Source of the DNA: a virus
Lineage: Duplodnaviria > Heunggongvirae > Uroviricota > Caudoviricetes
DNA length: 45,355 nt
Virus record (IMG/VR): IMGVR_UViG_3300028888_000058
Coordinates: 103,060 to 148,414 of that record
Direction: 5' to 3' (one strand)
Of this stretch, positions 1 through 45,355 are shown piece after piece. Within the stretch, counting starts at the first letter, position 1. Each line of letters starts with the position of its first letter. The notes below the pieces were generated by a model. It had not been told where the DNA came from and made no database searches. It saw nothing but the letters and a program-made list of their open reading frames with translations. The position numbers were made by a program, and so were the translations under genes.

Positions 1-1
1 T

Positions 2-649
2 TTGGTTTATGCTATGAATACTTATGGCAAAAAGAATAAGAAATCTACTGCAACTGATGAGGCTGTAGTATCTTATACTTTTGGACAGTATGCAGCATAT
101 TGTATGCGTAATCAAATTATTGGTAATGGTGTTAATGATTCACATCTTGTAAGAATTCCTGCTTCACAACAGAAAAAGGAACGTGATCAAAAGGGTCATA
201 ATACAAAGAACATATCAGTATCTGGTGATAAGGCTGTAGGACATGATGATGAAGGCGGAAAAACAATGTTTGATTTCATTGGATCAACATCAGATGCAGG
301 AAAGAAATTAGATAGTGAAGATCTTGAGAAACTTTGGAATCGTATTTGGAAAGTTCTTGAGGATGAATTTGATTCAAAGATTCTTGATGTTTGGTATTCA
401 TTCTATGGTCTTCGTGGTCACAAGAAAATGAAGAATAAGGAAATTGCTGAAAAATATAATGTAGCAAATTCAAATATTACATATTACTGCTTTAAGATTA
501 ATAGTTTCATTAAGAAGAATAAGAAGATACTTAGCTTATTCTCAGATGCATATGAACTTATGAAAGAATGCCTTAATGAAGCAGACAGGGAATCTAATGA
601 TATTCAAGCAGTTAAGCACCAAGAAAAAATAGAATTAGAAGAAGTATGA
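2..649 (+). CDS. sigma70-family RNA polymerase sigma factor (5'-truncated by window edge)
   Basis: Region 2.3/2.4-like FGQYAAYCMRNQII, then VRIP, an SLD-like segment (SVSGDKAVG...TMFDFI) and a region-4 HTH (FYGLRGHKKMKNKEIAEKYNV). Same short layout as 12131..13348. Confidence 0.7.
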   Translation: MVYAMNTYGKKNKKSTATDEAVVSYTFGQYAAYCMRNQIIGNGVNDSHLVRIPASQQKKERDQKGHNTKNISVSGDKAVGHDDEGGKTMFDFIGSTSDAGKKLDSEDLEKLWNRIWKVLEDEFDSKILDVWYSFYGLRGHKKMKNKEIAEKYNVANSNITYYCFKINSFIKKNKKILSLFSDAYELMKECLNEADRESNDIQAVKHQEKIELEEV

Positions 650-672
650 AAATATATATATGATGAAGAGTA

Positions 673-933
673 ATGAAAGATATTAATAATTTTATAACTG
701 AAATGAACTCTGAAGAACAAATTAAAAATACTATTTGGTCTACAGATTGTAAAGGAATTAAAGATCCAGATATATTTATCATAAATATTGAAGATAAAAT
801 AATTGAATTTGCAACTATTGAAGAAATTAAAAAAGATAAAGATTTCTTTGGAGAAGCAACAGAAAAAGTTTTAAAATTAAAACCAATGGAAAGTTTTGAG
901 GATTCTGTAAATATATATGTAAAATTAAAATAA
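673..933 (+). CDS. tagged hypothetical protein (putative internal head protein)
   Basis: 86 aa; N-term MKDINNFITE; first gene of tagged cluster 1. Confidence 0.75.
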   Translation: MKDINNFITEMNSEEQIKNTIWSTDCKGIKDPDIFIINIEDKIIEFATIEEIKKDKDFFGEATEKVLKLKPMESFEDSVNIYVKLK

Positions 934-935
934 TT

Positions 936-1313
936 ATGAAAGATATTAAAGAATTCATAATGGAATCTAATGCAAATCATGTTATATTCAATGCTTGCAT
1001 GGAATTAGATAATAATGAAAATATTTATAAACAATATTGGGCATTAGCACAGAATCTTGTAAAGAAACATAAATCAGGTGATTTTAAAATTGAAACACTT
1101 GAGAAATCATCAGTTGTATCTAAATTGGCAACTGCAACATTAAAGGCTGCTAAATCTGGAAATTTATCTACTGATGATAGAAAACGTCTTTATAAGTTTA
1201 TTATTGGTAATCTTCTTAAGACAATAAGTAATGAAGGTGAAGACTTGACAAAAGAAGAAGAGGATTATATGATTGAATGGGACTATAATAATTCTGATAA
1301 ATGTGGTTGGTAA
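936..1313 (+). CDS. tagged hypothetical protein
   Basis: 125 aa; N-term MKDIKEFIME. Confidence 0.8.
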   Translation: MKDIKEFIMESNANHVIFNACMELDNNENIYKQYWALAQNLVKKHKSGDFKIETLEKSSVVSKLATATLKAAKSGNLSTDDRKRLYKFIIGNLLKTISNEGEDLTKEEEDYMIEWDYNNSDKCGW

Positions 1314-1334
1314 ATAAATATATTGATAATATAA

Positions 1335-1685
1335 ATGAAAAATATTACAAACTTCATTAATGAAAGTAAAGATTGTCACAATAAATGGGCATCTCTTGTA
1401 AAAAAATTATCTGATGAAGATAAAGAATGGATTAAAAAATATGCCATAGATAAAGATAATAATACAAATTACACAATGGAAGAAATTGAACAACGTTTGT
1501 GGAAAGGTGATTTGAAAGATCAATGGGATACAATGAATAATTATCTTATAGATCATATTCTTACAAGAGATAATGGAATAACACAAAGAGATGTTATCAA
1601 TACATACAGTTTAGCTACAATCGGAAAACAATCAATGATTGAAGTTTTAGCACAAACAATATATATGATTAATCGTAAACTATGA
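1335..1685 (+). CDS. tagged hypothetical protein
   Basis: 116 aa; N-term MKNITNFINE. Confidence 0.8.
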   Translation: MKNITNFINESKDCHNKWASLVKKLSDEDKEWIKKYAIDKDNNTNYTMEEIEQRLWKGDLKDQWDTMNNYLIDHILTRDNGITQRDVINTYSLATIGKQSMIEVLAQTIYMINRKL

Positions 1686-1897
1686 AAGATATTATTGAAT
1701 CTTTAAAACAAACTGATTATTCAGAATGCCATGATGTTAAATGCATTAAAGAACTTACAATAGAACGCAAGACAGGAACTAAGACATTTAAAGTTGATAC
1801 AGAATATAAAGCATCAAAAATTAATGATAATTGGTGGCTTATAGATCAAATAGGTATATCTTCTAAAGAATTCAAAAAATATTTTAAAGATATTTAA
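1682..1897 (+). CDS. hypothetical protein with shortened tag variant
   Basis: 71 aa; MKDIIE (Glu at 6); ATGA overlap with the upstream gene. Confidence 0.65.
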   Translation: MKDIIESLKQTDYSECHDVKCIKELTIERKTGTKTFKVDTEYKASKINDNWWLIDQIGISSKEFKKYFKDI

Positions 1898-2274
1898 TGA
1901 AAAATATTAATAATTTCATATCTGAAAAATTAATTATAAATAAAAATATTAAAATGAGCAGTACTGGTGAAGATTATTGGTCATGTAAAGATATTTCTAA
2001 ATCTGATATGATTAAGTTCACAAAGAAAGCATTGAAAGAATCTAAAGTAAAACCAGAAAGAATTTTAGATGAATTATCAGGATATGAAGATATTGATGAT
2101 TTACAACAAGCATATGAAAATGAAGAATTACCTTCTTATTTAACATTTGAACAAAAATTTTTAGATATGATTGCTAATGATGATAAATATAAGTGTAAAG
2201 AAGTAAACATAGCTCAAGCTTTATGGATTCACGCATATGATATTATAAACGAAATTATAAATAAAGGTGAATAA
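1897..2274 (+). CDS. double-tagged hypothetical protein
   Basis: 125 aa; MKNINNFISE-KLIINKNIK; TAATG overlap. Confidence 0.8.
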   Translation: MKNINNFISEKLIINKNIKMSSTGEDYWSCKDISKSDMIKFTKKALKESKVKPERILDELSGYEDIDDLQQAYENEELPSYLTFEQKFLDMIANDDKYKCKEVNIAQALWIHAYDIINEIINKGE

Positions 2275-2280
2275 TTAAAT

Positions 2281-2649
2281 ATGAAATCAATAGTTGATTC
2301 GATTAATGAAAAACTAATCATCAATAAGAACACTAAAATATCATCTAAAAGAGATTATATAGAGCCAGAAGATATAGAAGATATGGAAACTCCAGGTAAA
2401 GATTACTTTGGAGATGATGTTGTTATTGTAGGAAAACCATTTACAACAAAACCAAAAGATCAAAATTATTTAGAAACACTTAGATATATACGAAAATCAA
2501 AATATGTAGTATATAACGATTTAGCAGATATAGATAATTTAAATGATTATGATGATGATACATATTTCGTATATGCCGCTCATAAAGGTGATAAAGAATT
2601 AAACTGTTATACATACGGCCCTGAAGGTGTTTACGGGGTAGATGAATAA
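2281..2649 (+). CDS. double-tagged hypothetical protein, paralog of 2676..3035
   Basis: MKSIVDSINE-KLIINKNTK; shares YIEPE..ETPGKD..G....I.GKPF and the C-terminal YG...VY..D with the next gene. Confidence 0.8.
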   Translation: MKSIVDSINEKLIINKNTKISSKRDYIEPEDIEDMETPGKDYFGDDVVIVGKPFTTKPKDQNYLETLRYIRKSKYVVYNDLADIDNLNDYDDDTYFVYAAHKGDKELNCYTYGPEGVYGVDE

Positions 2650-2675
2650 TCAAATATAAATAATAGTTATATAAA

Positions 2676-3035
2676 ATGAAAGATATAAATAATTTCATAT
2701 TTGAAAAACTTATTATAAATAAAAATACTAAGTTTAAGAAAAATTATATAGAACCTGAAAATATCAAAGGACCAGAAACTCCAGGTAAAGATTCTAATGG
2801 TGAAGATATAACTATTATAGGTAAACCATTTAAATCTATAAAAGATAAAAGTTATACAGAAAACATTAGGATAATTAAAGATAAAGGTGATATCATTAAA
2901 AAAGATTTATATGAATTTGATGAAGACGAGCTTGGAGATTTTGAATGGTTTGTATATATAAAACGTAAAACATCTGGGCATACTGTTTTTTGCTGTGGAT
3001 ATGGATTAAACAGTGTTTATGCTATAGATAAATAA
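2676..3035 (+). CDS. double-tagged hypothetical protein, paralog of 2281..2649
   Basis: MKDINNFIFE-KLIINKNTK; same core motifs. Confidence 0.8.
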   Translation: MKDINNFIFEKLIINKNTKFKKNYIEPENIKGPETPGKDSNGEDITIIGKPFKSIKDKSYTENIRIIKDKGDIIKKDLYEFDEDELGDFEWFVYIKRKTSGHTVFCCGYGLNSVYAIDK

Positions 3036-3064
3036 GTGATTACAATTAAATATAAGATAATATA

Positions 3065-3604
3065 ATGAAAGATATTAGAAATTATATATTAGAACATAAT
3101 ATAGTTGAAGCTGTTGAAGCTTATAGATTAAATGAAGTTGAAGCTACATATTTAGTTCAACCTGAAGAAATTATACTTCAAGCACCAGAAACATATCAAG
3201 AATCTGATATTCAACAATATATGGATGATATGTGGCTTAATTCTTTACCATCAGGACAAGATTATTCAGAACAATTCTTTGGAAAAAATAATGACAGTAT
3301 ATCAGATGTACATTTTGAATATGATACATTTGAGCATATTGATATAGAACCAAAAGAATTCATCGAATGGGATTCAAAATTTGATCTTAAGAAAACTAAT
3401 GATGATGTTAAATTAGATTACTTTAAAATTAAAAATCTTAAGTATATAATTAATTTTGATAGATTTGATATGGTTGATGTAACTGATGATAATGTTGAGG
3501 AAAAACTTAAAGATATATTCCGTGCAGCAGAATCTAATGATGCAAATAAAGATTATCCTATTGAAATAAAATTTGATGAAGACTCATTAGAGTATAGAAA
3601 ATAA
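3065..3604 (+). CDS. tagged acidic hypothetical protein
   Basis: 179 aa; MKDIRNYILE; very D/E-rich. Confidence 0.8.
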   Translation: MKDIRNYILEHNIVEAVEAYRLNEVEATYLVQPEEIILQAPETYQESDIQQYMDDMWLNSLPSGQDYSEQFFGKNNDSISDVHFEYDTFEHIDIEPKEFIEWDSKFDLKKTNDDVKLDYFKIKNLKYIINFDRFDMVDVTDDNVEEKLKDIFRAAESNDANKDYPIEIKFDEDSLEYRK

Positions 3605-3605
3605 T

Positions 3606-4553
3606 ATGAAAGATTTAAATAATTACATATTAGAAAATACTAATAAATTATATGAAAATGAATTATTAGAAAGATTATGCAATCATATTTCTATAATAGT
3701 ATATACAAAATATGGTAGTGGTATAATCCCAAATATTCAATTAAAAGAATCATTAGGAAATTTTAAAAATGCTCATAAAGTATTAAATCATATAATTACT
3801 GAACTTAAATCTAATTTTAATTCACAAGAAATTAATTGTGATAATTATGATGTATTTTTTAAGAAAATTAAAATAGATATAATAAATAAAGATTTAATTA
3901 ATGCAAGTTATTTAAATATTGATAATGATGTTTTAGAAATTGAAATATTATGTTTAGATAAAGAAACATTTATTGATTATATTGATGATTATATAGAATT
4001 AATATTGCATGAAATGTTACATGGATATGAAGATTATTGTAGAAAATCATCAAATAAAAAAGGCATATTTGATCTTTGGAATATAAATTATAAAAAATCT
4101 TATATTAATATAAATAATATTAATGATATTAAAAGATATTTAAGTAGATGTAAATATTTCTTTAATTCACAAGAACGTAATGCATATTTTTCATCTTTAG
4201 AATTATGTATTAAAGATATTATAAAAAAATATCATATTAGTGCAGATAATTTAGATTACGAAAAATTTAAAAGAGCAATTAAAGATCATCATATTTGGAA
4301 AATATATTTTGATTTAGGAACATTTATTATAGGATTAGAAAATATAAATAATGATAATAAAAAATATATAGAAAAACAATATAATTCATTATTTGAAAGT
4401 AATAAATCATTTAATGAAATAAAAAAAGAATTAAATATATCATGGAAAAAATTTGATAAAAAATTTAATCAATTAGTTCCAAAGATTCTTTGTAATAATA
4501 TTCAAATTAAAGAATTTAAAAATTATTCATTTAATATTGATAAATTAATTTAA
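3606..4553 (+). CDS. tagged protein with HExxH zinc-metallopeptidase-like motif
   Basis: 315 aa; MKDLNNYILE; LILHEMLHGYE with a downstream QERNAY glutamate; function inferred from motif only. Confidence 0.55.
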   Translation: MKDLNNYILENTNKLYENELLERLCNHISIIVYTKYGSGIIPNIQLKESLGNFKNAHKVLNHIITELKSNFNSQEINCDNYDVFFKKIKIDIINKDLINASYLNIDNDVLEIEILCLDKETFIDYIDDYIELILHEMLHGYEDYCRKSSNKKGIFDLWNINYKKSYININNINDIKRYLSRCKYFFNSQERNAYFSSLELCIKDIIKKYHISADNLDYEKFKRAIKDHHIWKIYFDLGTFIIGLENINNDNKKYIEKQYNSLFESNKSFNEIKKELNISWKKFDKKFNQLVPKILCNNIQIKEFKNYSFNIDKLI

Positions 4554-4579
4554 ATAAAAAAATATATATTTTAATAATT

Positions 4580-4939
4580 ATGAAAGACATTAAGCAATTT
4601 ATCTTAGAAGGTAAGAAACATGTAGATACTGCAACATTAGCAGATTTTTATCAATGGTATTGTGGATGCGAAGCTCCAGATGGTAAAGCAGATAAATCAA
4701 TAATTAATCAAGAAGACTGTGAAGGACTTTTAGATAATGGTTGGTTTGATAATTTTGATGATTCAGATCCAGAAAAAGGATGTAAAGAAATTGCAGAATT
4801 CTTTAAAAAGAACTGGGATAAACAAATTAAAGTAACATCAACAGATATTGGTAATTGCTGGTCAATATCATTCAAATTAGATGGTAAAGAATTTGAATGT
4901 GATGCTCTTAATTACTTTGGTGGAGAAATTGAATATTAA
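4580..4939 (+). CDS. tagged hypothetical protein
   Basis: 119 aa; MKDIKQFILE. Confidence 0.8.
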   Translation: MKDIKQFILEGKKHVDTATLADFYQWYCGCEAPDGKADKSIINQEDCEGLLDNGWFDNFDDSDPEKGCKEIAEFFKKNWDKQIKVTSTDIGNCWSISFKLDGKEFECDALNYFGGEIEY

Positions 4940-4944
4940 TAATT

Positions 4945-5229
4945 ATGAAAGACATTAAAGAAAAACTATTAGAAACCCAGATTAATGAAGATAAATTTGC
5001 ATATTCATGGCAAAATGCTTTCATACATGCTATTATATCATTAAATGAAGTTGATGGAGAAGTACCATGCAGAGAAATAGTCAATAAGTGGTTTGATGAT
5101 GAACAATCACTTCATGAACTATATACATTTCTATATCGTATAGATTGTAAGCCTGAAAAGAAAGATGTAAAATCAATAGTTGAAGCAATTGTAGATAAAG
5201 CATCTAAATTAAAAACATATAAAATATAA
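4945..5229 (+). CDS. tagged hypothetical protein
   Basis: 94 aa; MKDIKEKLLE-TQINE. Confidence 0.75.
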   Translation: MKDIKEKLLETQINEDKFAYSWQNAFIHAIISLNEVDGEVPCREIVNKWFDDEQSLHELYTFLYRIDCKPEKKDVKSIVEAIVDKASKLKTYKI

Positions 5230-5245
5230 AAAATTATATATTTAG

Positions 5246-6160
5246 ATGAAATCTATAAATAATTACATAGATAATATAAACTTATCTAGTTTCTTATTTG
5301 AATCTCGTGAAGTTTCAACCGCTTCTAATAAGCAACGTCGTAAGGAGCTTGAGAAGTGGTTGAAACATAAGAAGTATGATGATTATGTAGAAACTTTAAA
5401 TAAGATGCTTGAAGATCCAAAATCAGCTGCATTATTAGAAGATGGTTTTGGAGGTGAACTTGGAGATACAAAATTAACATTTTCAGTTAAAGAAATTCCA
5501 GTATCTCAATTAATGCCAACACAAGCAAACATAGATTTAGATAAGTCTTTAAAATATGCATTGACTGATAAAGAATCAATGTTAAAGACTTTTAATGATC
5601 CTATAGAAATCAATAAGCCTATTGTTACGTTTAGAGAGAATTACGTTATAGACGGTCATCATACATGGTTACAAGCTATAGCATTAAATCCAAAAGGAAA
5701 GATATTATCATTTAATTATGATGGTGATATTTCTCCAATTCAGATGCTTAAGGCAGTACAAGGAACTATAGCAGCAGTTAAAGCTGATAAGAATAATAAT
5801 AATGGTAAACTTCCATCAAATAATGTAAAGGGTCCTAATTTCTTTGATGAATCATTTGACAAAAAGAAAATTAAGAAATATATAGAAGATAATCTTGATG
5901 AAGACTTAATAGATCAATATGTAGAAAAAATAAAAGAATGCTATGACTATGATACTACTGTTGATTATATAGTTGAACGTCTATTAGATATTAAGTCAAA
6001 TAATTATCCATTTGATACTGCACCAGATAGAAAGAATATGCCACAAGTATTCAAAGGTGGTACAGATAAAGATGATAAAAGTTCTGCATTGCCTGATAAA
6101 GAAGGTTCTGCAATGAATAAACTTAAAGATGACAAATTTATGAAATCTGTTACAAAATAA
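5246..6160 (+). CDS. ParB/Srx N-terminal-like domain protein with extended tag
   Basis: IPVSQLMPTQ...PIVTFRENYVIDGHHTW matches the ParB/sulfiredoxin PTQ...IDGHH signature; N-term MKSINNYIDNINLSSFLFE. Confidence 0.65.
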   Translation: MKSINNYIDNINLSSFLFESREVSTASNKQRRKELEKWLKHKKYDDYVETLNKMLEDPKSAALLEDGFGGELGDTKLTFSVKEIPVSQLMPTQANIDLDKSLKYALTDKESMLKTFNDPIEINKPIVTFRENYVIDGHHTWLQAIALNPKGKILSFNYDGDISPIQMLKAVQGTIAAVKADKNNNNGKLPSNNVKGPNFFDESFDKKKIKKYIEDNLDEDLIDQYVEKIKECYDYDTTVDYIVERLLDIKSNNYPFDTAPDRKNMPQVFKGGTDKDDKSSALPDKEGSAMNKLKDDKFMKSVTK

Positions 6161-6176
6161 ATTAATAAATAGCAAA

Positions 6177-6395
6177 ATGAAAGACATTATAAGTAAAATA
6201 AATGAAAACAAAGGATATACAGAATATTCTTTAAAAGAAATATTTGATACTTATTTTAATAAACCAAATGTTTCAGATGGTAATGAAAATATCTTATATG
6301 ATTTAATAATGTATGTAGCATCAAAAAAACCTACCAGTGCAACTAAAGTAGTTATTGATCAAGCAATTGAAATAGTTGATAAAATGGGTTGGTAA
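6177..6395 (+). CDS. tagged hypothetical protein
   Basis: 72 aa; MKDIISKINE. Confidence 0.75.
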   Translation: MKDIISKINENKGYTEYSLKEIFDTYFNKPNVSDGNENILYDLIMYVASKKPTSATKVVIDQAIEIVDKMGW

Positions 6396-6524
6396 ATATT
6401 TAAAATTATATAAAAGAATATAATATTATTAAAGAATGCGTTGAATGTGGTGTTTATAGGTATGCTATCAAACGTCAATTATTAAAAATAGAAGATTATA
6501 TATCAAACATATATAAAATAAATA

Positions 6525-6827
6525 ATGAAAGATATAGTAAATTTTATTAATGAAGCAATAGATAAAGTTTTAAGTGGATTCTGTATTATAGATATGTCAG
6601 ATGAATCATTAGTATCAAATTGGGGCACTGGTGATCTTGTGAAATGCATACATGAAATTCAAAAACTTAAGAAAGAAAACCAAGATAAAGAATATTGGAT
6701 AGTTGCTCAATATAATGAAATATATGATTTAGAAGATACTGGCAATTATAGAGTCTTATCTTCAAGAGAATATAATGAAAATGAAACAGATTTTGGCATT
6801 AATCCAAAATTCAAAGAATACTTATAA
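6525..6827 (+). CDS. tagged hypothetical protein
   Basis: 100 aa; MKDIVNFINE; last gene of cluster 1. Confidence 0.8.
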   Translation: MKDIVNFINEAIDKVLSGFCIIDMSDESLVSNWGTGDLVKCIHEIQKLKKENQDKEYWIVAQYNEIYDLEDTGNYRVLSSREYNENETDFGINPKFKEYL

Positions 6828-6850
6828 TTAATTTACAATTTTAATAATAT

Positions 6851-6891
6851 TAGACAATATTTAGAACTTTTTCTAAGTATTGTCTATTTTT
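6851..6891 (+). terminator. intrinsic terminator closing tagged cluster 1
   Basis: TAGACAATA-TTTAGAA-CTTT-TTCTAAG-TATTGTCTA hairpin followed by TTTTT. Confidence 0.65.
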
Positions 6892-6918
6892 GATATAAAT
6901 ATATAGACTTAAATTTAA

Positions 6919-7362
6919 ATGGATAATAATCAATGGCATCAGGCAAAAGTTCCGTTCTTTTTAGAAGTTGAATATTATGATGAATATAATCCTGATACTG
7001 AAAGTAAAATAATGAAATCTTTATTAAGAAATGAAGATATTCTTCCAGGATTACGGGTTAATAAAATGTTTGCTAATTGTATCGATAAAGATGTATTAAT
7101 AGCAGATGAACTTCAAAATGATTTAAAACATTTACAAGAAGAATTTGAAAAGTTTAAGAATAAGTATGCTAATTTTGCTGATGATAGAACAAAAGACAAT
7201 TGCATGAATAAATTAGGTATGGAACCTAAAGATTTTTCAGATATGGAAAAATATCATGCAGCAGAAATTAAGAAAGCAACAGAAAATAATAAAACACCAA
7301 TTATAGATAGTAATATAGGAAGATATAAATCATATGACGACCCATCAAATTTTCCGCAATGA
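6919..7362 (+). CDS. hypothetical protein
   Basis: 147 aa ORF at the start of an operon; no recognised motif. Confidence 0.7.
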   Translation: MDNNQWHQAKVPFFLEVEYYDEYNPDTESKIMKSLLRNEDILPGLRVNKMFANCIDKDVLIADELQNDLKHLQEEFEKFKNKYANFADDRTKDNCMNKLGMEPKDFSDMEKYHAAEIKKATENNKTPIIDSNIGRYKSYDDPSNFPQ

Positions 7363-7616
7363 TACCAGGATTTGTTTCAATATATATAGATAAAGAAAAT
7401 TATAAGCATTTATATTTTTATCCAGGAATAGATGAAAATAATGAATATATTTATCATAACATAGATTGGTCAGATTACTCATTTAAAATTGATGAAACCC
7501 GTAATGAAGATGGATCAATAGATTATAAGTTTTATGATAAATCAATTGTTCGTATAACTTGTAAATTAATAGATAATAAAGATAAACAACGCATAGAAGT
7601 TCTTAATTTTAAATAG
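7359..7616 (+). CDS. hypothetical protein
   Basis: 85 aa; ATGA overlap; ends TAG followed by TAA. Confidence 0.65.
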   Translation: MIPGFVSIYIDKENYKHLYFYPGIDENNEYIYHNIDWSDYSFKIDETRNEDGSIDYKFYDKSIVRITCKLIDNKDKQRIEVLNFK

Positions 7617-7624
7617 TAAAACTT

Positions 7625-7876
7625 ATGAAAGGTAATTGTATAGATAAGTTTATTGAAAAACGATTAAATAAAAGATTAATTGAGTTATTAAAAGTTCGTC
7701 TTAATATTAGACATCGTAAAATAATACGTGAAGAAACAAATGATTACTTTAATACAGGATGTTACGAACAAGATTTTTCGGATATTATAAAATTAAGAAA
7801 TATTGCAAAAGAACTTGAATTAAATTGTAATAAGTTTTTAGAACGTATATCAGAGCAGTATAGTAAATTAAATTGA
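7625..7876 (+). CDS. hypothetical protein
   Basis: 83 aa, tightly packed. Confidence 0.65.
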   Translation: MKGNCIDKFIEKRLNKRLIELLKVRLNIRHRKIIREETNDYFNTGCYEQDFSDIIKLRNIAKELELNCNKFLERISEQYSKLN

Positions 7877-7891
7877 TATGGTAAACAATAT

Positions 7892-8200
7892 ATGAAATAT
7901 AAAATAATCAAAAAGCATTCAAAGACATTAAAAGTTACACACCCAGGTAAATTTCCAGATAGTGAAAAATATATACCTGAAAAAACTTCAATTGAAAGAA
8001 GCGAATGGTATGAAGTAAAACGTAAAGGTCGTATATTTGGATTTTGGCATAAGGTAGGACATGAATGTGGTTATGAAGGAGAAAGAATCCAACATACAAC
8101 TCATACTTTAGATGAAATGAAAAATTACATCAAAGATTGGCATGAAGTTCATTATGGAGATAAATGTAAATGTGAAATAATCGAAAAATTTAAATTATGA
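7892..8200 (+). CDS. hypothetical protein
   Basis: 102 aa. Confidence 0.7.
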   Translation: MKYKIIKKHSKTLKVTHPGKFPDSEKYIPEKTSIERSEWYEVKRKGRIFGFWHKVGHECGYEGERIQHTTHTLDEMKNYIKDWHEVHYGDKCKCEIIEKFKL

Positions 8201-8595
8201 ACAAACGTAAGAATAGACAGGAACAAATAAGAAATGCTGCAGAATATACTTCAGCAAAAAATAAGGAGTCTTTTGAAGCTGGTGCAAAATGGGCAGATTT
8301 TAATCCTTATTGGAAAGAAGATATTCCAAAGAAAGAAAAGAATCAATACGGATTGCCTAAATTATATCTTTGTCAGATACTTACATTAGATATGACTTTT
8401 GGATATAGATATTCATATAGAGTAGGATTTATTAATTCAGAAGGAAAGTGGAATATTGAAAATACATTAACTCATGTAACAAGATATTTAGATATATTCT
8501 GTGATGAATCAGATTCACAATTAATTAAGAAGGATATTCCAATGTTTGAAGAGAAAGAAAATAAAGATGAAAAAGAACTTAAAGAAGCAGCATAA
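8197..8595 (+). CDS. hypothetical protein
   Basis: 132 aa; ATGA overlap. Confidence 0.7.
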   Translation: MNKRKNRQEQIRNAAEYTSAKNKESFEAGAKWADFNPYWKEDIPKKEKNQYGLPKLYLCQILTLDMTFGYRYSYRVGFINSEGKWNIENTLTHVTRYLDIFCDESDSQLIKKDIPMFEEKENKDEKELKEAA

Positions 8596-8597
8596 TT

Positions 8598-9038
8598 ATG
8601 GATTTTTGGTCAAACTTAAAGAAGGGAGATAACTTATATTTATTGATACCTATATATCCTATATGTGGTCAAGTATGTGAATATAAATATCAGGAAACAG
8701 AAGTTATCAATATGAAAGAATATAAGTTCATATATAGATTGACTTTTAAATATACTGATGAAAATGGAAAACGTATTAAAGTTAATCTTCCAATCAATAA
8801 GAATAAATGTAGTTTTTCATATTTGCCTGTATCAAAAGAAACAGAATGGGCTCGTGAATTGAGAATTAAATATGGAGATTTCATTATATCACCAATAGAT
8901 GATAAATTATATCTTTGCTCATTAGTTAATTTAATGATAGATAATAAAATTAATGAATATAAATCTATTATTGAAACTTATAAGAATGAAATATCTGATT
9001 TAGAAAACATTAGAAGAAATCATAAAATTTATGAGTAA
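8598..9038 (+). CDS. hypothetical protein (FxDLKxGD-start family)
   Basis: N-term FWSNLKKGDNLYL; beta-rich middle; C-terminal coiled-coil-like helix. Confidence 0.7.
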   Translation: MDFWSNLKKGDNLYLLIPIYPICGQVCEYKYQETEVINMKEYKFIYRLTFKYTDENGKRIKVNLPINKNKCSFSYLPVSKETEWARELRIKYGDFIISPIDDKLYLCSLVNLMIDNKINEYKSIIETYKNEISDLENIRRNHKIYE

Positions 9039-9477
9039 GTTTGCAAAAGACATTAAAGTAAATGATATACTTTGGACTATATCTGAAGGTGTTAAGCCAC
9101 AGTTGGTTCCATTGATTGTTACAAATATCAATATTAAGAAGCAACTTTGGACAGGATATTATGATTTGACAGTTAAGCTTCCTGATGGTTCAGATAAATA
9201 TATATCATTATTTGATACTGGGAAAAGACGTGATTATAATATTCCTTTGTTGACAGATTTATTGCCAACATTAAAATGTGATTGGAATGATAAAGATATA
9301 ATATCTATAATGTGTTGTTTTGATAAAGATGCACTTTGGAATAAATATGTAAAAGGATTAGAAGATAGTATTAAAAATGTAGAAGAAGTTATAGAAAAAG
9401 GAAAAAAGAACTTAATAGAACTTAATGAAAAATTAAACTATATCAAAATGCAACATGATAATATTCAAAACGGGTAA
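9031..9477 (+). CDS. hypothetical protein (FxDLKxGD-start family)
   Basis: N-term FAKDIKVNDILW; C-terminal heptad-like helix. Confidence 0.7.
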   Translation: MSKFAKDIKVNDILWTISEGVKPQLVPLIVTNINIKKQLWTGYYDLTVKLPDGSDKYISLFDTGKRRDYNIPLLTDLLPTLKCDWNDKDIISIMCCFDKDALWNKYVKGLEDSIKNVEEVIEKGKKNLIELNEKLNYIKMQHDNIQNG

Positions 9478-9916
9478 TATATTTGATTCTGAATGTCAGA
9501 CATTAGTCAATACTGTTAATTGTATGGGTGTAATGGGAAAAGGCATCGCATTACAATATAAGCAACGATATCCTGAGATGTTTAATGAATACAGATATGT
9601 ATGCAAAAATAATACAAGAGAACATCATTTATCACATGGTGGAGATATATGGATTTGGGATTATGTAGATATGTTCAAACAAAGAAAGATACTTTGTTTT
9701 GCGACAAAAGTAATGTGGCAATATCCATCAAAGATAGAATGGATAGAACGTGGACTACAAAACTTTGTAAACAATTATAAAAAATGGAATATTGCATCAA
9801 TAGCATGGCCTAAGTTAGGATGTGCAAATGGTAAACTTGATTGGGAAACACAAGTAAAACCACTTATGATAAAATATTTAAATGATATAGATATAACATG
9901 TGAAATTTATGAATAA
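9455..9916 (+). CDS. macrodomain protein, DarG/Poa1p-like ADP-ribosylhydrolase
   Basis: GNIF...LVNTVNCMGVMGKGIALQYK...FATK..W...SKIEWIERGL...SIAWPKLGCANGKLDW. Confidence 0.88.
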   Translation: MIIFKTGNIFDSECQTLVNTVNCMGVMGKGIALQYKQRYPEMFNEYRYVCKNNTREHHLSHGGDIWIWDYVDMFKQRKILCFATKVMWQYPSKIEWIERGLQNFVNNYKKWNIASIAWPKLGCANGKLDWETQVKPLMIKYLNDIDITCEIYE

Positions 9917-9933
9917 ATAAAAATATTAATATT

Positions 9934-10275
9934 ATGATAGACAATTACACAAGTTTAATTTACGGTTGGAAATTGACCGGAGATAAAATCAATAAGTTTG
10001 AAGAAGCTATGAATGAGATCAATGAAGATTGGTTTGATGATACTCAAAATGTAGTTATTAAAGATCATATGTGTGGCAAGTATATCTATTTTGGTCCTAT
10101 ACTAGCTCATTATGATTCTAATGAGGAAAATGAATTAATTATTGATAACAAACTTATTAATAAGATAACAAAATCATATAATGATTTTATTAAGAAGAAT
10201 CCTGATATTGATAAGATATTTAGTAAGTATGCAAAAGGAAAGCCACAATTATATTTACTTCAGAACATATGGTAA
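9934..10275 (+). CDS. hypothetical protein
   Basis: 113 aa. Confidence 0.7.
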   Translation: MIDNYTSLIYGWKLTGDKINKFEEAMNEINEDWFDDTQNVVIKDHMCGKYIYFGPILAHYDSNEENELIIDNKLINKITKSYNDFIKKNPDIDKIFSKYAKGKPQLYLLQNIW

Positions 10276-10406
10276 GTCTAAATAAAAAGAAGAAAGCAAA
10301 GAATGCATATTTAGCAAATGCAAACAAGACTGATGATAAATTGAAAAGAGTGAACTTTTTTAATAAGATAAGCAGGAAAAAAATTAAGAATATAGATGAA
10401 AACTAA
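10269..10406 (+). CDS. small basic hypothetical protein (not in ORF track)
   Basis: Hand-translated 45 aa MVSLNKKKKAKNAYLANANKTDDKLKRVNFFNKISRKKIKNIDEN; fills the gap and overlaps both neighbours. Confidence 0.5.
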   Translation: MVSLNKKKKAKNAYLANANKTDDKLKRVNFFNKISRKKIKNIDEN

Positions 10407-11529
10407 AGAAGATCATATTAAGAAGATTAAAGAAGCTCAGGATAAATATTATAAAGAAAGCCCATGTCTTCATTGTGGACCTGGAAATGGTTGTGATGAC
10501 TGTCGTGGTTGTGAAGATGCTAAAAAGAACTACGATTTACAAAAAGTATTACGTGAGGCTTTAGATGAATATGAAAAGACTTATGGTATATCATATCAAT
10601 GCGAAGAGTTAATTAAATCAACAGAAGAAGCAGAAATTAAATGGCTTGACATAAGACAGAAATGTACTGAATGTGGTAAAAGTTTAGCATCTGGCTGTTT
10701 AGAATGCAATAGATATTCAGCATTGATAAATTCATTAAATAAATTTAAATATCTTAAGGAAGATCTTGAAAGACAATATCATATTCAATATGAAGATTAT
10801 AAGAATAAACAAGATAATAACATAAAAAATAGTAAAGTTATGATTATGACTGATGAACAGAAAAGAGACTTGATAATTGATTCAGGTGTTACAATTAAGC
10901 AATGGATAGATTATAATATCAATAAATATGGTGCTCAGAATTTCTTTGATTGTGTTAATAATAGTTGGGATGATAAAATGATTGAATCTATTAAACAGTC
11001 ATTATTAGAAGAAATTAAGACTAAGATCAAACCAAGAAATATTGAAACTATTGATGATCTTGCTAATCTGCTTGATGGTAATGAATATGGAGATGAACTT
11101 CGTAATGAATATAACCTTAATGTAGAAGAAATCTGTAAAAAAAATAACTGGGTAGTAGTATTTGGATATTCTGATGATAACTTAGAATTACGTGGTGCTA
11201 TTGATGATGAGATAGGAGCATGGGAAGGTATTACTATTAAATTAGTTAAGCCTGGTGATTTCTATTTGGTTGATGAATATGAAGAGACATATCAGAAAGC
11301 TAAAGAAACAATGTTTACTTCTATTGAAGATTCAGAATTTGAAGAACTTAAGAAAGACAACTATAAAGGAACTTGCGTTATTGAATGTCTTTGGTGTCCT
11401 GAAGATTCTGATGCATCATGGCAGTTTAATTGTGCTGGAGCTCCATCAATAAGATTCAATATTATGGAGGAAGAAGAACTATATGCAGAATGCCTTGTTA
11501 TAGATTTAAATTGTTTAATAAATGGGTGA
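10396..11529 (+). CDS. hypothetical protein: Cys-rich N-terminal region plus acidic C-terminal domain
   Basis: CLHCGPGNGCDDCRGC and CTECGKSLASGCLEC clusters; C-terminal VVVFGYSDDNLELRGAIDDE segment resembles a recurring phage hypothetical family. Confidence 0.7.
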   Translation: MKTKEDHIKKIKEAQDKYYKESPCLHCGPGNGCDDCRGCEDAKKNYDLQKVLREALDEYEKTYGISYQCEELIKSTEEAEIKWLDIRQKCTECGKSLASGCLECNRYSALINSLNKFKYLKEDLERQYHIQYEDYKNKQDNNIKNSKVMIMTDEQKRDLIIDSGVTIKQWIDYNINKYGAQNFFDCVNNSWDDKMIESIKQSLLEEIKTKIKPRNIETIDDLANLLDGNEYGDELRNEYNLNVEEICKKNNWVVVFGYSDDNLELRGAIDDEIGAWEGITIKLVKPGDFYLVDEYEETYQKAKETMFTSIEDSEFEELKKDNYKGTCVIECLWCPEDSDASWQFNCAGAPSIRFNIMEEEELYAECLVIDLNCLING

Positions 11530-11782
11530 TTATGAAATATATAAGTCTTTCGGTAAAGTAATTAGTAAGAAAGAATCTAATTATAAGCTTGCATTAGTAT
11601 TTGCATCATGGTATGAAAAACCATATTATAAATTTATAATATGGATTGAACAATGTAAAAGATATATTAATGCAGAACATAAACTTAAATCAGAAAATCC
11701 ATTTCTTGGTTGTTTTACATTTTTTATGATATTTGTTGTTATAATATTTATGATAGGCATTATTTATATAATTGGTAAATAG
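11522..11782 (+). CDS. hypothetical membrane protein
   Basis: C-terminal hydrophobic stretch FTFFMIFVVIIFMIGIIYIIG. Confidence 0.65.
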   Translation: MGDYEIYKSFGKVISKKESNYKLALVFASWYEKPYYKFIIWIEQCKRYINAEHKLKSENPFLGCFTFFMIFVVIIFMIGIIYIIGK

Positions 11783-11784
11783 TT

Positions 11785-11988
11785 ATGGGAAGAAGAACAA
11801 AAGTTAGATTATTTTTAGGTCGTTTCAATTATGCGACTGTGTATTTAGATGAGATTAAGAATCTTGAACAGAACTGTGATTATTGGTTTATTGAGATGAA
11901 AGATGGTAATATCTGGGAAGATACAGATCATTTAGTATTTACGAATGAAGATGTTCCAGTAGGATATTTTGTTAAAGATCCTGAATAA
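11785..11988 (+). CDS. hypothetical protein
   Basis: 67 aa, packed in operon. Confidence 0.6.
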   Translation: MGRRTKVRLFLGRFNYATVYLDEIKNLEQNCDYWFIEMKDGNIWEDTDHLVFTNEDVPVGYFVKDPE

Positions 11989-12130
11989 AATATAAAATTT
12001 ATAGATATTTTTCAAATATTTGTAAATTTTTTTTTATATTTTTTGAATTTTATTTGAAATACTTTACTATATTTTATTATTAACTTTAAAATCCCACATA
12101 TAAAAATATATACATGGGATTAATTATAAA

Positions 12131-13348
12131 GTGAGTAGACAGTTTAATTTAAGTAAAGTATCTTCAAATAAAATTGATAGTTTTTTAGATTCTGTAGAAA
12201 ATAATATTATTGATCACGAATTTTTTGATAATTTCGAAGACATTGTATTTAAAGATGTCAAAATGCTAAAAGACTGTTCAGAATCAGTCATAGTAGATTA
12301 TTATATAGAAGAATGCAATAAACTTTTAAATGCATATGAATTTGAAATTTACGAAAAATTTTATGATGATCTAAAAGAAAGAACTAGAAAACGTTTAGCT
12401 AACAAATATGTATCTAAAGCTACATTCGATAACAATATAGATATTTATTTTAATGAAGTAAAACGTGAATATATCTTGCACCCTATGGGAGAGTCTGATG
12501 AGATGGCTTTTGTACCAGAGAATAAAGATATATTCATAAAGAATAATTTAAAACTTGTTATTGATTGTGCAAAACGTTATCAGAATCTCGGATTACCATT
12601 AGAAGATTTGATACAAGCAGGTAATGAAGGACTACTGATGGCATTCAATAAATTCGATACAGATAGATCAAATCTTAGAAATAATATTTTAAATGACATT
12701 AAAGAATCTTCCAATAATGAGTTTACGTTAGAAGAAGCAGAACAAATTATAAGGAAGAATTTTAAGTATTCTAAAATATTAGATCCAACATTAAAGAAAC
12801 TTCCATATAATGGTTTTAATTCAAAATTTGATTTTATAGAATGGACGAATAATAATGTTAAGAAAGCATCATTTTCATCCATAGGATTTGCATGGATTCG
12901 TGCAATGATATTAGCAGAAATTGGAAAGGTAGGTAAGATAATCAGAGTTCCAAAGTCTGCTCAGAAAAAAGGCATATCTCCAGTAAACGTATTACGATTA
13001 GATAGTATGAACCCACATACTGAAGATACATATCATGATAATCAGATATCTCGTGTTGCTAATGAAGAGTTCGTTATAGAAGATGAGATAATGGAAAACA
13101 TGGAACGCCAGAATCTATTTAAAGAAGTGATCGAACGAGCATTAGGAAACGTATCTGCATTAGACAGAAGAATTATCAAAAAGAAATTTGGAATTGAAAA
13201 ACCGTTCCCAATGTCTATAAATGAAATCGCAGAAAATGAAGGCATATCTCCAAATAAAGTTAAATATAGCATATCTAATACATTGAAAGCTATAGAACAA
13301 TATATGCCTGCTATGGATAAAAAAGTTATTAAAGAAATGTTAGGATGA
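12131..13348 (+). CDS. sigma70-family RNA polymerase sigma factor (phage-encoded, with insertion in region 2)
   Basis: NNLKLVIDCAKRYQNLGLPLEDLIQAGNEGLLMAFNKFD (regions 2.1-2.2); FSSIGFAWIR..IRVP (2.3-2.4); region 4 RRIIKKKFGI..PMSINEIAENEGIS; GTG start. Confidence 0.88.
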   Translation: MSRQFNLSKVSSNKIDSFLDSVENNIIDHEFFDNFEDIVFKDVKMLKDCSESVIVDYYIEECNKLLNAYEFEIYEKFYDDLKERTRKRLANKYVSKATFDNNIDIYFNEVKREYILHPMGESDEMAFVPENKDIFIKNNLKLVIDCAKRYQNLGLPLEDLIQAGNEGLLMAFNKFDTDRSNLRNNILNDIKESSNNEFTLEEAEQIIRKNFKYSKILDPTLKKLPYNGFNSKFDFIEWTNNNVKKASFSSIGFAWIRAMILAEIGKVGKIIRVPKSAQKKGISPVNVLRLDSMNPHTEDTYHDNQISRVANEEFVIEDEIMENMERQNLFKEVIERALGNVSALDRRIIKKKFGIEKPFPMSINEIAENEGISPNKVKYSISNTLKAIEQYMPAMDKKVIKEMLG

Positions 13349-13872
13349 AAACGTTTAAAGATATTAAGTCTGGGGATAAGATATATTTTATTCAAGACTA
13401 TGAAAAGCTGAATGGACAGAAACCAACAAGTAATATTCAAGAAATATTTGCTTCATTAATGACAGAACCTGAAGTAATAACAGAAGGTATTGATATATGC
13501 GAAGTTGAAGTAAAAGATGTAGAATATCCTGCTATACGAAGATGGCCTGTGCAATATATGAAAATGTCTGGTGATAGACCAAACGGAGTTGGCACATCAT
13601 ATGCAGAAGAACCTGATGAAGAACATATAACAATCAAATTAGAATCTATTTATGATTCAAATATTGAGACTTCATTTGATGCGCCAATAGATAACACATC
13701 ATATTCACCAATAAAAGGCGGTACATATTATATTACAAAGAAAGAAGCTATTAAATCATTTAAAAAACTTAGTGATTTCTATGTAAATAAATATATGGAA
13801 GAATCAATAAAATATAAGCAAAAAGCATTAGGTCTTAAAGAATATAAAAAACATATAACATCTACATTCTAA
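13345..13872 (+). CDS. hypothetical protein (FxDLKxGD-start family)
   Basis: N-term FKDIKSGDKIYFI; C-term YYITKKEAIKSF followed by a helix. Confidence 0.7.
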   Translation: MKTFKDIKSGDKIYFIQDYEKLNGQKPTSNIQEIFASLMTEPEVITEGIDICEVEVKDVEYPAIRRWPVQYMKMSGDRPNGVGTSYAEEPDEEHITIKLESIYDSNIETSFDAPIDNTSYSPIKGGTYYITKKEAIKSFKKLSDFYVNKYMEESIKYKQKALGLKEYKKHITSTF

Positions 13873-13873
13873 T

Positions 13874-14245
13874 ATGCCATTTATTGAAATTAATCCAGGT
13901 ACAGTATTGATGTTTATGGCTAATAAGTCAGATAAAGATACATTTGAAACAACTCCAGAAGAATTAATAGAATTCGGTATATGCATAGAAAAACAAAGAA
14001 GCATATATAGATTAGAAGACTTTGGAAATTTTGATAGTCTTAATTGCTTACTTGGTATGAAAGACTGGGCTCCAATGATGTTTCATATAACATATCAAGG
14101 AAAAGAAGACCGATGGGAATGGGATAAAGTTGAAGTCAATAAGAAACATCGGCTATGGGATTACATGTTTAATAGATACATTCTTGACAAAGAGAATGAA
14201 TATTTTGAAAAAGCATATGAAGAATATTTAAATAATAAAAAATAA
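13874..14245 (+). CDS. hypothetical protein
   Basis: 123 aa. Confidence 0.7.
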   Translation: MPFIEINPGTVLMFMANKSDKDTFETTPEELIEFGICIEKQRSIYRLEDFGNFDSLNCLLGMKDWAPMMFHITYQGKEDRWEWDKVEVNKKHRLWDYMFNRYILDKENEYFEKAYEEYLNNKK

Positions 14246-14251
14246 ATATTA

Positions 14252-14280
14252 TTTGAATTTTTAAATCTAAGTTCTATATT
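14252..14280 (+). promoter_or_regulatory. candidate promoter TTGAAT-N16-TATATT
   Basis: TTGAAT 14253-14258; CTATATT 14274-14280; 24 bp upstream of 14305. Confidence 0.4.
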
Positions 14281-14304
14281 AATTTATCAAATAAAATTTA
14301 TAAT

Positions 14305-15018
14305 ATGGAACTTAGAATTGGTTTTGCAAACAAGTATTACACCCTTTGGGAGTATTCCGAAGAAGTAATGGAAACATCTCGCGGTAAGTTCTTTGTTAAG
14401 CGTTACAAATACCGTCATAATCTTTCATTTGATAAGGACCGTGCATTTGCTAAGTTCCCAGGAGCTGTATTTGATGAAACTTTGGTTGGTCGCCGTGGTT
14501 CTTGGTCAACTTCCTCTCGTATTATTGATAATAATAAGTTCCATGTTGGAAAGTATGCCAACAAATTGTTCATAGATGTTGATGATTACGACTACATGAT
14601 GTGGTTCGCAAATAATTGCTGTAATGATGAACAGAAATCAAATCTTGTTCCTATTTTGATTGAGCACGGATACGGTTATATTCCTGGTGATGATTATCTA
14701 AAGTCTCCGAAAGACATAGAGGAATATAATAAGGAGCAGGAGAAGATCAATTATGGTAAGTCTAAATTGGAGAAGGGAATTCCATTTATTGTTACTTTTA
14801 CTCGTAACCTTAATAATGAAGGTGAGTATTTTGTTGAGCCACTCGGTATTACTGTTAAGTTCCAGAATTTCAATATTTACTATTATCATGAATTCCCTTA
14901 CGGTCTTCCTTGTGATAATAACGGAAAGGGCAAGAGAATTAAAAATCGTCAGGTAATGATTGGACAGTATATTGCTGACGGTGAGACTGCAATTGTGACA
15001 GATTGGAAATATGTTTAA
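14305..15018 (+). CDS. hypothetical protein with host-like codon usage
   Basis: 237 aa; many CGT/CGC, TTC, TAC, AAG, CAG codons; FHVGKYANKLFIDVDDYDYMMW weakly resembles FGKYKG...D.P..YL.W motifs. Confidence 0.75.
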   Translation: MELRIGFANKYYTLWEYSEEVMETSRGKFFVKRYKYRHNLSFDKDRAFAKFPGAVFDETLVGRRGSWSTSSRIIDNNKFHVGKYANKLFIDVDDYDYMMWFANNCCNDEQKSNLVPILIEHGYGYIPGDDYLKSPKDIEEYNKEQEKINYGKSKLEKGIPFIVTFTRNLNNEGEYFVEPLGITVKFQNFNIYYYHEFPYGLPCDNNGKGKRIKNRQVMIGQYIADGETAIVTDWKYV

Positions 15019-15039
15019 ATCTAATATATTATTAATAAA

Positions 15040-15084
15040 TTGAAAAACATAGGTTACATAACTATATTATTTTAGTTATGTAAC
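15040..15084 (+). promoter_or_regulatory. candidate promoter TTGAAA-N17-TATATT overlapping a 12-bp inverted repeat
   Basis: TTGAAA 15040-15045; TATATT 15063-15068; hairpin GTTACATAACTA-TATTATTT-TAGTTATGTAAC 15053-15084, which may also terminate the upstream gene. Confidence 0.5.
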
Positions 15085-15135
15085 TTTTTATTTTTGATAT
15101 ATAAAAAAATGTAAATAAGATATATAGAAATTATA

Positions 15136-17028
15136 ATGACAAAGAAAATTGAAGAGAAATACCAGGAGTTATCAGAAGTTCAACATGTTCTACATCGTAG
15201 TGGAATGTGGGTAGGATCAACAAAATATGAAGAAAAGGATGCCTTCATTTATAATTATAAGACAGGAAAGTTTGAAATGAAAATTGTTAATTATATTCCT
15301 GCTATGTTAAAAATTGCTGATGAAGTCATTTCAAATTCTATTGACGAATTTAGACGTAAAGACAACATGGGGTTGACTGAGCTTTACGTTAAGATTGATA
15401 AAGATAATGGAGAAATTGTAGTAAGAGACAATGGTGGTATTCCTATTGTAAAACATAAAGATGCAGGTATCTATGTTCCTGAATTTATATTTGGACGATT
15501 ACGTACATCTTCAAACTATGATGATAATGAAGATAGAAACGTTATAGGGACGAATGGGGTTGGAGCAAGTCTAGCAAACATTTTTTCTACATATTTTGAA
15601 ATTGAATCTGCAGATGGCAAGAATGAATTTCATCGTTCTTGGTCTAATAATATGGAGACTTTAAATAATGATCTTAAAGTTACAAAATGCGGAAAGAAAA
15701 CTCATTATACACAGACGAGATTTAAATTAGATTTTAGTAGATTTGAAACTGAACTGACAACTTTTGATAATGACTTCATTAATATAATTCATAAAAGATG
15801 CATTGATGCTGCTGCAGCTAATCCAGGTCTTAAGGTAACATTCAATAGTGGTGGTGAAGATATTGAATGGAAGTTTAAGAAATTGGATGAATATATTGAT
15901 CTTTATTCTAATTTATTGAATATTCCTGATAAGATTCCATTTGAAAATGATTTATGTACTGCATGGATATTCCCAGATAGTTCTGTTGATGTTGGGTTTG
16001 TAAATGGTGCAGAATGTTCAAAAGGAACTCACATGCGTGCAATTAGAAATGAAATCAATCAAGCTGTGTGTGATTATCTTATAAAGAAAGACAAACTTAA
16101 GGATTTGACTACACGTGGAGTCGACAATAAGTATTCTGTATTTATAGATATTAATGTATCAAATCCTGCGTTCGATTCACAGACTAAAGATACGTTGACT
16201 ACTCCTATTGATAAGTTCTCAAAAGATGAGAAACTTAAGTGGGAAGTAAATGAAAAATTCTTAAATAAGATCATTAAGTCAGAAATCGTTGCATTAGTAA
16301 GAGATTGGTATAAACAGAAATCTGCGGCTGAGGATGAAAAGGCACTTCGTAAAATCAATAGGGAAACAAATAAAGGATTGAAACGCCCTGATAAATATAT
16401 AACATGTTCTTCAAAAGTAAGAGCAAATAAACAGCTATGGATCTTCGAAGGCGACTCTGCAAAGTCGGGCTTTAGAGGAGGTCGTAATCCAGAATTTCAG
16501 GCAGGCTATACAATGCGAGGAGTTCCACCTAATTGTTATGGAATGACACCACTTCAAGTTATGAAAAATGAAGTATTTAATGATATTGTAACAATTCTTG
16601 GTCTTAAGTGGGGTAAAGAATTCAATATCAATGATCTGAACTTCGGTAAGATTGTTATATCTACTGATGCTGATGTTGATGGTGATAAGATTGCGGCATT
16701 ACTTCTATTATTCTTTAATAATTGGCCTGAACTTATTGAAAAAGGAATTGTATGCAGAAGCCTATCTCCAATTATTATATCAAGAAAAGGAAAGGACTGT
16801 CAGAAATTCTATACAATGGATGAATTTAAAGAAGCTGAAAAGAAACTTAAAGGTTATTCTCATAAATATGCGAAAGGTCTTGGTGGTCTATCAAATCAAG
16901 AATCAAAGGAAATGTATCAAGAACCAAAATTCTTATATTTCAAAAAAGATGAAGCTGCAGATAGTATGTTTAGAAAATGGTTTGCAAAGGGCGATTCTGA
17001 AACACGTAAACAAATGTTGAATTCGTAA
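15136..17028 (+). CDS. type IIA DNA topoisomerase large subunit (GHKL ATPase + TOPRIM; T4 gp39+gp60-like)
   Basis: HVLHRSGMWVGS, DEVISNSIDE, RDNGGIP, GTNGVGASLANIFS, EGDSA, DADVDG, YAKGLG. Confidence 0.95.
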   Translation: MTKKIEEKYQELSEVQHVLHRSGMWVGSTKYEEKDAFIYNYKTGKFEMKIVNYIPAMLKIADEVISNSIDEFRRKDNMGLTELYVKIDKDNGEIVVRDNGGIPIVKHKDAGIYVPEFIFGRLRTSSNYDDNEDRNVIGTNGVGASLANIFSTYFEIESADGKNEFHRSWSNNMETLNNDLKVTKCGKKTHYTQTRFKLDFSRFETELTTFDNDFINIIHKRCIDAAAANPGLKVTFNSGGEDIEWKFKKLDEYIDLYSNLLNIPDKIPFENDLCTAWIFPDSSVDVGFVNGAECSKGTHMRAIRNEINQAVCDYLIKKDKLKDLTTRGVDNKYSVFIDINVSNPAFDSQTKDTLTTPIDKFSKDEKLKWEVNEKFLNKIIKSEIVALVRDWYKQKSAAEDEKALRKINRETNKGLKRPDKYITCSSKVRANKQLWIFEGDSAKSGFRGGRNPEFQAGYTMRGVPPNCYGMTPLQVMKNEVFNDIVTILGLKWGKEFNINDLNFGKIVISTDADVDGDKIAALLLLFFNNWPELIEKGIVCRSLSPIIISRKGKDCQKFYTMDEFKEAEKKLKGYSHKYAKGLGGLSNQESKEMYQEPKFLYFKKDEAADSMFRKWFAKGDSETRKQMLNS

Positions 17029-17216
17029 ATAAATCATAAATAAATTTTTATTTTTATATTAAATACATTATCAAGAAAATATAAAAATGGAATAAATGAA
17101 ACCATAAGTTATATACATTTTCCTAATGAGTTAGATTTATTTTAATAATTAATTTGTACATATTACTTAATTTATTTTATTTTTAATAAAATAAGAAAAT
17201 TAAAATTAATATAACT

Positions 17217-17846
17217 ATGAAACAACTCAAAATGTTTATAAATGAATCAGTCGATAGTAAGATTGAACAAGAATTTATTAATGCATTGTCTGAAGCTGCT
17301 AAATGGGCAAGTGGCACTTATTATGGACCTGATACAGAAGAAAAAAAATATAAAGGTCCTGAAAATCCTAATCATATTGAAGTAAACATTATTATAAATA
17401 CTCCAAAATTCGACAAAAAACAATCTACTAAAATAATTCAACGATGTGCAAACCAAATAATAGAAGGTTGGATTATATCAAATATGCCAGATGAATTAAT
17501 AGATTCTGAAGGTAAAAATTGGAGTAAAATTGAACCTGATAATACAACACATTATGATTTTGGATATTATAATGAAGAAAATAAGTCAAATAATATTAAT
17601 ATTGAAGTAAAATCATATAAAGATGGACAAATTAAAAATGTAAAATATTCATCTAATAATCAAAAGAACGATGTAGATTTATATATATTTGTTGATTATT
17701 CAATTACAGATAATGTTATTAAATTTAATTCTATTAAATTAAGTTGGAAAGGTGATACATTATCAGAAATAAAAACAAAGAATATTCCTGCAAAAGTTAT
17801 TAAAAATGGTAAAGATGCAATAACATTTTCATTAAAAGAAGAATAA
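17217..17846 (+). CDS. tagged protein with possible PD-(D/E)xK nuclease fold
   Basis: MKQLKMFINE; HYDF-x12-IEVKS resembles a D...ExK restriction-endonuclease motif. Confidence 0.5.
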   Translation: MKQLKMFINESVDSKIEQEFINALSEAAKWASGTYYGPDTEEKKYKGPENPNHIEVNIIINTPKFDKKQSTKIIQRCANQIIEGWIISNMPDELIDSEGKNWSKIEPDNTTHYDFGYYNEENKSNNINIEVKSYKDGQIKNVKYSSNNQKNDVDLYIFVDYSITDNVIKFNSIKLSWKGDTLSEIKTKNIPAKVIKNGKDAITFSLKEE

Positions 17847-17859
17847 TAAGTTAAAATAA

Positions 17860-17990
17860 TAATTAAAAAAAGCTGTACATTAAGTACAGCTTTTGTATTT
17901 TTATATATTCTTAACTATATTTAAATATATGTAAATCAAAAATAAAATAAATTAAGGAACTATTAAAATTAAGTTCCTTTTGTTTTATAT
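17860..17990 (+). repeat. intergenic direct repeat copy 1 (terminator + promoter-like + second hairpin)
   Basis: AAAAGCTGTAC-ATTAA-GTACAGCTTTT; TTGTAT-N17-TATATT (17893-17921); AAGGAACT..AGTTCCTT; aligns to 19074-19204. Confidence 0.9.
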
Positions 17991-18041
17991 AAAATCATTT
18001 TTTTTTTATTTTTATATAAATACAAAAAAATAAGTAAAGTT

Positions 18042-19052
18042 ATGAAAAACATATTAACATACATCAATGAAAAATTAAGTATGCAGTGGGGTAATGCTGC
18101 TACTGAGTTATTTAAACTTTTTGACAGAGATTGTGGCAATCAAATAAAAACTACTTTTAAAGATATATTAAATAAGAAAAATTTTACTGTTTATGCATTA
18201 GATATTGATAATGATAAGCAAAAAGTTATTGGCGAATATGAATTAATTGTAAAAGAGATAGTACAATCAGATACATCTGCAACATTTAAAATGGATGCAG
18301 CTAAAGAATATAGTAATGTACCAGAGCATATAAAAGATTATATGCCTAGTTTATTAGAAGAATGGCGTGGTTGCAGAGATTTATGGTTTAACTATAAAAA
18401 AGGAGATGCTGTTGATAATGAAGGCATATTGTATCTTACAAGTACCAGTGACTGGGGTAAAGGTTTTACAGTTATAGCATTAAGTAAGGAAAATAAAGAA
18501 ATATTTAGTAATTGGATTGAAAATTTAGATACAACAGAATTTGAAGAAATTGAAAAAGCTACATTAAAAGCTGATGAAGAAAAACGAAAAGCAGAAAAAA
18601 AGGCAGAAAAGGAAAGAAAAAGAAAATTAAAACCTAAAAAACCAGTTTATAACACAAAATCATCTTTAATAAAAATACCAAATGATTTTTACTATGATAA
18701 GGAACTTGGTGGTGATGCTTTAATTAAAGCAGCAATTAAAGAATTTAAAAATGGATGGGGTGATGAACCAATGTTTACTGTTAATCAAATAATAGATTTA
18801 TTTAAAGATATAAATGATTATAATTTTGGCATTATAGAATTAGATGGAAACTCATCAGGTCATACTGACGCAGATGAAGCTTCAGAATCCATATTTAAAA
18901 AAGGAAGTTGGTGGGATTATACACCAGAATATGAACAAGAAGGATTTGGGGATAACTCAAGATTAATGAGATTTAAATCTAAAGATGATAGAAAAATATA
19001 TGTTATAGATTCTGGAGATATGGGTTATGCATGGGTATGCGTGCAATTTTAA
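18042..19052 (+). CDS. tagged hypothetical protein flanked by direct repeats
   Basis: 336 aa; MKNILTYINE-KL; two apparent domains joined by a K/E-rich linker (KADEEKRKAEKKAEKERKRK). Confidence 0.8.
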   Translation: MKNILTYINEKLSMQWGNAATELFKLFDRDCGNQIKTTFKDILNKKNFTVYALDIDNDKQKVIGEYELIVKEIVQSDTSATFKMDAAKEYSNVPEHIKDYMPSLLEEWRGCRDLWFNYKKGDAVDNEGILYLTSTSDWGKGFTVIALSKENKEIFSNWIENLDTTEFEEIEKATLKADEEKRKAEKKAEKERKRKLKPKKPVYNTKSSLIKIPNDFYYDKELGGDALIKAAIKEFKNGWGDEPMFTVNQIIDLFKDINDYNFGIIELDGNSSGHTDADEASESIFKKGSWWDYTPEYEQEGFGDNSRLMRFKSKDDRKIYVIDSGDMGYAWVCVQF

Positions 19053-19073
19053 TAAAAATTGTTGGAGGATATA

Positions 19074-19204
19074 AATAATTAAAAGCTGTACTTATGTACA
19101 GCTTTTTGTATTTTTTATATTTTTGAACTATATTTAAATATATGTAAATTAAAAATAAAATAAATTAAGGAACTATTAAATTAGTTCCTTTTGTTTTCTA
19201 TATT
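19074..19204 (+). repeat. intergenic direct repeat copy 2
   Basis: AAAAGCTGTAC-TTAT-GTACAGCTTTT; TTGTAT-N17-TATATT (19106-19134); AAGGAACTA..TAGTTCCTT. Confidence 0.9.
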
Positions 19205-19227
19205 ATATTTAGAATATTTATATTTAT

Positions 19228-20610
19228 ATGGATAAAGTACAAAAGAGAACTATAACAAATTTTTTAAATACAGAATATCTTAATTATGCATTTTCTGTAT
19301 TGGAGGAACGTGCAATTCCTTCAGTTATTGATGGATTCAAACCTGGTGCAAGAAAGATCATGCATGCGAGTTTATCAGGTACAACAAAAGATGGTAAGTT
19401 ATATAAGTTGTTAGCATTGTCTGGAGATGCAATGCGAGTATCACTTTACGCACATGGCGACATTTCATTAAATAGCACAATCGTTAATATGTGCAAATGG
19501 TTTAATGACAATCTAAATCCATTAGAATCTGATTCTCAGGTAGGTTCATTGAGAGATCCTGATTCTGCTGGTGCTCCTCGTTATCTTTATGTGAAGCATT
19601 CAAAATATATGGACTTAATCTATAAAACTGACTATGACTTATTAGATTTTGTTTTTGAAGAAGGACAGTATGTTGAACCAATGACATATCTTCCAATCAT
19701 ACCAACAGTTCTATGTAAGAACAACATTGGTGTTGCGGTAGGTTATTCTATGCATAATCAGGCATATGATCCTATTGATATTATTGATGCATGTAAAGAA
19801 GTCGTAGAAGCTCGTGCAGATAAGAAAGACAAGATTAAGACACAGATTCGTCCATATCTTAAAGGAATCAAGAAATCAAATTGGAGATATGAAGATGGAG
19901 CTTGGTTTAATTATGGAGAATGGAAATTAAACCAAACAAAAGACTTTATGAATGTTACAGATCTTCCTGCTGATGTATCTTATGAAGATTTTGAAAAACT
20001 ATTGAATAAGTTTGAGGAAGAAGACTATATCAAAGGTTGGAAAAACAAGTCAGTAGATGGTGGAGTCAACTATGAGATAACATTTCCAAAGAAACAGTTA
20101 GCTATTGAAATGAAAAAGGATCGTTCTGGAAAACGTATAGCTAATAAGTTCAAATTGATTAAGCAACTACCTAATGATCTATTATGGTTATTGGATGAGA
20201 ATCATAAATTAAAATACTTCCAAAATAAGAATGAAGTAGTTGAGTATTTCGTAAATTATAGATTAGGAATCTATACAGAACGAAAGAAGAAGATGGTAAA
20301 GATTCTTGAGGAACGAATCAAAAAGAATGATGAGTTAGTTAAGTTTATTGAATTAGTATGCAAAGGAAAGCTTAAGATTCGTAACAGAGCTAAAGCAGAT
20401 ATTAAGGTAGATATGGATAGTTATAAACTTCCTATGGAACTTATATCTACACCAATGTCAAAAGTAACCATTGAAGAACGTGATGAACTATTGAAACAAA
20501 ATCAAGAGATGAAAGCAGAACTTGAATATATTAAGAATACAACTGAAAAACAAATGTATCTTAATGATCTGAATAATCTAAGAAAAGAAATTGAAAAGGA
20601 TTTTAAATAA
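19228..20610 (+). CDS. type IIA DNA topoisomerase breakage-reunion subunit (T4 gp52/GyrA/ParC-like)
   Basis: ERAIPSVIDGFKPGARKI, YAHGD, catalytic A(P)RY (AGAPRYL), YLPIIPTVL.NN..GVAVGY; lacks the gyrase CTD. Confidence 0.95.
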   Translation: MDKVQKRTITNFLNTEYLNYAFSVLEERAIPSVIDGFKPGARKIMHASLSGTTKDGKLYKLLALSGDAMRVSLYAHGDISLNSTIVNMCKWFNDNLNPLESDSQVGSLRDPDSAGAPRYLYVKHSKYMDLIYKTDYDLLDFVFEEGQYVEPMTYLPIIPTVLCKNNIGVAVGYSMHNQAYDPIDIIDACKEVVEARADKKDKIKTQIRPYLKGIKKSNWRYEDGAWFNYGEWKLNQTKDFMNVTDLPADVSYEDFEKLLNKFEEEDYIKGWKNKSVDGGVNYEITFPKKQLAIEMKKDRSGKRIANKFKLIKQLPNDLLWLLDENHKLKYFQNKNEVVEYFVNYRLGIYTERKKKMVKILEERIKKNDELVKFIELVCKGKLKIRNRAKADIKVDMDSYKLPMELISTPMSKVTIEERDELLKQNQEMKAELEYIKNTTEKQMYLNDLNNLRKEIEKDFK

Positions 20611-20629
20611 TTTCTTTTATCATATATTT

Positions 20630-20662
20630 AAAAAGAAGTACACATATGTGTACTTCTTTTTT
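20630..20662. terminator. perfect 32-bp palindrome, likely intrinsic terminator
   Basis: AAAAAGAAGTACACAT|ATGTGTACTTCTTTTT at 20630-20661. Confidence 0.75.
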
Positions 20663-20708
20663 GTTATTATTAAATATATGCTAATAAAAATAATATAATG
20701 ATTTAATA

Positions 20709-21092
20709 ATGAAACAAGTATTATTACATGAATACAAATACAAAAAACGTATTGCAGATAATCTTCAAGATATGATTAATAAAAGATATATTGAAATATC
20801 TGATGAAGAATATGATAGAATTAATACAGCTGTATTAAACTATAGTAACGCAGTACAAGAGATATATAATAATTTACAAGATGTATCATTTACAGAACCA
20901 CAGAAGAATCAATTATTATATCAGTTAGATCAATTAGAAGCAGACATTAAAGCTCTTAGACAAAATATATATTATGTTGAAGAAGATGGATTATTCTTTA
21001 CTGATGATGAGGGTAATGTTGCTGCTAAATTAGATCCAAACGGTTTCCATACTATTGGTGAAGCCCGTGACTTAACAATAACAGATTATTAA
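20709..21092 (+). CDS. hypothetical protein (possible fibre/appendage-associated)
   Basis: 127 aa; helical N-half, DGLFFTDDEGNVAAKLDPNG C-half; first gene of the LRR/GH2 operon. Confidence 0.65.
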   Translation: MKQVLLHEYKYKKRIADNLQDMINKRYIEISDEEYDRINTAVLNYSNAVQEIYNNLQDVSFTEPQKNQLLYQLDQLEADIKALRQNIYYVEEDGLFFTDDEGNVAAKLDPNGFHTIGEARDLTITDY

Positions 21093-21135
21093 TATTAACC
21101 ATATTAAATAAATTAAATATAAGATAATTAAATAT

Positions 21136-24100
21136 ATGGGAAAATCATTACTTATTTCTGCCAATGCTGCATATGTATTTAATAATATAGGTAAAGTAAC
21201 TTTTAATGATCCATCTTTAATATATAATGGTTTAACTATAACTGCTCAAGAAGATTTAACACTTAGATTTTCAAATGATCTTGAGTATAGAAATAATGTA
21301 TCAATATTATGGAAACCATTAAAAGCAAATACTCCATTATCAATTGAAAATGGAGAAACTGTTACATTAAAAGGTAAGTTAATTCCAACAACTAATGGTA
21401 TAGGTACATTTACAGTATCGGGCAATTTTACAGCATCAGGTAATATATTATCATTAATTAATGATGGTACAATGCAAAATTATTCATTTAAGAATTTATT
21501 TAGAAATTGTACTACATTAACTGATGTAAGCAATATAACATTACCAGATTATGTTACACAAAACTGTTATGAAGGAATGTTTTATGGATGTACATCAATA
21601 GAGGAATCACCAACATTATCTGTACAAACATTACAAAATAATTGTTATACAGATATGTTTTATGGATGTTCTTCTCTTAGAGAAATAACATGTAAAAACA
21701 TTTCAGATATATCTCAGTATGTTAATTTAAACTGGGTTTATGGAGTTGCATCAGCTGGTGTTTTTGAAATAGATTCTGAAGGAAATTGGAATGATACAAA
21801 TAAAGCATCTCATATACCAGAAAACTGGGAAATAACAACTGGTGTTTTGACTAATAAATATTTAACATTTAGAATATTAACACCTGGTACAATATTATGG
21901 GAAAACACAACAAGTGATACTACATCAAAAACTATATCATATAGTAAAGATGATGGTGAAACTTGGACAGATATAACATCATCTTTAGAAGGTGCTGAAA
22001 TAACTGTTGTAGCTGGAGATAAAGTTTTATTTAAAGGAAACAATACAGCATACGGGTATTTTGCAAATAATACTGACAAAAGTTCTAAATTTGGTGGTAC
22101 TGCCAAATTTAATGTTGAAGGTAATATAATGTCACTTATAAGTGGTGATGATTTTGCTGAATCAACATCATTTAATAATAATGCGCAGGTTTTCCGTAAT
22201 TTATTTCAAGGAACAAATGTTGTATCTGCTAAAAAATTAGTGCTTCCTGTTTTAACTCTTACACTTTCATGTTATCAATCACTATTTAGTGATACACAAT
22301 ATCTTGACGAAGTTCCTGAGCTTCCTGCAACAACATTAGCAGAATCATGTTATAAAGCGATGTTTAAAAACGCAGTATCTATTACAAAAACACCAAATTT
22401 ATATTCGACAAGTTTGGCTAAAAATTGTTATTTTCAAATGTTTTATGGGTGTACTTCATTAACAACAGTTACAGAATTACCTTTAGCTACGATGAAAGAA
22501 GGTTGTTATCAAAGTATGTTACAAGGATGTACTTCATTAACGTCAATATCAACATTTACTATTTCATCATCAGCTGTAAGATGTTGTAGAGCTATGTTCT
22601 TAGGTTGTACATCATTAACAAATATTTCATGTTCATTGACAGCAACATCATTATCAACAGAATGTTATTATGAAATGTTTAATGGATGTATTTCTTTAAC
22701 AACCACTCCTGCATTACCAGCCACAACATTAGGAGCAGCATGTTATTATGATATGTTTAAAGGATGTACATCTATAACATCTGCTCCTGTATTGTCTGCT
22801 ACAACAGCATCATCAGAATGTTATAGAAGTATGTTTGAAGGATGTACTTCATTAGTAACTCCACCTGCATTACCTGCGACAACATTAGGAACTAATTGCT
22901 ATAGAAGTATGTTTTATGGATGTACTTCATTAACAACTGCTCCTGCATTGCCTGCAATGACATTAGCAGATAGTTGCTATTATAATATGTTTTATAATTG
23001 TACTTCATTAGCAACCGCACCTACATTGCCTGCAACATCGTTGGCAAATAGTTGTTATGCAAATATGTTTTATGGATGTACATCATTAACAACAGCTCCT
23101 GTATTACCAGCAACAACGTTGGCAAATAGTTGTTATTCATATATGTTTGGAAAATGTTCATCATTAACAACTGCACCAGATTTATTAGCAACTACTGTAT
23201 ATAATCAGTGTTATGTTGGAATGTTTAGATATTGTTCGTATTTAACTTATGTTAAATGCATGTATAATGAAGTTGACAATGGTGCAACTGATTGGATAGG
23301 TTATATGTTAAGCGATGTTGCTGCAACAGGAACATTAGTAAAAGATATAAATATTGATTGGAGTGGAGTAGTGCCAAGTGGATGGACAATAGTTGATGAA
23401 GGTGTATTAAAACCAACAATATCATTTGATGGTCAAGAAATAACATTAGATTGTCAGACATCAGGTGCGACAATATATTATCAATTAAATAATACAGGTA
23501 ATTATATTGCATACACTGGTGTAATATCAATATCAAGTGATACTGCAGTTAGAACATATGCAGAATTGAATGATGTGACTAGTCCTAAGGTTTATAGTTA
23601 TTGTGTTTATGCTCCAACATCATTATTAGATCCAACAATTGAATTTAATTATGGAACAACTATTACATTATCTTGTTTAACCCTAAATAGTACAATATAT
23701 TATAGATTAAATAATACAGGTAGTTTTATTCAATATACAGAACCGATAATAATTAATGCAACTACAACTATTGAAGCATATTCTGAATTAGATGGTACAA
23801 CAAGTAATACAGTAAGTGAAACATTTACATTCATTGATTATAGTCAACAATATTTCACAATTGAATCATTAGAAGATAATAATACAATTAATATAATTAA
23901 AACAAATAAGCCAAGTAATATAAACTTATCTTATTCAACTGATGATGGCACAACATGGACAGACTTAACAATAAGTGATACTACTAATTTTGCAACTATT
24001 AATACTGGTGATAAGATAATATTCAAAGGTAATAATTTAAGATTAGGAACTGCATGGGACACATATTATAGATTTAATGGATCTAAAACATTTAATGCAT

Positions 24101-24714
24101 ACGGTAATATAATGTCATTATTGAATGGAGATAATTTTGTAAATACTACTGAATTAAATTCAAGTACAAATAACCATTTTGTAGGATTATTCTATGGAAC
24201 GACAACATTAATTGATGCAAATAAATTATATCTTTCTGCATCAACATTATATTATAATTCTTATAATGGTATGTTCCGTGGATGTACAAATCTTAAGTCT
24301 GCCCCACAAATACAAGCAACAACTTGTGCTGAAAATGAATGTTGTTCTTCAATGTTTGAAGGATGTATTAATCTTGAAGTTGCACCAGAACTTAACTTTA
24401 CTACTTTAGCACAAAACTGTTGTAAACGTATGTTCTGTATGAGTAGAAATTCTAATATAACAACACCTAAGATGACAAAATCTCCTATATTACGTTGTGC
24501 AACTACAGCATCTGGTTGTTATGAAGAAATGTTTAGAGGTAATGGTAATTTAATTGAAGTTACATGTCTTAAGACAGATAATACTGATGCTTGTAAAAAT
24601 TGGTTAGCAAATACATCATCTACTGGTACATTTAAGAAAGCATCCGGTAAATCTTGGTCTACTGGAACTTCTGGTATACCATCTGGTTGGACTGTAGAAG
24701 ATTATACAGAATAA
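21136..24714 (+). CDS. large BspA/LRR-type repeat protein with two chitobiase/FN3-associated-like Ig domains (putative adhesin/receptor-binding)
   Basis: 1192 aa; 13 tandem 26-aa CYxxMFxGCTSLTTAPxLPATTLAxx repeats; two PTIxF...ITLxC.T...TIYY.LN.T domains; repeated SYSxDDGxTWTD...GDKVxFKGNN...GNIMSL modules. Confidence 0.75.
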   Translation: MGKSLLISANAAYVFNNIGKVTFNDPSLIYNGLTITAQEDLTLRFSNDLEYRNNVSILWKPLKANTPLSIENGETVTLKGKLIPTTNGIGTFTVSGNFTASGNILSLINDGTMQNYSFKNLFRNCTTLTDVSNITLPDYVTQNCYEGMFYGCTSIEESPTLSVQTLQNNCYTDMFYGCSSLREITCKNISDISQYVNLNWVYGVASAGVFEIDSEGNWNDTNKASHIPENWEITTGVLTNKYLTFRILTPGTILWENTTSDTTSKTISYSKDDGETWTDITSSLEGAEITVVAGDKVLFKGNNTAYGYFANNTDKSSKFGGTAKFNVEGNIMSLISGDDFAESTSFNNNAQVFRNLFQGTNVVSAKKLVLPVLTLTLSCYQSLFSDTQYLDEVPELPATTLAESCYKAMFKNAVSITKTPNLYSTSLAKNCYFQMFYGCTSLTTVTELPLATMKEGCYQSMLQGCTSLTSISTFTISSSAVRCCRAMFLGCTSLTNISCSLTATSLSTECYYEMFNGCISLTTTPALPATTLGAACYYDMFKGCTSITSAPVLSATTASSECYRSMFEGCTSLVTPPALPATTLGTNCYRSMFYGCTSLTTAPALPAMTLADSCYYNMFYNCTSLATAPTLPATSLANSCYANMFYGCTSLTTAPVLPATTLANSCYSYMFGKCSSLTTAPDLLATTVYNQCYVGMFRYCSYLTYVKCMYNEVDNGATDWIGYMLSDVAATGTLVKDINIDWSGVVPSGWTIVDEGVLKPTISFDGQEITLDCQTSGATIYYQLNNTGNYIAYTGVISISSDTAVRTYAELNDVTSPKVYSYCVYAPTSLLDPTIEFNYGTTITLSCLTLNSTIYYRLNNTGSFIQYTEPIIINATTTIEAYSELDGTTSNTVSETFTFIDYSQQYFTIESLEDNNTINIIKTNKPSNINLSYSTDDGTTWTDLTISDTTNFATINTGDKIIFKGNNLRLGTAWDTYYRFNGSKTFNAYGNIMSLLNGDNFVNTTELNSSTNNHFVGLFYGTTTLIDANKLYLSASTLYYNSYNGMFRGCTNLKSAPQIQATTCAENECCSSMFEGCINLEVAPELNFTTLAQNCCKRMFCMSRNSNITTPKMTKSPILRCATTASGCYEEMFRGNGNLIEVTCLKTDNTDACKNWLANTSSTGTFKKASGKSWSTGTSGIPSGWTVEDYTE
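22270..23260 (+). repeat. coding tandem 78-bp repeats (13 units)
   Basis: Cys-Tyr codons recur from 22270 to 23209 (939 bp = 12x78+3). Confidence 0.85.
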
Positions 24715-24753
24715 TAAATATTAATATACAAAATATTAAATAATTTATATAAA

Positions 24754-26292
24754 ATGGGAAAAATAACAAAAACTGATATATTATTTTCATCTAATTTAGG
24801 TAGTATTCATTATGAAGGATTAGATAGTATAGAAGTATTTAAGATAACTGCTTTAGAAAATTTAACATTATCATTTTCAAATAATCTTGAATATAATAAT
24901 GGTACTAATTCATATTGGAGTTTTTATGAAGCAAATACAGAAATAGAATTAAGCTCAGGTAATAGCATAGTATTCAAAGGAAGTTTGATACCATTTATGA
25001 ATAATGGTATAGGTACATTTACTGTATCTGGAGATTTTGAAGTATCTGGCAGGCTTCTTGCATTAATTAATCATAACTATATGAGACCTTATTCATTCAA
25101 GGATTTATTTAAGAATTGTACTACATTAATAGATGCAAGTAATTTGATAATGCCTAAACACACTGAAGTTGGCTGTTATGAAGGGATGTTCTATGGATGT
25201 TCTTCATTAACAGATTCCCCAATATTAAGAGCAGAAACTTTATCTGAAGACTGCTATAAAGATATGTTCTATGGATGTACTTCATTAAATCATATCATAT
25301 GTTATAATGTTTCAGATATATCAGAATATGTTAATCAAAACTGGATATCTGGTGTTGCTGGTTCTGGTACATTTGAACTCAATTATTTAGGAACATGGAA
25401 TAATACTAATAAAGCATCTCATATTCCATCTGGGTGGATTATTAATGATGAATATGGATATCCATGGGAAAATGAATATCTTCAATTTGATGTATTAACT
25501 GATGGCACAATATTATGGAAAGGTACAGGTAATAATGAAATATATAGTGTATTAACTATATCATACAGTAAAGATAATGGAACTACATGGACAGATATCA
25601 CAGCTACATCTGAAGGTACTGAAATTAATGTACTAACTGGAGATAAAGTATTAATAAAAGGTAATAATTCTCGTTATGCATGGAATAATACAAAATATTC
25701 TGCTTTTACTGGTGGTACTGCAACATATAATGCTAAAGGTAACATAATGAGTCTTATTTATGGAGATAATTTTATTGGACAAACTACATTAACGGAAGAA
25801 CATGCATTATCTCAAGTATTTAACGGATCAAATATTGTTTCTGCAGAATATTTAATATTACCAGCAACAACATTAACTACAGATTGTTATCGAGCTACAT
25901 TTGCACATAGTCATTTATTAACAAAATCTCCTAAAATATTACCTGCTACAACTTTATCAACAGAATGTTATTATTATATGTTTGATGACTGTGTTTCAAT
26001 GACAACACATCCTGAATTGCCAGCAGAAACATTAGTATATCATTGTTATCACGGTTTATTTCATGGTTGTGTTTCTCTTAATTATATTACATGTTTAGTG
26101 CAAAATATAATAAATGATAGTTTATTTGCTTTTCTTTGGGATAATACATTGGGAAGTATTAATGTAGTGTTTCCAACTGGTGTATTTATTAAACATGTTA
26201 ATGCAACATGGCCTAAAGCTGGTGGTAATAGTGCTACTGGCATACCTTCAACTTGGCTCATTAAAAATTATAAAGAATATTATGATATATAA
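24754..26292 (+). CDS. shorter paralog of 21136..24714 (BspA/LRR-type)
   Basis: Shares the N-terminal module (ITA.E.LTL.FSN.LEY...GIGTFTVSG...FK.LF.NCTTL...ASHIP..W) and one SYSKDNGTTWTD...GNIMSL module with about 3 repeats. Confidence 0.75.
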   Translation: MGKITKTDILFSSNLGSIHYEGLDSIEVFKITALENLTLSFSNNLEYNNGTNSYWSFYEANTEIELSSGNSIVFKGSLIPFMNNGIGTFTVSGDFEVSGRLLALINHNYMRPYSFKDLFKNCTTLIDASNLIMPKHTEVGCYEGMFYGCSSLTDSPILRAETLSEDCYKDMFYGCTSLNHIICYNVSDISEYVNQNWISGVAGSGTFELNYLGTWNNTNKASHIPSGWIINDEYGYPWENEYLQFDVLTDGTILWKGTGNNEIYSVLTISYSKDNGTTWTDITATSEGTEINVLTGDKVLIKGNNSRYAWNNTKYSAFTGGTATYNAKGNIMSLIYGDNFIGQTTLTEEHALSQVFNGSNIVSAEYLILPATTLTTDCYRATFAHSHLLTKSPKILPATTLSTECYYYMFDDCVSMTTHPELPAETLVYHCYHGLFHGCVSLNYITCLVQNIINDSLFAFLWDNTLGSINVVFPTGVFIKHVNATWPKAGGNSATGIPSTWLIKNYKEYYDI

Positions 26293-26337
26293 AAATATAA
26301 ATAAATGAATATATAATAAATAGATTAATTATAATAA

Positions 26338-28425
26338 ATGAAAACAATAGTTATAAATAAATCAGGTGTTCCTGCTAGTCCATTAGTCGCTGCAGAATCA
26401 ATTTATAATGTTTCACCATTATTTGCATCTTCTAAACCAGTAGGTCCATGGGTTTATGCAAAAAAGAACACTACTGATGTTAATGAAAATATAGAATTAC
26501 CATATTCTGTTAATAGAATTGATGGACATTCTGGAAACTATGCAACAGGTTATTTTACATTTACATCAACAATTACTATTCATAAGTTACAACCAACTTA
26601 TCTTTGGTTTGACCATGCAGATCATTCTGCAGAAGTATATATTGGAGAAACATTGGTAACTAAACACTGGGGTGGATATAATGCATTCTTTGTAGATATA
26701 ACTGATTATATTCAAGTTGGCACAAATAATTTAACTGTTAAAATCAAAAATAATGAAGGTAATAATCTTCCACCCGCAGCTGGTGACTTCAATCGTAATG
26801 CAACATTAGGTAAAGTTAAATTATTGACTAGCCCAGTATTGCCATCGCCTGAATATGGATATGATGGATTCCATATTACATCTACAGTAACTGATGCACA
26901 AGCAATTATGACAGTTAAAACAACAATTCCAACATATGCTGATGTTGTATTAAAAGTCAATGATGAAGAATTTAGTTATGTAGAAAGAAAATTTGGTAAA
27001 GGTGATATTACATTTACAGTTACTATAGATAACCCTCATCTTTGGAATGGTACATTAGATCCACACCTTTATGATGTGACTTTAGAATTATATTATAATG
27101 AAGAACTTAATCTTCAGTTGAAACGTCCTTATGGATTAAGATACTTTGATTATGTTTGGGATGATGCAACTATTGAAGGATATGATTCAGAACATCCATA
27201 TACAGGTTTCTTATTAAATGGCAGCCCATATTTGTTAAGAGGTGTTTGTTCTCATCATGATTTAGCAAATAAAGCTAATGCATTGACTGTAGAAGACATC
27301 AATAATGATTTTGATATCATAACTGAACTAGGTGCTAATTTCTTACGTCTTGCTCATTACCCTCATCCAAAACAAGTTTATGACTATTGTGATAGATTAG
27401 GTATTATTGTACAGACTGAAGCACAATGGGTAAACTCTTCAACATTAACAATGCCAGAAGCATATTGGACTCATCTAGGTGAAGAAATTGAAGATATGGT
27501 TAATCAACATTATAATCACCCATGTATATTATTCTGGGGTGTTGGTAATGAAATTAATACATCAGTTACAAATTCAACTGAAGGTAAAGATTTTGTTAAA
27601 TCAAAAATTGAAGGATATAGAACACAAATTAGAACATTAATGCCAGGCGCTTGGGTAGGCTATACTGTATCACATGGAACAGATAACGGATTAGGAGTAT
27701 TTAATAATCCTACTGTTGATTGGGTTGGAAACAATATATATGTAGGTTGGTACATAGATCAAAATTCAAACAATCCAACAAACCGTCTTAATACAAGAAT
27801 AAATAATAATGGTACTACACCAACTGCATATTCAGAATATGGATGCGGCGGTTCTTCAACATGTCACTCAACAAGTTATATGTCAACTACGACACGTGGA
27901 AATAACCCAAGACATGATATTGAATATATGATGTGGTTACACGAAGGACATATTGCAGCTATTAAGAATTTCCCACAATTGTTATTTACTTCTCAATGGC
28001 AATTATTTGATATTGCTGTTTCTAATAGACAAGAAGGTTATAAAGTATGTTTGGATGATGAAACTGTTACTGATAATAATGATTTGAAATTCTTAAATAA
28101 CAAAGGATTGGTTGAAAGAGATCATAAAACAAAGAAAGATACATTCTATATTTATAAAGCATGGTGGAATCCAACTCCATTTGTACATATCTGTCAAAAG
28201 AATTTTACAAAGACTTCAGATAGAGTTATCAAATGCTATACAAATTCAACAGAGCAATTCTCATTATATGTAAATCCAACTGGTGAAAATGATGTTCCTG
28301 TAGAAACACTTACACCAACTAATAATATTTTAGAATTTACTGCTGCAACATTTAGTTCAGGAGATGTAATCGTAGTAACTAATGGAACAGTTGAAGATAC
28401 TTTTGTTATAGATCCAACTGAATAA
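26338..28425 (+). CDS. glycoside hydrolase family 2 (beta-galactosidase/beta-glucuronidase-like)
   Basis: H.GGY..F..DIT, LNG.PY.LRGVCSHHD, GANFLRLAHYPH, HYNHPCILFWGVGNE (acid/base Glu), SEYG (nucleophile Glu), NNKGLV..D.KTKKD.FY.YKAWWN; no signal peptide. Confidence 0.92.
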   Translation: MKTIVINKSGVPASPLVAAESIYNVSPLFASSKPVGPWVYAKKNTTDVNENIELPYSVNRIDGHSGNYATGYFTFTSTITIHKLQPTYLWFDHADHSAEVYIGETLVTKHWGGYNAFFVDITDYIQVGTNNLTVKIKNNEGNNLPPAAGDFNRNATLGKVKLLTSPVLPSPEYGYDGFHITSTVTDAQAIMTVKTTIPTYADVVLKVNDEEFSYVERKFGKGDITFTVTIDNPHLWNGTLDPHLYDVTLELYYNEELNLQLKRPYGLRYFDYVWDDATIEGYDSEHPYTGFLLNGSPYLLRGVCSHHDLANKANALTVEDINNDFDIITELGANFLRLAHYPHPKQVYDYCDRLGIIVQTEAQWVNSSTLTMPEAYWTHLGEEIEDMVNQHYNHPCILFWGVGNEINTSVTNSTEGKDFVKSKIEGYRTQIRTLMPGAWVGYTVSHGTDNGLGVFNNPTVDWVGNNIYVGWYIDQNSNNPTNRLNTRINNNGTTPTAYSEYGCGGSSTCHSTSYMSTTTRGNNPRHDIEYMMWLHEGHIAAIKNFPQLLFTSQWQLFDIAVSNRQEGYKVCLDDETVTDNNDLKFLNNKGLVERDHKTKKDTFYIYKAWWNPTPFVHICQKNFTKTSDRVIKCYTNSTEQFSLYVNPTGENDVPVETLTPTNNILEFTAATFSSGDVIVVTNGTVEDTFVIDPTE

Positions 28426-28438
28426 AATAAAATCAAAT

Positions 28439-28470
28439 AAAAAAGGAACTCTTAATTGAGTTCCTTTTTT
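28439..28470. terminator. bidirectional intrinsic terminator between convergent operons
   Basis: AAAAAAGGAACTC-TTAATT-GAGTTCCTTTTTT. Confidence 0.85.
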
Positions 28471-28955
28471 GTTTCATACATATATAAATAAATTATATCT
28501 ATTTCTCCATCATTAAATTTTCTTTTAAATTCTTTATTAAATGATTCTTTACGTTTAAAATATTTATCTATCTCACATCTAAATTTCCATTTTGTTATCC
28601 ATCTTTTACTTTTTGAATATGCTAATTTAATTCTATCTAATATACTTAAATCAGGTCTATTCATTAAATAAAACATATAACAGTTCCAATATCTTTTAAT
28701 TAATTTCCAATATCCTATTTCGCCAACTAAATAAAATCGTATTCCTTTTTTCTTATAATCATCATAATTATATTTAGGCTTATCACAAATTAATTCTAAT
28801 ATTTGTAAATCTCCATGATATTCTCTATTATAACTTTCAAAAGCTTCATAAGATCCCCACATTTCAATTTTCTTTCTGTTCTTATTATTGAACATTTTCT
28901 TTATGTGTGGTAATAAAGAAATGATTGATTTTGTTCCTTCAATATATTCTACCAT
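28452..28955 (-). CDS. hypothetical protein
   Basis: 167 aa, basic/aromatic; last gene of the minus-strand block. Confidence 0.7.
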   Translation of the reverse strand: MVEYIEGTKSIISLLPHIKKMFNNKNRKKIEMWGSYEAFESYNREYHGDLQILELICDKPKYNYDDYKKKGIRFYLVGEIGYWKLIKRYWNCYMFYLMNRPDLSILDRIKLAYSKSKRWITKWKFRCEIDKYFKRKESFNKEFKRKFNDGEIDIIYLYMYETKKELN

Positions 28956-28959
28956 AATT

Positions 28960-29358
28960 TTATTCTATCCAAATCCATTTTGTTTCTGATATTGTAGTTA
29001 GTCTCATATTATCAAATCCTTGTGCAATATAGTCTCGCATAATCATATGAACTTCATCAGAATTTTTTGCAAAAACTGGTAATGCATATTTGATTGTCTT
29101 AATTGTTCCTTCTTCAGTAGGAACATCTTCTGCAACCTTGACTGCAAATATTTTTGTTCCTTCTTTATATTCATTTGCAGCAGGCTTAAAATTCTTCATC
29201 ATACATACATCTTCTATTTCAGCATCTGTGCCAACAATCTGTATTATTTTGTAGCCTGCATCTGCAAAATGTAACGCATCAGTAAAATAAGTTTCTATGA
29301 CACGTTTTTCTTTATCATTTATGGATATGTTTCTATTTAATTTAATCTTAAAATACAT
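28960..29358 (-). CDS. DUF4494-like protein (Bacteroidota family)
   Basis: YFKIK..K.V.E.Y..DAL.F..A and F..KV....EG..K....V.A...M....ISET pattern recalls DUF4494. Confidence 0.5.
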   Translation of the reverse strand: MYFKIKLNRNISINDKEKRVIETYFTDALHFADAGYKIIQIVGTDAEIEDVCMMKNFKPAANEYKEGTKIFAVKVAEDVPTEEGTIKTIKYALPVFAKNSDEVHMIMRDYIAQGFDNMRLTTISETKWIWIE

Positions 29359-29387
29359 AACTTACCTCTTTATATATTTATATTTAA

Positions 29388-29855
29388 CTATTCATTAAAT
29401 TCGACTACTTTTGATCCACCAAAAGGTCCATACATACCTAATAGTTTTTCTGAAGCACTTGCATCAAAACGTAAACTATTTTTTTTGAATATTGTTTCTT
29501 TATCTTCTGCATCACTAATAAAACTGTTTCTGTTCATAACAGATAGATTATTCTTCTTAAAGTCTTTAGCTATCTTCTTATCTTTAAACTTATGACCTGC
29601 AAGAATAAAATATTTAAACTTATTAGAATCCCATTTATTCTTTGATAAAAAATTTTCAAGTTTTTCTTTTAATTCCTTTCCTTCTTCATCAGTTATATAA
29701 GGTTCCTTCTGAAGTCTTCCTTTATCAATTTCATATAGTTTATCAATTTCAAAATGATCCCAGATACTTTTAAGTTCTGGAGACATTGAATTATTAATTT
29801 TGATATCCTTGTTAATAATTAGTTTTTCTAATATAAATGATTTGATTTTTTTCAT
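29388..29855 (-). CDS. double-tagged hypothetical protein
   Basis: MKKIKSFILE-KLIINKDIK; 155 aa. Confidence 0.8.
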   Translation of the reverse strand: MKKIKSFILEKLIINKDIKINNSMSPELKSIWDHFEIDKLYEIDKGRLQKEPYITDEEGKELKEKLENFLSKNKWDSNKFKYFILAGHKFKDKKIAKDFKKNNLSVMNRNSFISDAEDKETIFKKNSLRFDASASEKLLGMYGPFGGSKVVEFNE

Positions 29856-29866
29856 TATATTATTTA

Positions 29867-30262
29867 TTATATTTTTTCAACTTTACATAATATCATATTT
29901 TGATCATTATATGTAGATATAATATTTGATTCTTTATATCTTATACCACTTTTAGATTTTAACAAATAACCATCCTTAGCATATTTGACCCAATAATAAT
30001 CTAAAGATGCAGTATAGTTTCCATTATCTAATGGTTTTAACCAATGAAACCTATCACCTTCATCAGAATCTCTTTTAATCATTACTATAGCTTCTTCTGG
30101 AGATTCAGCATGATCTACTATTTGTAGTTTGTCTCCTATCATATAATTATATTCTTTACCATCAATTTCTATAATTATATTATCATCATCGATATGTTTA
30201 TTAATTTTAGTATTCTTATTGATTACAAATTTTTCTAATAATATATGTTTTAATGATTTCAT
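29867..30262 (-). CDS. double-tagged hypothetical protein
   Basis: MKSLKHILLE-KFVINKNTK; 131 aa. Confidence 0.8.
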   Translation of the reverse strand: MKSLKHILLEKFVINKNTKINKHIDDDNIIIEIDGKEYNYMIGDKLQIVDHAESPEEAIVMIKRDSDEGDRFHWLKPLDNGNYTASLDYYWVKYAKDGYLLKSKSGIRYKESNIISTYNDQNMILCKVEKI

Positions 30263-30277
30263 ATTATGTTAAATTTT

Positions 30278-30757
30278 TTATTTTTTATACCATTTAGGTG
30301 GATTATCTTCTAATTCTCCACCATGAAACATATATTTCATGTTTTTTACATTACTTACATCCCATTTTGATATATCTCCATTAAAATGTGAATAAGCAAA
30401 CATTTGAAACATATTTTCAACATTTCTTACATCCCAATTAGATACGTCTCCATTTTCTCCAGTAAATTTTGAGCCTAAAAACATTTCTCTCATATTGGTA
30501 ACATTACTAACATCCCATTCAGATATATCACCATCAAAACTTTTATTTACATCATTATCACTAAATACTGCAGACATATCAGTTATTTCTGAAGTATCTA
30601 TATCATTAAGATCTGCAGTATAACCACGTTTATTTATTAATCTATAAACAGTTTGTATTAGTTCTTTATTAGTCTTTGGATGATAATGATACTTATCTAT
30701 TTTAGTGTTCTTATTGATAATAAGTTTTTCTATTATAATATCTTTAAGGTTTTTCAT
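30278..30757 (-). CDS. double-tagged DUF285/BspA-like repeat protein (short)
   Basis: MKNLKDIIIE-KLIINKNTK; DISEWDVSNVTNMREMF-type repeats; ends NPPKWYK. Confidence 0.8.
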   Translation of the reverse strand: MKNLKDIIIEKLIINKNTKIDKYHYHPKTNKELIQTVYRLINKRGYTADLNDIDTSEITDMSAVFSDNDVNKSFDGDISEWDVSNVTNMREMFLGSKFTGENGDVSNWDVRNVENMFQMFAYSHFNGDISKWDVSNVKNMKYMFHGGELEDNPPKWYKK

Positions 30758-31092
30758 AATACAAAATCTTTTATTTGTTCGTATAATTCTTCTTTATAGT
30801 TTTTGACATAATCTATTAAATCTTTTTTATCAACATTCATAAATTCTGCCATGTCTTCCCATAAGAACAATCTTCTGAAATATTCTGCGATATCTTTATG
30901 AAAGAATTTATCAACTATCTGTAACCGTGTATCATATTCATTGCCATCAAAAGTACCACTTGCTTGAAAATACATACATAACTCATCTATTATTTTATTC
31001 TGTTCATCATCAGATAAATTAGTCTGTTTATTGATTTTTGTGTTCTTATTAATGATTAGTTTTTCTATTATGATATCTTTTATGTCTTTCAT
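30754..31092 (-). CDS. double-tagged hypothetical protein (start revised to ATG 31092)
   Basis: MKDIKDIIIE-KLIINKNTK; the upstream TTG start in the ORF track lies inside a duplicated gene relic. Confidence 0.8.
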   Translation of the reverse strand: MKDIKDIIIEKLIINKNTKINKQTNLSDDEQNKIIDELCMYFQASGTFDGNEYDTRLQIVDKFFHKDIAEYFRRLFLWEDMAEFMNVDKKDLIDYVKNYKEELYEQIKDFVL

Positions 31093-31204
31093 TTTATACC
31101 AAGATATTTTTTGTAAATTTTGCAAACGTTTAACTTTCGATTTATCAGCAATTGATTTTGGATTCCAAATATTTATATGATTGTGCTTTATTATGCCTTC
31201 ATAT
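31090..31204 (-). pseudogene. duplicated 3' fragment of gene 31900..32370
   Basis: About 90% identical by hand alignment to 31901-32014; encodes YEGIIK.NHINIWNPKSIADKSKVKRLQNLQK with a +1 A frameshift. Confidence 0.85.
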
Positions 31205-31903
31205 GTTTTTATACCATTTTGGTGGATTTTTTTCTAAAGGACATCCACTAAATATATCGTCCATATGTTCAACATTACTAACATCCCATTTTGATATATC
31301 ATTTTTAAAATTAGAATTTTCAAACATTTTTGTCATATTTTCAACTTTGCTGACATTCCAATTAGATATATCACCATTAAATATAGAATTACTAAACATA
31401 TTCCACATGCTTGTTACATTACTAACGTCCCATTTTGATATGTCACCAGTAAAAGATGATCCTGAAAACATATTTGCCATAAATTTAACTTTGCTAACAT
31501 TCCATTTTGATATATCACCATTAAATCTAGAATCATGAAATATATATCCCATATTATTTACATGGCTTACATCCCACTTTGATATATCTCCATTTTCTCC
31601 TGTAAAATTAGAATTCATAAATGTCATATACATTGTTTTAACATGACTTACATCCCACATTGATATATCTCCATTAAATTTAGAATTATAAAACAATTCA
31701 TTTAATGATGTTACATTAGATACATCTATATCATTAAGGTCTGCATCATTACCACGTTCTTCAATAAGTTTTTTAATTGTTTTCTTTAATTCATTTAAAT
31801 TTTTAGGACGATAATTATATTTACGGAATTTAGCATTTTTATTAATAATTAGTTTTTCATTTATTTCTAAATTTTCTTTTAGTATATCTTTTAAGTTCTT
31901 CAT
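31199..31903 (-). CDS. double-tagged DUF285/BspA-like repeat protein (long)
   Basis: MKNLKDILKE-NLEINE-KLIINKNAK; about 6 FNGDISxWDVSxVxxMxxxF repeats; ends NPPKWYK. Confidence 0.82.
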   Translation of the reverse strand: MKNLKDILKENLEINEKLIINKNAKFRKYNYRPKNLNELKKTIKKLIEERGNDADLNDIDVSNVTSLNELFYNSKFNGDISMWDVSHVKTMYMTFMNSNFTGENGDISKWDVSHVNNMGYIFHDSRFNGDISKWNVSKVKFMANMFSGSSFTGDISKWDVSNVTSMWNMFSNSIFNGDISNWNVSKVENMTKMFENSNFKNDISKWDVSNVEHMDDIFSGCPLEKNPPKWYKNI

Positions 31904-32370
31904 TTTATATTAAGATATTTTTGTAAATTTTGTAAACGTTTAACTTTTGATTTATCAGCAATTGATCTTGGATTCCATATATTTATATGATCAATCTTTA
32001 TTATGCCTTCATATATTTTTAATAAGAATTTTATAAATTCCTTTGGTTCATTATCAAGTAGTTCAGCAAATTTTTCATATCTTTCTGGTGGTTCTAATCT
32101 TATGAAATCTTTATAGTCATCTACAGTAAATTTTTTCTTTTTTTGACGGTTCTCCCTAAGATGATCCAATATGACTAATTGTATATCACGAATTTTATTT
32201 GAATTGACTCCATATTTATCTTTGAATGGTTCCTTTTCAGCTTTTGTATATGCTCCAGAAACTTCATCATAATCATTATGAAGTTCTTCATCAGTAAATT
32301 CTTTTTCTTTTATATTTAAATGATGATTAATAATTAGTTTTTCTGATATGATGTCTTTTAGGTTCTTCAT
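31900..32370 (-). CDS. double-tagged hypothetical protein
   Basis: MKNLKDIISE-KLIINHHLNIK; 156 aa. Confidence 0.8.
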   Translation of the reverse strand: MKNLKDIISEKLIINHHLNIKEKEFTDEELHNDYDEVSGAYTKAEKEPFKDKYGVNSNKIRDIQLVILDHLRENRQKKKKFTVDDYKDFIRLEPPERYEKFAELLDNEPKEFIKFLLKIYEGIIKIDHINIWNPRSIADKSKVKRLQNLQKYLNIK

Positions 32371-32379
32371 AGCAATTTA

Positions 32380-32841
32380 TTATTTGTTTATAAAAAATAT
32401 AATTCCAATATTTTTAATATCATATGTTAATAAATTAAGTTCATTATTTGAATATATTCCTGTACGATCATATTTGTCTTTATATAATTCATCTTTATAT
32501 ATTTCATCACCATTATCTTTAATGAACTTTATAAATTCTGTTTTATCTAATATAATTTCTATACTATTATTTTCAAAATCTTTACGAAGATCTTTTTCTA
32601 AATAATCATTATCAGGATCAATTAATCCGTATTTTTCTAATACATCTATTGTACTTAATATAATAAGATGTTCAACATTTTCTTCTTTAACCCAATTTGC
32701 TATTGCTTTAACTTCAGCATCTTCAGCATCTTCAGGTTCAGAATATATAAACCTTAAAATTGTATCAACAAAAGTATTTCTAATTTTTGTATTTTTGTTA
32801 ATAACTAATTTCTCTAATATAGAAGTTTTTAAGTCTTTCAT
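32380..32841 (-). CDS. double-tagged hypothetical protein
   Basis: MKDLKTSILE-KLVINKNTK; 153 aa. Confidence 0.8.
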   Translation of the reverse strand: MKDLKTSILEKLVINKNTKIRNTFVDTILRFIYSEPEDAEDAEVKAIANWVKEENVEHLIILSTIDVLEKYGLIDPDNDYLEKDLRKDFENNSIEIILDKTEFIKFIKDNGDEIYKDELYKDKYDRTGIYSNNELNLLTYDIKNIGIIFFINK

Positions 32842-33224
32842 ATCTTAACAATTTTTAATTTATTATCATCCCATTTATAACCTGCTTTCTTTAATGCTTC
32901 CATGAATTCGTCGCATTTTTCTTCTGAAGCTAATTTATATCTTTCTAGTCTTTCTGAAATAGTACCAACACCAGTATCTACACCAACATCTAATTTTTTT
33001 CTTTCATCACAAATATATGTTGCATGATATACTATAGCATCATCAGAAGCATTATTTACATGAAAATCTTTGTTTAATCCTTTATATATAAAAAGTAAAT
33101 TTTCATTCATCTCAACTATATCTCCGTTTTGAGCAGTCTCAATAGTCCAATCATCTAAATTTCTTATTTTTATATTTTTATTGATGATTAGCTTTTCGTT
33201 TATAAATTCTATTATTTGTTTCAT
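32838..33224 (-). CDS. double-tagged hypothetical protein
   Basis: MKQIIEFINE-KLIINKNIK; 128 aa. Confidence 0.8.
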   Translation of the reverse strand: MKQIIEFINEKLIINKNIKIRNLDDWTIETAQNGDIVEMNENLLFIYKGLNKDFHVNNASDDAIVYHATYICDERKKLDVGVDTGVGTISERLERYKLASEEKCDEFMEALKKAGYKWDDNKLKIVKI

Positions 33225-33230
33225 ATATCA

Positions 33231-34286
33231 TTATTCTCCTAATATTTCATCTAATTCAGTTACTCCTTCTTTAGGTTTAGATTTTAATTGATCAACTACT
33301 TTCTGTTCTATTTCTTCAAGTAGTTCAGGATTATCATTTAATAAATCAATAACTGCTTGGCGTCCTTGACCAAGTTTTACTTCTCCATAACTGAACCATG
33401 AACCTGATTTATGTATGATATCAAATTCTATAGACTTATCAATTATTTCTGAGAACCTGTTTATGCCATGTCCATAAGTAATTTCAAATTCTGCTTTTCT
33501 AAATGGAGGCGCGCATTTATTCTTAACAACCTTGACTTTTGTAAGATTAGCAATTGCTTCATCTCCGTCTTTAACCTGTGTTGATTTACGAACTTCTAAT
33601 CTTATTGATGCATAGAATTTTAAAGCATTACCACCAGTAGTAGTTTCTGGGTTGCCAAATAATACGCCAATCTTTTCTCTTATCTGATTAATGAATATAC
33701 AGCAACAGTTTGATTTCTTAATAATGCCAACCATTTTACGTAATGCTTGAGACATTAATCTAGCTTGAAGACCAATTCTTGCATCTCCCATAGCACCTTC
33801 TAATTCTGCACGAGGAGTCAATGCCGCAACAGAATCTATAACTAATATTCCAATCTTACCTGATGATATTAATTTTGTTGCAATTTCCAAACAGTCTTCT
33901 CCACAGTCGGGTTGTGCAAATAATAATTGATCAACATTAACTCCAAGGTTTGCAGCATAATCTCTATCAAAAGCATTTTCAGCATCTATATAAGCAGCTT
34001 TCAAACCAAGTTTCTGAGCTTCAGCAACTGCATGTATTGCTAATGTTGTCTTACCACAACTTTCAGGACCATATATTTCTATTATACGGCCTTTTGGATA
34101 ACCACCAATTCCAAGAGCACAGTCCAAAGAAATAGAACCAGAAGGAATAGTATCAATATCCATTACTTCAGATTCACCCAAAAGCATAACGGCACCATCT
34201 CCGTATTGCTTTTTAATTTCTTTCAATACTGAGTCAAGTTCATGATCTGTTCCAAATTCTTTTTCTAAAACTTCTTTCTTACTCAT
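33231..34286 (-). CDS. recA: RecA recombinase
   Basis: [99 protein letters not shown]. Confidence 0.97.
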
Positions 34287-34375
34287 AAAATAAACAAATT
34301 CTTATACTATATTTAATAATATATTTTTTATTACTATATTAAAATTGAATTAAATTAAAATAAATAAATATCATT

Positions 34376-34579
34376 ATGAAAGTAGAACTTAAACAAATTG
34401 TAGATCAATTATCTGAAACTTGTAATTTAAATGACAATTATAAAGTAGCAGCATTAGTAGATGAAAATGATATTGTTGATGGGTGGACAATAGTTGAAGT
34501 GTTTGAAGACGGAAACATTAAACCATTAGAAGGCGTTAAATTTAATTCTATAAAAGATTTAATTGAAGCATATGTATAA
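34376..34579 (+). CDS. hypothetical protein
   Basis: 67 aa; two CTATATT motifs upstream. Confidence 0.6.
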   Translation: MKVELKQIVDQLSETCNLNDNYKVAALVDENDIVDGWTIVEVFEDGNIKPLEGVKFNSIKDLIEAYV

Positions 34580-34766
34580 AAGAGAACGTACTTGTAAATG
34601 CATACAAGAATTTAAATATGATAATTTGATATTTCATAAAGGAAGAGAATATCAGGTTGATGTTTATCCTCTTTATTATCAAATATATCAAAACGGAGGA
34701 TGGGATGATTATGTTTTTATAAATACTGAAGAGGAATTTTCTAAATATTTTAAATTAATAGAATAA
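34572..34766 (+). CDS. hypothetical protein
   Basis: ATG start at 34572 preferred over the TTG at 34563; 64 aa. Confidence 0.55.
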   Translation: MYKRERTCKCIQEFKYDNLIFHKGREYQVDVYPLYYQIYQNGGWDDYVFINTEEEFSKYFKLIE

Positions 34767-34930
34767 AATTTCATTAATAGATTAAAAGTCTTAGAATGTA
34801 CATCTAATGCGGTATTACTGCATTTATTTATAATTTAATTATCTTACTATTTAATGCATCTAGAAAGACATCTAGAACTATCTAGCATCCTTGTACAATA
34901 TAGAGTTATATAAAATAATTTTTACATATT

Positions 34931-35383
34931 ATGTTAAATAAAAATACTTGTGAAGACATTTGGATATATATATTGAAAGAACTTCCAAATAAGACTAAAT
35001 TTTTTAATAAAATACATAATATATCTACATATTCTAAAGGAGAATACACGCATCATAATATAAAAGGAATTTATTATGACGATAATTTATATGCATTATA
35101 TTTTATAAAAGATGATGATTCTAAATTATCATATAATAGAGTAAATTTTGATGTTGTAAGATATATTACTTTAGAAGAGTTACCTGGTTTGAATAGACAA
35201 GAAGTAGATAAATTACAAGATACTATAGTAAGATTAAGAACAGTATCATCAAACTTGGATTTTTGTTATAATTCTTTATTAGGTGATATTTATAAGCAAT
35301 CATTAAATAATATAGCATATGCAATAGATAATCATATTATAGATTGCTTAAACGAAATAATGAAATATATTAAATCAAATTGA
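34931..35383 (+). CDS. hypothetical protein
   Basis: 150 aa. Confidence 0.65.
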   Translation: MLNKNTCEDIWIYILKELPNKTKFFNKIHNISTYSKGEYTHHNIKGIYYDDNLYALYFIKDDDSKLSYNRVNFDVVRYITLEELPGLNRQEVDKLQDTIVRLRTVSSNLDFCYNSLLGDIYKQSLNNIAYAIDNHIIDCLNEIMKYIKSN

Positions 35384-35695
35384 ATGAATAATTTATTTTC
35401 AAGAGAAGATATCAAGAAATTTGTTATAGAAGCAATTGAAAACAGATTTGATGAAGATACTAAAAATACTATATTGAAATTAAAATCATTTGATGGTGAA
35501 GATGCATTCATATATAGTGATCTTAAGTTAGATTCTTTAGATGTTATTGAATTCATATTAGAAGTTGAGTATAACATTAATCAAACTTTAAAATTATTTA
35601 ATAAGAAATTCACCATAGATGATAATATAGTCAATAAAGAACTTACTTTAGGAATGTTAATAGATTATATATACAACAATATTAATAAAGATTAA
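35384..35695 (+). CDS. acyl carrier protein-like
   Basis: SDLKLDSLDVIEFILEVEYNI matches the ACP DLGLDSLDxVELxxxLE motif with the phosphopantetheine Ser; acidic; 103 aa. Confidence 0.72.
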   Translation: MNNLFSREDIKKFVIEAIENRFDEDTKNTILKLKSFDGEDAFIYSDLKLDSLDVIEFILEVEYNINQTLKLFNKKFTIDDNIVNKELTLGMLIDYIYNNINKD

Positions 35696-36804
35696 TGGAT
35701 AAACAAAAAATTTATGACATGTTTAAGATATTCAATAGTCATAGTGATGATTATCTCGGAGCTATGTTTATTAATATCTTTAAGACCGAATTACCATTTT
35801 GCTATCGTTATTTTTATAATAACGATGGTATTCTTGAATATAAAGCTTCTCAATTAGCTTTGGATAGATATAAGTTTACTAAAAGAATTGATACACGTCA
35901 ATTTTTGATAAATCTTATTAAAGAAAATGATAAGCAAGATGATTTTGAAGTATTCAATTATTCATCAAATGAATTTTTAATATGCGGAGAATATCCTGCT
36001 CCTTTTATGTTTAATCTTACAACAAGCATTGATGCAGATGCTTCAGATACATATAATGATATGTATGTAGCACAAGGTCATATTGATGAAGTATTTGAAA
36101 AAATTATTAGACCAAATTGTGTAGCATTAGATAATAAAAATAAATTAGAATTTGGCATTGCATCTATAATGGAAGGAACAAACACATTATATACTTCTTG
36201 GTTTGATTATGATGTTAATATAGATATTGATATTAAGAAGAATTATAATGATGATCTTCCTTATGATAGAATGTGCAGTATACTTGCAGATGATACAAGA
36301 CCTGATTTAATGCTATTTTATGGAGAACCTGGAACTGGTAAGACTTCTTTAATTAAGCATCTTATTAAGAAATATATTAATAAGAACTTTATATTTATAG
36401 ATGGCGGCTTATTAGGTAGTATTCCTCAAGAAAAACTTATGTCATATTTTTTAGATAACTGGGATACTGTATTTATATTAGAAGATTGTGAAAAGATTCT
36501 TAAAGACAGATCTTCAGGATATAACCCAGTTATGCCAGTTTTATTGAATATAACAGATGGAATCATTGGAGATGTATTAAAGACAAAATTCATCTGTACA
36601 TTCAATGATTCGTTGTCCAAGGTGGACCGAGCATTATTAAGAAAAGGACGTTTATCACTTAAATATGAATTTAAGAAACTTTCAAAAGATAAAGTTAATA
36701 AATTATTACCTAATGAAAATAAAGATATGACATTAGCAGACATCTATTATAATGAGAATGAAAATGATTATTCAAAAACGCATAAAAATAAAATAGGATT
36801 CTAA
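35695..36804 (+). CDS. AAA+ ATPase
   Basis: Walker A GEPGTGKT, Walker B FILED, sensor-1 TFN, DRALLRKGRL arginine finger. Confidence 0.9.
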   Translation: MDKQKIYDMFKIFNSHSDDYLGAMFINIFKTELPFCYRYFYNNDGILEYKASQLALDRYKFTKRIDTRQFLINLIKENDKQDDFEVFNYSSNEFLICGEYPAPFMFNLTTSIDADASDTYNDMYVAQGHIDEVFEKIIRPNCVALDNKNKLEFGIASIMEGTNTLYTSWFDYDVNIDIDIKKNYNDDLPYDRMCSILADDTRPDLMLFYGEPGTGKTSLIKHLIKKYINKNFIFIDGGLLGSIPQEKLMSYFLDNWDTVFILEDCEKILKDRSSGYNPVMPVLLNITDGIIGDVLKTKFICTFNDSLSKVDRALLRKGRLSLKYEFKKLSKDKVNKLLPNENKDMTLADIYYNENENDYSKTHKNKIGF

Positions 36805-36977
36805 TGAAAACAGAATATGTTGCAACTATTATTCTATTATATATGATAGTTTTAATAATAATGATATTAATTCATGGAGAAACACCAGGATTTATTTTTG
36901 CTGAACGTATGATATATATAACATTAGTATTTGCTGGAATGACATATATAATAGATAAAATAAATAAATTAAGATAA
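36804..36977 (+). CDS. small two-TM membrane protein (not in ORF track)
   Basis: Hand-translated 57 aa MKTEYVATIILLYMIVLIIMILIHGETPGFIFAERMIYITLVFAGMTYIIDKINKLR; TAATG overlap with the ATPase gene. Confidence 0.65.
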   Translation: MKTEYVATIILLYMIVLIIMILIHGETPGFIFAERMIYITLVFAGMTYIIDKINKLR

Positions 36978-36979
36978 TT

Positions 36980-37495
36980 ATGGAAGAAGTACAATTAGGA
37001 AAAGTAGAAAATGATGGTAAGACTTGTAGTTGGCCCGAAGGAAGTCGCGAAGCACAAGTCGTTCAGATAATTAATCAAATGAGTCAACCTATATCTGAAG
37101 AGCTTATGAAAGCAATTATGGAAGCTCCTATGTCAAAATGTAAGTCAGATTCATTATTTGCATTTGCTTTAGAATTAGGATTAACTTTAGATTGTATTCC
37201 TGATGATTTGAATATATTGGTTATTGCTCAAGACGATAATACAAAAGAATCAACAAAGATACTTCAAGTACCAAAGAAATATAATGAAGGACAACGAATT
37301 GATAATCTTATTCAAATGCTTTCATCTGAATGTGTAGGTACGCGTGAAGAAGATGGTAAGACAGTTGCAAATGAATTATTTACTATAATTGCTAATGTAT
37401 GCGCTCAATATTGTGCAAGTGATCCTGCATATAAAGAAGCATTCTTAAACGTTATCAAATTCTGGGAAGACAATAAAAATAGTAATAAAGATTAA
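36980..37495 (+). CDS. hypothetical protein
   Basis: 171 aa. Confidence 0.75.
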   Translation: MEEVQLGKVENDGKTCSWPEGSREAQVVQIINQMSQPISEELMKAIMEAPMSKCKSDSLFAFALELGLTLDCIPDDLNILVIAQDDNTKESTKILQVPKKYNEGQRIDNLIQMLSSECVGTREEDGKTVANELFTIIANVCAQYCASDPAYKEAFLNVIKFWEDNKNSNKD

Positions 37496-37806
37496 TGAGT
37501 TATAAGACTGGAGGATATAAGACAAAATATATAAATGAATGTGGATATTATCGTGAAGAGTTTACGATATATTCTGCTGTTGAAAGCGTAAGTGACATAT
37601 GTGTATATAAAATGTTCAATGAAAATGGAAAGGAAGTGGATATATCAGTAAGTGCTGAAGATGATACTGATGCAGTTGGAAAATATTCATTAATTGATTG
37701 TCTTTATTATTTAAAACGAAGAGAAGATAAACATTATGAATGGAAAGAATATGATATCATTATCGAAGAAATGACACCAGAAGAAGTTACAAAATATTTT
37801 GGTTAA
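37495..37806 (+). CDS. hypothetical protein
   Basis: 103 aa; TAATG overlap. Confidence 0.7.
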   Translation: MSYKTGGYKTKYINECGYYREEFTIYSAVESVSDICVYKMFNENGKEVDISVSAEDDTDAVGKYSLIDCLYYLKRREDKHYEWKEYDIIIEEMTPEEVTKYFG

Positions 37807-38030
37807 ATTATTTCAAATTGAAGATTCTTCATATTTGATCCTATAGTCAAATGTTTATTGTTTTTAATAGTATTCACTTCAAATAAGATTTCATTTCCTT
37901 TCATATGCACTTTCTTTATTTTACATATGACATCAAAATTTGGAAAGAATTCACAATCTGAAGTGAATCTAACTTTATGATTTATTAGTTTAGATAATTC
38001 AAAAAGACTATATTTACTTATAGAATTCAT
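37803..38030 (-). CDS. hypothetical protein (lone minus-strand gene)
   Basis: 75 aa beta-rich ORF filling the gap before clpX. Confidence 0.6.
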   Translation of the reverse strand: MNSISKYSLFELSKLINHKVRFTSDCEFFPNFDVICKIKKVHMKGNEILFEVNTIKNNKHLTIGSNMKNLQFEII

Positions 38031-38064
38031 ATAATTTAAAATAATTGTAAATAAAAATAAATAA

Positions 38065-39246
38065 ATGGAACAACAATATTATTGTAGTTTTTGCGGTAAA
38101 AGTTTTGAAGATAGTAGTATATTACTTGCGGGTAATGCGGGTCATATTTGTCCAGAATGCTTAAAGAGATGTAATGCTGAACTAGAGAAATATGAATCAA
38201 AAGTAAATGATAAGACTATGGAAGGAATTCCTAAGCCTAAAGAAATTAAAGAATTCTTAGATCAATATATCATAGGACAAGACAGAGTTAAAGAACGTGT
38301 TGCAGTTGCTGTATATAATCATTATAAGAGAATCAATACAGAAATAGAAGATGATGTAGAAATTGAGAAATCTAATATCTTGATATTAGGAGCAACAGGA
38401 ACGGGCAAAACGATGATAGCAAGAACTATTGCTAAAATGCTTGATGTTCCATTTTGCATCGGAGATGCTACAGTATTGACAGAATCAGGATACGTTGGCG
38501 AGGATGTTGAATCATTATTGGTTAATCTTTATCAAGCATCTGATTATGATGTTGAAAAAACAGAACGTGGAATTGTATTTATTGATGAGATAGATAAAAT
38601 TGCCCGTAAAGGCGATAATGCAAGTATAACGCGTGATGTATCAGGTGAAGGTGTTCAACAAGGATTACTTAAATTACTTGAAGGATCAATTGTATCTATT
38701 CCGCCAAAAGGAGGTCGTAAGCACCCAGATACGCCGCTTGTAAAAATCAACACAAAGAATATATTGTTCATATGTGGTGGAGCATTCGTAGGCATTGAAA
38801 ACAAAATTAAGCAAAGATGCAATAAACAAGTAATCGGATTCAATTCAGATACAGATCATACGATGAAGGATGAAGACTATATGGCAAAGATAACCCCGCT
38901 TGATTTGAAATCTTTTGGACTTATTCCTGAAATCATTGGGCGATTGCCAATCATTACATATACTGATGAATTAGACAGAGATTCATTAATTAAGATATTG
39001 ACAGAACCTAAGAATGCATTAATCAAACAATATAAACGAATATTCAATTTAGATAATATAAAGTTAGACTTCACACAAGATGCTTTAGATTATATTGTTG
39101 ATAAGACTATGGAAAACAAACTAGGTGCTCGTGGTCTTCGCGGAACAATGGAAAACATAATGAATAAAGCAATGTTTAATATGCCGTCAGAAGAAGTAAC
39201 TGAATTTACTGTTGATTTAGATTATGTTAAAAAACAAATTGGCTAA
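38065..39246 (+). CDS. clpX: ATP-dependent Clp protease ATP-binding subunit ClpX
   Basis: YCSFCGK...ICPEC zinc-binding domain, GATGTGKT, IVFIDEIDKIARK, RDVSGEGVQQGLLKLLEG, IGF loop (QVIGFNS), GARGLRG. Confidence 0.96.
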   Translation: MEQQYYCSFCGKSFEDSSILLAGNAGHICPECLKRCNAELEKYESKVNDKTMEGIPKPKEIKEFLDQYIIGQDRVKERVAVAVYNHYKRINTEIEDDVEIEKSNILILGATGTGKTMIARTIAKMLDVPFCIGDATVLTESGYVGEDVESLLVNLYQASDYDVEKTERGIVFIDEIDKIARKGDNASITRDVSGEGVQQGLLKLLEGSIVSIPPKGGRKHPDTPLVKINTKNILFICGGAFVGIENKIKQRCNKQVIGFNSDTDHTMKDEDYMAKITPLDLKSFGLIPEIIGRLPIITYTDELDRDSLIKILTEPKNALIKQYKRIFNLDNIKLDFTQDALDYIVDKTMENKLGARGLRGTMENIMNKAMFNMPSEEVTEFTVDLDYVKKQIG

Positions 39247-39276
39247 CATAATTTACAATTATTTAACATATTTTAT

Positions 39277-39307
39277 AAACTGGGATTTTAACTAATCTCA
39301 GTTTTTT
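39277..39307 (+). terminator. intrinsic terminator after clpX
   Basis: AAACTGGGATT-TTAACT-AATCTCAGTTT followed by a T run. Confidence 0.65.
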
Positions 39308-39339
39308 CTATATTATATAATAAATTAAATAATAAAATT

Positions 39340-39765
39340 ATGGATTGGAATTATCAGGAGTATAAAGAAAAACGTAAGAAACAGAAGAAAGAAGATCCTA
39401 TTGCTTTTAAGTTTCAGTTTATTTATAATATACTTGGACAGATTACAAGTTCAATATGTAATAGAATGAATTATATTGGATGGTCATATAAAGCAGGTTC
39501 TGATTATGAACAGATGGATTATTTCTATCATTGGAAGATGGAGAATTTCAATCATACAAAATCTTATGATTATAATTTGATTAAGAATGATTATAATATA
39601 AAGAATAAAAAGACAAGAGAATATGTAGTTAAATATTTGGAAGAAGCATATAAGTTATTCTTGGAAGGACATAGATTAACTTTTTGTTTTTCTACTGGTA
39701 AGTTTAATTATTATAATTCTTGGTTCTGTAAGAATATTAAAAAATTTAAGGAGGATCGTTGGTAA
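39340..39765 (+). CDS. hypothetical protein
   Basis: 141 aa. Confidence 0.7.
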   Translation: MDWNYQEYKEKRKKQKKEDPIAFKFQFIYNILGQITSSICNRMNYIGWSYKAGSDYEQMDYFYHWKMENFNHTKSYDYNLIKNDYNIKNKKTREYVVKYLEEAYKLFLEGHRLTFCFSTGKFNYYNSWFCKNIKKFKEDRW

Positions 39766-39766
39766 T

Positions 39767-40024
39767 ATGCATATAGATGGTAAAGCGTTTTTTATGACAG
39801 GCCCTAAGGAATTAGAAAAGGCTTGGGATTGGTTACAACATACAAGGGGTGTCTTATATAATTGGGCAGCTGATTATGTAAAATATAAAAATCCTGAATA
39901 TGTTGAATTTTGGTATGGATCAACGATAACAGAAGGTATTGATACAGTTAAGACATTAACAAAAGAACAATTCTTAAAAGAATTTGATCATATTGAATTG
40001 GCTGAAGATTGGGGAATGCTATAA
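39767..40024 (+). CDS. hypothetical protein
   Basis: 85 aa. Confidence 0.7.
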   Translation: MHIDGKAFFMTGPKELEKAWDWLQHTRGVLYNWAADYVKYKNPEYVEFWYGSTITEGIDTVKTLTKEQFLKEFDHIELAEDWGML

Positions 40025-40035
40025 AATAATAAAGT

Positions 40036-40806
40036 ATGTCAAAATTATTTAAAGATCTTAAAGAAGGAAGTCCAGTATTCATGGTAAAATATACTTCTAA
40101 TGTTCCTGATTATTGTAGAGATGATATTAGAAAGTTATATGTTGATAAGATTATATATGGAACAGAATTTGAAGGTGGTGATCTATATAAGTTAAAAAAG
40201 ATTCATGTTTTTGGTGGTGATGAAGTTTATGAAATAAGACATGAAAATAGTGATAGACATGATAGCCTTATTTTAGATTCTGATTTTGCTTATGGAAACA
40301 ATGGAACTAATACAGAAGGATATAGATTTTATACAACATATCAAGGTGCATTGAATTATCTTATTCAAGAGATTCAAGTAAATATAAGTAAACAATTAAA
40401 AAGACTTGAAGATATTGAAACAAGATTAGGTGTATCAGATGAAAACCTTATAACTATTAAGACTAAAAGTGTATATGAGCAAAAGGATCATTGGAGACAT
40501 CTAAAGAAAACTGAAATATATGATACTTGCTGGTTTGATGATAAGGTAAATTGCAATTTTATTGATGAAAACCTTAAAGATAAGAAATACGAAGTTTGGT
40601 CTAAATATGTTGAGTATGATGCGTTAGGAAGAAAAACAAACCAAGATTCTAAATACATTAAAGATGTATTAGTAAAGAAATTTGATACTTTACAAGAAGC
40701 CAATGCATGGGTATTCAAAAATGATAAGTCAAGAACTCCGTGTGAAGAAGGAACACCATTCTTTGAAGGAGATCATTATTATGTAAAAGAAGCAGAAATT
40801 AAATAA
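40036..40806 (+). CDS. hypothetical protein (FxDLKxGD-start family, with extra C-terminal domain)
   Basis: N-term LFKDLKEGSPVFMV; FYTTYQGALNYL followed by a helix. Confidence 0.7.
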   Translation: MSKLFKDLKEGSPVFMVKYTSNVPDYCRDDIRKLYVDKIIYGTEFEGGDLYKLKKIHVFGGDEVYEIRHENSDRHDSLILDSDFAYGNNGTNTEGYRFYTTYQGALNYLIQEIQVNISKQLKRLEDIETRLGVSDENLITIKTKSVYEQKDHWRHLKKTEIYDTCWFDDKVNCNFIDENLKDKKYEVWSKYVEYDALGRKTNQDSKYIKDVLVKKFDTLQEANAWVFKNDKSRTPCEEGTPFFEGDHYYVKEAEIK

Positions 40807-40808
40807 TT

Positions 40809-41987
40809 ATGAATAAGATAGCATTATTACTTTCAGGAGGAGTTGATTCATCAGTTGCATTGCATATGCTTTGTAAAACAGGAGAGAAGCCTGATTGTTT
40901 TTATATACATATAGGTCCTGATGAGAAGGATTCATATAGTTGTACATCCGAGGAGGATATTGAAATGGCTTCCGCAGTTGCTGCAAAGTATGGATGCAAG
41001 TTTGATATAATTGATCTTCATAAGGAGTATTGGGATAATGTTGTTAAGTACACAATGGATAAGGTTAAGCGTGGGTTTACACCTAATCCTGATGTTATGT
41101 GCAATACACTTATTAAGTTTGGAGCATTCTATGATAAGATTGGATATAAATATGATTATATTGCAACAGGTCATTATGCAACAAAAGTAGGATATGTAAC
41201 ATGTAAATGTAAGAATGCTACTGACTGGGTTTCGTCTGATTTTTTTAATCCTTCTGATGTTAAGTGGTGGATATGTCCTGCTAAGGACCCTGTAAAGGAC
41301 CAAGTTGATTTTATTGCAAATATTGATACAAAGAAGGTGCCTCTTGAGAAGATTATATTTCCAATTGGTAATCTTATGAAGGACGAGGTTCGTAAGATTG
41401 CTGAGGAGAATCATCTTGTCAATGCAAAGCGAAAGGATTCACAGGGCATTTGTTTCTTAGGTAAGATTAATTATAATGATTATATTGAGAAGTATCTTGG
41501 AAAGATGTGTGGAAATATTGTTGATATTGATACTGGAAATATCTTAGGAATGCATTATGGACATTGGTTCCACACAATTGGTCAACGTAGAGGTCTACAG
41601 CTTTCAGGAGGTCCTTGGTATGTAGTTAGTAAGGATGCATTAAATAATATTGTATATGTATCAAAGAATTATGATAAGACTAAGGTAACTGAGTTTACTG
41701 TTAATGATATCAATTGGCTTACTGATAATATGATTGATACTTGGTATCATCATACTTATACTGGTGATGGAGATCCAAATTTTATTTGTGATGTAACATT
41801 TAAGATTCGTCATTCTCCAGATACATATACTGGTAAGATGTATTTCAATAATTCAGATACTGATGTTAAGATCATTTCAGATACACCTGTAACTGCAGCA
41901 TCTGGGCAATTCTGTACTTTATATGATAATGATTATTATCATTGCTATGGATGCGGAGAAATTTTGAATAACCGTTTAAATAAATAA
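40809..41987 (+). CDS. mnmA: tRNA-specific 2-thiouridylase MnmA (Bacteroidota-type)
   Basis: PP-loop SGGVDSS, PNPDVMCN, IATGHYA, KDQ, DSQGICF, HTIGQRRGL, GQ(F)C; both catalytic Cys present. Confidence 0.95.
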   Translation: MNKIALLLSGGVDSSVALHMLCKTGEKPDCFYIHIGPDEKDSYSCTSEEDIEMASAVAAKYGCKFDIIDLHKEYWDNVVKYTMDKVKRGFTPNPDVMCNTLIKFGAFYDKIGYKYDYIATGHYATKVGYVTCKCKNATDWVSSDFFNPSDVKWWICPAKDPVKDQVDFIANIDTKKVPLEKIIFPIGNLMKDEVRKIAEENHLVNAKRKDSQGICFLGKINYNDYIEKYLGKMCGNIVDIDTGNILGMHYGHWFHTIGQRRGLQLSGGPWYVVSKDALNNIVYVSKNYDKTKVTEFTVNDINWLTDNMIDTWYHHTYTGDGDPNFICDVTFKIRHSPDTYTGKMYFNNSDTDVKIISDTPVTAASGQFCTLYDNDYYHCYGCGEILNNRLNK

Positions 41988-41991
41988 GAAT

Positions 41992-42354
41992 ATGACTATT
42001 TTGATTTTGATTATTTGTGCACTTGTATTAATAAGTGTCGTTGACTATGATATTAGAAATCGTACAAAGAAACTAGAAAATAAATGCAAGAACTGTTGGC
42101 CAGTTACATTTAAGTTAACAGAAGATGGCTATTTAGTATATTCTGTTAATGATAAAATTTGGACTGAAATTATTAAGTATTCAGAAAAAAATGGAATTCC
42201 TAGATTGGATTATATGAAATTTAATAGTTATGATTCTAATTATAAAAATTTTACAAAAACATTAAGTACAATACAAAATTGCCATTTATGGAATACAAGA
42301 GAATTTAATAAATATAAAGAAGGTCTTAAAAAGTATTTGGAAAACAATAAATGA
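41992..42354 (+). CDS. hypothetical protein with N-terminal TM helix
   Basis: MTILILIICALVLISVV. Confidence 0.65.
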   Translation: MTILILIICALVLISVVDYDIRNRTKKLENKCKNCWPVTFKLTEDGYLVYSVNDKIWTEIIKYSEKNGIPRLDYMKFNSYDSNYKNFTKTLSTIQNCHLWNTREFNKYKEGLKKYLENNK

Positions 42355-42689
42355 TAGCATATATTATCATATTTATATTAATTATCACTAATATTATATT
42401 GTTTGGATATATTAAGATTAAAAAGCCTAGAATAATATATAAGTATCCAGACAATATAGATCGTTATAAAAATGATGTACTTAATAAGATATTTGAATTA
42501 CAACAGAAATATGCATGGAAAGCAGAAGACTTATATAACTTAGCACATCTATCAAATTTCAATAATGAAACACTTAATGCTTTAAAAGAATATTCTAAGT
42601 TTGAAGGTCGCGCGACAATGTGTCAAGATTTAATTGAAGAAATAGAAAATTTAAATATATATGCGAAAGAAAAAGATAGTAACTTGTAG
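42351..42689 (+). CDS. hypothetical protein with N-terminal TM helix
   Basis: MIAYIIIFILIITNIILFGYI followed by a helical region. Confidence 0.65.
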   Translation: MIAYIIIFILIITNIILFGYIKIKKPRIIYKYPDNIDRYKNDVLNKIFELQQKYAWKAEDLYNLAHLSNFNNETLNALKEYSKFEGRATMCQDLIEEIENLNIYAKEKDSNL

Positions 42690-42876
42690 ATATGGAATAT
42701 CTTATGAAGTTGAATTCAAAGGAACTAATGGCGAAATAGTTCGTGGATTTGATCATTGTGAAAAATGCTGTTGTTGGACATGTTATAATCATGATTGTAA
42801 AGAACCACGAAATGAAATTTTAGAAAACTGTGGACATATATGCGAGTTATGGACTAAAAAACATTATTGTGAATAA
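42661..42876 (+). CDS. small Cys-rich hypothetical protein
   Basis: HCEKCCCWTCYNHDC...CGHIC. Confidence 0.6.
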   Translation: MRKKKIVTCRYGISYEVEFKGTNGEIVRGFDHCEKCCCWTCYNHDCKEPRNEILENCGHICELWTKKHYCE

Positions 42877-42877
42877 T

Positions 42878-43147
42878 ATGAAAATAGAAGGAGAACAAAA
42901 GTATTTCAGTGCTTCTGATGCAAGAGAAGTGTCTAATGAAATTGTTAATAATCTAATGAATGAAGAATTAGATTGGATTTATGAGATGATTAATAAAGCA
43001 CGATTTGAAGGAAAATATGAAATTACATTTTCTAACAAAACATTAAGAAAATCTACTAAAGAGTTTCTTATATCAAAAGGATTTAAGATTTCATATTTTT
43101 ATGGGGATCAAAGAGAACCTGCTGATGACACAACAATTTCTTGGTAA
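42878..43147 (+). CDS. hypothetical protein (start revised to ATG 42878)
   Basis: MKIEGEQ... start avoids a 47-bp overlap with the upstream gene; 89 aa. Confidence 0.65.
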   Translation: MKIEGEQKYFSASDAREVSNEIVNNLMNEELDWIYEMINKARFEGKYEITFSNKTLRKSTKEFLISKGFKISYFYGDQREPADDTTISW

Positions 43148-43150
43148 TAT

Positions 43151-43420
43151 ATGAATAAGAAGAATTACGAATCCGTTGAAGAAAGAATCCGAAATTCAGT
43201 AGGAGCTTTCTATAATCATGTTGCATTTATTAATAATCTTAAAGAATTGCGTGAAGATCCTGTCAAATTCAATAAGATGTTAGATATTATTATTAAAGAT
43301 AATGATCATATGCTAAACTCTATTAAATATCTTATTGATGTAGGTCATGTCGTAGATCAATATTTGCCTGAAGATTTTAGCATTAACGATATCTTGGATA
43401 AGTCAAAAATATATAAATAA
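43151..43420 (+). CDS. hypothetical protein
   Basis: 89 aa. Confidence 0.65.
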   Translation: MNKKNYESVEERIRNSVGAFYNHVAFINNLKELREDPVKFNKMLDIIIKDNDHMLNSIKYLIDVGHVVDQYLPEDFSINDILDKSKIYK

Positions 43421-43425
43421 ATAAG

Positions 43426-43698
43426 ATGAAACATATAGCAAGATTATTGATATGTCTTATGTTTGTTACATGTTCTTTTGTGGCATGTGATAAGAATGAT
43501 AGAATTAATATTGGTAAAAACGGAAAAGTATATCCTATCTATATTTATAAAGGAAGCAAATGGGATATCCTTCAAATTAATGATAGTATCATAACAATGA
43601 TTCCTGGTTTAAATGGAAGTAATGATATCAAACCTGTTGTTATCAATATTAATAATCTAAAAAGTAATGAAGATTTAGATAAGATAATGAACGAATAA
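43426..43698 (+). CDS. putative lipoprotein
   Basis: MKHIARLLICLMFVTCSFVA|C signal peptide with lipobox-like FVAC. Confidence 0.6.
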   Translation: MKHIARLLICLMFVTCSFVACDKNDRINIGKNGKVYPIYIYKGSKWDILQINDSIITMIPGLNGSNDIKPVVININNLKSNEDLDKIMNE

Positions 43699-43712
43699 TT
43701 GATTGAAATAAT

Positions 43713-44156
43713 ATGATTGACTATATTAAAATATTAATTATATTTACTGGTGTAGGGTGTATATTATGTGCATTCTGTTGGGCAGTTTATAAAGTTATAT
43801 ATTTAAGCATATCAGATTATCTTAAGCCACGATTTAGACGTAATAAAAAAACTGGAGAAGTTGAATATTACTATCCTAAGCATGATTATTGGTGGAAGCT
43901 TTGTGGTTGGGATGAAAAGAATTCAGAAAGAAATATTGTATGGCATTTATCAGGTAAGGATGTAACAATCAAATATAATGGACCTGGCAGATATGTGTAT
44001 AAGTCTGATTGTGATATGACTCAAAAGGAATGGAGAAAAAATTTTCCTTATAAGAACTTAAAAGAACTTTATGAAGAGCAAACTGAGTATATTAATAATG
44101 AAGATATTATAACATCAAAAATAATACGTGATAGACTAAATAATAATGAATTATAA
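43713..44156 (+). CDS. hypothetical protein with N-terminal TM helix
   Basis: ILIIFTGVGCILCAFCWAVY. Confidence 0.65.
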   Translation: MIDYIKILIIFTGVGCILCAFCWAVYKVIYLSISDYLKPRFRRNKKTGEVEYYYPKHDYWWKLCGWDEKNSERNIVWHLSGKDVTIKYNGPGRYVYKSDCDMTQKEWRKNFPYKNLKELYEEQTEYINNEDIITSKIIRDRLNNNEL

Positions 44157-44358
44157 ATTTAAAGAAGATGGAGATATAATAAACGTAATAGAAGGAGAAA
44201 ATATAATTGCAAGATATCAAGTAGATAAACATTGGGAAGAGAAAAACATATCATTAAGAGATAATTATCTTAATATCAGATTAATGAATATGAATAAAAA
44301 ATATGTTGATTGCAAAGTAGAATTAAATAATGATAATATTCAAAAAATTCCAAAATGA
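44146..44358 (+). CDS. hypothetical protein
   Basis: 70 aa. Confidence 0.6.
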   Translation: MNYKFKEDGDIINVIEGENIIARYQVDKHWEEKNISLRDNYLNIRLMNMNKKYVDCKVELNNDNIQKIPK

Positions 44359-44376
44359 ATAATAAACAATTTTAAT

Positions 44377-44976
44377 ATGAGAAAACTTCTTAGTACTAGA
44401 TATACATATTACAAAGATTTTTATGAGAATGATAATTATAAACGTTATCGTTCTCAGGGAATTGATGAAAAATATGTTCCTAATGAAGAATGGATGTCAG
44501 AATTAGGAAATGAATATTATATGATTTGGGCTCCTCAGACAAATCGTCGTACAAAAATGGAAGTTGTAAAATGCAAAATAACCAGAGGTGAATATGGAGA
44601 ACCAAGAGTATATGGAAAATATCTTGATAAGCCATTTAAAAGTGCAGGGTGGGATCAATATTTTCCACGTTATTGTTGGGGTGATGCGCATGAATTTATG
44701 GGTATTCCTGTAGTTGAAGATAATAAACTTGATTGTTTGGTATTTGATAACGAACAGGAAGCACGTGAATTTTGTAATGCTTATAATGATTGGAAAGAAA
44801 ATAAAAATAAGAAACAAATTAAAGATTATTTGAACTCTGATAAAATTAAAAATGAATTCAAAGAATATCTTGAAAAAATTAAAAATGTGATCAATGATAT
44901 TGATGAAAATGATTCTGAGCATTATTATGGAATGATTAAAGATATTTATTGGTCTGATGAAAGATTTAGAAAATGA
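44377..44976 (+). CDS. hypothetical protein
   Basis: 199 aa. Confidence 0.7.
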   Translation: MRKLLSTRYTYYKDFYENDNYKRYRSQGIDEKYVPNEEWMSELGNEYYMIWAPQTNRRTKMEVVKCKITRGEYGEPRVYGKYLDKPFKSAGWDQYFPRYCWGDAHEFMGIPVVEDNKLDCLVFDNEQEAREFCNAYNDWKENKNKKQIKDYLNSDKIKNEFKEYLEKIKNVINDIDENDSEHYYGMIKDIYWSDERFRK

Positions 44977-45355
44977 AAAACAAACAATTTATTTATACTG
45001 AGAAGGACGCTGAAAAAATGTTTTTTACAAGTGACACACATTTTTGTCATGAAAACATCATCAAATATTGTAAGCGTCCATTTAAGACTGTAGAAGAGAA
45101 TGATGAAGAATTAATTCGTCGTTGGAATGAAAAAGTTCCTAAGGATGGTATTGTTTTTCATCTTGGAGATGTTGCATTTGGTGATCTTAACTATGTTGAT
45201 GATATTCTTAAACGTCTTAATGGTACAATTTATTTGGTAATTGGTAATCATGACTGGAGACGAATTGTTAATCAACACAAATGGCGTTTTGAATTGATGA
45301 CACAACAAATCAATATGAAAATTGGCAAGCGTCATATTATTTTGAACCATTATCC
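44973..45355 (+). CDS. calcineurin-like metallophosphoesterase (3'-truncated; not in ORF track)
   Basis: Hand-translated FFTSDTHFCH...RPF...E.LIRRWN...VFHLGDVA...LVIGNHD...LNHYP, showing the DxH, GD, GNHD and HYP motifs. Confidence 0.92.
   Translation, partial: MKNKQFIYTEKDAEKMFFTSDTHFCHENIIKYCKRPFKTVEENDEELIRRWNEKVPKDGIVFHLGDVAFGDLNYVDDILKRLNGTIYLVIGNHDWRRIVNQHKWRFELMTQQINMKIGKRHIILNHY

Follow-up and report, generated by a model that had tools for sequence, protein, structure and literature searches.

A putative portable T4-type capsid-targeting propeptide on 24 genes of a huge ruminant-gut phage

Twenty-four genes of an uncultivated huge phage share an N-terminus that we read, with a probability of roughly 0.6, as a portable, T4-type propeptide that targets proteins to the capsid. 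Since this tag closely matches the head-loading tag of T4, the virion of this phage probably carries a protein cargo that is large and changes fast. The window, the whole stretch of 45,355 nucleotides that was analysed, is part of an approximately 440-kb genome from the ruminant gut, which belongs to a Lak-related huge phage using the standard code. All 24 tagged ORFs proposed in the earlier note are present (14 at 673–6827, 2 at 17217–19052 and 8 at 29388–33224; Table 1), they make up 25% of the coding length, and 22 of them fit exactly the pattern proposed there, M-K-x-[IL]-x-x-x-[IL]-x-E.

The tag is strongly over-represented and confined to these genes. A DNA pattern encoding M-K-x-[ILFM]-x3-[ILFM]-x-E has 23 matches in the window, against a mean of 0.50 and a maximum of 3 in 100 dinucleotide shuffles; 22 of the matches are ORF starts and the remaining one (44903) is a chance, out-of-frame occurrence. 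The pattern fits none of the window's other 49 ORFs of at least 60 aa, and no replication gene in the window bears the tag. The two variants are real, and in both a phi-x-E ending (phi, hydrophobic) is kept and immediately precedes the mature part. The variant at 1682, MKDIIE, retains I-I-E and has an orthologue in the related contig L012 that begins MKDIVE. The variant at 5246, MKSINNYIDNINLSSFLFE, aligns with orthologues that start with the canonical tag MK[SN][IL]N[NSL]YIFE as this tag plus a nine-residue insertion, after which L-F-E still abuts a conserved Ser. Codons at the I/L positions of the tags vary (ATT, ATA, ATC, TTA, CTA, CTT and CTC) and a comparison of the DNA upstream of the tagged genes finds no conservation, so the tag is conserved as a peptide and not as DNA. 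A TTG at 31125 was set aside as the start of the 30754 gene, for which the ATG given in Table 1 is the most likely one.

Table 1. Positions of the tagged genes and associated features in the window
Feature	Coordinates	Strand	Leader or motif	Remarks
Sigma-factor gene, C-terminal part of 386 aa	2..649	+		Untagged; directly before first array
Tagged gene, 86 aa	673..933	+	MKDINNFITE	ORF + pattern match
Tagged gene, 125 aa	936..1313	+	MKDIKEFIME	ORF + pattern; 6/10 identical to T4 MKTYQEFIAE
Tagged gene, 116 aa	1335..1685	+	MKNITNFINE	ORF + pattern match
Tagged gene, short variant, 71 aa	1682..1897	+	MKDIIE	I-I-E at residues 4-6, like T4 gp67 MEGLIE
Tagged gene, 125 aa	1897..2274	+	MKNINNFISE + KLIINKNIKM	ORF + pattern match
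Tagged gene, 122 aa	2281..2649	+	MKSIVDSINE + KLIINKNTKI	Paralog of 2676-3035 (41% identity, E 4e-20)
Tagged gene, 119 aa	2676..3035	+	MKDINNFIFE + KLIINKNTKF	ORF + pattern match
Tagged gene, 179 aa	3065..3604	+	MKDIRNYILE	Very acidic: net charge about -25, pI 4.2
Tagged gene, 315 aa	3606..4553	+	MKDLNNYILE	Cargo with HEMLH (HExxH) motif
Tagged gene, 119 aa	4580..4939	+	MKDIKQFILE	Acidic, net charge -12
Tagged gene, 94 aa	4945..5229	+	MKDIKEKLLE	ORF + pattern match
Tagged gene, 304 aa	5246..6160	+	Derived tag MKSINNYI[DNINLSSFL]FE	ParB-like cargo
Tagged gene, 72 aa	6177..6395	+	MKDIISKINE	ORF + pattern match
Tagged gene, 100 aa	6525..6827	+	MKDIVNFINE	Final gene of first array
Structural-gene-type promoter-like motif	17176..17192	+	TTTATTTTTAATAAAAT	25 nt ahead of tagged gene 17217
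Tagged gene, 209 aa	17217..17846	+	MKQLKMFINE	Between two topoisomerase II subunit genes
Intergenic direct repeat, about 100 nt, left copy	17891..17991	+		88-90% identical to 19104-19202
Exact motif copy	18005..18021	+	TTTATTTTTATATAAAT	21 nt ahead of tagged gene 18042
Tagged gene, 336 aa	18042..19052	+	MKNILTYINE	ORF + pattern match
Direct repeat, right copy	19104..19202	+		Matches 17891..17991
Tagged gene, 155 aa	29388..29855	-	MKKIKSFILE + KLIINKDIKI	ORF + pattern match
Tagged gene, 131 aa	29867..30262	-	MKSLKHILLE + KFVINKNTKI	ORF + pattern match
Tagged gene, 159 aa	30278..30757	-	MKNLKDIIIE + KLIINKNTKI	DUF285 repeat cargo (Pfam E 6e-29)
Tagged gene, 112 aa	30754..31092	-	MKDIKDIIIE + KLIINKNTKI	Start at ATG 31092
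Tagged gene, 234 aa	31199..31903	-	Double site, MKNLKDILKE-NLEINE-KLIINKNAKF	DUF285 cargo (Pfam E 2e-67)
Tagged gene, 156 aa	31900..32370	-	MKNLKDIISE + KLIINHHLNI	ORF + pattern match
Tagged gene, 153 aa	32380..32841	-	MKDLKTSILE + KLVINKNTKI	ORF + pattern match
Tagged gene, 128 aa	32838..33224	-	MKQIIEFINE + KLIINKNIKI	First after recA
Structural-gene-type motif, one mismatch	34348..34364	-		62 nt upstream of recA; weak

The further claim that the proteins are mostly unrelated after residue 10 holds with one qualification. BLASTP among the 24 proteins finds only two paralog pairs after the leader (2281/2676 and the DUF285 genes 30278/31199), but 11 of the 24 share an extension over residues 10–21, E-K-L-[IV]-I-N-K-[ND]-x-K-[IMF], typically E-KLIINKNTKI. 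Among the cargos, that of 3065 matches no family in Pfam or PHROG, and that of 3606 is a possible zincin-like metallopeptidase candidate, a lead that comes with weak Atlas structural leads to M48/IrrE/SprT-like families (TM 0.25–0.38). The cargo of 5246 shows a weak ParBc_2 match in Pfam, a match to phrog_2859 and ParB leads in the Atlas, and belongs to a large viral family with 744 homologues. An AF2 model of the 30278 protein has residues 23–159 at pLDDT 86–98 and residues 1–20 as a detached helix at pLDDT 47–55; in this model the leader lies outside the confidently folded domain, as a 21-residue detached helix of low confidence.

In the T4 record, IPII and IPIII start with MKTYQEFIAE, as stated in the earlier note. 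The T4 capsid-targeting sequence (CTS), present on IPI, IPII, IPIII and Alt and removed by gp21, has the same layout, M-K-x-hydrophobic-x-x-F-I-x-E with an [IL]-x-E end, and is likewise an N-terminal decapeptide on otherwise unrelated proteins. Shared positions between the tags and MKTYQEFIAE are M1, K2, hydrophobic 4, F/Y7, I8 and E10. Protease and capsid genes were read not on the window's own contig but on that of a close relative, L015; the protein of 673–933 has an identical copy on L012/L015, which also carries both genes. A gp21-like prohead protease, which the earlier note had proposed to look for, is encoded there: an S77 protease (44.8 bits, cut-off 27; best PDB match 5JBL) that keeps the catalytic His85 and Ser140 of T4 gp21 and, unlike that of T4, is fused to a scaffold-like tail. 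In this tail, [IL]xE sites number 15 where 6.2±2.1 are expected, and aromatic-phi-x-E sites number 9 where 1.0 is expected; T4 gp22 has 16 [IL]xE sites where 5.7 are expected. The Gp23 capsid protein (98.6 bits) contains [IL]xE sites only within residues 1–42, and this gp23-type capsid has an N-terminal propeptide that ends I-x-E: I-H-E followed by S is kept across 13 relatives, parallel to L-T-E65 followed by A in T4 gp23. Judged by sequence, hydrophobic-x-Glu sites abound in capsid precursor and scaffold-like tail at the very places where the T4 proteins are cleaved.

The leader is portable, one leader being found on unrelated cargos and one cargo under different leaders; that of 32838, for instance, also occurs on DUF285 proteins of the related contigs P0022 and P0023. 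In more distant relatives (58–66% capsid identity) the protease and capsid genes have tagged genes immediately upstream or between them. Hydrophobic residues 4, 7 and 8 and Glu10 are retained down to 58% capsid identity and, within a different sequence, in Lak-B7, whose DUF285 homologue starts MKKYIYNLME-SLFDD with x-L-x-E at residues 8–10; its gene contains 10 recoded TAG codons and adjoins the Lak-B7 S77 protease gene. Tagged cargos and arrays differ between near-identical phages, indicating fast turnover.

Signals for late expression are restricted to the central pair. In the window, tagged genes 17217 and 18042 are preceded by the motif TTTATTTTTATWWAAWT, which relatives have in front of their protease, capsid, sheath and tube genes, the copy before 18042 being identical to that before the capsid gene in relatives, whereas the topoisomerase genes flanking this region have a Bacteroidota-type TAnnTTTG box instead. 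The direct repeat on both sides of gene 18042 contains hairpins and a promoter-like box. An error-free 1036-nt contig from a sheep-gut RNA library covers 18033–19068, which is weak evidence because DNA carry-over is possible. The array of 14 lies behind a sigma-factor gene with host-type promoter boxes (full-length orthologue, L015:18376–19536, matching phrog_351, RNA polymerase sigma factor, E 4e-16) and the 8-gene array is headed by recA, so that there are signs of late expression for just two tagged genes out of 24.

For a T4-type propeptide, the following route can be proposed. The leader would fold into a short amphipathic helix whose positions 4, 7 and 8 are hydrophobic. This helix may dock the new protein onto the core of the assembling prohead, a role that the scaffold-like tail of the protease would fill. 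Cleavage after the invariant Glu10, with Ile or Leu as P3, would then be the work of the gp21-family (S77) prohead protease. By analogy with T4 IPI–III and Alt, the trimmed proteins would remain in the DNA-filled head and exit it with the DNA at infection. The capsid-tag interpretation offered earlier is partly supported, by portability, the match to the T4 CTS, the gp21-family protease and the [IL]xE sites; three features do not fit a plain copy of the T4 internal proteins. Mature cargos are mostly acidic (pI 4.2–6 in 18 of 24) and include enzyme-like and repeat domains, whereas T4 IPII and IPIII are basic and DNA-binding; 11 leaders, about half, unlike those of T4 are conserved for 11 residues past the proposed cut (KLIINKNTKI after the Glu), which a pure ten-residue CTS leaves unexplained; and the large arrays lie behind the sigma-factor gene and recA, without clear late promoters.

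The leader could instead route the proteins to the prohead and be cut there while the cargos are dispensable filler of the core or scaffold, or internal components of the head, degraded or kept in the head and not delivered to the host as effectors. T4 gp22, gp67 and gp68, which have early [IL]xE sites, are degraded; many of the cargos are small and acidic like T4 internal peptides, and internal [IL]xE sites in the mature cargos show no significant depletion (ratio 1.04). We nevertheless hold this unlikely: the cargos include folded, likely active domains (DUF285 solenoids, a ParB-like domain, an HExxH protein), and high turnover between near-identical phages is more in keeping with conflict genes than with structural filler. 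Rather improbable is a handle for a partner outside the capsid, either a ClpX degradation or unfolding tag or a helix docking to a chaperone or hub that times or localises many accessory proteins. The window does encode a ClpX homologue (38065–39246) and ClpX reads N-terminal motifs, yet the tag presumably does not fit the published ones. The detached helix of the AF2 model, conservation past Glu10 in 11 genes and the scarcity of clear late promoters before most arrays would suit such a handle, but it does not account for several features: Glu10 with Ile/Leu8 is invariant and is kept in both variants, the tag resembles the T4 CTS, tagged genes are linked to those for protease and capsid in relatives and in Lak-B7, and two of them follow the structural-gene motif.

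Leaders resemble each other more inside arrays than across them and are exchanged between cargos, and an intergenic direct repeat flanks gene 18042, all of which would also be expected if the shared start were a by-product of gene capture by recombination behind an existing start region, the peptide having no targeting role beyond good translation initiation. This appears very improbable, given that synonymous codons are free to vary at the conserved residues while the upstream DNA is unconserved, that the hydrophobic positions and Glu10 persist at the distances described above, and that phi-x-E survived the nine-residue insertion. Recombination accounts for the spread of the tag, not for its conservation.

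Compared with known systems, a T4-type propeptide would here be used on a larger scale: 24 genes in 45 kb against three or four in T4. The polymorphic ip loci of T-even phages (Repoila et al. 1994) are hypervariable, with differing genes that keep only the CTS, and have been read as encoding diverse defence-countering proteins (PMC3012670). The present arrays likewise turn over between near-identical phages; the ip loci comprise few genes, whereas here arrays of 8–15 consecutive tagged genes occur at several genomic sites, and cargos exchange leader variants. In the giant phages phiKZ, 201phi2-1 and SPN3US, neither the length nor the sequence of the propeptides is constant and cleavage sites read small-x-Glu; we know of no single portable decapeptide common to dozens of unrelated proteins among them. 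Two reports (PMC5694885, PMC7411985) describe for these phages tens of MDa of internal proteins that are cut after Glu by the head protease and enter the cell. The present lineage, unlike them, has a head module of the T4/Lak type. Polyvalent proteins, reportedly described by Iyer et al. in 2017 from phages and conjugative elements, are believed to travel with the DNA and to unite conflict domains, zincin-like peptidase and ParB-like ones among them. The cargos give similar, weak domain leads (zincin-like, ParB-like), but in contrast to these giant multidomain proteins each activity would have a small protein, and an address tag, of its own.

Host takeover or anti-defence functions of the tagged proteins are plausible, if speculative. 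Because the leader is quickly gained, swapped and lost by unrelated genes, the set of proteins borne by the virions of this phage would be large and would change fast.

All 24 open reading frames that the earlier note had listed as starting with the ten-residue tag are real, 22 of them carrying it exactly and two in derived form, and together they occupy about 11.2 kb, one quarter of the window. The claim that the pattern is confined to these genes holds as well, since none of the 49 remaining ORFs of at least 60 aa fits it. At the DNA level, the pattern for M-K-x-[ILFM]-x-x-x-[ILFM]-x-E gives 23 matches against 0.50 expected (shuffle maximum 3), and 22 of the 23 are ORF starts. Met1, Lys2, Ile/Leu8 and Glu10 are invariant in all 22 exact tags. 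The codons at the I/L positions nevertheless vary (ATT, ATA, ATC, TTA, CTA, CTT and CTC) and the 40 nt upstream of the tagged genes have only AT-richness in common, which argues for selection on the peptide. A DNA-level cassette or an RNA regulatory site as the source of the conservation is ruled out by this codon variation; so is a signal-peptide or lipoprotein reading, the leader being amphipathic, charged and devoid of a hydrophobic core.

The tag is modular. That the proteins are unrelated past residue 10, as had been proposed, is borne out by BLASTP, which detects just two related pairs (2281/2676 and, with DUF285, 30278/31199), but it fails for the residues directly behind the tag: 11 genes share the extension E-K-L-[IV]-I-N-K-[ND]-x-K-[IMF], which brings the leader they have in common to 21 residues. 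Gene 31199 shows two consecutive sites (…ILKE-NLEINE-KLIINK…).

The mechanism of the T4 capsid-targeting sequence (CTS) is well known. Reading AF158101 confirms that the T4 internal proteins IPII and IPIII both start MKTYQEFIAE. As in T4, a peptide of about ten N-terminal residues with the layout M-K-x-phi-x-x-F-I-x-E (phi, hydrophobic) is found here on otherwise unrelated proteins. The tags share with the T4 CTS M1, K2, a hydrophobic residue 4, F/Y7 (13 of 24), I8 and E10; positions 4, 7 and 8 are all hydrophobic in 19 of 24. They also end in [L/I]-x-E, the recognition site of the T4 prohead protease gp21, which even the two derived tags retain: gene 1682 has I-I-E at residues 4–6, as in T4 gp67 (MEGLIE), and gene 5246 adds a 9-residue insertion to the canonical form seen in its orthologues, MK[SN][IL]N[NSL]YIFE, and keeps L-F-E directly before a conserved Ser. 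Early [IL]xE sites are present in the T4 head-core proteins gp24 (L-R-E10), gp67, gp68, gp22 and gp23 (L-T-E65). Unlike IPII and IPIII, which are small, basic, lysine-rich and DNA-associated, 18 of the 24 mature parts here are acidic (pI <6), one having a net charge of −25. Basic cargo is, however, a feature of the T4 internal proteins and not of the CTS mechanism. The T4 CTS also carries foreign proteins into the head (PMC3012670).

A gp21-like prohead protease, which the earlier note had proposed to look for, is encoded about 16 kb before the array on a close relative, the Logan contig L015, whose version of tagged gene 673-933 encodes an identical protein. This contig was walked upstream from the stretch around that gene, which aligns with the window at 96% nucleotide identity. 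The protease comprises 564 aa, and its first ~190 residues form a Peptidase_S77 domain (PF03420; 44.8 bits against a cut-off of 27) that keeps the catalytic His85 and Ser140 of T4 gp21; the best PDB match is the T4 gp21 structure 5JBL. It is followed by a Gp23-family capsid protein (589 aa, 98.6 bits) and then a sheath-like gene. The head genes are thus T4/Lak-type (Gp23, S77) and not Chimallivirus-type, which sets them apart from the phiKZ-like inner-body/ejection system; whereas phiKZ-like propeptides vary in length and are cut at small-x-Glu, here the decapeptide leader is uniform and P3 is I/L.

The acidic, repeat-bearing tail of the L015 protease contains 15 [IL]xE sites against 6.2±2.1 in shuffles, the T4 scaffold gp22 having 16 against 5.7. 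Nine aromatic-hydrophobic-x-Glu sites (1.0 expected) are also found in this tail, most of them in W-[IV]-x-E-E-F-A-P tandem repeats. The tail has KPKDEP repeats and, after them, about nine tandem repeats of 12 residues, W-[IV]-x-E-E-F-A-P-E-[VI]-Q-N, each with an aromatic-hydrophobic-x-Glu site resembling the final four residues of the tag (F-I-x-E). In the capsid precursor, where [IL]xE sites had been anticipated, hydrophobic-x-Glu is confined to residues 1–42 and next occurs at residue 159 or later. The final propeptide site, I-H-E|S, parallels L-T-E65|A of T4 gp23 and is conserved in 13 relatives, with I-Y-E, M-F-E and L-T-E in more distant members. As judged from sequence, the protease, capsid and scaffold sites fit, without proving, a conserved T4-like cleavage specificity. 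Internal [IL]xE sites show no significant depletion, such as exposure to the protease might have brought about, in the mature cargos (observed/expected 1.04, against 1.2–1.4 for control motifs).

Tagged genes are physically linked to the head module. In relatives at 58–66% capsid identity, the tag is kept while residue 2 drifts (MHSLRQYITEKLHLNKG, MININNYISEKLHLNKD, MRNFKDIIVEKLKISGN) and tagged arrays lie directly upstream of the protease gene; one of these relatives has a tagged gene between the protease and capsid genes. Cargo turns over rapidly, since the arrays of near-identical phages differ (8 versus 4 genes behind recA, 2 versus 1 between the topoisomerase genes) and, in a relative's array of 15 consecutive tagged genes, about six have a homologue among the tagged genes of the window. 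Leaders are exchanged as well: DUF285 proteins on related contigs start with MKQIIEFINEKLIINKNTKI, which in the window is the leader of an unrelated gene, whereas the DUF285 genes there start MKNLKDII…. A GxFxPxHxGH nucleotidyltransferase is tagged in one relative (MKRLIQYILE, then VVIYGGKFQPFHKGH) and untagged in two others, which shows gain or loss of the tag on an enzyme. A homology search with residues 1–40 of one tagged protein returned orthologues almost exclusively, and an IMG/VR scan for the extended leader returned just four stretches on three contigs; neither is very informative on how widely the tag occurs.

In the complete Lak-B7 genome (MK250026.1), the strict tag pattern occurs near chance (9 matches against 3 control matches). 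An unbiased scan of N termini, however, reveals two other leaders in this genome. The first, M-[NK]-K-x-I-[KR]-x-L-x-E-S-L-F-D-D, starts 11 unrelated genes and places hydrophobic-x-Glu at residues 8–10; SLFDD is conserved past the Glu, together with an acidic run. Ten of the 11 contain a recoded in-frame TAG, against 115 of 207 size-matched Lak-B7 ORFs (roughly P = 0.015). The second leader (…KKxLYESIMxxVSKxVKKKLNE) spans 27 residues, with L-Y-E and L-N-E sites, and is found on at least nine unrelated proteins; recoded TAG is absent from most of their genes. DUF285 is the sole Lak-B7 match to any window cargo. The Lak-B7 DUF285 gene starts MKKYIYNLME-SLFDD and adjoins the S77 protease; the same cargo is thus re-addressed with the leader of this lineage and remains next to its head protease.

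Coordinates of features in the window and in related genomes
Feature	Location	Coordinates (strand)	Details
TATTTTTG box	window	6885-6892	
TATTTTTG box	window	15089-15096	the box also lies in L003, a relative, upstream of both topoisomerase genes
TATTTTTG box	window	19118-19125	as above
Sigma-like gene	window	2-649	C-terminal part of a 386-aa gene, before array 1, phrog_351
Sigma-like gene	window	12131-13348	Sigma70_r2, E 4e-6
Large gene	window	within 21136-28425	1192 aa, CHB_HEX_C/Fn3_assoc domains; region between topoisomerase genes and minus-strand array
Large gene	window	within 21136-28425	512 aa, without family
Large gene	window	within 21136-28425	695 aa, GH2-family glycosidase
Phage-encoded ClpX	window	38065-39246	zinc finger, AAA_2, ClpB_D2-small
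Protease tail	L015	2470-3597	repeats
Nucleotidyltransferase	L034	5338-7155	tagged
Nucleotidyltransferase	L029	1288-2103	untagged
Nucleotidyltransferase	L032	5794-6765	untagged
SLFDD-leader gene (example)	Lak-B7	21989-23059 (-)	
SLFDD-leader gene (example)	Lak-B7	35361-36425 (+)	
SLFDD-leader gene (example)	Lak-B7	67074-68312 (-)	
SLFDD-leader gene (example)	Lak-B7	224893-225819 (+)	
SLFDD-leader gene (example)	Lak-B7	326839-328755 (-)	
SLFDD-leader gene (example)	Lak-B7	500325-501800 (-)	DUF285
27-residue-leader gene (example)	Lak-B7	41507-41923 (+)	
27-residue-leader gene (example)	Lak-B7	101598-102023 (-)	
27-residue-leader gene (example)	Lak-B7	198635-199648 (-)	
27-residue-leader gene (example)	Lak-B7	231343-231915 (-)	
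27-residue-leader gene (example)	Lak-B7	532936-533313 (+)	

In relatives (48–99% capsid identity), the genes for protease, capsid, sheath and tube are preceded at 28–99 nt by the motif TTTATTTTTATWWAAWT, and nearly all intergenic occurrences of this motif in ~360 kb of loci are at these genes. Two copies in the window precede tagged genes 17217 and 18042 by 21–25 nt, and the one before 18042 is identical to that of the capsid gene. The topoisomerase genes flanking these two genes, as well as gene 6919, have instead TATTTTTG, which matches the Bacteroidota −7 promoter box consensus TAnnTTTG; the motif of the structural and two tagged genes is G-free, in contrast to TATTTTTG. These sequences suggest two promoter classes, host-type and phage-type, and late co-expression with the head genes is suggested for only two of the 24 tagged genes, 17217 and 18042. 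Elsewhere, a one-mismatch copy of the motif lies 62 nt upstream of recA, at the head of the minus-strand array, and the 14-gene array stands behind a sigma-factor gene (phrog_351) with host-type boxes and a two-mismatch copy further upstream. Either of the two sigma-like gene products could be the reader of the phage-type motif. In a sheep-gut RNA library, one error-free contig (1036 nt) corresponds to 18033-19068 and starts just downstream of the motif, a hint of a transcript start near it, although assembled library contigs cannot prove one, are silent on expression level, strand and transcript ends, and may stem from DNA carry-over. Gene 18042-19052 is also flanked by a direct repeat of ~100 nt (17891-17991 and 19104-19202, 88–90% identical) that carries a promoter-like box along with two hairpin/T-run elements. 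The repeat has the look of a footprint left when a cassette was inserted between the genes for the topoisomerase subunits, and mobile regulatory cassettes similar to it have been described in T4-type phages.

The 45-kb window, with a G+C content of 23–31%, codes for a split T4-type topoisomerase II, RecA, ClpX, sigma-like proteins, an AAA ATPase and large glycan-binding/GH2 proteins. For the small topoisomerase subunit, identity is 96% to its counterpart on a 435-kb IMG/VR contig and 48–49% to those of Prevotella Lak megaphages, and the standard code reads through every ORF. Error-free contigs of the window are present in the sheep-gut RNA library and related contigs in bovine-gut libraries. 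Megablast of 17 kb of the window against GenBank phages gave no match, and the phage was placed by protein searches. The topoisomerase kinship, the standard code and the gut-library contigs indicate that the window is a piece of an uncultivated, Lak-related ruminant-gut phage of ~440 kb. Three large genes between the topoisomerase genes and the minus-strand array may encode glycan-binding or glycan-degrading virion fibres; the relative L003 has genes of 523, 524 and 697 aa in their place, so this region is variable too.

The majority of the cargos have no family assignment, and an Atlas search with gene 18042 returned nothing. Leads are limited to the two DUF285 solenoids, a ParB-like protein of a large viral family and an HExxH protein with weak zincin-like structural neighbours. 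In the AlphaFold2 model of the 159-aa DUF285 protein, residues 23–159 are confidently predicted (pLDDT 86–98), whereas residues 1–20 form a detached helix of low confidence (pLDDT 47–55); the entire 21-residue leader is thus predicted to lie outside the fold, as expected of an address peptide.

Taken together, we put at roughly 0.6 the probability that the tag is a T4-type capsid-targeting propeptide which the S77 prohead protease removes, and that this system has grown unusually large and has spread by recombination. The leader would target each protein to the prohead core, the protease would cleave after Glu10, and the trimmed protein would stay in the head and then be ejected. Head capacity is no objection: a single copy of every cargo amounts to ~3,720 residues together, and even tens of copies of each would remain below the ~1000 internal-protein molecules of the T4 head (PMC3012670). 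The extension past Glu10 and the acidity of the cargo do not follow from the T4-type reading, which leaves both unexplained.

Among the alternatives, core filler that is loaded into the head but never delivered would share the targeting step with the T4-type propeptide and differ from it at ejection; we consider it unlikely. Slightly less probable still, and a minor rival, is a leader that serves as a handle for a non-capsid partner, for instance as a degron for the phage ClpX; the window encodes this ClpX, and no ClpP was found within it alongside. That the shared start is a mere by-product of recombination is the least credible of the three: leaders do move between unrelated genes, yet the variable codons point to selection on the peptide itself. 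Anti-defence roles of the tagged proteins, under the favoured capsid-targeting reading, are speculative.

A broader proposal, to which we give even odds, is that in Lak-related megaphages an address code, readable from sequence, directs dozens of unrelated, fast-exchanged proteins into the virion, about a tenth of the phages' genes, and that the code drifts by lineage while keeping hydrophobic-x-Glu at 8–10, DUF285 being re-addressed in each lineage. MKxIxxFIxE here, M[NK]KxIKxLxE-SLFDD and LYE...LNE in Lak-B7 and the T4 IPII/IPIII start may all be examples of it. No paper that connects Lak phages, megaphages or huge phages with a capsid-targeting sequence was found in a library of 8.1 million PMC papers plus bioRxiv, and the Jug-phage paper makes no mention of such a sequence. 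Provided that the tag acts as it does in T4, the proteins carried into the host could be listed from the genome alone, and the list would be large and would differ between near-identical phages, as expected of genes in conflict with host defences. It would hold dozens of proteins of unknown fold as candidates for host takeover or anti-defence, offer a natural case of an address peptide co-evolving with its protease site, and perhaps provide a tag with which Bacteroidota phages could be loaded with foreign proteins. Should the address code be true, one could read directly from sequence which arsenal of proteins an uncultivated giant phage injects.

Follow-up and report, generated by a model that had tools for sequence, protein, structure and literature searches.

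A nine-residue sequence conserved behind predicted prohead protease sites in hundreds of otherwise unrelated small proteins from gut and rumen megaphages

In the 45,355-nucleotide stretch of phage DNA analyzed here (hereafter, the window), 22-24 genes start with a leader of about 10 residues that ends in (L/I)-x-E, and 11 genes carry, at residues 10-19, the sequence E-K-[LF]-[IV]-I-N-K-[ND]-x-K (Table 1). This raises the question why proteins that diverge immediately afterwards share residues beyond the predicted cleavage site. According to the preliminary description, all 11 tagged genes fit the pattern E|K-[LF]-[IV]-I-N-K-N-[TI]-K. The motif is indeed at the expected place in each of them, but the exact pattern is found only in eight (1897, 2281, 2676, 29867, 30278, 30754, 32380, and 32838), the other three (29388, 31199, and 31900) being variants: K-D instead of K-N in 29388, a six-residue insert (KENLEIN) ahead of EKLIINKNAK in 31199, and KLIINHHLN in 31900. 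The orthologs of gene 31900 have KLIINKNIK or KLIINKNLN; in L005, a DUF285 leader begins with a unit of the HH variant. A back-translated 30-nt pattern of the motif occurs six times in the window, compared to 0.00 in 100 shuffles. Several leader-gene junctions in the window are 4-nt gene overlaps.

Table 1. Motif-bearing genes and other features of the window.
Feature	Gene	Position	Strand	Remark
EKLIINKNIK, codons 10-19	1897-2274 (125 aa)	1924..1953	+	ortholog in the 435-kb relative: EKLVIDKDIK
EKLIINKNTK	2281-2649 (122 aa)	2308..2337	+	paralog of 2676
EKLIINKNTK	2676-3035 (119 aa)	2703..2732	+	
EKLIINKDIK (N-to-D variant)	29388-29855 (155 aa)	29799..29828	-	
EKFVINKNTK	29867-30262 (131 aa)	30206..30235	-	
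EKLIINKNTK	30278-30757 (159 aa)	30701..30730	-	DUF285 gene
EKLIINKNTK	30754-31092 (112 aa)	31036..31065	-	true start is the internal ATG at 31092
EKLIINKNAK, after a second phi-x-E unit (MKNLKDILKE-NLEINE-)	31199-31903 (234 aa)	31829..31858	-	DUF285 gene
EKLIINHHLN (degenerate variant)	31900-32370 (156 aa)	32314..32343	-	
EKLVINKNTK	32380-32841 (153 aa)	32785..32814	-	
EKLIINKNIK	32838-33224 (128 aa)	33168..33197	-	6 nt downstream of recA
151-nt direct repeat, copy 2		31061..31211	-	copy 1 at 31872-32021; 88% identity over 151 nt
ClpX with zinc-finger N-domain		38065..39246	+	zf-C4_ClpX 37.8 bits, AAA_2 105 bits

The sequences that follow the motif (cargos) were described as unrelated, and all-against-all BLASTP of the 11 cargos bears this out, with the exception of two paralogous pairs, 2281/2676 (40.6% identity) and 30278/31199 (51.5%). 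The cargos also fall apart into unrelated families when clustered. The latter pair also accounts for the only Pfam matches above the curated cut-off, both to DUF285. Thus, plain paralogy of the 11 proteins is excluded.

The same nine residues (K-L-I/V-I-N-K-N-x-K) are present on hundreds of unrelated small proteins encoded by huge phages of the gut and rumen. When 1.84 billion representatives were searched with a 30-residue leader profile, 452 protein clusters (defined at 50% identity) matched with E <= 0.001, and nearly all of the 150 profile matches listed align from residue 1. About 30 cargo families in the sampled loci have the long leader, that is, one with the motif, and a given cargo family generally keeps to one leader class (25 long-only, 58 short-only, and 5 mixed). 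The motif persists in lineages of 21-31% GC, and its substitutions are confined to I/V, N/D, and T/I/Y/F. Selection on the peptide extends over these roughly 30 families and over the 452 clusters as a whole. Of the 466 ORFs in a 400-kb relative, G001:C1, which is recorded as a bacterial MAG, 58 (12%) are tagged genes, arranged in blocks. Altogether, this genome contains 88 junctions of the form [ILVFM]-x-E-[KR]-[LF]-[IVL]-[IVF], against 1.45 +/- 1.3 expected, and seven of these lie deep inside ORFs, between two cargo modules. Such internal junctions are found in P0019, P0020, P0021, P0026, P0060, P0091, L111, and L042 as well. All these phages are uncultivated, and a literature search found no proteomics of them.

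The preliminary description further proposed that the motif is conserved at the DNA level, pointing to a match of 31/33 nucleotides between 2308-2340(+) and 30698-30730(-), 28 kb apart. The identity is correct but not significant: with the codon usage of the genome, at least 31/33 identities are reached in a pair with this amino-acid sequence with P = 0.136. For all 11 motifs, the mean pairwise nucleotide identity is 0.781, compared to 0.783 +/- 0.014 under amino-acid constraint plus AT bias, and by the description's own account, an identity no higher than this expectation speaks against the claim. Over the first 60 nt, the leaders have a median pairwise identity of 72% and a median longest exact run of 8 nt. 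Furthermore, the paralogs 2281 and 2676, for all the divergence of their cargos, retain 9/9 motif residues through six synonymous differences, which indicates that selection acts on the peptide. The motif is real, its DNA-level conservation is not special, and the similarity of the DNA is a by-product of the peptide constraint.

Codon choice within the motif is non-random (log-likelihood -94.0 vs -74.4 +/- 6.0, P = 0.0008; stronger in a second computation), with enrichment of the rare codons CTA, ATC, AAG, and AAC and preference for CTN, [AG]TC, and ATC codons; in codons 21-30, usage is normal (P = 0.33). In G001:C1, GTC makes up 62% of the Val codons at position 13 (7% genome-wide) and ATC 86% of the Ile codons (8% genome-wide), and CTN accounts for 80% of the Leu codons at position 12. 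This strongly atypical, position-specific codon choice in two lineages could be explained if conservation concerned the nucleotides of the first 60 nt, as an RNA structure, as a translation enhancer, or because an internal promoter is avoided, and the weak folding of the long-leader 5' regions (-4.8 kcal/mol) favors initiation. We nevertheless consider such an element very improbable, given that these regions show no signal of RNA structure (mean z = -0.1), that overall nucleotide identity matches the amino-acid null, that synonymous variants are many, and that the motif also occurs deep inside ORFs. Avoidance of TATAAATA is unsupported, with 3 occurrences against 7.4 expected from codon usage and 1.0 from marginals.

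The leaders are sites of exchange, as suggested by the preliminary description, which considered the 5' DNA as a possible recombination handle. Gene gains and losses between the window and its relative have breakpoints at leaders in both clusters 1 and 2, resolvable only to about 60 nt because the leaders resemble each other. The relative lacks gene 29388-29855 in its syntenic cluster, and the relative L002 lacks gene 29867-30262; in L120, the 29867 cargo is 95% identical at the nucleotide level but has a different leader (84%). The cargo of gene 32380-32841 is an insertion compared to L002, with leaders at its bounds. The KENLEIN leader of 31199 recurs behind the same upstream gene in L107 and P0011, where it is joined to the 112-aa cargo; one locus-specific leader variant is found on two unrelated cargos, in two phages, as predicted for a 5' cassette that is shared among relatives. 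The two copies of the 151-nt repeat, each comprising ~118 nt of the 3' end of the 156-aa gene and ~32 nt of leader, flank the inserted 234-aa DUF285 gene, and the relative has a single copy. Leader-bounded shuffling is supported by these indel breakpoints and discordant leader and cargo identities. Within a genome, however, the leaders are poor homology substrates, so that the handle appears to be a consequence rather than a purpose, and shuffling looks like a by-product.

T4-type phages have a comparable arrangement in their PeSL cassettes and IP-locus elements (Arbiol et al. 2010, PMC2839356; Repoila et al. 1994 as cited there), in which a short conserved repeat likewise separates variable small genes, and close relatives differ by insertions, deletions, and replacements with breakpoints at the repeat. 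PeSLs, however, consist of an intergenic promoter and a stem-loop terminator, whereas the repeat described here is coding, lies between genes that often overlap by 4 nt, and lacks RNA structure, and the exchanges are in frame and also create fusions.

Alternatively, the peptide might have no function of its own and be a hitch-hiking part of one leader variant that spread by duplication, gene conversion, and leader-to-leader recombination and persists through continued copying by these processes. The long-leader genes are clustered, as three adjacent and eight adjacent genes in the window and as blocks in G001:C1; indels and leader swaps break at leaders; and the substitution rates of the motif among orthologs are ordinary. 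DUF285 is the commonest cargo and the sole long-leader gene in the regions sampled from contigs L001 and L004, which suggests that it is a possible source of the leader. We regard this scenario as improbable because the residues are kept while synonymous sites turn over, the motif persists across the full GC range and all clusters with only the restricted substitutions described above, and leader DNA with such short exact runs is a poor substrate for conversion.

What the tagged proteins have in common is the position of the motif. All 186 looser motif matches in the sampled DNA, most of which was retrieved with an E-containing pattern, have Glu directly before the motif, and P3 is I, V, or L in 128 of these; in the metagenome loci, Met is located exactly nine residues before the Glu in 56 of the 97 pattern matches. 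The motif follows phi-x-E also after tandem 10-12-residue units, such as KLVIFPSQV[DN]E and [KR]LIINQRF[DN]E, each of which ends in phi-x-E and is followed by KL[IV]I, and inside polyproteins. At the internal polyprotein junctions, the decapeptide is absent and the motif intact, so the motif is independent of the N-terminal helix. Since the motif is directly behind phi-x-E wherever it is present, the predicted mature cargos would begin with K-L-[IV]-I-N-K, in agreement with the KLIINK start originally proposed for the window proteins.

The occurrence of the same nine residues after the cut site in hundreds of unrelated proteins points to a standard junction marking protein starts. We give about an even chance to the interpretation that a portable cleavage junction has these nine residues as its constant prime-side half, which would, in addition, be a spacer and the new cargo N-terminus; T4-type gut and rumen megaphages would use this junction on proteins that they probably load into the prohead. 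The motif, its fixed place after phi-x-E, its breadth, the tandem and polyprotein forms, the S77 protease of relatives, and leader-bounded shuffling are observed, and from these we infer cleavage, packaging, and the role of the motif. The leader would be built from 6-12-residue units, one or several, that each terminate in hydrophobic-x-Glu, a site of the kind that a gp21/S77 prohead protease cuts, and the first unit would be a T4-CTS-like decapeptide. The last Glu would be followed by K-L-[IV]-I, the four residues that also open many of the repeated units, then by the polar basic N-K-N-x-K, and then by the folded cargo. The protease would remove the leader units, so that every cargo, whether it comes first or lies within a polyprotein, would then start with KL[IV]INKNxK. 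The motif would thus provide a standard accessible prime side for the protease and a spacer before any cargo fold, and possibly also a common handle on the trimmed protein, and the module would move between cargos by recombination in or beside leader DNA.

Several observations count against this interpretation. Conservation up to P9' exceeds the usual needs of protease subsites, and the internal copies could be relics of gene fusion from recombination inside leaders. At P1', the short-leader genes show S, K, N, G, or A, with no conserved sequence downstream, so the motif is not needed for cleavage in general; the candidate sites of the major capsid protein (AIHE/IHE|SQLG) also lack K-L-[IV]-I, and among the ORFs of G001:C1 above 350 aa, none has a junction except for one polyprotein. 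Finally, when close orthologs are compared, motif and cargo have diverged at about the same rate (for example, KLIINKNIK vs KLVIDKDIK).

The expected protease and capsid protein were detected in relatives, and none was seen in the window: a 435-kb relative (87-89% identical) encodes a Peptidase_S77 protein (L130:4595-6322; 41.1 bits, cut-off 27) and a Gp23 (PF07068) major capsid protein (L130:6426-8204; 102 bits), and a second Peptidase_S77 match is in G001:C1 (158807-159148; 42.9 bits). The internal proteins of T4 have only the leader in common, which directs packaging and is removed by gp21 (PMC3012670, PMC5694885, PMC12373910). Like the T4 CTS proteins (IPI, IPII, IPIII, and Alt), the proteins described here are otherwise unrelated, small, and equipped with a ~10-residue leader ending in (I/L)-x-E, their loci are plastic, and a gp21-type protease and a gp23-type capsid protein are present in the same lineage. 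The T4 proteins, however, are reported to show no homology beyond the leader (PMC12373910), whereas here, nine residues behind the predicted cut are conserved on hundreds of cargos, a departure from T4. Also unlike in T4, the leaders can be tandem arrays of putatively cleavable units, the cargos can be chained as polyproteins and are acidic (median pI about 5.1), and the putative cargo set, with 12% of the ORFs in one genome, is far larger; cleavage and packaging are, here, predictions.

Multiple cleavage sites within propeptides are found in T4, phiKZ, and SPN3US (PMC5694885). In phiKZ, 201phi2-1, and SPN3US, cleavage also occurs after Glu in a three-residue motif, the several sites per propeptide are thought to yield small capsid-clearing fragments, and diverged paralogs can share identical N-termini (PMC5694885). 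These phages differ in the protease family (S80) and the P3 preference (A/S/G-x-E), and no conserved prime-side motif or repeated standard junction between cargos has been described for them. Viral polyprotein junctions and encapsulin cargo-loading peptides similarly employ one portable sequence for release or loading, but the proteases and shells are unrelated, and the parallel is an analogy only.

The protease has a long acidic tail of fused 12-residue repeats, which brings up the possibility that the nine residues, with a charge of +3, extend the capsid-targeting helix. Such a long-form CTS would bind the scaffold core more strongly, might set copy number or loading order, for example, via the acidic repeats, and would be cleaved in mid-helix. 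In both AlphaFold2 models, one helix spans E|K (residues 4-14 and 4-22), the hydrophobic stripe of the decapeptide runs on at L12-I14, and tandem KL[IV]I units could add avidity. We think that this scheme is quite unlikely, considering that internal polyprotein junctions keep the motif without the decapeptide and that the confidence of the modeled leader is low. In the model of 30278 (mean pLDDT 92), the DUF285 repeats form a domain with little helix, the leader stands apart from it as a helix of its own (residues 4-22, pLDDT 57-72), the confident fold (pLDDT 90 or more) starts from about residues 21-30, and the cargo domain exceeds pLDDT 95; the 30754 family is modeled as all-helical with low confidence (pLDDT 56). 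In these models, the motif is outside the cargo fold.

Returning to the portable junction, the exposed N-terminus might also be read after the cut. A two-step address code, in which the leader specifies head loading and the cut-exposed KL[IV]INKNxK is read later, in the next host cell, appears unlikely; if it exists, the reader could be the phage's own ClpXP, as a built-in timer or unfoldase of injected effectors, or the ejection machinery, which would set the order, and tandem units and polyproteins would tune dose and stoichiometry. It is likewise unlikely that the motif serves as a signal that becomes readable only once cleavage has occurred, recognized by phage ClpXP or along the ejection path; a ClpXP timer or unfoldase for injected proteins and ordering or docking in the ejection path are the candidate roles. 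The short-leader cargos carry no such signal, and comparison of long- and short-leader cargos for charge and length revealed no difference. I-I-N-K-N-T-K resembles the ClpX N-motif-3 pattern (Flynn et al. 2003), a lead only. The degron classes of ClpX are loosely defined, and in a genome of 27% GC, a peptide rich in N and K fits them easily by chance. ClpX reads N-terminal degrons (PMC12723719). By analogy with these and with cleavage-exposed degrons, the motif would be a short unstructured terminal peptide, possibly accessible only after the cut. ClpX with a substrate-binding zinc finger is encoded 5 kb from the tagged genes of the window, and both ClpX and ClpP are encoded in G001:C1, so recognition by ClpX, which the preliminary description ranked low, remains a candidate. 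The motif is found at every cargo start, including those of second modules in polyproteins, for which a separate targeting signal is unnecessary, and where the motif has been duplicated, the copy next to the cargo remains intact and the distal one decays (L005, P0012/13).

The N-terminal tag M-K-x-[IL]-x-x-[FIY]-I-x-E (first layer) opens 22-24 small genes in the window, named here by their start coordinates. In 11 of these genes, the tag continues into a second layer, K-[LF]-[IV]-I-N-K-[ND]-x-K, yielding what we denote a long leader, as opposed to the short leader that consists of the first layer only. Eight of the 11 match exactly the expression given in the preliminary description; among the variants, the second Asn is replaced by Asp in gene 29388, an additional unit (MKNLKDILKE-NLEINE-) precedes EKLIINKNAK in gene 31199, and the motif of gene 31900 is KLIINHHLN. 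Six matches to the back-translated pattern were counted in the window, and none in shuffled sequences. The cargo proteins behind the motif are mutually unrelated in BLASTP comparisons, with the exception of the pairs 2281/2676 and 30278/31199, the latter pair being the only cargos to score above the curated cut-off of a Pfam family (DUF285). The AlphaFold2 model of the 112-residue family is all-helical, with low confidence (pLDDT 56), whereas that of 30278 is a mainly non-helical DUF285 repeat domain (pLDDT 92). Plain paralogy of the 11 genes along their full length is thus excluded by BLASTP, Pfam, and two differing predicted folds. In the 30278 model, the leader forms a low-confidence helix (residues 4-22) followed by the DUF285 domain with pLDDT above 95; the models agree with the leader being an appendage to the cargo fold.

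The preliminary description held that the second layer is conserved at the DNA level. The nucleotide identity quoted there, 31/33, is correct, and is expected by chance at P = 0.136 for two genes encoding this peptide with the codon usage of the genome. The mean pairwise identity of the 11 motifs is 0.781 versus 0.783 +/- 0.014 under the null model, and the 60-nt leaders have a median identity of only 72%; their exact matches have a median length of 8 nt and never exceed 21 nt. Compared with the amino-acid constraint, the yardstick proposed in the same description, identity is at the null level, and DNA conservation beyond that constraint is rejected. Conservation of the peptide itself is borne out: the paralogs 2281 and 2676, with 40.6% identical cargo, agree at 9/9 motif residues despite six synonymous differences and, therefore, selection acts on the peptide.

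A conserved nucleotide element is contradicted by these identity statistics and by the folding statistics (69 long leaders have a mean z of -0.1, so that leader RNA structure is rejected), although a codon bias in the leader remains. Rare codons are much more common in the leader than in the rest of the genes (P = 0.0008; P < 0.0002 against the tagged genes' own usage), and usage is normal at codons 21-30. Rare codons at specific positions, leader codons 12-16 (CTN for Leu, GTC/ATC, and AAG for Lys16), recur in the window, the loci L001-L010, and G001:C1, a 400-kb relative. In the latter, a second lineage, CTN is preferred for Leu12 and C-ending codons at positions 13 and 14; among 15 copies in relatives, 13 have AAG for Lys16. 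An AT-rich context was rejected as the source of the bias, given that only 7-9% of Ile codons are ATC in AT-type contexts elsewhere, and avoidance of the T4-type late-promoter word TATAAATA was not supported. C-ending codons exactly match G34 tRNAs, so our guess is that the bias might reflect selection for accurate or fast decoding.

In IMG/VR, the motif pattern is rare and limited to a few AT-rich contigs. In a metagenome scan, Met lies exactly nine residues ahead of the Glu in 56 of the 97 matches listed, on contigs of 21-31% GC. Across all the loci gathered, the extension is present in 85 of 181 distinct ORFs with the first-layer tag, representing about 30 cargo families. Families seldom mix the two leader classes: 25 have only long leaders, 58 only short ones, and 5 both, the last group mostly reflecting leader variants outside the search expression. 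A profile built from 71 N-termini of thirty residues and searched against 1.84 billion representatives (E <= 0.001) matched 452 clusters (clustered at 50% identity); among the 150 clusters listed, the match begins at residue 1 in nearly all, and several contain two or three matches. A protein homology search with residues 1-40 retrieved mainly orthologs of one cargo. Nothing alike was found among 50,697 phage records when cultured relatives were sought by DNA and by a 25-residue peptide, and the leader was not seen in the regions examined of DUF285 matches from cultured phages or of "Listeria phage" DUF285 records, which are bacterial surface proteins with signal peptides. Our literature search found no paper connecting capsid-targeting sequences with megaphages. 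The motif is a real, widespread variant of the T4 capsid-cargo leader, apparently new to the literature. Pure hitch-hiking of a leader variant is difficult to reconcile with synonymous turnover beside strict residue conservation across the 452 clusters.

One relative, contig CADBGE010000001.1 (400,076 bp; G001:C1), is filed among species genomes as an uncultured "Erysipelotrichaceae MAG", RUG13941, and is a megaphage genome (29% GC, 466 ORFs) with genes for an S77 prohead protease, ClpX, and ClpP, the ClpP match containing one TAA. Allowing up to one mismatch, the pattern matches this contig 38 times, and the first-layer tag is present on 58 of the 466 ORFs. The junction [ILVFM]-x-E-[KR]-[LF]-[IVL]-[IVF] occurs in 88 copies in 54 ORFs, compared to 1.45 +/- 1.3 in shuffles, and takes three forms. 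The first is the simple long leader. The second consists of tandem 10-12-residue units, such as KLVIFPSQV[DN]E and [KR]LIINQRF[DN]E, each closing with hydrophobic-x-Glu followed again by K-L-[IV]-I, with KL[IV]INKN[YF]K as the final unit; the units KLVIFPSQVDE, KLIINQRFDE, and SKALHQNVNIAE all have a cleavage-type end and, if cut, such leaders would yield many identical small peptides. In the third form, ORFs of two or three modules contain internal junctions, V-[DN]-E and then KLVINKNFK ahead of the second cargo, without the decapeptide. Other lineages also have the polyprotein form, namely P0019, P0020, P0021, P0026, P0060, P0091, L111, and L042. A 490-aa ORF on the minus strand of L042 (oriented start 6140) consists of a KxDG ligase-like protein, an internal full leader, and another module; the leader, ...KSFGEYFINE and then KLIVNKDTK, is in frame, so that here an enzyme is apparently chained to cargo through the junction.

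Coordinates of the repeat, leader, protease, and promoter-like features
Feature	Location	Remark
Direct repeat, 151 nt, 88% identical	31872-32021 and 31061-31211	flanks 234-aa DUF285 gene
Tandem-unit leaders, up to three or more copies	G001:C1 138070-138714, 385717-386592, 373781-374467; L020, L050, L118	
Peptidase_S77 (gp21-type) protease with acidic repeat tail	L130:4595-6322	435-kb relative
TATAAATA copies	2256-2263, 2655-2662, 6894-6901, 18015-18022, 26296-26303; 29375-29382 (-)	

In T4, internal proteins attach to the scaffold core via the leader, gp21 cuts behind (I/L)-x-E, and the propeptides then exit from the head (PMC5694885, PMC3012670). Propeptides cut at several sites have been described, and the resulting fragments are presumed to be easy to clear (PMC5694885). 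In the phages analyzed here, each cargo module starts with hydrophobic-x-Glu, then KL[IV]INKNxK, then the fold. Glu precedes the motif in all 186 instances, most of that DNA having been retrieved with an E-containing pattern, and P3 is I, V, or L in 128 of the 186. This arrangement indicates that the motif belongs to the predicted cut site rather than to the N-terminal decapeptide, and we read the nine residues as the putative constant prime side of a portable cleavage junction, which would provide a standard context for the protease together with a polar, basic spacer, and, once the cargo is trimmed, would form its common N-terminus. A targeting helix specific to the long form agrees with the predicted models but conflicts with the internal junctions. 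Against the prime-side reading, short leaders and the candidate sites of the capsid protein lack the motif, and nine conserved residues exceed the usual need of protease subsites, so that an exposed N-terminus read later stays conceivable. In the most interesting rival explanation, the motif may be a signal read after the predicted cut, by ClpXP or the ejection path; ClpX and ClpP are both phage-encoded. A testable question is whether a T4-type head protease reads the prime side or the trimmed N-terminus itself serves as a signal.

The predicted cargo is acidic, with a median pI of about 5.1 in both leader classes (tagged genes of the window and the loci), in contrast to the basic internal proteins of T4. 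The possibility that the motif is a basic stub offsetting acidic cargo was rejected because pI, charge, and length are equal in long- and short-leader cargos.

A 435,272-bp IMG/VR contig shares 87-89% identity with the window across syntenic stretches, and comparison with this relative reveals shuffling bounded by the leaders. The eight long-leader genes on the minus strand (29388-33224; cluster 2) differ by three events. One is the insertion of a 153-residue cargo (32372-32782) flanked by two leaders, where homology reaches 59 nt into the leader; another is that of a 234-residue DUF285 gene along with a 151-nt direct repeat; and the third adds two genes (29397-30263) behind a 159-residue gene. 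The repeat comprises the 3' end of the preceding (156-aa) gene and 32 nt of leader, and left a dead remnant of that 3' end, read as MQNLQKISWYK, ahead of gene 30754-31092. The differences are larger still in cluster 1, near the window start, where breaks likewise fall at gene starts. Leader and cargo identities are discordant in both directions (0.49 versus 0.93 for gene 3065, 0.47 versus 0.91 for gene 6525, and 0.91 versus 0.73 for a DUF285 paralog). The same 5' cassette on different cargos, for which the preliminary description proposed to look, was found: two phages have a KENLEIN leader variant following one and the same upstream gene (40/45 nt identical upstream). In the window this variant is joined to DUF285 cargo, and in L107 and P0011 to a 112-residue cargo, and the crossover therefore lies at or just behind the second layer. 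Breakpoints within leaders cannot be placed because all leaders look alike. Of the earlier suggestion that the conserved 5' DNA is a recombination handle, the leader-bounded exchange is real, whereas identity within the genome is too low for a maintained recombination site; we regard the shuffling as a by-product. PeSL-mediated shuffling is known in T4-type phages (PMC2839356); the leader shuffling is alike, but here the repeat is coding and in-frame and also yields fusions. The data also illustrate how a coding tag can serve as a seam for the swap, duplication, and fusion of small anti-host genes.

The sequence rule, hydrophobic-x-E plus KL[IV]INKNxK, would list the proteins that uncultivated huge phages probably carry as capsid cargo, including modules internal to polyproteins; the list already takes in 452 protein clusters and about 1/8 of the ORFs of the 400-kb genome. 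The T4 capsid-targeting sequence is already useful for packaging foreign proteins in capsids, and a short, portable load-and-release junction could help with such packaging.

The window (27% GC) encodes T4-type topoisomerase II subunits, a sigma-70-like protein, bacterial-type RecA, ClpX, MnmA, a macro-domain protein, a family-2 glycosidase, and large BspA-type repeat proteins; a search for related loci with the 315-aa gene 3606-4553 found no relative. Cluster 2 begins 6 nt past the stop codon of recA on the same strand (33224-33231), with 4-nt overlaps at four junctions, so its eight genes probably are co-transcribed with recA and translationally coupled. In the 435-kb relative, an S77 protease and a Gp23-type major capsid protein are encoded a few kb upstream of the equivalent of the window start. 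The capsid protein and the protease-scaffold lack the motif, which rules out a prime-side motif common to essential head proteins. The protease has a long acidic tail of about nine 12-residue, VVEEFAPEVQNW-like repeats that may be a docking surface for basic leaders.

The T4 late-promoter word TATAAATA is enriched in the window (37 versus 23.5 +/- 5.0) and lies 13-34 nt upstream of several starts, including those of the tagged genes 2281, 2676, and 18042, and is a candidate for a late promoter there; the DNA encoding the second layer of genes 1897 and 2676 contains two more copies. A AATATATAT(G)-like word recurs about 15-25 nt upstream of starts 673, 936, 1335, 1682, 4580, and 6525 (window 640-6530) and may be a promoter for the small genes of cluster 1.

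Follow-up and report, generated by a model that had tools for sequence, protein, structure and literature searches.

The mnmA locus and its phage

The window, i.e. the whole stretch of 45,355 nt of caudoviral DNA under analysis, has a GC content of 27% and encodes a tRNA 2-thiouridylase, MnmA, in a run of co-oriented genes (Table 1). It also carries recA, clpX, two topoisomerase subunits and a sigma factor, as well as a glycoside hydrolase family 2 gene (26338-28425, + strand) that follows two large ORFs without assigned function. MnmA scores above the curated equivalog cut-offs of NF001138 (303.3 versus 284) and TIGR00420 (302.4 versus 236.95), and its HUP, PRC-barrel and beta-barrel domains (PF03054, PF20259 and PF20258) are all above cut-off. 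The three-domain layout, the PP-loop, the DxxC motif and the second Cys are common to bacterial MnmA (E. coli, PDB 2DER; NF001138, TIGR00420). The protein differs from the latter in being phage-borne, in an insertion of about 20 residues and in having about half the Glu, which makes up 3.3% of the residues in the window protein. The enzyme is a member of the MnmA family with an active site that, by alignment, is intact, and it would be expected to make s2U34 on tRNA-Lys, tRNA-Glu and tRNA-Gln. Cysteine desulfurase and MnmG have no match in the related phage G001, hence the phage MnmA would need a host sulfur supply; TilS has no match in G001 either. An ORF antisense to mnmA (40932-41414) was rejected as a gene: it is not conserved, and the stop-free length in that frame varies from 45 to 176 codons among orthologues.

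Table 1. Coordinates of mnmA, its parts and its neighbours in the window, and of tilS genes in other phages.
Feature	Position	Strand	Basis or remark
mnmA, tRNA 2-thiouridylase (392 aa)	40809..41987	+	Profiles NF001138 and TIGR00420; codon counts
PP-loop SGGVDS (residues 9-14)	40833..40850	+	Invariant in 43 phage homologues
D-x-x-C motif (D95, C98)	41091..41102	+	Aligns with PNPDILCN of E. coli MnmA; invariant in 43 homologues
Second catalytic Cys (C215) in DSQGICF	41451..41453	+	Invariant in 43 homologues; aligned to E. coli MnmA
First fifth of the mnmA ORF, strongest bias across orthologues	40809..41043	+	Codon counts by fifth
Insertion of ~20 residues after ATGHYA	41190..41252	+	In the window's phage clade; absent from aligned bacterial MnmAs
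Upstream co-oriented gene (gap 2 nt)	40036..40806	+	Internal control at baseline: AAA 19/AAG 11, GAA 19/GAG 3
Downstream co-oriented gene (gap 4 nt)	41992..42354	+	Internal control at baseline: AAA 11/AAG 5, GAA 7/GAG 0
clpX, cellular-type gene	38065..39246	+	Host-residue control; baseline in 13 orthologues: AAG 0.32, GAG 0.11
Phage tilS, ATA-poor, AAA/GAA kept	L320:8965-9576, L321:8950-9996, L322:14968-15555
Phage tilS, ATA-poor, AAA/GAA kept	L323:14956-15552, G008 171980-172624

The window topoisomerase is closest to those of Lak megaphages of Prevotella (54%), and these records gave no MnmA match. DNA nearly identical to the window occurs in sheep and goat gut metagenomes, and the nearest bacterial MnmAs come from rumen Prevotella MAGs (50-51% identity). 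Together, these observations suggest that the host is probably Prevotella or another Bacteroidales. Contigs with close MnmA homologues reach 474 kb. Contigs from RNA libraries of one sheep sample span mnmA, a kind of evidence that cannot show transcription, its level or its timing.

The window has no tRNA genes, and we took the tRNA set from the relative G001 (376 kb, 98% complete, MnmA 71% identical) rather than from the window's own genome. G001 encodes 65 tRNAs, including four Lys-UUU, three Glu-UUC and three Gln-UUG, as well as the C34 counterparts of all three. A Prevotella genome (G003) has three Lys-CUU and one Lys-UUU, with Glu-CUC, Glu-UUC, Gln-CUG and Gln-UUG. A product-independent route through C34 tRNAs is therefore present in this Prevotella, a stand-in for the presumed host, and in G001. 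Lak-type TAG recoding was rejected for G001, with coding densities of 0.88 and 0.89 under codes 11 and 15.

Codon usage of mnmA within the window

The first-pass annotation had counted by hand 5 AAA and 32 AAG, 2 GAA and 11 GAG, 3 CAA and 2 CAG, one TAC and four GAC codons in mnmA, and these counts are exact. The G-ending codons amount to 32/37 for Lys, 11/13 for Glu and 2/5 for Gln, against 372/1399 (0.27), 96/1050 (0.09) and 71/307 (0.23) in the remaining window genes. The difference is significant for Lys (Fisher p = 9e-14) and Glu (p = 4e-10), and Gln is unbiased (p = 0.33), as had been claimed. The gene-by-gene comparison proposed at that stage singles out mnmA as the window outlier: its G-ending share of Lys and Glu codons (0.86) is the first of 56 genes, for a median of 0.17. 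The summed frequency of AAA, GAA and CAA per codon is 0.026, the lowest of 57 window genes (median 0.177). Hence, mnmA does not qualify as a modification-tunable transcript: the dependent codons are strongly depleted, not enriched.

The annotation was also right that this is not a shift in GC, since GC3 outside the Lys, Glu, Gln, Met and Trp codons is 0.09 in mnmA and 0.11 in the other window ORFs. Next-base context was rejected as a cause because the bias is present in every such context. The downstream gene is at baseline and the tagged genes are dominated by AAA and GAA (338 AAA/58 AAG and 255 GAA/14 GAG in 20 N-terminally tagged genes), both as first described. These 20 genes (673-33224) share an N-terminal MK(D/N)I...E tag and form the class richest in AAA, GAA and CAA (AAG 0.15, GAG 0.05, CAG 0.07). 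The second strongest bias of the window is that of a 237-aa protein (14305-15018, + strand; AAG 15/22, GAG 9/18, CAG 5/5), which has no match in Pfam or NCBIfam. Its shift is general and host-like, and the gene is probably a member of a host-tuned class.

Conservation among orthologues

We analysed 36 distinct phage orthologues of mnmA (64-91% pairwise identity), which form one clade and are not independent samples. Pooled, they have AAG at 0.79 and GAG at 0.62, whereas the genes that flank them are at 0.28 and 0.15. No shift is seen in AAC, TAC, GAC or CAC. AAA and GAA are avoided in this set, and CAA is not (CAG 0.23 versus 0.19 in the flanks). There is a mild additional lean away from AGA, TTA and ATA. 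The bias declines along the ORF: AAG goes from 0.92 in the first fifth to 0.71 in the last, and GAG from 0.77 to 0.42. Even in alignment columns where Lys and Glu seldom occur, their codons are G-biased (0.54 and 0.43). The co-oriented neighbours of these genes are at baseline (AAG/GAG 0.35/0.16 upstream, 0.22/0.12 downstream), as are phage clpX, recA and gyrA (AAG 0.32-0.34, GAG 0.03-0.19). One contig (L057) has a 145-aa gene upstream of mnmA with AAG at 15/16 but GAA at 11/12; the bias of its mnmA is the weakest after correction.

The competing explanation named in the first-pass annotation was that mnmA had been acquired recently and still carries the codon usage of a host. It draws on the fact that the nearest bacterial MnmAs are from Prevotella, a lineage preferring AAG and GAG. 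However, identity to the nearest bacterial MnmA is only 51%, and the phage orthologues form a single clade (100/100) in the MnmA tree; this clade has a long stem and groups with the MnmA of Bacteroidales. Their four-fold sites are near saturation (identity of 0.45-0.53 in most pairs, for 0.43 expected), so that the bias is no remnant of a recent acquisition. The turnover at other synonymous sites, which are fully AT-rich, implies that the Lys and Glu bias has been maintained. Furthermore, host mnmA genes have GAG at only 0.48-0.58. Saturation, monophyly, the unshifted NNC codons and the AT-rich remaining sites refute this explanation, which we hold to be almost certainly wrong.

Specificity of the bias

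Among 269 genes of G001, mnmA ranks first for Lys and Glu bias, tied with one gene of no assigned function (median 0.13); genes were called by a simple ORF script and the ranks are approximate. The first-pass annotation had regarded a bias shared by many phage genes as fatal to its reading. About a dozen G001 genes do share it, in a weaker form apart from the one tie, and this class is also low in ATA, AGA and TTA. It includes TROVE, an RNA ligase, RtcB, PncB, an isochorismatase-family (PncA-like) protein, Nudix, NadE, SPFH and a DnaK-like protein, the latter judged from its sequence. The genes for NAD salvage (PncA-like, PncB, NadE) and RNA repair (TROVE, RNA ligase, RtcB), at 104929-110516, 129410-130858, 157278-158111 and 6647-7963 of G001, lean to AAG and GAG, as though designed for translation after the loss of U34 tRNAs.

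These observations raise the possibility that mnmA is nothing more than a gene translated early or strongly, with codons adapted to the tRNAs of the host. The AAG and GAG frequencies of Prevotella (0.70 and 0.63) are near those of the phage mnmA, and across G001 genes the Lys and Glu bias correlates with avoidance of ATA, AGA and TTA (r = 0.73). Early and late codon usage is known to differ in phages, late genes relying on phage tRNAs (PMC12482277). Yet Prevotella prefers CAG (0.77), TTC, AAC and ATC equally strongly and mnmA does not follow, and the genes on either side of it in this run have baseline usage. Given the usage of the other codons, a model predicts AAG at 0.33 and GAG at 0.14 in mnmA, for 0.79 and 0.62 observed. 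The residuals of the window gene over this model correspond to z = 6.0 (AAG) and 6.6 (GAG), and none of 21 genes with a comparable avoidance of rare codons exceeds 0.47. The bias is thus specific to certain codons, given these residuals and the double dissociation between tilS and mnmA described below, with a mild AGA, TTA and ATA shift alongside. Tuning to the host is an improbable explanation.

Other phage lineages

A broader scan retrieved further phage MnmAs, at about 27-34% identity, which branch separately on the tree, several of them on long branches. In a 388 kb phage (G004), mnmA has AAG at 0.68, GAG at 0.83 and CAG at 0.56, against 0.21, 0.28 and 0.13. This is the only case where CAA is avoided alongside AAA and GAA, and it rests on nine codons for CAG. 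Another lineage (L195) has AAG at 0.66 and GAG at 0.65, against 0.38 and 0.21. We ranked mnmA by AAA, GAA and CAA density, lowest first, among genes of at least 250 aa in six genomes, two of which (G005 and G006) belong to one clade. It ranks 1/116 in G001, 1/114 in G004 and 1/29 in G006, so that, with the window, there are four sets of genes in which mnmA is the most depleted. It ranks 3/40 in G005, 3/42 in G007 and 27/64 in G008; the G007 gene has no AAG shift (0.17) and that of G008 is unremarkable. G001 and G004 are near-complete jumbo phages whose MnmAs have separate origins. A CCA-type nucleotidyltransferase two genes from the G004 mnmA (L186:12426-13754) has GAG at 21/25 (0.84), for 0.17 genome-wide. 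The MnmA matches labelled as phage in GenBank that we inspected were host DNA or had host flanks, and were excluded as replicates. For example, the mnmA region of Microcystis phage MaAM05 (MW495066, L159) carries icd, acnA, rpoD, ycf3, prs and trpG, and looks like a bacterial chromosome.

A second clade of jumbo phages, from freshwater (clade 2), has an MnmA closest to that of non-Bacteroidales Bacteroidota. Its pooled mnmA genes favour AAG (0.71 versus 0.31) and have even less GAG than their surroundings (0.05 versus 0.18, p = 0.001); CAG (0.05 versus 0.15) does not differ significantly. Among 121 Bacteroidota, the 23 genomes with the MnmA most similar to clade 2 gave no match for a Glu-CUC tRNA, in a pattern search that can miss tRNAs, and three of the 23 have Lys-CUU. 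These three prefer AAA (AAG 0.15-0.40 around ribosomal genes), and the eleven bacterial mnmA genes nearest to clade 2 have AAG at 0.10-0.45. The pattern search for Gln-CUG matched only 19 of the 121 genomes; it was probably insensitive and was left out. Clade 2 favours AAG where the nearest bacteria favour AAA. If its host is of this AAA-preferring kind, host preference cannot explain the AAG codons, but use of a C34 tRNA where one exists can.

Low Glu content and the tilS genes

The avoidance may extend to the protein. Phage MnmAs contain 4.2-4.4% Glu, against 6.7-9% in bacterial relatives, and the deficit in clade 2 has p = 1e-14, for sequences that are not independent. Bacterial Glu is replaced by Asp in 24% of the cases in the phages of the window's clade (clade 1), and the reverse, Glu for bacterial Asp, is seen in 5%. 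An altered tRNA-binding surface could also have caused this difference.

The product of tilS is needed to decode AUA. In phage tilS genes of four lineages, ATA makes up 3 of 70 Ile codons, when 24 are expected, while AAA (46 versus 47 expected) and GAA (37 versus 40 expected) are at the expected level. The tilS of phage PA5oct has ATA at 2/15, for 56% in the flanks, yet keeps AAA at 19/21, contrary to what tuning to the host would give. Conversely, ATA is only mildly reduced in mnmA (0.27 versus 0.36). Of all the arguments that each enzyme avoids its own codons, this double dissociation is the strongest.

Possible causes of the avoidance

The Lys and Glu codon pattern of mnmA is real, conserved and convergent. 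In our view its best explanation is probably that selection keeps mnmA translatable before its product exists, its codon choice serving as a bootstrap. In this view, a jumbo phage with AT-rich DNA would fill the cell with mRNA rich in AAA and GAA. It would also produce numerous new tRNAs with U34 (Lys-UUU, Glu-UUC, Gln-UUG), which would function badly before thiolation. The phage would supply its own MnmA, from an mRNA whose AAG and GAG codons could be read by C34 tRNAs (Lys-CUU, Glu-CUC) without thiolation, and the protein may have shed much of its Glu in the process. MnmA synthesis could then proceed despite a shortage of thiolated tRNA, and the enzyme would subsequently raise the capacity for the remaining phage genes. 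Several observations count against this bootstrap. The window clade has no CAG shift despite the Gln-CUG tRNA of Prevotella G003, about a dozen G001 genes share the Lys and Glu bias, the mnmA genes of G007 and G008 show little of it, and mnmA also leans mildly away from AGA, TTA and ATA. The missing Gln bias would follow if thiolation mattered less for the charging of tRNA-Gln. The GluRS of E. coli uses the thiol as a major identity determinant (PMC9976931). According to a study in Yersinia (10.1101/2025.07.01.662621), cells without s2U pause at GAA, GAG, CAA, AAA and AAG and not at CAG, a codon with its own C34 tRNA; there, the effect of changing CAA to CAG in a reporter was small and not significant.

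The core of the first-pass reading, that selection favours translation of mnmA without s2U-tRNAs, survived every comparative test that we ran, but the feedback switch that it proposed goes beyond the data. The codon pattern implies that MnmA synthesis should be insensitive to thiolation. In a true switch, relative MnmA output would rise as s2U falls and decrease on recovery, thereby timing the transition to late translation. The stronger bias at the 5' end of mnmA would suit such a device, as would the opposite polarity of Glu codons in mnmA (0.62 GAG) and in the capsid and sheath genes of G001 (0.98 GAA; these have CAA at 0.91 and AAA at just 0.51). Against this, we saw no leader, attenuator or sensing element at mnmA, promoter-like matches are at chance level (75 versus 69), and insensitivity alone is robustness, not switching. 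A switch is thus very improbable.

The codon pattern fits scarce and attacked thiolated tRNAs alike, and by itself cannot tell them apart. If host anticodon nucleases destroy tRNA-Lys(UUU) and tRNA-Glu(UUC), the genes that rebuild the pool, including mnmA, might avoid AAA and GAA as a counter-defence. This overlaps with the bootstrap, except that the cause is cleavage and not missing thiolation. Evasion of nucleases would explain why Lys and Glu codons are affected and Gln codons are not: the preferred target of RloC was tRNA-Glu, followed by tRNA-Lys (PMC2610378), and PrrC and AriB cut tRNA-Lys(UUU), AriB whether it is thiolated or not (PMC12409363). It would also fit the co-biased RtcB, RNA ligase, TROVE, PncB, PncA-like protein, Nudix and NadE of G001, and the nucleotidyltransferase near the G004 mnmA. 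However, the bias of mnmA exceeds that of the RNA-repair genes themselves in both strength and specificity, thiolated tRNA-Lys is the better substrate of PrrC, and the avoidance of ATA in tilS is left unexplained. We consider this explanation unlikely, although it is the most probable of the rivals to the bootstrap.

Relation to known systems

Work by Baudouin-Cornu (2001) and Elf (2003) is said to have described cognate bias and starvation-resistant codons in genes of amino-acid biosynthesis. These enzymes are likewise encoded independently of what they supply, and the coding pattern of the phage mnmA works like this cognate bias. It differs in that a tRNA modification is what is scarce, the gene is viral, and the pattern concerns both codons and amino acids. 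It would thus extend the principle of not depending on what one makes from amino-acid synthesis to tRNA modification. We found no earlier description of this self-avoidance, the MnmA family itself being known, and no report of codon bias in phage mnmA in the open literature, most subscription papers lying outside this scope. Bacterial mnmA genes that we checked show no consistent avoidance of AAA and GAA relative to their own genomes, unlike the phage genes. To our knowledge, E. coli lacks Lys-CUU, and B. subtilis also lacks it, so there is no AAG escape in these species.

Codon-biased translation control by U34 modification has been studied for MnmA (10.64898/2026.08.15.745044), MnmE (PMC13733827) and TusB (10.1101/2025.07.01.662621). 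It concerns the modification considered here, and these six codons likewise decide which genes are sensitive. In their accessible parts, these studies describe sensitive cellular targets and do not treat the writer's own codons, whereas the phage mnmA is a depleted writer gene; the terms 'phage' and 'autoregul' are absent from the MnmA preprint. A precedent for self-feedback of trmD was not found in PMC8384417.

A general rule may hold in jumbo phages, although we propose it tentatively and with the odds slightly against it: the gene of each phage-encoded tRNA-maturing enzyme would do without the codons, and in part without the amino acid, for which that enzyme's product is needed, and would rely on whichever escape tRNAs the host has. 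If so, codon avoidance would predict the substrates of uncharacterised phage tRNA enzymes and the tRNA sets of unidentified hosts, and infection would have an order at the level of translation, with maturation enzymes first. This would provide a means, from sequence alone, to guess what phage translation enzymes act upon. A codon signature that is conserved, convergent and enzyme-specific bears on the reason for which large phages encode tRNAs and the enzymes that modify them: it provides indirect evidence that modified tRNA is in short supply during infection.

Large tRNA sets, RtcB, Rnl2 and TROVE have likewise been described in the arrays and RNA-repair kits of jumbo phages (Iyer et al. 2021, PMC7824862), a study that does not mention MnmA, thiolation or codons. 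The tRNA array of G001 (328000-347200; L114, L115) contains three Leu(AAG), one Ile(UAU) and a CUA suppressor-type tRNA, in a genome that reads well with code 11. In G004, an intein interrupts RtcB (112708-114909, L216).
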